IMG/VR virus record: IMGVR_UViG_3300029953_000003
Direction: 5' to 3' (one strand)
Length of the DNA: 30,533 nt
Source of the DNA: an uncultured virus (IMG/VR IMGVR_UViG_3300029953_000003)
Taxonomy: Duplodnaviria > Heunggongvirae > Uroviricota > Caudoviricetes
Part shown: piece by piece, positions 1 to 30,533 of the stretch
Layout: each line of letters opens with the position of its first letter
Position numbering within the stretch: position 1 is the first letter of the stretch
Notes under the pieces: generated by a model
The model's database searches: none
Told to the model about the DNA's origin: nothing
Seen by the model: only the letters and a program-made list of their open reading frames with translations
Translations under genes and position numbers: made by a program

Positions 1-344
1 TGGGGATCCGGGATCGGCACCAAGAGATCGCCGTGCGCGATGCGGCCGCGGAGGATGGTGTCGAGATCTTCGCCGGAGACCTCGAACGTGCCGATCTTGG
101 GGTTAGACGCCCACATGCACACGAGTTTGTGGTTGCCGGTGATGGGCACCGAGCAGCCGCCGGCGACGAGCGTGTACACTTTTCCGCTGAACGGGCGCCG
201 CGCGATCGTGAAGCGCCGGCCCACCGGCGACAGCGTGCGAGTCGCCTCGCTCCAGCCGCGGACGAGATCCGCGTTTGGATCGAGCGCCTCGACGGGGACC
301 CAGGTTCCATCCTCGACCTCGATTTGGACGCCGGGCGGGTGGCA
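1..344 (-). mobile_element. Intein N-terminal part (Hint blocks A and B) inserted in helicase motif III
   Basis: After VGDDDQ the expected SIY is replaced by CHPPGVQIEVEDGTWVPVEAL (block A, Cys1 codon 344-342), followed later by VPITGNHKL (block B TxxH). Confidence 0.9.
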
Positions 345-1586
345 CTGGTCGTCGTCACCAACCACGCACAGATTGTTCGACTCCTCCGAAAGAGCGCGCG
401 CGAGCCGGTACTGCACCTCGTTGACGTCCTGAAACTCGTCGACCAGGACGTGTCGAAACATGCGGCGAATCGCGCGCCCTGCATCCGAGATGCTCGTCTT
501 CCCTCCCGCGGCGCCACCCGTCGGAGCCGGAGGCCGCTTCAAATCGCTGCGCTCGCTGGGGGTAGCAGGAGCCTGGAAAAGCCCGCCCGTCTGCCCAGGC
601 TTGAGAGCTTCGGCGCGCTTTGCAGTGGCGGCTGCGTAGCGTTCCCGTCGAACGTCAGGAGACGGTTGGACCACCTGCGCCACCAAGGACGACGGCTCGC
701 ACATCGCGAGCACCTTGAGCAGCAGGTCGTCGAAGTCAACGGCGTTGGCCTCCGCAAGCTTCTCCTGGTAGGCCACGTAGAGATCGCGAAAAGCAACGTC
801 GCCCCTGGAAAGGCATCCGTCAAAGATCTCGGGGCCTTTCCCTGACTGCTTGAGGCTAGAAATACGGGCGAGAGCGCGGTCCGGAGACACCGCGTCGCCA
901 AGATCGAGCTGCTTGGCGGCGCGGCGAAGAACGCGCTTTTGATCGGTGGTGTCGTAGATCGAAAAGCCTGGACGAAGACCCGCCGCCTGGTGAAAACGGC
1001 GCAAGAGCCTGGCGCAGATGGCGTGGAACGTACCGACCCAAAGATCCTTGGAGGTGGGCCCAAGAGCTTTGTCGAATCGGGCGCGCATCTCCGCGGCCGC
1101 CTTGTTCGTGAAGGTGACCGCGAGAATCGCGAACGTCGGCACCGCTTCGGCGATCACCAGGTGCGCCACGCGATGAACCAGGACGCGCGTCTTCCCGACA
1201 CCGGCGCCTGCGAGCATGAGGAAGGGCCCGTTGACATGCGCGACGGCTTCCCGCTGCGCATCGTTCAGGTCTGCGTCGCCCAGCGCCTCGGGGAGCTCAT
1301 CGAACTGCCCCGTGTAGTCGGTCTTCGAAAGCGGGAAGCTTGGTGTCTCCTCGGCCCCAACGCCCCCCGCCAGGGCCAGTGAATCTGGACCCTGCGACTC
1401 ACGATGTTCGGTCAAAAAAGAACTCGCGTCTGAATCGACATGCGCGACCGTGCCGCCAACGGCGTTGCTACCGATCGACTGCCCATCGATCGCACCGGCG
1501 ATCTCGGCTTGAAGCTCCGCCTCGATGGATTCCGCAAGAGCCAAACGGTCCTCGTCGGAGGCGTCATCATAGTCCTGGGCGTTCAT
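1..1586 (-). CDS. pcrA: PcrA/UvrD/Rep superfamily-1 DNA helicase, 5' part, intein-containing, truncated by the window edge
   Basis: Manual translation from ATG 1586 is open to the edge. It contains LNDAQREAV (Q motif), LAGAGVGKT (Walker A), AVTFTNKAAAEMRAR, VGTFHAIC, VDFDDLL, VLVDEFQD (Walker B) and VGDDDQ (motif III). Absent from the ORF track because the window holds no stop codon. Confidence 0.95.
   Translation of the reverse strand, partial: MNAQDYDDASDEDRLALAESIEAELQAEIAGAIDGQSIGSNAVGGTVAHVDSDASSFLTEHRESQGPDSLALAGGVGAEETPSFPLSKTDYTGQFDELPEALGDADLNDAQREAVAHVNGPFLMLAGAGVGKTRVLVHRVAHLVIAEAVPTFAILAVTFTNKAAAEMRARFDKALGPTSKDLWVGTFHAICARLLRRFHQAAGLRPGFSIYDTTDQKRVLRRAAKQLDLGDAVSPDRALARISSLKQSGKGPEIFDGCLSRGDVAFRDLYVAYQEKLAEANAVDFDDLLLKVLAMCEPSSLVAQVVQPSPDVRRERYAAATAKRAEALKPGQTGGLFQAPATPSERSDLKRPPAPTGGAAGGKTSISDAGRAIRRMFRHVLVDEFQDVNEVQYRLARALSEESNNLCVVGDDDQCHPPGVQIEVEDGTWVPVEALDPNADLVRGWSEATRTLSPVGRRFTIARRPFSGKVYTLVAGGCSVPITGNHKLVCMWASNPKIGTFEVSGEDLDTILRGRIAHGDLLVPIPDP
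1353..1410 (-). repeat. Dispersed double-hairpin repeat R1 (degenerate), in frame in the helicase N-terminal extension
   Basis: Minus strand CGAACATCGTGAGTCGCAGGGTCCAGATTCACTGGCCCTGGCGGGGGGCGTTGGGGCC, translated as EHRESQGPDSLALAGGVGA. Confidence 0.85.
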
Positions 1587-1673
1587 CTCAAGAATGACCT
1601 TCTGCCAGGTACGGTGAAGCGTCAAGCCTCAAGCGGGTGGAACGGCACGAGCTCGGGCCCAAGGCACGAACGC

Positions 1674-1706
1674 AAAAAAAGAGCCCACGGTTTCCCGAGG
1701 GGCTCT
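1674..1706 (-). terminator. Intrinsic terminator
   Basis: Minus strand AGAGCCCCTCGG-GAAA-CCGTGGGCTC followed by T7. Confidence 0.8.
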
Positions 1707-1825
1707 GGAAGAGCGTTACCGCACTCCGCGAGTGGCAGGGCAAAAGCTATCGCATCGCCGGCATCGTGTCAGGCTGAAGAATGCTTCAGCCCCCCCCCTC
1801 CCAGGCTCCGTGGCTGCCGGAATAG

Positions 1826-1858
1826 AAAAAGCCCCCGTATCCTGGAATACGGGGGCTT
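1826..1858 (-). terminator. Intrinsic terminator
   Basis: Minus strand GCCCCCGTAT-TCCAGG-ATACGGGGGC (10-bp stem) followed by TTTTTCT. Confidence 0.85.
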
Positions 1859-2071
1859 GGGCGACACCATCCGCGCCCGCCGAGCGGTCCCCGCTTTCGC
1901 GGCCTGCCTCGACGGACCACGACCCTCACAGAGCGGAGGATGGCCCTTCCCGCCTGAACAGCGGGACGTCGCGCTGGGCTTGCTGTCCCAACTATGCGCT
2001 CCCTTGGTTTGCTGTGCAAGCCCACGCGTGACGCATCGAAATCCAAGTAGCGGAGCCAGAAAGCGTCGGGC

Positions 2072-2101
2072 TTGACAGACAAGGGCGTCCGACCTTATCG
2101 T
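2072..2101 (+). promoter_or_regulatory. Sigma70-type promoter of the PTH2/tRNA-like cassette
   Basis: TTGACA (2072), 18 nt, TATCGT (2096), with an ATG 6 nt downstream at 2108. Confidence 0.7.
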
Positions 2102-2159
2102 TTGGGCATGAACCTCTCGTCCATACTCTGAAGCGGCTGCTCCGCCGCCCGCTGCTGTC

Positions 2160-2492
2160 GTGCCCGATGCAGCGCCTGCCCTCTGCCACTACGCGATCGT
2201 GCGGATGGACCTCCCTCTCGGGGTGCTCTGCGCGCAGCTTCTCCACGCCGGAGGCGAGTCCTCCGCCGGCAACCTTCCGCCTGGCACCACGGCCGTCGTC
2301 CTCGGCGTGCCGGATGAAGCCGCCCTCGAGATCGTCGCGAAGAAGCTGACGCTCGCAGGAACCGCTTTCGTGCGCATCGTGGAAGATGACGCGCCGTACT
2401 CGAACCAACTCATGGCCATCGGCTGCGTCCCCGGACGCAAGAAGGAGGTCGGCCGCGCGCTGCGTGGCCTCGAGCTGCTGCGAGGGGAGTGA
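2160..2492 (+). CDS. PTH2-family (peptidyl-tRNA hydrolase II / PTRHD1-like) protein; start uncertain
   Basis: HYAIVRMDL..GVLCAQLLHA, AVVLGVPDEAAL, MAIGCVPGRKKEV..LRGLELL match the PTH2 pattern (VRxDL..GxxxAQxxHA..VVL..AIGxxP..LxLL). Confidence 0.85.
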   Translation: MPDAAPALCHYAIVRMDLPLGVLCAQLLHAGGESSAGNLPPGTTAVVLGVPDEAALEIVAKKLTLAGTAFVRIVEDDAPYSNQLMAIGCVPGRKKEVGRALRGLELLRGE

Positions 2493-2500
2493 TTCAGTCA

Positions 2501-2573
2501 GGGCCGGTAGCTCAGAAGTAGAGCGCCGAGGCGCAAGCCTCGGAGGTTGCACGTTCAAGTCGTGCCCGGCCCA
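2501..2573 (+). tRNA. tRNA-like RNA 1 (pseudo-tRNA; anticodon arm is a 7-bp stem with a GCAA tetraloop)
   Basis: Acceptor GGGCCGG/CCGGCCC, D arm GCTC-AGAAGTA-GAGC, CCGAGGC-GCAA-GCCTCGG, T arm GCACG-TTCAAGT-CGTGC. No encoded CCA. Confidence 0.85.
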
Positions 2574-2577
2574 CGAA

Positions 2578-2650
2578 GGGCCTTAGCTCAGTTGGTAGAG
2601 CAGGATCTCGTATAATTTCCTGGTCGCGGGTTCGAGTCCCGCAGGGCCCA
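2578..2650 (+). tRNA. tRNA-like RNA 2 (irregular anticodon arm, no assignable anticodon)
   Basis: Acceptor GGGCCTT/AGGGCCC, D arm GCTC-AGTTGGTA-GAGC, T arm GCGGG-TTCGAGT-CCCGC. Anticodon region AGGA-TCTCGTATAATT-TCCT. One nucleotide is missing between the acceptor and D stems. Confidence 0.8.
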
Positions 2651-2654
2651 CCCC

Positions 2655-2724
2655 GCGCTTTTTCAGTGGTTGATTGGACCGGAGGTATACCGGGACAAGG
2701 ATGGTTCGATCCCCTCAAAGCGCG
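2655..2724 (+). tRNA. tRNA-like RNA 3 (degenerate)
   Basis: Acceptor GCGCTTT/AAAGCGC, D-like CAGT-GGTTG-ATTG, CCGG-AGGTATA-CCGG (loop lacks U33), T arm GATGG-TTCGATC-CCCTC with one mismatch. Confidence 0.6.
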
Positions 2725-2776
2725 CCGCCAAAAGCTCCGGTGAAAAGTAGAAGCCGCAGAGCCAGCTCGGCGTAGA

Positions 2777-3397
2777 CTATCGCTTTTTCTTGACGGAACG
2801 CATGGTCGCCTCGACCCAGTCGGCAAGAATCAGAGGGACAGTGCCCGAGACAAGAACACGACCTCCAGCGCCTCGGGAAGCGTAGCCAGCCGAGCGAGTC
2901 TTTTCGATCGCCCTTCGCGCGATCTCATCGAGACCGCGCTCGTGACCTACACTCCAGTCTGCGCGGCTCCACGGAACGAACGTCGCGTCCCCATGCCAAG
3001 GTGTCGTGACGATCACGGAGTAACCATGAACGCGTGGAGCCGAATCCCTTCGCGAAGAAGGATGGCTCGTCGGATCGTGATCGAGCAACGCCTCTCCGAT
3101 CGCTGCTTGAACGTGGCCCGAGTATCGCAGCCCAGCTACGCCAGGTCCAGGCTCTGGGGTGGGCAAGACACGCCCCTTGGCGTTGTAATGACGGATTGCC
3201 CTATCTTTCAAGAGACGGCCCATGACAAGGGGCCCCTCCAGCGTTGCGCTCGTCTCGTAGGCCACGCACGCTTCCACAGCCTCCTCGACCGTATGAGGAA
3301 CCTCCTCCCAGCTCGTGAGTGCAGCCCTGTCGTTCTTGTTCATCTTGGTCGAGCCCACGCGCGCGAGCTTGACTTTCCATAGCTGTTGGTCGGCCAT
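2777..3397 (-). CDS. Hypothetical protein
   Basis: 206-aa ORF. ATG 3397 is preceded by CTGACA-17 nt-TAGTCT-6 nt. Confidence 0.75.
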   Translation of the reverse strand: MADQQLWKVKLARVGSTKMNKNDRAALTSWEEVPHTVEEAVEACVAYETSATLEGPLVMGRLLKDRAIRHYNAKGRVLPTPEPGPGVAGLRYSGHVQAAIGEALLDHDPTSHPSSRRDSAPRVHGYSVIVTTPWHGDATFVPWSRADWSVGHERGLDEIARRAIEKTRSAGYASRGAGGRVLVSGTVPLILADWVEATMRSVKKKR

Positions 3398-3428
3398 GCG
3401 CAAAGACTACCCGAAAACGCTCGGGCTG

Positions 3429-4091
3429 TCAGTTGCCCGTGACGCACCGCTGAGAAAGGAAAGCCTTCGCAAGAAACGTCGCGTAGGCGGGCGGAATGGC
3501 CTGCGACAAGCGCCCGAGGCTCATCCACGAGATCCCCATCGCGCGTCGCTGCACGTCGAGCGGAATACGGTAGACGCCGACCTCGACCGTCTTTCTCAAA
3601 TTTGTCCGGTTCGTGGCGCACGCAAATCTGGGCGTCCATCGACCGTGGTCACACGGAGGCGCAACCACCTGGAAACTCGTCTCGAATCCTCTATGGCGCT
3701 TCACGTCGAGCCCAAACATCGACCCGCAGAGGATGATCGGAGACTCAAGCGGCGCTCCAGGGACGTTCTCGATGACGTGAGGCGTGCCGTGCTCCCGCAG
3801 CCGCGCACGAACGTCCGGGATCTGATTTTCGACAGGCCGAACATGGTTGGGTCGTCTCTTGTACGCCGTGAAGGCTTGGCACTTAGGCGATGCCCAAATC
3901 AGATCGAATCCATCAAGCGGGTACGCCAACGCGTCGTCCTGTACAAACGTGAAAGGATATTCAGGCTGCGGCTCAATGTCCACTCCGACGACATCAAACC
4001 CAGCTTTGACGAGACCATCAGATGCCCCCCCCGCACCGCAAAAAAGATCGAGCGCGCGCAATTTTTTCACGTATATACCGTCAACTTTCAT
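3429..4091 (-). CDS. DNA cytosine-C5 methyltransferase (short phage type)
   Basis: LDLFCGAGG (motif I), WASPKCQ (motif IV catalytic Cys), VIENV (motif VI), C-terminal SQAIPP. Confidence 0.9.
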   Translation of the reverse strand: MKVDGIYVKKLRALDLFCGAGGASDGLVKAGFDVVGVDIEPQPEYPFTFVQDDALAYPLDGFDLIWASPKCQAFTAYKRRPNHVRPVENQIPDVRARLREHGTPHVIENVPGAPLESPIILCGSMFGLDVKRHRGFETSFQVVAPPCDHGRWTPRFACATNRTNLRKTVEVGVYRIPLDVQRRAMGISWMSLGRLSQAIPPAYATFLAKAFLSQRCVTGN

Positions 4092-4116
4092 GAATGTTCT
4101 ACGAACGAGCGCGCCA

Positions 4117-4536
4117 TCAACTTTTGGCCGTCATCCTCATGACAAAAGAAAGCTTTCCGCGCACAAGATCAAGCTCCTTCGTCGCGAGCTCGATCTCCTT
4201 CGCCAGGCTCTCCGCGCGTGATTCGGCATTATCGGCACGATTCCGCTCAATCTCGAGCTCTTTTAGCGCTGCCACGGCGATCGATGCGGCCACCGGCGGA
4301 TCGTGGGAAGCGATCGCTAAAGTCTCTTCCGCGTCGGTGTGCTTGGCGAGCGCCTTCGCGCGGATGCCAAGAGCAGAGGCGAAAAGAGCAATCACTCCCG
4401 CCGTGACCTGAAGCTCCCCAGACAGGTAGAGCGAGATCACGTGGCCTTCAATGCCCGATAGGCGAGAGAGATCGCTCTGCCCCATGTCGGCGTCCCCCAT
4501 GAGTCGGCCGAGACGCCCACGAAACGTCTCCTTCAC
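4117..4536 (-). CDS. XRE-family HTH regulator with C-terminal coiled coil
   Basis: MGQSDLSRLSGIEGHVISLYLSG..IALFASALGI, followed by an E/A/K-rich helix. Confidence 0.75.
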   Translation of the reverse strand: MKETFRGRLGRLMGDADMGQSDLSRLSGIEGHVISLYLSGELQVTAGVIALFASALGIRAKALAKHTDAEETLAIASHDPPVAASIAVAALKELEIERNRADNAESRAESLAKEIELATKELDLVRGKLSFVMRMTAKS

Positions 4537-4976
4537 AGCGCCTCCAGCATGCGCCTGGCGGCATCGACAGCCGCCGTGACGTCTTCGTAGTCAACGCAGT
4601 CGCAGCCGTGATGCCCGCGCATGTGCTCGTGAGCCTCGACAAACTTGCGCAAGACGTCCGCTACCGGCCACGGCGAGTCGTACCCCAGCGTCACTCGCAG
4701 CGCCTTCAGCTCGGTCGCGAGGCGCTCGAGCACGTCAGCCCGATCCTTCGCATGCTCACGATCGAGGCGGTGAGAAAGCTCGGCGTCACGAGCAAGGCCA
4801 AGAAAGTAAATCGTGTTCTGGCGAGCCGCCGCGTTGGCCTCCCGCTGGGCGAGGAGCGCGTCAATGCACTGCCCAGGGGCGTCGTGCTTCTGCATCACGC
4901 GCGCGACGGCGCTCGCGCTCGCAGGGTCCACCACAAGCCCGCAGCGCACGCAGTTGCCGATGGGCTCATCCTTCAT
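4533..4976 (-). CDS. Hypothetical protein (CxxC near the N-terminus)
   Basis: 147-aa ORF with 4-nt start/stop overlaps on both sides. Confidence 0.7.
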   Translation of the reverse strand: MKDEPIGNCVRCGLVVDPASASAVARVMQKHDAPGQCIDALLAQREANAAARQNTIYFLGLARDAELSHRLDREHAKDRADVLERLATELKALRVTLGYDSPWPVADVLRKFVEAHEHMRGHHGCDCVDYEDVTAAVDAARRMLEAL

Positions 4977-5647
4977 GCGCCACTACCTTGCTTGACCATC
5001 CGCGCCACCGTCGCCGGGTCGTCGACGCGCACCGGGCCAGCGTCAGGCTCTCCTGCGCCATGCTCTTCCCGGTAGGCATAGAACTCTGCGGCGAGGTCGC
5101 TCACGTCATGAGCAAATAGAGGATCAAGGCCAAGATCCTCCGCGGCGACCGAGTAAGCCATGAGGGCGGCCGGCGCTGCCGGATCACGAGCCCCGAGCAC
5201 GAAAAAAGGATGCTCGAAAACCGTCCCATCGCGCCGGAGGACAAGGTACTTGCCTCCGTCGATCCCGCCCTTCCGCCACAGCCCAATCTTGCGCCCGTCG
5301 CCTTGCTCGGCCTCCGCGCTCACCTCAGCCTTTCTCAAGGTCTCCGGAGACCTATGCGCCGTCTGCACAAGGATCGCCCACGCGATCCTCTCCGCCGTCA
5401 CGGTGTCTTCATCGACCGTGAAGAGCACACAGCGGGCCCCGCCCTCGGGCGGCGTACCGATTGCGCCGTTGACCCACACGATCTCCGAGACCGTCTCGGC
5501 GCAGTCCACGTCACCCCAGCGCCCGCAGGCGTAGACCCTCTCGCCTCCCTGAAGCGTGGCCTCGAAATACCCCGCCACCCCGCGATCCGCAGCAACCAGT
5601 GCGTGAAGGTGTACCTCGACCCCAACTCCGCGAACACTAACTCGCAT
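4973..5647 (-). CDS. Phage-type hypothetical protein
   Basis: AAGGAG upstream of ATG 5647. C-terminal GKYLVLRRDG..FFVLGARDPAAPAALMAY segment recalled from phage hypotheticals. Confidence 0.7.
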   Translation of the reverse strand: MRVSVRGVGVEVHLHALVAADRGVAGYFEATLQGGERVYACGRWGDVDCAETVSEIVWVNGAIGTPPEGGARCVLFTVDEDTVTAERIAWAILVQTAHRSPETLRKAEVSAEAEQGDGRKIGLWRKGGIDGGKYLVLRRDGTVFEHPFFVLGARDPAAPAALMAYSVAAEDLGLDPLFAHDVSDLAAEFYAYREEHGAGEPDAGPVRVDDPATVARMVKQGSGA

Positions 5648-5676
5648 GGACTGGCTCCTTTGGCGCGCCGTGCGCT

Positions 5677-6021
5677 TCAAACGTCACGCTTCACGCCGCA
5701 GAACGGACAGTAGTTCAGCGCAACGAGGTGTCCAGCGCGACCCCTCCCCGTGCGGTAGTAGACACCAGACGATGCGCCGCCCCTGCCGTCGCCCTTGCTT
5801 CTGAATGAGAAACCAAGAACGATTCCGGCCCCAGGCCGCGCCCCGAAGTGAGCCTCCGTTTCGTCGAGAACGAGCCTGAGCAAGCCGCAGATCGCCCCAG
5901 GGCTGCACTCTGCTGGCCCACTGACCTTCGCCCCCGTTGGAGACGAAAGGCTCGCGGACTGTTCCCCATCCGCGTCAGGCTTCGGTGCGATCGACGCGCC
6001 AGTGCCAACGGAGCCCTTCAC
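5677..6021 (-). CDS. Hypothetical protein with C-terminal LNYCPFCG zinc knuckle
   Basis: GTGA overlap with the upstream gene; CPFCG motif. Confidence 0.7.
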   Translation of the reverse strand: MKGSVGTGASIAPKPDADGEQSASLSSPTGAKVSGPAECSPGAICGLLRLVLDETEAHFGARPGAGIVLGFSFRSKGDGRGGASSGVYYRTGRGRAGHLVALNYCPFCGVKRDV

Positions 6022-7082
6022 GACCGCCCCAAAAGGCCGAGGACGTGGAAGAGCGTCTCGGCGCGGGCAGCGGCAAGAGCGCGGGCCTCCGCGGATACGC
6101 CGATGCGATCCGCCTCGACGGTGGCCGCCTCGTGCCAGAGCTCGACCGTCTCGGCGACGTCGTGGTAGCGGTAGGCGCGAAAGCCCGCGAGAGCCTCCCG
6201 GCCGCGACGCAAGAGACGATCCGCGAAAGAGTCACGGCGAGCGACTTCGCTGAGCGTGCGATCGGGCGCGGTGGAGGCCACCAAGCGAGACACGCGATCG
6301 AGCTCGGTCGCTGCGCCACGAAGCGCCTCGACCATCGAGCAGGCGAAGTCGTCGGAGACGTAGCCGTCTCCTGACTCGATGCTGTCGGCATAGGCGGCCA
6401 GGAGCCATGCCGTCGATCCTTTTTTGAATTGGGGCCACGCGTCGAGCCCGCTCGCCCAGGTCTCCGCAGCGCCCGCGTAAGGCGCAAGCGGCAGGCCGAT
6501 GGTGATGAGCCGATCCCACAGGGCGCGATAGGGACGCACCTGCGGCGCGATGTAGGTGATATCGGAGACCATCTTCTGCCGCGACGCCCAGGTCACGTGG
6601 ACCTGCTCCTGTACCTGCCCGAGCGCCGCTGCAATTCGCCTTTCGACAAGGATCTTGCAGGACGAATCGGACCTGCGCAGCGTTTGCAGGACCAGGCCCT
6701 CGGAGAGGAGCGCCTCGAGATCCAGATCTCCCGCATGCCGACGAAGAAATTCGCCGACCTTCGCGGGATGGTCGAGATCGCGCCGTGACCTGCGCAGCTC
6801 TCTCGCAAGGCGCCCAGCCTTTGCCATGCGCGGAAAGCGAAGAAGCTCTTCGGTGATGTCGTCAACGAGATCGAAGGCATAGAAGTCATGCGCCGCGCGG
6901 CGCATGACTGCGACCACGTTCCTGTAAAGAGGATCGGGCGCCTTCGAGCTCCTCTCCTCGAGAAAGTCAGCGTAGGTCATCAGGAACCGCGGGGTGGACC
7001 CGATGTCGAAGTCCTTTCGCGCCTTGTGCCCCTCGACATCCTCTGTACCACCCGCCTTTCGCCCGCTCAGCGTCTCGGTCAT
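6018..7082 (-). CDS. Hypothetical protein
   Basis: 354-aa ORF. TTGACG lies 35 nt upstream of the ATG. Confidence 0.8.
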   Translation of the reverse strand: MTETLSGRKAGGTEDVEGHKARKDFDIGSTPRFLMTYADFLEERSSKAPDPLYRNVVAVMRRAAHDFYAFDLVDDITEELLRFPRMAKAGRLARELRRSRRDLDHPAKVGEFLRRHAGDLDLEALLSEGLVLQTLRRSDSSCKILVERRIAAALGQVQEQVHVTWASRQKMVSDITYIAPQVRPYRALWDRLITIGLPLAPYAGAAETWASGLDAWPQFKKGSTAWLLAAYADSIESGDGYVSDDFACSMVEALRGAATELDRVSRLVASTAPDRTLSEVARRDSFADRLLRRGREALAGFRAYRYHDVAETVELWHEAATVEADRIGVSAEARALAAARAETLFHVLGLLGRS

Positions 7083-7137
7083 CTGCGAACCTGAACACGC
7101 TGCGCTAGAAGCGTCAAGCGCGAAGCGTTATCGACGC

Positions 7138-7479
7138 TCAGGACATCTTGAGCCTGCGGCTCGCCTCTTCAGCCTTGGGGCGGCTCGACTTGATGAGCGC
7201 GTACAAGTTGAGCGAATCAAAACCAGGCCAGTCGCCACCACGAAGACAGATTTCGGCCTTCTCGTGACAATTTGCTTTGCAAAGCGCAATTCCGTTCTCA
7301 TGGACGTAGCCACCGTTGGGCATCAGCTCGCGGGGCGTGATGTGGTGCGCGTCGAGAAGAGCCTCAGCGGAGCCCGCCGAAGCGACAACCCGGCACCCAG
7401 GGCCCTGGCAACGGTACCGCGCTCGAACGAAAACGGCGTCGCGGAAAAGTGCTCGGGTCTTCTTCTGCTTCTCGCTCAT
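7138..7479 (-). CDS. HNH endonuclease
   Basis: FRDAVFVRARYRCQGPGC..LDAHHITPR..NGIALCKANCHEKAE. SD-like GAAGG before ATG 7479. Confidence 0.88.
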   Translation of the reverse strand: MSEKQKKTRALFRDAVFVRARYRCQGPGCRVVASAGSAEALLDAHHITPRELMPNGGYVHENGIALCKANCHEKAEICLRGGDWPGFDSLNLYALIKSSRPKAEEASRRLKMS

Positions 7480-7498
7480 GACCGCCTTCTCATTCCTC

Positions 7499-7566
7499 GC
7501 GAACATCGTGAGCCGCGGGGTCCAGGGCCCAGGCCCTGGCGCGGGGGTCGGGGGCACGCAGCCTCC
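7499..7566 (+). repeat. Repeat R2 (intergenic, upstream of the HNH gene)
   Basis: GCGAACATCGTGAGCCGCGGGGTCCAGGGCCCAGGCCCTGGCGCGGGGGTCGGGGGCACGCAGCCTCC. Confidence 0.95.
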
Positions 7567-7576
7567 ATGCCTTTCC

Positions 7577-8272
7577 TCAGTACAGGGCGCGCGCGATGGC
7601 CTCACGCGCAGCATCGCGGTCGCGGCGTGCGGCCTCCTCGTCAAACGCTGGCGCTAGCGCAGAAGGCTGGGCGCCAGGGGCCGCCTCGGAAGCGCGAACG
7701 GCGATCGTCACGGCGGAAACGCCTGGCCGCTGTCGGCGCGCGAAGGCGAGGTAGGTCTCGCCGGAGGAGCTGGCCGCGCTCGAGGTGAGGCGCTCGCCGT
7801 CAAGCGGATCGAGCTCGTCTTCGTCGTCGTCGCCGGCGGCGTTGAAGTGTCCGCGCACGAGCCGACGCGCCACCACAGGCGCGGCGAGCTCAAGCGGCTC
7901 GTGCTTGGCACGCTCCTCGGCCGCCGCGCGGGCAACGCGCTCGTGCTCGAGCCTGTCGTCGACAGGGTCGTGCCCAAGCCGCCGCGCGCACACGTAGCTC
8001 CGCGCCAGGAGCCGTTCGGACGCCGACGCCGCGTCGCCACCCTGGAACCGCAGCTCCTGGAGGAGCGCCACCACCCGCTCCTGCGTCTCCGCCAGGTCGG
8101 GCCACGTCACAGCCCGCGCGAATACCTGTCGCCTCGCCTCGAGCAAGCCCACGAGCTCACCCCGCAGAGACGCTTGGGGGCTGCTCGCCCCCAAACCCCC
8201 CGCCAGGGACTCGTCCCTGGACCCGGAGCTCACGATGTTCGCCGGGAGAGGGCGTGGCGCTTGCTCGTTCAC
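7577..8272 (-). CDS. Hypothetical protein with repeat R3 in its N-terminus
   Basis: 231-aa ORF with a GTGA overlap with the upstream gene. Confidence 0.7.
   Translation of the reverse strand: MNEQAPRPLPANIVSSGSRDESLAGGLGASSPQASLRGELVGLLEARRQVFARAVTWPDLAETQERVVALLQELRFQGGDAASASERLLARSYVCARRLGHDPVDDRLEHERVARAAAEERAKHEPLELAAPVVARRLVRGHFNAAGDDDEDELDPLDGERLTSSAASSSGETYLAFARRQRPGVSAVTIAVRASEAAPGAQPSALAPAFDEEAARRDRDAAREAIARALY
8174..8242 (-). repeat. Repeat R3 (in frame)
   Basis: Minus strand GCGAACATCGTGAGCTCCGGGTCCAGGGACGAGTCCCTGGCGGGGGGTTTGGGGGCGAGCAGCCCCCAA, translated as ANIVSSGSRDESLAGGLGASSPQ. Confidence 0.95.
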
Positions 8273-8484
8273 GGGAGAGGCGGCTCCGAACGGTCCATCG
8301 TTGCAAAGGCCACAGCCTGGGCAAGCGTCGGTGCCGTCGTCGGCTTCCCGTTTACAGAGATTTCGATTTCTTCCTTCGGGTCGTGAGGGATCACGATCAC
8401 CGTGTACTCCACGCCTGACCCGCGCTCAGCATTACAGGCTGCATCGTTCAGGCGCAAAAGCGCGTCTCTCATCGAAGGACTCAT
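8269..8484 (-). CDS. Small hypothetical protein
   Basis: 71-aa ORF whose stop overlaps the next start; protein-like composition. Confidence 0.65.
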   Translation of the reverse strand: MSPSMRDALLRLNDAACNAERGSGVEYTVIVIPHDPKEEIEISVNGKPTTAPTLAQAVAFATMDRSEPPLP

Positions 8485-8685
8485 TGCCTGCTACCGTTCC
8501 TGTTAAAGGAGCCACCGGAGCCCTCGCTCGCCGGTACCGCACGCCTGCGAGGCGTGGCGTAGCTGCCCGAACGAGACGAGGGACGGATCGTGCGACGAAG
8601 CCCTGCGCAATCGCCCTGTTACGGCACAGGAAGGCCAGGCTCGAGAGCACGAGCCAGCGAAGCGCGCAGGTCTACGCGCAGGCTA

Positions 8686-8886
8686 TCACAGCGACGTTGG
8701 CTCGAGGCGACGTTTCATCTCGGCCGCCACGTCAGGCGGCATCACGAGCGTGCCCGTGAGCGACAGATCGCTGCGCCCAGAAGACACTCGAGCGTGAACG
8801 TGATCGCCGATCGGTGAGATCTCCACGAGGAAGACGATCGGCGGCTCTGACGGCGGACACGGAAGCGTGTCGCGTGACGAGCTCAC
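8686..8886 (-). CDS. Small hypothetical protein
   Basis: GTG 8886 overlaps the TGA of the DUF3307 gene; 66 aa. Confidence 0.55.
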   Translation of the reverse strand: MSSSRDTLPCPPSEPPIVFLVEISPIGDHVHARVSSGRSDLSLTGTLVMPPDVAAEMKRRLEPTSL

Positions 8887-9500
8887 GGCCACCACGAAAG
8901 CGCGGCCGCGTTGCAGCAAAGATGGATCGTGTTGTCCGTGATGATCAGGAGCCATGTCGCAAGCCATGCCGGCCGATCCTGATGGTAGCCGGTCACCTTG
9001 CACTCCTCCCAGGAGTGCCACCACTTCGTCACGGGAACGACGCCCAAGAGGCCGCCCTTGGTGACTGGAGCGATGACCATGTAACGAGCAGCCTGAGGAA
9101 GATTGCCTCCGACCTCAAGGATAAAAAGATCGCGGACAGCGCGGCCTTCGACAAAATCACCAGCACGCAAGTCGCCGCCGAGCTTGTCGCCAGCACGAAA
9201 GAAGATCTGGTCCTCCGGACGCCCCAACGAGAACGGAGGCGCCAGAAAGTTCTTGATCCAGCAGACGTAGCGCGCGAGACGCCACCGATCGACCACGAAG
9301 TGTGTCCCGGCGATGAAGACCAGAGCCTGCCAGGAATGCGCAAGCAGAAGAAACGGCAGGGTGTACGTCAGCGCGTGCGCCAGCGCAGCGAGGCTCTTCT
9401 TGGTCTTCTCCGCAGCCATCCAATCGGACTGCAAGAAGTAATCGCCGAAGAGATGGGCGATGAGCTGGACGAACACAAACGTCGGCACGCAAAAATTCAC
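8883..9500 (-). CDS. DUF3307-family membrane protein with an internal insertion
   Basis: LIAHLFGDYFLQSDWMAAEK, AHALTY, GTHFVVDRWRL, IITDNTIH. Confidence 0.85.
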   Translation of the reverse strand: MNFCVPTFVFVQLIAHLFGDYFLQSDWMAAEKTKKSLAALAHALTYTLPFLLLAHSWQALVFIAGTHFVVDRWRLARYVCWIKNFLAPPFSLGRPEDQIFFRAGDKLGGDLRAGDFVEGRAVRDLFILEVGGNLPQAARYMVIAPVTKGGLLGVVPVTKWWHSWEECKVTGYHQDRPAWLATWLLIITDNTIHLCCNAAALSWWP

Positions 9501-9727
9501 AGTCTCGATCCTTTCTCGATCTCGTTCAGCGCCAATCTTTCGGACGCTTCGACCTCCAGCCAGGCTCGCTCAATAAGCGCCCACCTGCGTCTGATCTCGA
9601 CCTCGCACGGATCCTCGATCGTTGCTGGAGCGCCATCATCGTCGAGTCGCTGGTGAGCAATTGCAAAGTCACCACAACGCATGGCTAGCTCGATCATCGA
9701 ATCGAGACTCGCCTCTCCGCGAATCAC
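9497..9727 (-). CDS. Small hypothetical protein
   Basis: GTG 9727 overlaps the upstream TGA, and its stop overlaps the next start. Confidence 0.6.
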   Translation of the reverse strand: MIRGEASLDSMIELAMRCGDFAIAHQRLDDDGAPATIEDPCEVEIRRRWALIERAWLEVEASERLALNEIEKGSRL

Positions 9728-10281
9728 GCCCTCACCGAGACCGTCACCGCGGCCGGAAGCGAAGCGTTTCCTTGAACAGCGATGGCCTCTGGAATGAAGC
9801 CAGCCCGCGCCAGCCTCACCGGATCGCCAGAAACAAGATCGGAGACCAGCGGCGGATCGAACCCTGGCCACGACACCGGCTTGCCGCCCAGCGAGAACGC
9901 GGGCAAGGATCGATCGAAGGAGTATCTTGATCCGATCGGCGGCGCGGGAAGAAGAAACGCAATGTCACCTTCCTTCGAAGGCCAGGCCGCGACGAGCACG
10001 TACCGAGTCCAGGTCGAATCTCCGATCCGGACGTACCGCGTTGCCTTGGCCGTCTCGAGCGCCAGCGCTTCCGCAACGCGCTCCCGGACGTCAGCGAGAT
10101 CAGGCCCTCGCCTCGCCTGCGGTGTGCCGATCGCAAACGCGACCCTGGCCGCCCTCCAAGCAAGGTCCTCGTCCTCCGTCTGGGCCAGGTGGCGCACCTT
10201 TCCCAGGAGCGTCCATGCCTCAGGTGATTCAGCGCCGAGCCACGCCCCGGTGAGATCCAGGAAGAACGCGAGCGAGCTCAC
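9724..10281 (-). CDS. Hypothetical protein
   Basis: GTG 10281 overlaps the stop of the upstream 53-aa ORF. Confidence 0.7.
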   Translation of the reverse strand: MSSLAFFLDLTGAWLGAESPEAWTLLGKVRHLAQTEDEDLAWRAARVAFAIGTPQARRGPDLADVRERVAEALALETAKATRYVRIGDSTWTRYVLVAAWPSKEGDIAFLLPAPPIGSRYSFDRSLPAFSLGGKPVSWPGFDPPLVSDLVSGDPVRLARAGFIPEAIAVQGNASLPAAVTVSVRA

Positions 10282-10439
10282 GCCTTCTCCCACGCCGGAC
10301 GAACCTTCTCGTTGTCTCTCTCCAGAATCAGGCGCCGGCGGCGACCCCCCGGCGGAGGAGCAATCAGCGGATCGCGAGCCGCGTGCTTCTTCCCGCTCCT
10401 AAAGGCCGGCTTGTTCCTCCGCTTGAACGTGTTGCTCAT
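10278..10439 (-). CDS. Small basic protein (53 aa, not in the ORF track)
   Basis: MSNTFKRRNKPAFRSGKKHAARDPLIAPPPGGRRRRLILERDNEKVRPAWEKA*, with ATGA and GTGA coupling on both sides. Confidence 0.6.
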   Translation of the reverse strand: MSNTFKRRNKPAFRSGKKHAARDPLIAPPPGGRRRRLILERDNEKVRPAWEKA

Positions 10440-10540
10440 GGCGAAAACCCTCTCAAGACACTAGAGAGCGCCGACCGCTTGGCGGCGTCAAGGGCTACAT
10501 GCCCGCGCCAGGCAAAGACGCGGCTCCGCAAGCCTACCAC
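10436..10540 (-). CDS. 34-aa micro-ORF paralogous to the C-terminus of the upstream gene
   Basis: VVGLRSRVFAWRGHVALDAAKRSALSSVLRGFSP*, compared with HVGLDAAKRAALLSVSRGW upstream. Overlaps both neighbours. Confidence 0.55.
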   Translation of the reverse strand: MVGLRSRVFAWRGHVALDAAKRSALSSVLRGFSP

Positions 10541-10827
10541 CCTCTTGAAACGCTCAAGAGCGCCGCTCGTTTGGCCGCATCGAGACCCACATGCTCAGAC
10601 GTCACGCCTGGCGCAAAAAGCTTCACCCGAGGCTTGGCGCCTGGCTCCGAAGGAGGGACAACGATCCGGCAGTTTCCTCGCGTGTAGGACACCCATCCGT
10701 GCTCGTCCTCCCGCCTCGTCCACATCGGCTTTTTCTTGAACACGCGAGGCTCCTCTCTCCTGAAGCGAACATCGTGAGCCGCGGGTCCAGGGCTAAGGCC
10801 CTGGCGGGCTGGCGATGTATTCTTCAT
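10534..10827 (-). CDS. Hypothetical protein with repeat R4 in its N-terminus
   Basis: 97-aa ORF with GAGG upstream. A later start (MWTRRED) is possible. Confidence 0.65.
   Translation of the reverse strand: MKNTSPARQGLSPGPAAHDVRFRREEPRVFKKKPMWTRREDEHGWVSYTRGNCRIVVPPSEPGAKPRVKLFAPGVTSEHVGLDAAKRAALLSVSRGW
10765..10808 (+). repeat. Repeat R4 (truncated, first hairpin only)
   Basis: GCGAACATCGTGAGCCGCGGGTCCAGGGCTAAGGCCCTGGCGGG. Confidence 0.9.
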
Positions 10828-10834
10828 TTTAGCC

Positions 10835-11065
10835 TCATCCTGCCGGCCTTGCGTTGGGACGAATCCGCCTCACGAGTTCCGCTTTGATGCGCACCATACG
10901 CTCGGCTCGACTCACGTCGCCATCTTGGGTCACCGCCGCAACCGCGTCGTCGTAGCAAGCCTGAACCTGGTTCAGGCACCACATGTAGGCCGGTCTCGCG
11001 AGCGCCTCGTCCTCCTCAAGAGCGCCCTGAACATGCTTCGCGTAGCTCTTCAGAGGATGACCCAT
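10835..11065 (-). CDS. Small hypothetical protein
   Basis: 76-aa ORF with AAGGA upstream. Confidence 0.7.
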   Translation of the reverse strand: MGHPLKSYAKHVQGALEEDEALARPAYMWCLNQVQACYDDAVAAVTQDGDVSRAERMVRIKAELVRRIRPNARPAG

Positions 11066-11095
11066 CTTGGTGCGTATCCTTTCACCGAACGTCAG

Positions 11096-11455
11096 CTAAA
11101 AACCAGGCTCGTAGCAACCGTCCCGCGGCGGCCAGCGTACCGCGCCTTCGAGGACACAGTCCCATGCGTAGAGATCAATCTCGCCGGCGTTGCAAAAATC
11201 TGAGTATGCAAGCGGAGGAAGAATCCCAACAGCTCGCCCAAAGCCAGCCAACGCGACCTCGAGATTGTAGGCCGCGAGAAGCCCATCAGCCTCATCGTCG
11301 CGACCGTCCAGCTCGGCGATCTCGTAAGGCTGGTGCGGAAACGCCGACCAGAAGCAGTATTCGCCGTGCCACCAGCACGCTCCAGGAAGCTTCTCGGCGT
11401 CGAGCGGCGGCCCATGCGGGTGAGCGGGGCCATTGGTGCGGGCGTAGTAGATCAT
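11096..11455 (-). CDS. Hypothetical protein
   Basis: About 119 aa, aromatic-rich, co-oriented with neighbours. Confidence 0.65.
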   Translation of the reverse strand: MIYYARTNGPAHPHGPPLDAEKLPGACWWHGEYCFWSAFPHQPYEIAELDGRDDEADGLLAAYNLEVALAGFGRAVGILPPLAYSDFCNAGEIDLYAWDCVLEGAVRWPPRDGCYEPGF

Positions 11456-11524
11456 TTTTCCATCCACAGAAGACGAAAGAAACCGCGCTATTGACCTACT
11501 GTCATAGCGCTAAAGTTCTTCGAC

Positions 11525-11590
11525 GCGAACAGCGTAAGCTGCGGGGTCCAGGGCCGTGGCCCTGGCAGGGTGCAGGGGCAGAGCCCCTGC
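11525..11590 (+). repeat. Repeat R5 (intergenic)
   Basis: GCGAACAGCGTAAGCTGCGGGGTCCAGGGCCGTGGCCCTGGCAGGGTGCAGGGGCAGAGCCCCTGC. Confidence 0.95.
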
Positions 11591-11601
11591 GGGATCCCCC
11601 T

Positions 11602-12282
11602 CTACTCGCAGTAAGAGCCTGGCGAGGCCGCGCCGCATGCCGCGGTCGATGCGACGCACCCAGTGGCCAGCGTGGTGAACGTGCCGAAGTGGCAGCAACA
11701 GAGGTCGCCGCCCGTGCATCCGCTCGAGTCGAGGCACCCCACGCAGCTCCCTGAGCCGTTGCAGAGGAGGCCGCCCGCGGGCGTTGAGCACGAGGCTCCA
11801 GCGTCCGCGATGGCGACGTTGCAGACCCCGACGTCACACGTGGGCGTGGCACATGTGCTGGGCTGGGGCGGGCAGTCCAGCGCCGTTCGGCACCCGACGC
11901 AGGCCCCCGTCCCGTCGCAGACGTGGCCCCCTCCCATCGAGCACGCGGTCCCCGGCACAGCCAGGACCTCTCCGCAGCATCCGTCAGCGCACGTCCCTAC
12001 CTGGCACGAGCCGGTCACGCTGGGGCACCCTGCGGCGCCTGAACAGGCAAGGCCGCCGTCGCAACCGTGGCCTCCAGTTCCGGAGGACGTCGTCGCCACA
12101 GAGGACCCGGATCCGCTTGCTGCGATCGCCGTCGAGGCCGAGCTAGCGCTTGCCGAGGATGCGTTCGCCGGCGAACCGCCGCTCCCTGGGGTCACGCCAC
12201 CGTCCGTATAGCTGCTGTAGCCGTAGAACCCGCAGCCCGAAAGTACCATGCCGACCACGAAGAAGAAGAGTCGCCAACTCAT
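11602..12282 (-). CDS. Cys-rich secreted lipoprotein (myxobacterial style)
   Basis: Signal peptide with lipobox LSGC, Ser/Gly/Ala linker, and two repeats of C..C..GTC..G.C..G.AC..CDG.G.CVGC. Confidence 0.8.
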   Translation of the reverse strand: MSWRLFFFVVGMVLSGCGFYGYSSYTDGGVTPGSGGSPANASSASASSASTAIAASGSGSSVATTSSGTGGHGCDGGLACSGAAGCPSVTGSCQVGTCADGCCGEVLAVPGTACSMGGGHVCDGTGACVGCRTALDCPPQPSTCATPTCDVGVCNVAIADAGASCSTPAGGLLCNGSGSCVGCLDSSGCTGGDLCCCHFGTFTTLATGCVASTAACGAASPGSYCE

Positions 12283-12548
12283 GACTTGACCTCCCCCTTC
12301 GCGTCGAAACGCGCCAGCGCGCGCCGAGCCCTGGCCGCCTCGATCTCGCCAGCCCTCGCGTACTCACGCTGGAGGCGACGCGTCCGGATCTTGCTCGTCT
12401 TTGAGCGCCCAGCGCGAAGCGTTCGCACGATCGATTTCTCCCCATCGCTGCCGACGACAACGTACCACACGCCGCCGTACGTGAAGACGTCGTGCGGCTG
12501 GACACGAAGAGTCCGGACGCTGATCGGCCTCGCCTTCGAAGGCTTCAT
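12279..12548 (-). CDS. Small basic hypothetical protein
   Basis: ATG 12548 overlaps the upstream TGA (MKPSKARPISV...). Confidence 0.65.
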   Translation of the reverse strand: MKPSKARPISVRTLRVQPHDVFTYGGVWYVVVGSDGEKSIVRTLRAGRSKTSKIRTRRLQREYARAGEIEAARARRALARFDAKGEVKS

Positions 12549-13075
12549 CGACCTGCCGCCGCGCGCCTGTCGGCCCACCGCATCGCGGCCACCGCGAGCC
12601 CGGCAACCTTCTTCATTTGCGCACGAAACGAAAGCGCGTTCCGACCCTGCGCCGGCGGGACAATCACCGTGAGCTCCCAACGGGCGTCGTGGTCCGTGCT
12701 CCCCCACGCGCTGTCGCCGACAAGGCGAGCGTCCAGTGACTTTGCCGCATGATCGAGCACGTAGATCAACCAGTCGAGGCCGCTGTGCTGATCGTCGTGC
12801 GCTGGCCCGCCCCACTTCCGGTCCTGGACCTCGCGCTCCTGTCGAACCTCGTCGTAGACGTCAAGCTTGAGGCTATCCGGTGGCACGAAGCCTGCGTCCC
12901 TGAGCGCGGTCTCGAGATCGTCCGAAAACTCAGCGTCGACCACCCGGCGCCCCTGCGCGTACGCCCACAGGAGCGGCTGTGCGAGCGGATCCTTTACGCT
13001 CAGCGGGACCTTCCCCCGTGGCGTGCTGGGGTACTTGTCACTCTGAAATTTGCCGTCGATCAGATGCGATCCCAT
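12545..13075 (-). CDS. Phage-type hypothetical protein (C-terminus possibly MazG-like helical domain)
   Basis: GAGGG SD. DEVRQEREVQDRKWGG..HDD..KVAGLAVAAM pattern. Confidence 0.7.
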   Translation of the reverse strand: MGSHLIDGKFQSDKYPSTPRGKVPLSVKDPLAQPLLWAYAQGRRVVDAEFSDDLETALRDAGFVPPDSLKLDVYDEVRQEREVQDRKWGGPAHDDQHSGLDWLIYVLDHAAKSLDARLVGDSAWGSTDHDARWELTVIVPPAQGRNALSFRAQMKKVAGLAVAAMRWADRRAAAGR

Positions 13076-13113
13076 CGTGCCCTCAATTTCCCAGAATCAG
13101 AACGAGACACAGC

Positions 13114-13218
13114 TTACTTGATCAAGCCCCTGCACGACTTCAGATGATAGTCGCTCTTTCCGTTGAGTTTTTTGCCACATTTTGGACACGTCCAGTACAA
13201 ACCTTTTGACTTGCTCAT
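13114..13218 (-). CDS. 34-aa C2HC zinc-finger micro-protein (not in the ORF track)
   Basis: MSKSKGLYWTCPKCGKKLNGKSDYHLKSCRGLIK*, with an ATGA overlap with the ASCH gene stop. Confidence 0.65.
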   Translation of the reverse strand: MSKSKGLYWTCPKCGKKLNGKSDYHLKSCRGLIK

Positions 13219-14492
13219 ACAACCAACCTATCACCCGACGGCCCTCGCATCCGCATCAGGATCTTCTCGCGATCGATGTAGACGACGTTCTGGGGCCCGC
13301 GCGTAAGCGTCGTCGCGTCCGGCGCATCGTAGAGGTACGCCGCGCCGATCTCCCACACGTAGAGCTCCGTGTCGAACGGGTAAAGCGCCTCCGCCTCATC
13401 CTCCGGCGTCATCGGCCTGCACCCGGCGATCTGAACGATTCCGAGAATCGCTCCCCTGGGCTCGCGGTGCGCCTCCGCGACCTTGCCCAGGCGCTTGAAC
13501 GCCGTCGCGCTCCCGGCGCCGCCCAGCGTCGCGTAGATCGCCATCCACTGGTCGTCCCACGAGGACCCCTCCTCCCCCAGCCTGGGAAACGCCCACTTTC
13601 GCGTCTCGAGCCTCTTCGGCCCCGGTGCCCCGTACACGGACCCGTCCCCGAACAGAAGCCCCGCGTACGGCTGCCACAGCGCGATGCAGCGGACCCGCGC
13701 CGGGAGCCTGGACGACCCCTCTGGGGTCCAAAGCCTGGCGAGAGCGGCAAGAGCTTGGGGACTTCCAGCCCCCAACACCCCCTGGCCAGGACCGTAGCCC
13801 TGGACCCCGCAGCTCACTTCGTTCGCCACGGCGTCTTTCGCATCCCGCATCGCGTCGATCCTGCAAACGATCTCGTCCAGATGCTCTGCCGGAGGGTCGA
13901 GTGCGTCGTCAAAAGCCTGTACGACCTTGGCGCACATCTCGTCATCGGTCAGGATGCGCGAAGCGCCTTCCTCGCGAACATCGTGAACCGCGGGGTCCAG
14001 GGCCCTGGCCCTGGCAGGGTTGCCGGGGGCGGAGCCCCTGGCGCGACTCTTCTTCGGCTTCGGCGGCACGATGGGCATGGGCACTGGCGCGGGCATGGAG
14101 ACGACCGCGAGCACCCCACGGAGGCGAGGGACGAGGGTGTGATGGGCCTTGCGGCGAAAGTCAAGGCGAACGGCGATGGCGGCAACGGCGCGTGACTCTT
14201 CAAAATAGGAAGAAAGGCGGTCGGCGCCATCGACCGTGATAGCGGTCGCGTGCGCCTGATAGCGAAGAAGGTGATCCTCGCAAAGCGCCAGAGGATTCGG
14301 CACAGGCCAGGCAGGGCCGACCCAGTCAGCCCCAGACGCGGCCGCGAGCTCGAGCCACAGCGGATCGACCCCCTCGTAGACCTCGTTGGGGCATCGGAGC
14401 GTGTAGGTGCGTCCCGCGCGCTCGTTGACCTCGACCAGCGGGACCCCATGATCGTCGCGCAGGTACTCCGTGCAACGGCTGTCGTAACTCAC
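13215..14492 (-). CDS. Protein with C-terminal ASCH (PUA-like) domain, containing repeats R6 and R7
   Basis: RCIALWQPYAGLLF..KRLETRKW..MAIYA..PRGAILGIVQI. GTG 14492 overlaps the upstream TGA. Confidence 0.8.
   Translation of the reverse strand: MSYDSRCTEYLRDDHGVPLVEVNERAGRTYTLRCPNEVYEGVDPLWLELAAASGADWVGPAWPVPNPLALCEDHLLRYQAHATAITVDGADRLSSYFEESRAVAAIAVRLDFRRKAHHTLVPRLRGVLAVVSMPAPVPMPIVPPKPKKSRARGSAPGNPARARALDPAVHDVREEGASRILTDDEMCAKVVQAFDDALDPPAEHLDEIVCRIDAMRDAKDAVANEVSCGVQGYGPGQGVLGAGSPQALAALARLWTPEGSSRLPARVRCIALWQPYAGLLFGDGSVYGAPGPKRLETRKWAFPRLGEEGSSWDDQWMAIYATLGGAGSATAFKRLGKVAEAHREPRGAILGIVQIAGCRPMTPEDEAEALYPFDTELYVWEIGAAYLYDAPDATTLTRGPQNVVYIDREKILMRMRGPSGDRLVV
13755..13826 (-). repeat. Repeat R6 (in frame)
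   Basis: Minus strand GCGAACGAAGTGAGCTGCGGGGTCCAGGGCTACGGTCCTGGCCAGGGGGTGTTGGGGGCTGGAAGTCCCCAA. Confidence 0.92.
13974..14041 (+). repeat. Repeat R7 (in frame, inverted partner of R6)
   Basis: GCGAACATCGTGAACCGCGGGGTCCAGGGCCCTGGCCCTGGCAGGGTTGCCGGGGGCGGAGCCCCTGG. Confidence 0.95.
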
Positions 14493-15196
14493 GTGGCCCT
14501 TACAAGCGAACGGAGCGTCTTTCCATCGAGCAGAACCATTCCCTTCGACGCCGCGTATTCGCTTGTAAGTGCCCACGCCTCGACATGAACGCCACGAAGG
14601 CGAGCGCGGTCTGCTGCTGATTCAACGCGCTCAAGGATCGCCGCGGGAGTCACCTGGAGAACCGCAGCAACTAGAAATAGCTGCTCGACAGAGAGTCCAG
14701 AAAAACCGCTCTCTGCGCGGCTCCAGCTCGCGCCAGAAAGACCCATACTATGGGCAACATGCGCTTGGCTGAGACCGAGATATCGGCGCAAGTAAACGAG
14801 CACAACGCCAAGAAGCGCCGCGTAAGACGTCGCCGGGCGAAGCGCATGAGCAGAAGCTTGGCGTTGGCGTGTCATTCGCCCAGATCGCTCATCGTGAGCC
14901 ACCGCGGAGCGACGTTCCGCCTCGCCCTCCGGCGACGCCTCGTGCTCGAGGAGGATCCCCGCGGCAAGATCGTCCTCCGGACGGTGCGTGGCCTTCCCCA
15001 TAGACCTCGCGAGCGCGCCGAACACGATCCGCCGAGCGTCTCCGCTCTCCGTGACCCGCGAGCCACCTTCGCGCTCCGCGCGCTCGATCAGCTCCGCCGC
15101 CGTCTCCGAGCCGCGCGACGCGTCGGCCCTGGAGGCTTTGCGGTCTGACCCCTCGTTCCTTCCCGCGCAGCGCTTCGGATCGAACATGCGGCTCAT
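14489..15196 (-). CDS. Protein with C-terminal XRE HTH domain
   Basis: LRRYLGLSQAHVAHSMGLSGASWSRAESG..LSVEQLFLVAAVL. TTGACG lies 35 nt before ATG 15196. Confidence 0.8.
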   Translation of the reverse strand: MSRMFDPKRCAGRNEGSDRKASRADASRGSETAAELIERAEREGGSRVTESGDARRIVFGALARSMGKATHRPEDDLAAGILLEHEASPEGEAERRSAVAHDERSGRMTRQRQASAHALRPATSYAALLGVVLVYLRRYLGLSQAHVAHSMGLSGASWSRAESGFSGLSVEQLFLVAAVLQVTPAAILERVESAADRARLRGVHVEAWALTSEYAASKGMVLLDGKTLRSLVRAT

Positions 15197-15315
15197 CCCC
15201 ATCCTGTACGGCTGCGTTCACAGAACGTCAAGCGTGACGCGCGACGCGCTCGCGTCACCCCAAGGCGATCCCATCGGGCAGGCGTTCGGCGGCAAGGTGG
15301 TGCGCGCCGGGCGCA

Positions 15316-16482
15316 TCATGCACGGCAAGACCTCGCCCACGCGTTGCTGAACGCGTCATAGAGATCCGCGAGAGTGACGTCATGCCCGGCGCGGCCGAGG
15401 AGCGGGAACGGCGCCTCGTCCGAGGATGACGCGAGCCTCTTCACCGGCGGCATCACTCGCGGCAGATCGCACTCTCCGCGGTCCAGAAGGCTCTCGACCG
15501 CATCGACGACATCCTGATAGTTCGGCATCATGATGTGGCCGGACGGCACGAAGTAGCTCGGGTAGCCGTTCAGCGCAGCCAGGCTTGCCGGCACAAGGCC
15601 ATCGCCGCCATCTGACTGGAGATACTCGAAGCCGCGCGAGCCAAGCTTGGCGCCGTCGACCGTCGCCCAACCGTGCCCGACAATGCTGTGGGTGTCGACG
15701 TGGTCGCCAACCAGCCCATCGCGCGACCATCGCGAAGAGCGAAGAAGATCTGCCCGAGGCTGCGGTCCCTGCTGAGGCCAGCCCCTCGGATCGAAAAAGT
15801 CGACCTCGCCTTCCCGTGGGAGCTGCTGGTAGACCGATGGCCACGTGTTGAACACGCCGGTCGCCAGGGCGCTGGCGCTGTTCCTGGAGTCGATGACGCT
15901 CAGCGCGCGGAGCACCCAGTGGGTGCCGCGGATGCCTTGCGCCGCCGCATAGGTCCCCCCGTTGGGGGTGCCCAGCAGGATAAGCTTGCTCAAGCTGGAC
16001 GCGGCGCCCAGGGCCGCCGCCGCGCGGGCCACCAGGCCCCCCATGCTGTGAGCGACCACGTGCACCGGGCGCCCAGGTCCGACGATCGCGATCCGTGCGG
16101 CGAGCTCCGCGCCGAGATCCTCGATTCTGCGCCGCCAGTCATAGGCATGAACAACAACATCATAACCAAGGAGCTGAAGCCGAAGCCGGAGTTGAAGATA
16201 GATCGTATCGATCGCTCCAGCGGTCTTGAGGGCCGGCGCCATCGGATCGTAGGCGAGCTCGACCAGGAGCCCCTCGCGAATCGCCTCGACGTCGAGCCAC
16301 AGGTCTTGTCCGCCCACGCGAAGCGCAGATCCGCCAAGGCCAGGAACGATGATCACGGTCTCGCCCCGCCGCGAGATCGCAACATTCTCGAGCTGCTGAC
16401 GGAGATCTGCAATCCGCGACGTGACGAAATCAAGCATGTCCACTCTCCAGTTGTTGCCCGAGCTCATGCTCGCCTGCCTCAT
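15316..16482 (-). CDS. Alpha/beta-hydrolase, lipase/acyltransferase (LCAT/PGAP1-like); start at 16482 or 16437
   Basis: IIVPGLGGS, AYDWR, VAHSMGGL (nucleophile elbow), LGTPNGG, GDGLVP, GH. Confidence 0.9.
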   Translation of the reverse strand: MRQASMSSGNNWRVDMLDFVTSRIADLRQQLENVAISRRGETVIIVPGLGGSALRVGGQDLWLDVEAIREGLLVELAYDPMAPALKTAGAIDTIYLQLRLRLQLLGYDVVVHAYDWRRRIEDLGAELAARIAIVGPGRPVHVVAHSMGGLVARAAAALGAASSLSKLILLGTPNGGTYAAAQGIRGTHWVLRALSVIDSRNSASALATGVFNTWPSVYQQLPREGEVDFFDPRGWPQQGPQPRADLLRSSRWSRDGLVGDHVDTHSIVGHGWATVDGAKLGSRGFEYLQSDGGDGLVPASLAALNGYPSYFVPSGHIMMPNYQDVVDAVESLLDRGECDLPRVMPPVKRLASSSDEAPFPLLGRAGHDVTLADLYDAFSNAWARSCRA

Positions 16483-16655
16483 CGTCACCATCGTCCTCGT
16501 CCCCACTCTCGCAGGCGCACGAAATGGACGTCGATCCCTCCGCGGCACGTCGGCGCTCCTGAAGCATCACCAGGCGAAACCGGCGCGGCTGTTGACATGC
16601 GGTTCTACCTTAGGACGACAGAACGAAACGTCAAGCGCGAAGCGTCAAGGTTGAC

Positions 16656-17912
16656 TTACTCGAGGAGGCGCAGGCGAAGCTTCGCGAGCGAGGTCTCCTG
16701 GCGCTGGCGGACGCGCTCGCGCGTCACGCCAAGCTTGTCGCCAAGCTCCTGGAGCGTGTGCTCTTCGTCGTCGATCCCGAAACGACCGCGCAAGATCCTC
16801 GCGTCATAGGGTGAGAGCGTTCCAAGGAGACGCCGCGACTCCCTCGCCATGTCCTGCTCGAGCTTGCGATCAAAAGGAGACGGAGCCTCGTCGCGCAGAG
16901 AGCTCAAAAACGTGTCGCCGCTTCCTCCGTCGTCGAAGTCGCCCGTCTTGACGTCGAGGGAAAGGGTCCCGCTGTTCCGGTGAAGATCGAGCGTCTTCAG
17001 CCTTGCTAGCGAGAGCCCCGTCTTCGTCTCGAGCTCCTCGAGCGTCGGCTCGCGGCCGTTCTGCGCCAAGAACACCTGCGTCGCGCGGTATACGTGGACG
17101 CGCGCCTCGAGAATGTGAACAGGGAGACGGACGACGCGGCCCTTGTCCGCCAGCGATCGCGTGATCGTGTGACGGATCCACCACGCTCCGTACGTCGAAA
17201 AGCGATACCCACGACTCGCGTCGAACTGATCGACCCCCTTCATCAGGCCGATGTTCCCTTCCTGGATCATGTCGAGCAGCGGCATGACTCCGCGCCGGTA
17301 GCCGCGGGCAACCGAGACCACGAGGCGCAGGTTCGCCTGCACAAAGCGATTCTTCGCGATCGCATGAGCCCGGAACGCTGACTCGACGCCACGAAAAGCC
17401 GAGCAAGCCCGATCCCCGCCCAGGCTTTCCGCCACGATCTCGCGCGCGCGCGAGACCCAAAGCCGGTCCGCGTCCTGAAGACGGATCATGGCCGCCAGCG
17501 CACGCACCCCCTTGGGGTACGCCTCCGCCTTGACCTTCCCTGCTTTGCCGATCGTCTTGAGCAAAGACTCCGACTGCATCCGCGCCCGAGAAAGCGGATC
17601 CCGATCCGAGGGATCGGCCTCGCTCTCCAGCTTTCCCAGATGCTCGTGCAGCGTCGTCAAAATCAGGCCGGCCGACGGGCCATGGGCGAGAAGCGCGGCC
17701 CACCTGTCGACCTCACATCGCTCGATCTCGTGGGCTGCCTCGGTCTCCTGTTCCGGCGACATCACCGGGAACTTCGACATCGCGCGAAAATATTCCGCAA
17801 GGGCAGGATCGATCGTGTCCACCGCCTTCCCTCTCGACTTCGACGAGGCACGAGGCAGAACACGAGCGCTTGACGCCGAGGCGCGAGCAGGTTGAAACAC
17901 TGGAGACTCCAT
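16656..17912 (-). CDS. Sigma70-family (RpoD/RpoS-like) RNA polymerase sigma factor
   Basis: ANLRLVVSVARGY, DMIQEGNIGLMKGVDQFD..GYRFSTYGAWWIR, RVVRLPVH, GREPT, TLQELGDKLGVTRERVRQ. Confidence 0.95.
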   Translation of the reverse strand: MESPVFQPARASASSARVLPRASSKSRGKAVDTIDPALAEYFRAMSKFPVMSPEQETEAAHEIERCEVDRWAALLAHGPSAGLILTTLHEHLGKLESEADPSDRDPLSRARMQSESLLKTIGKAGKVKAEAYPKGVRALAAMIRLQDADRLWVSRAREIVAESLGGDRACSAFRGVESAFRAHAIAKNRFVQANLRLVVSVARGYRRGVMPLLDMIQEGNIGLMKGVDQFDASRGYRFSTYGAWWIRHTITRSLADKGRVVRLPVHILEARVHVYRATQVFLAQNGREPTLEELETKTGLSLARLKTLDLHRNSGTLSLDVKTGDFDDGGSGDTFLSSLRDEAPSPFDRKLEQDMARESRRLLGTLSPYDARILRGRFGIDDEEHTLQELGDKLGVTRERVRQRQETSLAKLRLRLLE

Positions 17913-18000
17913 CTGGAAGAGAGCAATCTTCGGTGAAGAGAGAACAACCGTCAAGAAAGAAGCTTCGGTTCAATGGCGCTTGAGTCGTTGTACAATCACG

Positions 18001-18029
18001 AGAGTGATCTGTTACAGCGTGGGCGTCAA
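18001..18029 (-). promoter_or_regulatory. Putative promoter upstream of the sigma factor (a second TTGACG lies at 17954)
   Basis: TTGACG-17 nt-CACTCT, the same -10 hexamer as at 29408-29413. Confidence 0.5.
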
Positions 18030-18071
18030 CGTGGACGATCCGTGCCGAAGCCCGAGTAGCCGCCGTCGCTC

Positions 18072-20198
18072 TTACCCTTCTGCGCTCTTCAAAATAATCG
18101 CGGCCAGCTTCTCGAGCTTTCCGGCTGCCTCTTCGTCCACCTCGTCAACGCGAGGCGCGCGGTTTTTCTCCCCGCCCTTCCCGTCGCTCTCCCAGACCCG
18201 ACGTCCCGCCGACTGCCGGTCGAGCTCAGCAAGGTGCTCTGCCGTCGCGACCCGCTGCACGATCTCCTCCGCCGAGAGCTCGCGGCTGAGGCCCGCCCCA
18301 GCCGTGCGCGTCGTTCCGTCGCTTCGAACCTCATGCCGCTGCCCCGGCGCCCACACCGTTACCGCATCCAGGGGCGTGATCTTCCACGCCCCCACCCGGT
18401 AGTTCCGCGCGACGCTCGGGGGCTCCCCCTCGCCAGAGCCTAGGCATTGGACCCCGCGGCTCACGATGTCCGCTTCTTCGGCTCCGGCACTTCTCAAATC
18501 GAACACACGATCGCCGGTCACGTCAGTATCAGAAACGCCATCCTCCACCGCTTCTCTGGTGCGAACATCGTGAGCCGCGGGGTCCAGGGCCATGGCCCTG
18601 GCGGGGGTGCCGGGGGCGGAGCCCCTGGCGCTCTCCGGATTCTCGGCAGGGGGCCCGCCATGTGCAGCCGCCCAGCGGATTGCGGCAAGCGCGCCTTCTT
18701 CCGAGTGAAAAGCGCCGCCGTCGGTGTGAATGTAGAGCGGGATGGCGCCCTCGAGCTCGGCGCCACGGAGGAGGAGCCCGATCCATGCCTGGACGGCACC
18801 GATCACCTGGATGCCGGCTGGCAAGAGGGCGTTATCGTGCTGTCGCTCGGCGACAGGGAGCTGGTAGATCGAGTGGCCGAGGCTGGTCGCGCCGTCCAGA
18901 TCGTCCTCGGAAATGTCCTCGGAGCAGACCAGGCGACTCTCGCGTGGGCCCATCAGAAAAGCGCCGACCGCGCGCACCGAGAGCGCCTTCACGAGCTCGC
19001 TCTCCGCGGTCGTATCGCACTCCGAGCGCCAGCGACGTAGCGCCTCGCCGAAGCGCGCAAAAAGCGGATCCGGCGCGAAGCGGTAGACGGTCTGCACGCG
19101 GATGACCACACACCCGACCGCCTCGGCTGCCTTGAGCTGGAGCCCGGTCCAGGTTCCCCAGACGACCCCGGTCGGATAGCACGACGTCCCGGCTTCTGAC
19201 GGCTCGTACCGGAGCGGACCGTAGAGGAGCCCGGGAACCCGCACCAGCGCCACCACCACCGTGCACGGGTCGAGGTACTGGCTCTCCGTCCCCTCCCCCA
19301 GAAAGGCCACCCCAATCGGCACCGTCTCGAGCGCCGTCGGATACGCGCTCGAAAGATCCACGTCCGCCGGCGTCCCGTAGAAGGTCCGCACCGCCTGGTG
19401 GCCCCCCGGACCCGCAGGCGCGCGGTTCGTCTCGCTCACCGCGAGAGACCTCTGCGCCTTGCTGCCGCACGCAAGGCACGCGGCGCCGGCGGCTCCCTGA
19501 ACGCCGCAACGACTGCAAACTCGAATCTCTGCGCCAGGCCCCTGCGCAGTGCCCTTCCGGAGGACAACGTCGCCGGGGTGGCAGTAGAGCTCCTGGCGAC
19601 CGCCGCCCACGGCGCCTGCACGGCGAAGAGAGACCTCGAGCTGGGGGTCGACGACGAGTTCGTGGTCAAGGAACGTGCGGAAGAGCTCGAGGGCCGTGCC
19701 AGTAAGCGACGAGCCCAGAGTGACCGACGGGAAGCGCCGCAGGATCATGTCGTCGATCGCGTCGATCTCGGCAAGCGTCGCAGCGCACTGCTCCTCGGCC
19801 GTGAGGCCCGGCGACAAGCTGACGATGCCTGCCGCGCTCCGCCCGTGCCAGTAGACGTGCCCGGGAACGTCTTCGTCGTCGACCTCCCCCTTGGCGTCCC
19901 AAACACGGAGCGTCGAGATCACGCCGTGTCGCGCCGTCGCGCCTACCCGGTAGCCTTCCTTGAGGAGCGACGGCACCAGGCCCCGCCAGTCACTAGGCGA
20001 CGATGGTACAAGCCACACCTGCCCGAAGGGCTTGTACGTCGCCGCGTCCGTCAGGTAGTTGAGCAGAGCCGCCCGGTGCGCAAACCGCAGCGCACCGTCC
20101 GCATGCACCAGCGTCGAGCCGTCCTCGTCCACCGCCCCCAGGTACACCGCCGCGCGCCGCACCGGAACCGCCGCCTTGATAGGATCTTTCGGCTTCAT
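18072..20198 (-). CDS. Divergent family-B DNA polymerase-like protein
   Basis: GGGRQELY, DVDLSSAYP (motif A), YPTGVVWGTWT, VKALSVRAVGAF (altered motif B), LYIHTDG (motif C). Contains a CxxC..CxxC insert and repeats R8/R9. Confidence 0.75.
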   Translation of the reverse strand: MKPKDPIKAAVPVRRAAVYLGAVDEDGSTLVHADGALRFAHRAALLNYLTDAATYKPFGQVWLVPSSPSDWRGLVPSLLKEGYRVGATARHGVISTLRVWDAKGEVDDEDVPGHVYWHGRSAAGIVSLSPGLTAEEQCAATLAEIDAIDDMILRRFPSVTLGSSLTGTALELFRTFLDHELVVDPQLEVSLRRAGAVGGGRQELYCHPGDVVLRKGTAQGPGAEIRVCSRCGVQGAAGAACLACGSKAQRSLAVSETNRAPAGPGGHQAVRTFYGTPADVDLSSAYPTALETVPIGVAFLGEGTESQYLDPCTVVVALVRVPGLLYGPLRYEPSEAGTSCYPTGVVWGTWTGLQLKAAEAVGCVVIRVQTVYRFAPDPLFARFGEALRRWRSECDTTAESELVKALSVRAVGAFLMGPRESRLVCSEDISEDDLDGATSLGHSIYQLPVAERQHDNALLPAGIQVIGAVQAWIGLLLRGAELEGAIPLYIHTDGGAFHSEEGALAAIRWAAAHGGPPAENPESARGSAPGTPARAMALDPAAHDVRTREAVEDGVSDTDVTGDRVFDLRSAGAEEADIVSRGVQCLGSGEGEPPSVARNYRVGAWKITPLDAVTVWAPGQRHEVRSDGTTRTAGAGLSRELSAEEIVQRVATAEHLAELDRQSAGRRVWESDGKGGEKNRAPRVDEVDEEAAGKLEKLAAIILKSAEG
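18417..18473 (-). repeat. Repeat R8 (in frame, degenerate)
   Basis: Minus strand GCGGACATCGTGAGCCGCGGGGTCCAATGCCTAGGCTCTGGCGAGGGGGAGCCCCCG. Confidence 0.88.
18561..18628 (+). repeat. Repeat R9 (in frame, inverted partner of R8)
   Basis: GCGAACATCGTGAGCCGCGGGGTCCAGGGCCATGGCCCTGGCGGGGGTGCCGGGGGCGGAGCCCCTGG. Confidence 0.95.
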
Positions 20199-20207
20199 GA
20201 AATCCGC

Positions 20208-20276
20208 TTGGGGGCTGCGCGCCCCCAACCCCCCTCGCCAGGGCCACGGCCCTGGGCCCCACAGCTCACTTCGTTC
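20208..20276 (-). repeat. Repeat R10 (intergenic, upstream of the polymerase)
   Basis: Minus strand GAACGAAGTGAGCTGTGGGGCCCAGGGCCGTGGCCCTGGCGAGGGGGGTTGGGGGCGCGCAGCCCCCAA. Confidence 0.9.
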
Positions 20277-20288
20277 ATGCCAGTGAGC

Positions 20289-21104
20289 CTATCCATCTTC
20301 GCCCGCGATCGAGTATACGTCCTCCTGCAAATAACCATTCGCCTCCGACGTGACCTCCCCACTCTCGAGTGACGCGTGCTCCGTTTCCGGCTCCGCGCGG
20401 CGCTCGCACTCTCGGAAGTGCCTCAACGGGTCCGCGATCATGATGTTCGCGCACTGGCAGGGCGCCCCTGCGTTCGCCGTTGCGTCCGGCGCCGTCGCGA
20501 TCGCGAGGCGGATCCGCGTCTGCCGCTCGTCGTTCAGGACCAGCGCCACGAGGCGCACGCCGTTGACCGTCCCGTCGTCGTCGAACCCGAGCACGCCGCG
20601 GAGCATCCCCCGCTCCACGATCGTGCCGAGCGCACCCAGGAGCGCTTCGGCCGAGTTGACTACGGTGCCTCGTTCTTCTTCGGGTCGGGGCATGATCTGC
20701 TCGGCCAGCTCGCGGGAACGACCCCACGACACGACGTCGGCGAACCCATCGTCGAGCAGGACCACGAGGTTCCCGCCGCGGACGTGGACGCGCGCGTCGC
20801 TCTCTGCCGAGCCGATGATCCCCTCCTCATGCGCCAGCTTCGCGCGGTCAGCACGTGCCTCGGGCTCGCCGTGCGTCGCGTCGAGGCGCAACGGCGCGCG
20901 CAACTTGGCCACCAGGGCGTGCGCCTTGTGCGCGCCTACCTCGTCCTCCAGCTCGGCGACCCGAACGATCGCGGCGACGAGCGCGTTGTGGTGGCGGTCC
21001 GCATAGCCAGCGGGCCAGTCCACCCCGTGTCGCCTCGCGGCGACCATCTGGCCGTCGTCGATGTCGAACGCGTACTTCCCGTCGGCAAGGCTCACCGTCT
21101 TCAT
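20289..21104 (-). CDS. Hypothetical protein
   Basis: 271-aa ORF with GGAGG/GAGG upstream of ATG 21104. Confidence 0.75.
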   Translation of the reverse strand: MKTVSLADGKYAFDIDDGQMVAARRHGVDWPAGYADRHHNALVAAIVRVAELEDEVGAHKAHALVAKLRAPLRLDATHGEPEARADRAKLAHEEGIIGSAESDARVHVRGGNLVVLLDDGFADVVSWGRSRELAEQIMPRPEEERGTVVNSAEALLGALGTIVERGMLRGVLGFDDDGTVNGVRLVALVLNDERQTRIRLAIATAPDATANAGAPCQCANIMIADPLRHFRECERRAEPETEHASLESGEVTSEANGYLQEDVYSIAGEDG

Positions 21105-21208
21105 CGCCTCTCTGCCTCCTCGCACGCGCCGAAGGCCGGCGCCGCGGTTGCGGCGTCGACCATGTAGGCGTCAGCCGGGGAGGGGGTGAGCCTCCCCGGC
21201 CAACATCT

Positions 21209-21294
21209 CCGCTCGGTCGGGGCCGGCGAACCGGACGACCGAGGGGTCCCCCACGGGGTAAGGGCGGGCGCGTTCGCCGGCCCCGACCGAGCGG
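21209..21294. repeat. Perfect 23-bp inverted repeat with a 40-nt loop
   Basis: CCGCTCGGTCGGGGCCGGCGAAC (21209-21231) and GTTCGCCGGCCCCGACCGAGCGG (21272-21294). Confidence 0.9.
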
Positions 21295-21396
21295 GGGCCC
21301 ACCTTCCCAAGTGACGCAGGAGCGCCGGGACGGTGGACGACGGGACTGCTGGGCGGCGCAACGCCGACCCCCGCCGTACGCGCTCGGGTCCTGTCG

Positions 21397-21711
21397 CTAG
21401 GCCCGAGCCTGGGCCGCGGCCTCTCTACCCGCCGCGGCTTGGTCTTGGGCCGCTACGCGGTCGCGCGCGGCGTCCCGCTGGCGACCGGAGCGCTCGGGGC
21501 GCCTTGCTCCCCGGCGGCGCCTTGCGCCGGACGCCGACCTGGCGCTGCTGGAGAGCGGCGCGGTAGTGGGGGGGAGAGCAAGCACAGACACAGCGCTCAG
21601 GGCGCCGGTGATCCACGGAAGAGCTTTCACGAAAAGCTCCACGAGGGTCGGCTCGGGCACGAGCTTCTCGGAGACGATGCGGACAGCGAGCTTCTTGATT
21701 GCGTTGAACAT
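21397..21711 (-). CDS. Small hypothetical protein, possible single transmembrane helix with a basic tail
   Basis: MFNAIKKLAV..LPWITGALSAVSVLAL. Promoter-like TTGTCT-17 nt-TAGCGT-7 nt-ATG. Confidence 0.6.
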   Translation of the reverse strand: MFNAIKKLAVRIVSEKLVPEPTLVELFVKALPWITGALSAVSVLALPPTTAPLSSSARSASGARRRRGARRPERSGRQRDAARDRVAAQDQAAAGREAAAQARA

Positions 21712-21771
21712 GCCGTCGACGCTATCAGACACACACAAGAAAGACAAGGGATGCGGCGCCAGCGATACGGA

Positions 21772-22857
21772 TCAGTCGTCGACGATCCCGAGCTTGGAAA
21801 GAGCGCTCTCCTCAAGCTGGCGCGCGCGCTCTCGCGTGACACCGCCATCGCCACGCAGGTTGTCGAGGCGCTCTCCTACCTCAAGCAAAGTCCGGTAGAC
21901 GGGCGCCTGGAGGTCGTCGAGACCAAAGCGAAGGACGAGCATCTCGTACTCACGATGGAGCAAAAGAGAAGCCATCCTTCCGTCCCGATAAAGCCTCACC
22001 AGTGCTGCGAAAACATCAAGCCTAGCAATGGGCAACGTAAGCGCGAATCTCGGAACGCCAAGGTCCTCCGCGAGCTGGACCCTGCGCTCGGCCGACGCCA
22101 GCATCGGACGAAGGCGGAGGACATGCCTCCGAATCGAGCGGCCTCTCCGCATCGAGTCCTCGCCAACTTTCATGGTGTCGTCGAGGTACCAGAGAACGCT
22201 CAGGAGAATACTCGAAACAATCGCGGAGTGACCGTTCGCGTAGCCGTACTCCGTGGCGAGGAGGCGCTGCGGGATGTAGTCCTCCTCCGCAAGGCAGAAG
22301 TAGCGCGCGACCATCGTCGCTTGCTCGAACCCAAGGGCGAGTAGCTCATCGAAGAGCGCGCGCTGCTCACCGGACATCGTTTGAAGGAAACGGCGCTGGG
22401 CGGCGTACTGCGGCGAAACAATTCGGCCAGCCTCCCATGCCGCCTCCGGCCTGACGTGACCTGCGACAATGTCAACACCGCGCGCCTGGCAAAGGAAATG
22501 TCCGCCTTTACCGAGCAATCCAGGAAACGCGCTCGGGATAACCTGGATCGTCTTCAGCGACGAGCACCTCGACAGAACAGCCTCGAACATCCACAAAAAA
22601 GGAGTCCCATTCACGTGGACAAAGGCCGTGTCTTCCGGCATCTTCGCGATCGTCAGCTCGCAGTTCTTCCTTCCATGAACCGTGTGCACCACAACGATCC
22701 CGCGGCGCACAAGCGCATCGCCGTCGACGGCACCCGAGCCATGTGAAATCGACGTCGACGATTTCAAAGGAACGCCATGCCGACGCGGCGGAGTGCAATC
22801 TGCGCAGGCTACCTTCACCATATTGTGGTGACAGCGTTCGTACTTCACATCAAACAT
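21772..22857 (-). CDS. Protein with C-terminal sigma70 region-4 HTH
   Basis: REYEMLVLRFGL..RTLLEVGERL..GVTRERARQLEESALSKL. No region-2 motifs seen. Confidence 0.8.
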   Translation of the reverse strand: MFDVKYERCHHNMVKVACADCTPPRRHGVPLKSSTSISHGSGAVDGDALVRRGIVVVHTVHGRKNCELTIAKMPEDTAFVHVNGTPFLWMFEAVLSRCSSLKTIQVIPSAFPGLLGKGGHFLCQARGVDIVAGHVRPEAAWEAGRIVSPQYAAQRRFLQTMSGEQRALFDELLALGFEQATMVARYFCLAEEDYIPQRLLATEYGYANGHSAIVSSILLSVLWYLDDTMKVGEDSMRRGRSIRRHVLRLRPMLASAERRVQLAEDLGVPRFALTLPIARLDVFAALVRLYRDGRMASLLLHREYEMLVLRFGLDDLQAPVYRTLLEVGERLDNLRGDGGVTRERARQLEESALSKLGIVDD

Positions 22858-22865
22858 CGCGCCAG

Positions 22866-23057
22866 CTACTTCCCTGCCGTACGGCCAAGCCGAATCAAGC
22901 TGTCGTTTTCACAGGCAAGGCACACCATCGACTCCACCACGGAATCAGACGAAGAGCTCGTCCTGACGCTCAAGAGCTCTCCGCACGAACAAAAGCCGAC
23001 GTCGACAGGCGCAGCACGCTCAGCGGTGTAGGCGGTGGAGCCAACGAGGCTCGTCAC
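22866..23057 (-). CDS. Small putative zinc-binding protein
   Basis: CSCG..CLAC; GTGA coupling. Confidence 0.55.
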   Translation of the reverse strand: MTSLVGSTAYTAERAAPVDVGFCSCGELLSVRTSSSSDSVVESMVCLACENDSLIRLGRTAGK

Positions 23058-23386
23058 GTCGCGTCCGTAGGGGCTGCCGGGTTACTGGCTTCCGCGGCAG
23101 CGACAAGGCCACGCAGCGCCTCGTCTGCTTCTTTATGCGCCTGAGCTTCCGTCCGTGCAGACCCACTCTCGATCGCCTCGTCGTCCTTGTTGTCGAAGGG
23201 AGACCAGACCGACCACTCGAACCTTCTGAATGGCCAGTATCCGCCCGATAGCACGACGCGAGAAGCGATCGTGTCGTCTCCTCCTCCGATCCACGTCCTC
23301 TCTGTATTTCCTTCCTTGTCTGGCTTGCTCCACGCGCTCGCCTCGAGAACCAGAGTCAATCGAATCTTACTATCCGTGCCAGCCAT
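23054..23386 (-). CDS. Hypothetical protein
   Basis: GGAGG SD before ATG 23386. Confidence 0.75.
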   Translation of the reverse strand: MAGTDSKIRLTLVLEASAWSKPDKEGNTERTWIGGGDDTIASRVVLSGGYWPFRRFEWSVWSPFDNKDDEAIESGSARTEAQAHKEADEALRGLVAAAEASNPAAPTDAT

Positions 23387-23464
23387 ACTGCCTCCAATCT
23401 CCAATCCACATCACAAACGCACTACCGAACAGCACGCTGTCTTTTTGACGGTCGCCTTGTTTGC

Positions 23465-24001
23465 TTATCTGCCGAAGCCGTCCGCATCGGGCGACGGCCG
23501 CAACCGATCCACGCTCTCCAGAAGCTGAAAGTCCCGTGCGATGATCTTCCGCATCTGAAATGCACCAAGACCAACCGAGTGAACCGTAGGCCGCGCTCTT
23601 GGCCAAAGCTTAGCTTTGGCCAGCCAGGAACAGAACTCGAGGCCGCTCACGCGATGGTAACACGTTCCAAAGAACGGCCCACGGCCGCGTAGCGAAGCCG
23701 AAGCCACGCACGCTTCACACTGGCCCATGTCACAGCCCAGTGACATCGCCTGGACATCGTGCGCGAGAACCATGCGCCACGCGTCCTCCGCCGACCTCGC
23801 TACCGTCCACGTCGCGTCAGGAGGATCGCTATGCTCGTCGAGGTAGATCTTGATCGTTGCGACGCCAAGCTCTTCACGCCGGCGAAGAAAAGCCTCCCGA
23901 GCAATCGGACTCGCGAGGGCATCGCGCGTCGCGATGGCCACGTCAATCAGCCGCGCCGGGCCAGGACCTTCATAACGAGACCAGAACGTAGCCTGCATCA
24001 T
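23465..24001 (-). CDS. Cyclic-phosphate-processing receiver-like domain protein (degenerate)
   Basis: IKIYLDE..PP..WTVARSAEDA..MSLGCDMG..SGLEFCSWL..TVHS resembles LYLDD.R..W.VARS..ISLDHDLG..TGYD..VHSAN. Confidence 0.7.
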   Translation of the reverse strand: MMQATFWSRYEGPGPARLIDVAIATRDALASPIAREAFLRRREELGVATIKIYLDEHSDPPDATWTVARSAEDAWRMVLAHDVQAMSLGCDMGQCEACVASASLRGRGPFFGTCYHRVSGLEFCSWLAKAKLWPRARPTVHSVGLGAFQMRKIIARDFQLLESVDRLRPSPDADGFGR

Positions 24002-24042
24002 CTATAGCCGTTACCACTCAGCGTCGACAATCTCAAGATAAA

Positions 24043-24552
24043 CTACCACGACGAATCTTGCGGAGTAACGCCCGTCGCAAGGACCGCCGCGAGAACCTCC
24101 GGCTGGTGCTCAATCCAAGATCGCGTCAGCGCAACCCCGTCCGCGTGAGGCTGCCGGCACGCATGATCCAGGACATGGCTCGCCACAGGAACAAGGGTCC
24201 TGCAACCCGTTGGCCTCGTATCGAAAATCGTGCATCCCTTGCCGCTTTGCCAGAACACGCAGGCTCCAGTGCGCTTCGTCCCTGGGCGAATGGCCAAAAT
24301 CTCCGAGACGTCAGCGATCACATGCGTCACAGATTCGCCATCGTCGATTACGAAAGGCGAAAAATATCGCTCGGCAATCCACATCCCAGAGGAAAGCCTC
24401 AAGATCATGCTTTCCAGCATCTCCTGAGGGCTCGATCCGAAGTCTTGCGGAGCTGTCGTGCCAGGCCCTTGCCTACAACAAGCGCCACCACACGGCCCAC
24501 AAATAGAGGCGTTCACGGTCTCCGTGTAAACAGGAAGCTTGAGCTCGCTCAC
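24043..24552 (-). CDS. YkgJ-family cysteine-cluster protein
   Basis: CGPCGGACC..GACVFWQSGKGCTIFDTRPTGCR. GTG 24552 overlaps the upstream TGA. Confidence 0.85.
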   Translation of the reverse strand: MSELKLPVYTETVNASICGPCGGACCRQGPGTTAPQDFGSSPQEMLESMILRLSSGMWIAERYFSPFVIDDGESVTHVIADVSEILAIRPGTKRTGACVFWQSGKGCTIFDTRPTGCRTLVPVASHVLDHACRQPHADGVALTRSWIEHQPEVLAAVLATGVTPQDSSW

Positions 24553-25616
24553 GGCCGCAAATCTCCGCGGAATGCCAAGGGTGGAGCTCCTGGCGCCGCC
24601 TGGCCAAAGCGTGCCACGCCGTGTGCGTAGGAAACCGGGTCGACCTCGCCGGCGAACGCCCGGCGGCCGAGCTGTACAGCCGCAAGAGACGCGGTGAAGA
24701 GACCACCAAAAGGTTCCCAGACCACATCGCCTGGACGCGTAGAAGCCTCCACGATACGAGCCATCAGATCGAGCGGCTTCTGGTTTGGATGAGCCGCCTT
24801 GCCGGACGCGGTCATCACCCGCTCGACGCCGCGTAGCGCAGGACGATCCCAGACGTTCGTGACCCCGTGGGGGCACGAAAACCACGAACGCGTCTCAAGC
24901 CACTCCAGATCTGTAGCCACGTGATCGCCGTCGAGCGAGTAGTAAGGCCGCCCCTCCTGGCGGCCGTTCTTGTTCGCATAGTCAGCAAGGCAACGAAACA
25001 TTTTCACCGGCGGCCAGTACCAGAGGTGCCCTTGATCGAAGTATTTGCGCGTCGCCGCGTCCGCCACACCGCACGCGGCGTTGGCCGCGCGCAGGGGCAG
25101 GCCCGCGCGCTCCCACTCTTGCCGCAGCCACTGCTTGAGAACCGACCCCTGGATGCGGGGCTCGACGACGTACTGAACGCAGACCTCGGTGACGACGGGG
25201 AAGCGCCGAATCTTCGTCGTGTTCACGTTGCCGGCGATGTGAGCTACGCCCTTGTTCCAGATGTTGGCGTTCACGTAGCGGAAGCCGCACTGCTCCAGCA
25301 CAGGGTGCGCGGCGGCCCAGCCGATCTCGCTGTTCCAGAACCAGAGCGTTGTGCCGGACTTGGCTCGCGCTGCCCACGCTGTCACGTGCGGCCTGTACCA
25401 ATCGGGGATGCCAAGGTGGTCCGACGTGTCACCCTCGAACCCGAAGACGCCGTAGGCGCCGTCGGAGACGATGACGTCTGGCGCGGGCCACTCATCGTAA
25501 AAACACAGGCTGTTCCCGAAGCGGACCTCGGCGCCATGGCCAGCCCAGCGGTCGACTGCGGGAGGCGATGGCAACGTGATTGCCTTGCCTCTGCTGACGG
25601 TGCTCGAGGTACTCAT
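24549..25616 (-). CDS. Beta-class N6-A/N4-C DNA methyltransferase
   Basis: VIVSDGAY (motif IV variant), NIWNKG, NVW, HPNQKPLDL, VWEPFGG (motif I near the C-terminus). Confidence 0.9.
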   Translation of the reverse strand: MSTSSTVSRGKAITLPSPPAVDRWAGHGAEVRFGNSLCFYDEWPAPDVIVSDGAYGVFGFEGDTSDHLGIPDWYRPHVTAWAARAKSGTTLWFWNSEIGWAAAHPVLEQCGFRYVNANIWNKGVAHIAGNVNTTKIRRFPVVTEVCVQYVVEPRIQGSVLKQWLRQEWERAGLPLRAANAACGVADAATRKYFDQGHLWYWPPVKMFRCLADYANKNGRQEGRPYYSLDGDHVATDLEWLETRSWFSCPHGVTNVWDRPALRGVERVMTASGKAAHPNQKPLDLMARIVEASTRPGDVVWEPFGGLFTASLAAVQLGRRAFAGEVDPVSYAHGVARFGQAAPGAPPLAFRGDLRP

Positions 25617-25686
25617 CGGATCCCTGCCTCCTCCAGTCGACCACGCCGGCACGGCGCGCTTCCTTGAAAGTTCATGGATCGCAATA

Positions 25687-26475
25687 CTACTGGCAGACGT
25701 ACGTGATGCCGTTGTTGGCCAGGGCACAAATGGATGCGTCCGCCTCGCAGCACCCTCCGAACGTGACGTTCGGGTTGCAGAGGGACCCGAGCTGGTGACA
25801 GCACTGCGGCCCGTCGCCATCGTCCTCGCACACGTCCGTGGAGCAGCACTGGTCGTCGGCGAGAGAGCACGTTGCCGCGGTGGCCAGGCAGCACACGGCA
25901 GGAGCGACGAGCACGTCGCACATGTTCGGCGCGCAGCACTGCGGCCCGAGCATCACGTTGCATTTATCCCCCAGGGGCGCGCACGGCGCCTTGGGCTCGG
26001 TCGTCACGCACTCGTTCGCCGAGAACCCGTGCCCCATGGCCGAGTCGTCGATCATGGCCACGGTCGGCCCGATAACGTTGCACTCGATCGGCACAGACCC
26101 CGTGAGCTCCAGGTTGACGGCATCCAGCCGAGCCTGCGCCGCAGCGACCATACCACTCGGCGTGGTGAGGGCCGAAACGCAGAGGATCGTGTCGCACGGG
26201 GGGAGCGCGCTCACCGGCACCGGAATCCCTCCGGCGAGCGGATCCTGCGCCGACGTCGGGATGTTACATGTGATCCAGAGACCCGTACCCGGAACGACCA
26301 CGTCGCCCATGTCGAACCCGCACGTGACGGCCTTCGCTGCGGGAGGATTGCAAGCGCCCTCGTCGAACGGAGAGCAACCCAACCCCGTCGGAGTAGGGAC
26401 GTCACAACTAACGACGATGGCAGAGATGAGTAGACCGAGTAGAACGACCGCGAGAGCGGAGCGAATATGCTTCAT
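25687..26475 (-). CDS. Cys-rich secreted lipoprotein
   Basis: AAGGA SD, hydrophobic signal ending VVSC, repeated C..C....QCC...C modules. Confidence 0.8.
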   Translation of the reverse strand: MKHIRSALAVVLLGLLISAIVVSCDVPTPTGLGCSPFDEGACNPPAAKAVTCGFDMGDVVVPGTGLWITCNIPTSAQDPLAGGIPVPVSALPPCDTILCVSALTTPSGMVAAAQARLDAVNLELTGSVPIECNVIGPTVAMIDDSAMGHGFSANECVTTEPKAPCAPLGDKCNVMLGPQCCAPNMCDVLVAPAVCCLATAATCSLADDQCCSTDVCEDDGDGPQCCHQLGSLCNPNVTFGGCCEADASICALANNGITYVCQ

Positions 26476-26668
26476 TTTTGTATTTCCTTGTTACCAAAGG
26501 CTGTCATGCGCGAACAAAGCAAGGGCCGCTCGCCACCTCCGGAGTCGCGTAGCGATCCATCAGGGGTCGGGCCAACTCGATGAGTAGATCCAAGGGTAGG
26601 AGATCACATCTCACAGATTCCAGACCGAGCAGACGCTGGGCTGAACGCACTTCGTACAGCGCACAAGA

Positions 26669-27220
26669 TCACGAGTTGCCCGGAAAGCGAGGAGGCGGCA
26701 GCGTCGCGTGCCGAGCGGACAGATCGGGCTCCGGATCAGCGACCGTTCCGCCAAGAAGCGTCAGACGGGCCTCTGACGAGACAACCGTCGCGCGCACAGC
26801 AAGAACAGCATCGCGCGCCGCTTTGCCGTGCATGACCCGGGTCTCTTCCTCGAACTCTCCCGTCGGTCGATCGTCGTCAGGAGAAGGACTTGGCCTGTCG
26901 TGCGCCGACTCCACCACCGTCTCACGATCCGTAGATCGCGCAGCGTCAGGCTGGGCCTTCCTCGTCGCCAAAGCCATCAGCGCCTGACTGGGCTCCTTGA
27001 CGGACGTAGCGCGCGTGTGGACGGGATCATTATCCGTCGTCACCGTGACCACACGGACAGGCAATCCTGAAGAAGGGTCAGGCTTCGGGCGCGAGGACAT
27101 CTTCCCTGTAAAAAGGAATGACACGCCGAAGATCTGCGCCATGCGAAAGGCAACAAGCGCAACAACGACAAAAGCAATCAAGGAAACGAGAAGCGCGATC
27201 GGCGCGAGGATGGCGGGCAT
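26669..27220 (-). CDS. Membrane-anchored hypothetical protein
   Basis: N-terminal hydrophobic helix ILAPIALLVSLIAFVVVALVAF and a low-complexity tail. Confidence 0.7.
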   Translation of the reverse strand: MPAILAPIALLVSLIAFVVVALVAFRMAQIFGVSFLFTGKMSSRPKPDPSSGLPVRVVTVTTDNDPVHTRATSVKEPSQALMALATRKAQPDAARSTDRETVVESAHDRPSPSPDDDRPTGEFEEETRVMHGKAARDAVLAVRATVVSSEARLTLLGGTVADPEPDLSARHATLPPPRFPGNS

Positions 27221-27255
27221 GCGGAAGGCTCCGTGCTCTGAACAATAGACGTCGA

Positions 27256-28239
27256 CTACAAGCAGAGATCGGCGTAGTTCGTTACGACGATCTCTTTTGC
27301 CTTGGCGCGTTGTCCCACCTTGCACGAGATCGACCGATCCACACCAACCTCCAGAATGTTCCAGCGACCTTCGTAGAGTGGGCGAGCCATCGCGCTGTTC
27401 GTGAGCATGAACCGAGCTCCTCCAGCGTCAATCTCCGAAAGTGACTCCGCCAGAGCCGCCTGCTCCTTGGGGCCAAATACGCCCGAGTAGTTCGTGAAAT
27501 TCGCCGACTTGCTGGCCGCCACATAAGGCGAGTCCAAGAAGTAGAATGCCCCGCGAACCACCGGAAAGATCGTCTTCATGAAATCGCACGCAGAGAGCGT
27601 CGCGTCCTTGAGAGCGGCACTCCAGGCAAGAAAAGTAGCCTCGCTAGGAACAGAAACGCTCTTGTACTTCCCCACAGGGACGTTGAACTCGCCCTTCTTC
27701 AGGTTCACGCGCTGAAGTCCGTTGTAGCAGGTGCGGTTCAGGTAGATCATCCACGCCGCGCGGCGAACCGCGCTCGCACTGATGCTCTGGTTGAAGTCGT
27801 CACGAATCCCGTAGTAGTGCGCCTGCTGCTCCTCTCGAGACTCTGCCGCGAAGTGAGCCCCGACAAGCTCCAGGAGCTGCGCGCGAACGGCAAGCGGATC
27901 CGCACGCACGCCCTCGTACATCGCGATCAGCGGAGCGTACGCATCCGAGATCACGCAGGGGACCTTCCCGAGATACTTCGTCCCCACCGCGATCGTCCCA
28001 CAGAACGGCTCGCGATAAGCCGTCACGTTCGCCGGCTCCGGAAGAAGATGGGGCACTTTTTCGTGGACCCACCACTTCGCCCCTGCAAACTTCAAAAGAG
28101 ACAGGAGCGCGGATCCGCCTGCGGCCTCGGCAAGAGGCGGCGCCTTGACTCGCATGCGACGCGCACGGGCAGGCCCTGATTGCTTGACAGGTACAGGCGC
28201 AGAAACATCATCGCATGAAACCATGATCGCGTCCCTCAT
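27256..28239 (-). CDS. dam: Dam-family (D12 class) DNA adenine methyltransferase
   Basis: LLKFAGAK, YREPFCG, IYLNRTCYNGL, FNVPVG, FYFLDSPY (DPPY variant), EIVVTNY. Confidence 0.92.
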   Translation of the reverse strand: MRDAIMVSCDDVSAPVPVKQSGPARARRMRVKAPPLAEAAGGSALLSLLKFAGAKWWVHEKVPHLLPEPANVTAYREPFCGTIAVGTKYLGKVPCVISDAYAPLIAMYEGVRADPLAVRAQLLELVGAHFAAESREEQQAHYYGIRDDFNQSISASAVRRAAWMIYLNRTCYNGLQRVNLKKGEFNVPVGKYKSVSVPSEATFLAWSAALKDATLSACDFMKTIFPVVRGAFYFLDSPYVAASKSANFTNYSGVFGPKEQAALAESLSEIDAGGARFMLTNSAMARPLYEGRWNILEVGVDRSISCKVGQRAKAKEIVVTNYADLCL

Positions 28240-28394
28240 CGATCGTCGTCTTCAAACATCCAGGTGAGGCCACAGTCGGGGCACTCGATCCGGCACGGCC
28301 GCGAGCACTCACCGCAGGACACCGCGCGCATCCGCGGGTGAACACACGAAAGGCCCCGCAAAATACGCTCGAACCGTGTCATGTGAGGCATCAT
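28236..28394 (-). CDS. Small Cys-rich zinc-binding protein
   Basis: CVHP..CGEC..C..CPDCG; stop overlaps the dam start. Confidence 0.6.
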   Translation of the reverse strand: MMPHMTRFERILRGLSCVHPRMRAVSCGECSRPCRIECPDCGLTWMFEDDDR

Positions 28395-28418
28395 CAAGCC
28401 AGCCGACCTGGACCTGTG

Positions 28419-28439
28419 GGTGTCGTCCGGTTTTGAGCC
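28419..28439 (+). repeat. 21-bp inverted repeat, left copy
   Basis: GGTGTCGTCCGGTTTTGAGCC; exact reverse complement at 29323-29343. Confidence 0.9.
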
Positions 28440-28464
28440 AAAACCGGACAGATGGTGCGCCATC

Positions 28465-29292
28465 TCAGTTGACCCTCCGCCATGAGGGGAGGGCCAACCC
28501 GCTTTCAAAATGCACCCACTCGCCAAAGACCGAGCGCCACAGATCGACGTCGACCCCGCCGTCTCGCATCCGCCTCTCGACGTGGGCGAGCGCCCACGCA
28601 GGGACAGAGCCCGCTTTCGCATAGGCTACGCCGTCGCGCTGCGTCGGCGGCGCGAACGAACGCGCCGGGCCGAAGGGCGCCAGCACGATCTCCTCGAACG
28701 CCCACGCCTGCCACTCCCGCTCGTAAAGCAGCCCCGATGTCGGGCAGACGATCACCTGGAAGCCGCCCACCGTCCCCGCGATCTCGTCGACGAGGCCGTA
28801 ATTGGGGAGCATGCGCTCGTCGTCCGACGCGGCGACCCAATGCCCAGCCTCGTGCAGAAGCCACTCCATCGCGCCTTCAGGCACGCACACGACCGGGCCG
28901 CACTCGGCCGGTGGCGTGACCTTCTTCTTAGCCTTGTCGAGGCGCTTGCGGATGTCGTCGATCTCCGTCTCGCGGCGGTCGATCTCGTCGCGCTGCTCGC
29001 GGATGTACCGCTCCAGCTCCTCGACCCTCCGGCGCAGCAGTTCCTCCAGCTCCTTGACCTCCCGCTCCGCCTGCTCTCGCTCGCGCCGCGCGATCTCCTC
29101 AGGGTTCGGGGGCAGCGGAGGAGGCGGCGGCACGTAGGGCGTCGATGGGGAGTAGCAGCATGCGTAGATCGTCCCGTCGTCGAGCGGCTGCTTCGCGGGG
29201 CACTGGTAGGGCGCGAGCCCGTCGAGGAGGCCGAGGCCACGTCGCCAGATGTCTGGGCGGAGCTTCGTCAGGACGCTGGTCGGGTCACTCAT
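28465..29292 (-). CDS. Coiled-coil plus HExxH-domain protein (EpmC/YfcM-like motif)
   Basis: Pro-rich linker, E/R-rich coiled coil, WLLHEAGHWVAASDDERMLPNYGL. Confidence 0.7.
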   Translation of the reverse strand: MSDPTSVLTKLRPDIWRRGLGLLDGLAPYQCPAKQPLDDGTIYACCYSPSTPYVPPPPPLPPNPEEIARREREQAEREVKELEELLRRRVEELERYIREQRDEIDRRETEIDDIRKRLDKAKKKVTPPAECGPVVCVPEGAMEWLLHEAGHWVAASDDERMLPNYGLVDEIAGTVGGFQVIVCPTSGLLYEREWQAWAFEEIVLAPFGPARSFAPPTQRDGVAYAKAGSVPAWALAHVERRMRDGGVDVDLWRSVFGEWVHFESGLALPSWRRVN

Positions 29293-29322
29293 CGTCAACT
29301 CCGTTGGCAAAATCGGACACTC

Positions 29323-29343
29323 GGCTCAAAACCGGACGACACC
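29323..29343 (-). repeat. 21-bp inverted repeat, right copy
   Basis: Plus strand GGCTCAAAACCGGACGACACC. Confidence 0.9.
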
Positions 29344-29407
29344 GACCTGTGCACGTCCGCGACGTGAGAGAGACAGAGCCGAATCTGGTGCCAGTGGACA
29401 TGCTCAG

Positions 29408-29467
29408 AGAGTGCTACGGTCAGAATAAAATGTCAAGCGCCAAGCGCGAAGCTCAACGCTTCAAGCT
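29408..29467 (-). promoter_or_regulatory. Promoter with 7-bp tandem repeats at the -35 box
   Basis: TTGACA (29436)-17 nt-CACTCT-6 nt-ATG (29401). Plus strand TCAAGCG CCAAGCG CGAAGCT CAACGCT TCAAGCT. Confidence 0.65.
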
Positions 29468-29469
29468 AT

Positions 29470-30273
29470 CTAACCGATCACCTCGGAGAGGCGACCAGAC
29501 GGGAAAAGGCGACGCGCTCGGCCCTTCAGCTTCTTCTCTGCCAAGATCTCGATCTGGCGTGCGCGCGGACGAGAAACGCCGATCCTGTTGGCGATCTTCT
29601 GATGCGAAAGAAATTCCTCGTCTTCACACATCATCCGATACCAGATCACGTATTTCTCGCGTTCCGTGATAGCGCCGAGAATTTCGATTGCAGCATGGCA
29701 GATTCGATCGAATCGCTCCGAGTCCTCGCGCTCATCTTCAGGTCCAGGAATAGGAGAAGTGAGCGTGTCTCCGATCGTCACGTCGCTCGCGTCGCCAAAG
29801 ACAGGCGTGCCGAAGCTGACGTGTTGAGCACGAGCGGCAATCGCGGAAACAGCGAGCTTATGCGTCATAAACCCGCCTGAAGCCAGCTCCTTTGCCGTGT
29901 GTGCGCCTGCGGTGTGCCCCTTGGACAGGGCAGCCAGCGTATTTCTCGGAACGCAAATCGGCGAACCCACCGCGACGGCTCCCTGAAGCGCGGCCATCAC
30001 CCACTCCACGCCGTAGCTAACGAGAGCGTACTTCGACGGATACCTGTACCGATCCACACCTTTCAAAAACCCAATTCTCGCTTCCTGCAAAAGATCGTCT
30101 CGATCTACCGACGGGCTGAGGTTCCTCTTGAGCGCCTTGTCCACGTATCTGGCCCACACCGGCTCGTGCGCATCGAGGAGCCGAACGCCTGCCCCTTGAT
30201 CCCCGGCCTGATAAGCAAGCACGAGCCGCTTCTCCTCGGCGCCTGCAATCTCCCTGTGCGTCGTTTTTCGCAT
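29470..30273 (-). CDS. Sigma70-family sigma factor (short, group-3/RpoH-like architecture)
   Basis: DDLLQEARIGFLKGVDRY..VSYGVEWV (region 2); ITEREKYVI..SHQKIANRIGVSRPRARQIE (region 4). Confidence 0.88.
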   Translation of the reverse strand: MRKTTHREIAGAEEKRLVLAYQAGDQGAGVRLLDAHEPVWARYVDKALKRNLSPSVDRDDLLQEARIGFLKGVDRYRYPSKYALVSYGVEWVMAALQGAVAVGSPICVPRNTLAALSKGHTAGAHTAKELASGGFMTHKLAVSAIAARAQHVSFGTPVFGDASDVTIGDTLTSPIPGPEDEREDSERFDRICHAAIEILGAITEREKYVIWYRMMCEDEEFLSHQKIANRIGVSRPRARQIEILAEKKLKGRARRLFPSGRLSEVIG

Positions 30274-30338
30274 GCCGTGTCACTATTGGCGCGCGGTACG
30301 TCCAGGTCAAGCGCCAAGCGCCACGCTTGACGCTTGAC

Positions 30339-30533
30339 CTATCGGCGCCTCATCGGCTTCGCCTCGGACTTTGCCTTCACCGGCTTAGCCTTCGCCCTGC
30401 TCGCCACCGGCTTCACCACCACGGGCTTCGCCCTGGTCGCCACGGGCTTCGCCCCGCGCTTCACCACCACCGGCTTCGCCCCGCGCTTCACCACCACGGG
30501 CTTCGCCCTGGTCGCCACCGGCTTCGCCCCGCG
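30339..30533 (-). CDS. C-terminus of a histone-H1-like basic repeat protein (truncated by the window edge)
   Basis: RGAKPVATRAKPVVVKRGAKPVVVKRGAKPVATRAKPVVVKPVASRAKAKPVKAKSEAKPMRRR*, encoded by tandem 21-27 bp repeats. Confidence 0.75.
   Translation of the reverse strand, partial: RGAKPVATRAKPVVVKRGAKPVVVKRGAKPVATRAKPVVVKPVASRAKAKPVKAKSEAKPMRRR

What the first reader, a model, noticed from the sequence alone, without database searches (positions are those of the whole stretch)
1353..20276. Dispersed double-hairpin repeat family (10 copies), mostly inside reading frames
Seen: ten copies of GCGAAC-(ATC/GAA/AGC)-GTGAGC-NNN-GGGGT-[CCAGGGC loop GCCCTGG]-..GGGT-[NNGGGGC loop GCCCCNN] at 1353, 7499, 8174, 10765, 11525, 13755, 13974, 18417, 18561 and 20208. 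Stems show compensatory changes: CCAGGGAC/GTCCCTGG in R3, and TTGGGGGC/GCCCCCAA versus GCAGGGGC/GCCCCTGC in hairpin 2. Loops vary freely. Seven copies sit inside ORFs without breaking them (helicase, polymerase twice, ASCH protein twice, two hypotheticals). They are read on both strands and in different frames (ANIVS.., EHRES.., ..AAHDVR), so selection appears to act on nucleic-acid structure and not on the peptide. Known parallels are REP sequences moved by HUH (RAYT) transposases and Rickettsia palindromic elements inserted in frame. Inference: this is either a phage-borne palindromic mobile element or a ssDNA signal for priming or recombination restart needed at intervals. No transposase is visible, and no copy was seen after 20.3 kb.
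Basis: partly seen in the sequence, partly recalled or inferred. Interest (0 to 1): 0.85.

Follow-up and report, generated by a model that had tools for sequence, protein, structure and literature searches.

The report
Double-hairpin selfish repeats inside genes
A short GC-rich DNA repeat that folds into two hairpins has spread through a large phage- or plasmid-like genome from peat, sitting between genes and, in frame, inside replication genes, much as REP/RPE palindromic elements do in bacterial chromosomes.

Summary
A covariance model finds exactly the ten copies in the window (E 6e-21 to 2e-9) and none after 20.3 kb. It finds 17 more sites in near-identical and related peat-metagenome contigs.

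The unit is about 73-77 nt:
- a weak CT-rich tract;
- the head GCGAAC-NNN-GTGAGC;
- a sequence-invariant hairpin 1;
- a covarying hairpin 2.

Five window copies (R1, R6-R9), not seven, are truly inside genes. R2, R4, R5 and R10 are intergenic, and R3 is intergenic or 5'-terminal.

Across all 27 sites, 13 are in frame inside genes, often as head-to-head doublets. Homologues give "empty sites":
- DnaE: 7 of 7 close relatives and E. coli Pol III alpha lack both doublets.
- The phi29-like PolB: 5 of 7 homologues lack the doublet.
- One two-domain homologue of ORF B lacks it.

Best reading: a REP/BIME/RPE-like non-autonomous palindromic element in a >150 kb mobile genome with Polyangia-like replication genes. 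No transposase, target duplication or empty-site allele was found, so mobility is inferred.

Intragenic REP dimers in DNA replication and repair genes are already described in bacteria. This is therefore a new variant, not a new kind.

The parts
1335..1411 (-). R1, a sense copy with a 5-nt-loop hairpin 2, somewhat degenerate. It lies inside the N-terminal extension of the PcrA/UvrD helicase ORF and is read as TEHRESQGPDSLALAGGVGAEETP.
   Evidence: Model hit of 70.2 bits. The coding frame is continuous on both sides. There is no in-frame ATG, GTG or TTG between R1 and the conserved helicase domain. The 120 of 120 listed homologues cover only 45-62% of the first 200 residues, that is, they lack this N-terminal part.
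7499..7573 (+). R2, an intergenic copy antisense to the genes. It lies between the stop of gene 7577-8272(-) and the ATG (7480) of an HNH-endonuclease-like gene.
   Evidence: 84.6 bits. Six-frame view. HNH PHROG hits fall at residues 48-136 of ORF 7138-7644.
8169..8242 (-). R3, a sense copy that begins 26 nt after the stop of the upstream gene. It is either intergenic or the first codons of gene 7577-8272(-).
   Evidence: 86.3 bits. The upstream ORF ends at 8269-8271, and GTG/TTG starts with an SD-like GGGGTGAG follow R3.
10765..10825 (+). R4, a truncated intergenic copy antisense to the genes, with head and hairpin 1 only. Similarity ends near 10812.
   Evidence: 46.1 bits. Alignment and six-frame view.
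11525..11595 (+). R5, an intergenic antisense copy whose tail lies 6 nt from the stop (11602) of the upstream gene. Hairpin 2 has a 3-nt loop.
   Evidence: 78.4 bits.
13750..14046 (.). Doublet R7(+) / 147-bp spacer / R6(-), arranged head to head and in frame in the inter-domain linker of ORF 13215-14576(-).
   Evidence: R7 scores 83.6 and R6 79.5 bits. One coding frame runs through all three segments. Homologue P0010 (364 aa) has both domains without this segment, and many homologues carry only one domain. The unit folds as one long hairpin, z = -5.7.
18416..18633 (.). Doublet R9(+) / 87-bp spacer / R8(-), arranged head to head and in frame in a phi29-like family-B DNA polymerase gene, 18072-20198(-).
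   Evidence: R9 scores 85.4 and R8 41.5 bits. The frame is continuous. Five of 7 homologues have nothing at this site and 2 of 7 have another, shorter linker. In the model, residues 521-596 have pLDDT below 50 between well-folded elements. The fold matches phi29 DNA polymerase at E 1.8e-9.
20203..20278 (-). R10, an intergenic sense copy between the stop of gene 20289-21125(-) and the ATG (20198) of the polymerase gene.
   Evidence: 83.5 bits; translation.

Best explanation
This is a family of short non-autonomous palindromic repeats of the REP/BIME/RPE type. It has multiplied within one lineage of large (>150 kb by contig overlap) GC-rich mobile genomes from peat, whose replication genes resemble those of Polyangia myxobacteria.

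Each unit has four parts:
- a weak CT-rich tract;
- a 15-nt head, GCGAAC-NNN-GTGAGC;
- hairpin 1, conserved in sequence (GGGGT-CCAGGGCC-loop-GGCCCTGG);
- hairpin 2, which keeps its pairing while its sequence changes.

Units occur singly or as head-to-head inverted doublets with unrelated spacers of 43-147 bp.

Shown:
- Copies lie in intergenic gaps, usually within 0-26 nt of the upstream stop codon.
- Copies also lie in frame inside genes, at loops or linkers where homologues are uninterrupted.
- Five of the six reading frames of the unit lack stop codons, and every in-gene copy keeps the host frame. They are therefore translated into short, probably disordered inserts and not removed.

Inferred:
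- Copies arose by insertion (copy-and-paste, or recombination-mediated spread) of folded single-stranded DNA, by an enzyme not yet identified.
- Only in-frame, stop-free insertions in tolerant loops survived selection.
- Intergenic copies may secondarily act as 3' mRNA hairpins, as REPs do.
For: Reality and copy number:
- Ten copies in the window.
- 94 model hits in 40 loci collapse to 60 contig-unique hits and 29 distinct sequences. These make 27 distinct sites (one search list).

Structure (28 distinct rows):
- 95.0% of cells are paired, against 60.3% and 57.7% when the partner is slid by -1 or +1.
- 25 cells carry changes on both sides, against 8.3 in shuffles (0 of 500 reach it).
- 4 of 9 hairpin-2 pairs show double changes, for example CG 11 and UA 10.

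Insertion into genes:
- DnaE on L016 (Pfam PHP, DNA_pol3_alpha, finger, HHH_6) aligns to E. coli Pol III alpha 4jom_A in three blocks. The gaps are 96 aa against 11 aa, and 61 aa against 5 aa, exactly at the two doublets.
- 7 of 7 homologues at 72-79% identity lack both doublets.
- PolB-like gene: 5 of 7 homologues are empty at the site, and the insert is predicted disordered.
- ORF B: P0010 spans the site without the insert.
- R1: no start codon lies downstream of it.

Frame:
- 12 copies have the same open frame on both sides, and A45370 does too by translation. That is 13 of 27 in genes.

Both strands are read, in several frames.

Parallels in print (PMC3733652; sections 6 and 15 and further passages read):
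- REP singletons and inverted dimers 20-100 bp apart, and heterodimers.
- Position close to the 3' ends of upstream ORFs.
- Intragenic REP dimers in UvrD, DnaE and uvrA.
- CGTC families without a linked transposase.
Against: - No transposase of any Pfam family was found in 35 + 135 window frames or in 36 ORFs of related loci. Most of the >150 kb genome was not available.
- No target-site duplication was seen in the flanks.
- No presence/absence difference at any copy was found between strain-level contigs that are 99.7-100% identical.
- No clean empty-site joint appeared in contigs of four peat runs. All empty-site evidence is therefore at the protein level, against diverged homologues.
- Orientation is not random with respect to hairpin-2 type. 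By an automatic loop-length rule, 3-nt-loop copies are antisense 11 to sense 4, and 5-nt-loop copies are sense 6 to antisense 2 (Fisher p = 0.04). My earlier hand count, on a partly different subset, gave p = 0.005.
- All 6 in-gene antisense copies use one of three open frames.
- A CT-rich tract before the head reads as a Shine-Dalgarno sequence on the other strand.

The last three points hint at function or a directional mechanism, beyond pure selfish spread.
Confidence: 0.68

Rival explanations
1. This is a functional 'gene punctuation' RNA element. The antisense-oriented unit acts as a 3' mRNA stabiliser or processing hairpin just after stop codons. The sense-oriented unit acts as a 5' element. 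The CT tract supplies an RBS on the complementary strand. In-gene copies would be by-products.
For: - Intergenic copies sit 0-26 nt from upstream stops.
- Hairpin-2 type correlates with orientation relative to the genes.
- Some genes are bracketed by a sense copy 5' and an antisense copy 3'. DnaE lies between A47593 and A44224, which share the rare GTC...GAC form of hairpin 2. Gene 7577-8160 lies between R3 and R2.
- The CT tract at -8 to -3 is GGAGRG on the other strand, and A32739 lies 16 nt upstream of an ATG.
Against: - 13 of 27 copies lie inside genes, including a conserved DnaE where homologues are continuous. A boundary signal has no role there.
- Sense copies carry the CT tract too, where it cannot serve as an RBS.
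- None of the 10 copies has a T-run, whereas the genome does hold a canonical terminator-like site at 1858-1829.
- No Rfam family matches.
Confidence: 0.15
2. This is a single-stranded-DNA signal for priming, replication restart or recombination, needed at intervals.
For: - The hairpins are conserved, with a sequence-invariant hairpin 1 and head.
- The G.T wobble in 10 of 28 copies is tolerated only on the element's forward strand.
- The genome encodes its own DnaE, a protein-primed-type PolB and helicases.
Against: - Copies lie on both strands in about equal numbers, 5 and 5 in the window.
- They are clustered, not regularly spaced: none in 20.3-30.5 kb.
- Doublets have variable spacers.
- A signal would not need to sit inside polymerase reading frames.
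- No test here speaks for it.
Confidence: 0.05
3. The copies are sites of a site-specific recombinase (shufflon- or invertase-like) that inverts or shuffles the segments between inverted copies.
For: - Inverted copies lie inside reading frames that stay open in both orientations.
- One opposite-strand joint, 13973/18549, in one run (X13, side 58 nt) links the head flanks of R7 and R9.
Against: - Inverting the spacers or the gene segments of DnaE or PolB would destroy conserved genes.
- No recombinase was found in the window.
- Contigs from several samples are collinear.
- The single joint comes from short contigs at 90% likeness through a repeat.
Confidence: 0.03
4. The doublets are intervening sequences, removed from the mRNA or bypassed by the ribosome.
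For: - Doublets fold into long hairpins that bring the flanks together.
- An RNA-repair-associated domain (cREC_REC) and a weak RNA-ligase PHROG hit occur in the window.
Against: - All 4 doublets and all in-gene singles keep the frame and lack stops. That is expected only if they are translated.
- There are no ribozyme or intron matches in Rfam.
Confidence: 0.03

Closest known systems
REP/BIME elements, including intragenic REP dimers (GTAG- and CGTC-tagged families; Di Nocera et al. 2013, PMC3733652; sections 6 and 15 and passages read)
   Same: - Short GC-rich palindromes in many copies.
- Singletons and inverted dimers with 20-100 bp spacers, and heterodimers.
[quoted passage not shown]
- A minority to half inside ORFs, notably UvrD, DnaE and other DNA synthesis and repair genes, encoding 20-30 aa or more.
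- The CGTC families have no linked transposase.
   Different: - The unit is 73-77 nt, with two different hairpins plus a 15-nt non-palindromic head.
- There is no GTAG tag, and a 3' CGTC occurs in only about 4 of 27 copies.
- About half of the sites are intragenic.
- The carrier is a large phage- or plasmid-like genome, not a chromosome.
- The family is absent from 185,579 species genomes at the stringency of the pattern used.
Rickettsia palindromic elements (RPE). Features as summarised in PMC3733652; the original papers are recalled and were not read.
   Same: Palindromic repeats inserted in frame into genes that stay open, absent from orthologues, and translated on either strand.
   Different: The host and sequence are unrelated (sequence similarity was not tested, as no reference sequence was at hand). 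RPE-1 is longer. Here inverted doublets are the commonest in-gene form (8 of 13 in-gene copies).
REPINs moved by RAYT (TnpA_REP) HUH transposases, and IS200/IS605-derived palindromic elements
   Same: Inverted doublets form one long hairpin. There is a conserved 5' motif next to a hairpin. The hairpins are kept by compensatory change, as expected if a protein reads folded ssDNA.
   Different: No Y1/HUH gene was found in the sequence held. Spacers are longer and unrelated. The outer ends of the doublet are its most variable part.
Mitochondrial double-hairpin elements and GC clusters, and the 'coding palindromes' of Nematomorpha (search listing; abstract of PMC6649704 read)
   Same: Small GC-rich two-hairpin mobile elements are found between and within genes, and inverted repeats are tolerated inside translated genes.
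   Different: These are organellar and unrelated in sequence. In Nematomorpha both arms encode conserved protein regions, whereas here the arms are extra loops.
MITEs
   Same: The size range is 70-300 bp, they are non-coding, and the doublets have inverted arms.
   Different: Single units have no terminal inverted repeats. No target-site duplication was seen. The terminal parts of the doublets are the least conserved.

Membership tests
REP (GTAG/CGTC-tagged) | A single imperfect palindrome of 20-40 bp | tested here: not met
   The unit is 73-77 nt, with two distinct hairpins and a head. Each hairpin with its GGGG(T) prefix is REP-sized, so the unit could be a fixed tandem of two REP-like modules.
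REP (GTAG/CGTC-tagged) | A terminal GTAG or CGTC tetranucleotide tag | tested here: not met
   GTAG is seen only in the variable head triplet of A46397. A 3' GCGTC follows hairpin 2 in R3, R8, A46397 and B61684 only.
REP (GTAG/CGTC-tagged) | Singletons plus inverted dimers 20-100 bp apart; heterodimers common | tested here: met
   There are four head-to-head doublets with spacers of 43, 87, 88 and 147 bp. In 3 of 4 the arms differ in hairpin-2 form, and the fourth has a truncated arm.
REP (GTAG/CGTC-tagged) | Mostly intergenic and near the 3' ends of upstream ORFs; some intragenic in DNA synthesis and repair genes | tested here: met
   Fourteen of 27 sites are intergenic, 0-26 nt from stops. 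Thirteen of 27 are in genes: PcrA/UvrD, DnaE, PolB, helicase-bearing giant ORFs and ORF B.
REPIN/RAYT system | A linked RAYT (Y1 HUH, PF01797) gene in the same genome | tested here: inconclusive
   There is no Pfam transposase hit in 170 window frames or in 36 ORFs of related loci.
Rickettsia palindromic elements | In-frame insertion in ORFs, absent from orthologues | tested here: met
Rickettsia palindromic elements | Sequence membership in RPE-1 to RPE-8 | not tested
   No RPE reference sequence was available from a tool.
MITE | Terminal inverted repeats with a target-site duplication | tested here: not met
   No duplication appears in 40-nt flanks of 29 copies. Single units lack terminal inverted repeats.
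Intrinsic terminator | A GC-rich hairpin followed by a T-run | tested here: not met
   None of the 10 copies is among the 7 terminator-like sites.
Any Rfam RNA family | A covariance-model match | tested here: not met
   Only two tRNAs and one weak YrlA hit at E up to 1.

The most novel reading that the evidence does not exclude
The head-to-head doublet (antisense arm, spacer, sense arm) is the moving unit of an undescribed 'GGGGT-prefixed' double-hairpin REP superfamily. This superfamily lives in phage- and plasmid-like genomes and not in chromosomes; its hairpin core also occurs in two IMG/VR contigs and two Acidibrevibacterium plasmids. It would be moved by an enzyme other than a RAYT, with a fixed polarity relative to transcription or replication. 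Its two arms would double as a 3' mRNA hairpin and a 5' RBS-bearing element. Insertion could then split, fuse or decorate genes, even DnaE, without killing them.
Probability: 0.12. Interest if true: 0.8.

Novelty: new variant of a known kind. Interest (0 to 1): 0.55.

Why it matters
Selfish palindromic repeats that survive inside reading frames are known from a few bacterial chromosomes and organelles. Here they saturate the replication module of a large uncultivated mobile genome, at about one per 3.5 kb of the sequence held, with half in genes and two doublets in its DnaE.

This gives a compact natural system for three questions:
- how such elements move;
- why DNA-replication and repair proteins so often carry them;
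- how much disordered insertion essential enzymes tolerate.

Practically, the copies break metagenome assemblies: contigs start and end in them. They also create false long ORFs and odd low-complexity segments in predicted proteins. A covariance model for them improves annotation of this lineage.

Tried and rejected
Searches that found nothing, or nothing relevant:
- Own genome: not held.
- Megablast of 25 kb against phages: no match.
- Head plus hairpin-1 pattern in viral contigs: 0.
- The same pattern in genome contigs: 1 hit in an Opitutus MAG, with head and one arm only. About one hit is expected by chance for 21 fixed bases (my arithmetic), and the model finds nothing better than E 0.38 in that genome.
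- Loci L012, L030 and L036, from other sites, are likewise weak (16-19 bits).
- Rfam: no family.
- PolB-like relatives in viral contigs: none.
- blastn of one copy: no match in phages. In plasmids, only the hairpin core matched, in 4 records.
- PHROGs on 34 ORFs of related loci: no convincing structural gene; the one 'portal' hit lies on a NUDIX domain.
- Handles for the metagenome contigs are not searchable.
- Earlier findings of this scan: none.

Tests of mechanism with negative or unclear results:
- Transposase search: none.
- Target-site duplications: none seen.
- Spacer similarity among the four doublets: no better than shuffles.
- Terminator scan: no copy flagged.
- Single-unit folding energies are only modestly better than shuffles (z -1.0 to -2.7), so thermodynamics alone does not carry the structure claim.
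- Hairpin scan of the window for other REP-like units: uninformative.

Sequencing runs:
- No RNA holder is listed.
- Laying Logan contigs of 4 peat DNA runs gave no clean joint that skips a copy or a doublet. Joints with 21-29-nt sides run through repeat k-mers. Loose ends at 13828 and 18561 are contigs of other copies or other organisms.

Other:
- The DnaE C-terminal domain was looked for downstream of the truncation and not found in the sequence held.
- Papers: searches for MITEs in phage genomes inserted in frame (0 papers), REPIN/RAYT with bacteriophage (5 papers, none on phage-borne families by title or abstract), myxobacteria with MITEs (1 unrelated) and REP with phage genomes (2 unrelated). 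I therefore found no description of such a family in a phage-like genome in the library searched.

Full report
**1. Observation**

Taken alone it is barely above chance (mean 7.4; 1 of 100 shuffles reaches 17). Extraction and alignment show a shared unit of about 73-77 nt:
- the head, GCGAAC-NNN-GTGAGC;
- a short linker ending in GGGGT;
- hairpin 1, CCAGGGCC-loop-GGCCCTGG;
- a G-rich linker;
- hairpin 2.

A covariance model was built from eight full copies and run with filters off. It finds exactly the ten copies (41-86 bits, E 6e-21 to 2e-9). The next full-length hit scores 12 bits, and nothing lies beyond 20.3 kb. R4 lacks hairpin 2, and R8 has a shortened one.

**2. Where else it occurs**

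| Search | Result |
|---|---|
| Whole genome of the window | none held |
| Megablast against phages | no match |
| Head plus hairpin-1 pattern, IMG/VR | 0 |
| Same pattern, 185,579 species genomes | 1 chance-level hit |
| Same pattern, metagenome contigs | 39 loci, nearly all one family |

- The window is 99.98% identical to the first 17 kb of a 57-kb contig.
- The model finds 94 hits in the 40 loci. These are 60 contig-unique hits and 29 distinct sequences, which together with the window make 27 distinct sites (list).
- A 77-kb contig overlaps both a 91-kb and the 57-kb contig of another sample (coordinates). If these are collinear, the genome exceeds 150 kb. This is an inference.
- Public runs that hold the stretch are all labelled peat metagenome.
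- Contigs begin and end inside copies, as repeats cause.

**3. Structure**

On 28 distinct rows aligned to the model:
- 95.0% of cells are standard pairs, against 60.3% and 57.7% when the partner is slid by -1 or +1.
- 25 cells carry changes on both sides, against 8.3 in shuffles (0 of 500).
- The covariation score is 0.176 against 0.101 (0 of 500).

Hairpin 1 hardly varies, so it says little either way. Four of the nine pairs of hairpin 2 show double changes (CG 11 and UA 10; CG 15, UA 4, AU 2, GC 1).

Cautions: the alignment is fitted to the model, and subfamilies share descent, so several of these cells are inherited events. Single units fold only modestly better than shuffles (z -1.0 to -2.7). 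A doublet folds as one long hairpin (z -5.7).

**4. Genes**

Nearly all genes are on the minus strand. They include:
- a PcrA/UvrD helicase;
- several DNA methyltransferases;
- HTH proteins;
- an HNH-like gene;
- an alpha/beta hydrolase;
- three sigma-70-family genes;
- two tRNA genes on the plus strand.

A codon-usage score trained on confident genes shows one continuous coding frame across R1, across R7-spacer-R6 and across R9-spacer-R8.

By contrast:
- R2, R4, R5 and R10 lie between a stop codon and the next start.
- R3 lies 26 nt after a stop and before good GTG/TTG starts.
- R2 in particular lies upstream of the ATG of the HNH-like gene.

So five window copies, not seven, are inside genes.

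**5. Empty sites**

*(a) ORF 18072-20198(-).*
- It has no Pfam hit, but its model matches phi29 DNA polymerase (top nine hits, E 1.8e-9 to 1.9e-7, TM 0.28-0.36 on a mean pLDDT of 63.5). It is therefore a protein-primed-type family-B polymerase.
- Seven homologues were found. In the alignment, five run straight across the site, and two (56% and 48% identical) have other, shorter linkers.
- Model residues 521-596, that is, R9-spacer-R8, have pLDDT below 50 between well-folded elements.

*(b) ORF 13215-14576(-).*
- One homologue (P0010, 364 aa) has both the N- and C-terminal domains without R7-spacer-R6.
- Many others carry only one domain.

*(c) DnaE in a related contig (L016).*
- The gene is a DnaE by Pfam (PHP, DNA_pol3_alpha, finger, HHH_6) and holds two doublets in frame.
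- It aligns to E. coli Pol III alpha (4jom_A) in three blocks. The unaligned stretches are 96 against 11 residues, and 61 against 5 residues, at the doublets.
- All 7 of 7 aligned homologues at 72-79% identity lack both. Those that carry a source name are from Sorangium, Polyangium and Chondromyces.

*(d) R1.*
- The 120 listed PcrA/UvrD homologues lack the N-terminal extension that holds it.
- No in-frame ATG, GTG or TTG lies between R1 and the conserved domain, so R1 must be translated.

*(e) Singles in giant ORFs.*
- Singles A9920, A11261, A13484 and B61684 lie in frame in ORFs longer than 2,000 codons that are open at both ends of their loci.
- No homologue test was made for these.

In all, 13 of 27 sites are in genes.

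**6. Reading frames**

- Sense copies are read as ANIVS... (R6, R8, B61684) or ...EHRE... (R1, A9920, A45370, A46397). The third sense frame has TGA in GTGAGC.
- All six in-gene antisense copies are read as ...ALDPAAHDVR, although the other two antisense frames are also open. By my arithmetic, the chance that five more copies fall in the frame of the first is (1/3)^5, if the copies are independent.
- Every in-gene copy and doublet keeps the frame and has no stop. This argues that they are translated, not spliced or bypassed.

**7. Arrangement**

- Four doublets are all head to head, with spacers of 43, 87, 88 and 147 bp that are unrelated to each other.
- Intergenic copies lie 0-26 nt from the upstream stop. 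A44224 abuts the DnaE stop; A58349 and A69742 lie 5-6 nt from stops.
- Hairpin 2 comes in a 3-nt-loop form with a G.T wobble and in a 5-nt-loop form.
- By an automatic loop rule, 3-nt-loop copies are antisense 11 to sense 4, and 5-nt-loop copies are sense 6 to antisense 2 (p = 0.04). My hand classification on a subset gave p = 0.005. This is suggestive only.
- Positions -8 to -3 before the head are pyrimidine-rich in both orientations (for example, -4: C 18, T 8 of 27). On the other strand this reads GGAGRG.
- No target-site duplication is visible.
- None of the copies has a T-run.

**8. Mobility and its agent**

- No transposase family was found in 170 window frames or in 36 ORFs of related loci.
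- Strain-level contigs (99.7-100% identical) show no gain or loss of a copy.
- Contigs of four peat runs give no clean excision joint.

Mobility therefore rests on protein-level empty sites, on the two orientations, and on the high similarity of dispersed copies.

**9. Wider family**

The hairpin core without the head occurs elsewhere:
- in two plasmids of Acidibrevibacterium fodinaquatile (40.7 bits);
- in two IMG/VR contigs.

One of those contigs holds five model hits in 10.9 kb, with tandem 'GGGGTCC plus hairpin' units. The near-identity of about 50 nt of core suggests a broader, uncatalogued class of GGGGT-prefixed hairpin repeats on mobile genomes.

**10. Comparison with what is known**

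Di Nocera et al. 2013 (PMC3733652; sections 6 and 15 and further passages read) describe:
- REP singletons and inverted dimers 20-100 bp apart, and heterodimers;
- location next to the 3' ends of upstream ORFs;
- intragenic REPs, more than half of them dimers, in UvrD, DnaE/DnaE2, uvrA/B, recBCD and Pol I genes;
- no transposase linked to the CGTC families.

They equate some REPs with Rickettsia RPEs.

The present family behaves the same way but fails the defining tests of those families. It is not a single 20-40-bp palindrome, and it has no GTAG or CGTC tag. It is also not a MITE, because it lacks terminal inverted repeats and a target-site duplication. Mitochondrial double-hairpin elements (listing) and the Nematomorpha coding palindromes (abstract) are functional analogues only. 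I found no paper on such a family in a phage-like genome.

**11. Verdict**

This is a real, structured, REP/RPE-like repeat family: a new variant of a known kind. Its mobility is inferred and its mobilising enzyme is unknown. There are hints, from orientation against hairpin type, the single antisense frame and the RBS-like tract, that it is more than passive selfish DNA. Whether the carrier is a phage is open.

Noticed in passing
window 3-344 (-): The PcrA/UvrD ORF leaves the helicase consensus right after VVGDDDQ and continues with a Cys-initiated stretch (CHPPGVQIEVEDG...) that runs off the window. It looks like an intein (motif recalled, not tested). A helicase on L011 has a weak PT-HINT hit of 26.8 bits, below the cut-off of 27.7.
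   Followed up: no
L016 1805-1807 and copy A44224 (L016 1732-1804): The DnaE of the related contig stops more than 110 residues earlier than its 72-79% identical homologues and lacks their OB-fold domain (PF01336). The stop codon abuts a repeat copy. The missing part was not found in the sequence held.
   Followed up: partly
window 8600-9244: A 645-bp segment is absent from contig Ga0302267_10001899, and a contig of run X20 skips 8596-9245. This strain-level indel is not at a repeat copy.
   Followed up: partly
window about 19390-19545 (-), residues about 218-270 of the PolB-like protein: An extra Cys-rich segment (CSRCG...CLACG) is absent from all 7 homologues and is predicted with low confidence. 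It may be a zinc-ribbon insertion.
   Followed up: no
window 2501-2652 (+): Two adjacent tRNA genes lie on the strand opposite to nearly all protein genes. One is tRNA-Thr(CGT); ARAGORN cannot assign an anticodon to the other.
   Followed up: no
window 16656-17954, 21772-22857, 29470-30273 (-): Three sigma-70-family genes lie within 14 kb. The middle one has only a weak region-4 hit. Together with at least four DNA methyltransferase genes, they fall in the part of the window that is free of repeats.
   Followed up: no
L004/L005 and L014: ORFs of more than 2,000 codons are open at both ends of their 6-kb loci, with a high coding score. One carries an SNF2-type helicase C-terminal piece and the other a primase-like piece. 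These are giant multi-domain proteins decorated with the repeat.
   Followed up: partly
G002 (IMG/VR contig, loci L049-L054) and L041 (plasmid NZ_CP029178.1, 28472-28546): The same hairpin-1/hairpin-2 core occurs with other 5' heads. G002 also has 90-150-nt repeats in both orientations, made of tandem GGGGTCC-hairpin units.
   Followed up: partly
L027 3202 / L038 2824: Homology between the 77-kb and 57-kb contigs ends 131 bp beyond copy A69742. Of three strain-level breakpoints seen, this is the only one that lies near a copy.
   Followed up: no
window 23465-24001 (-): A gene carries a cREC_REC (cyclic-phosphate processing receiver) domain, E 3.7e-7.
   Followed up: no
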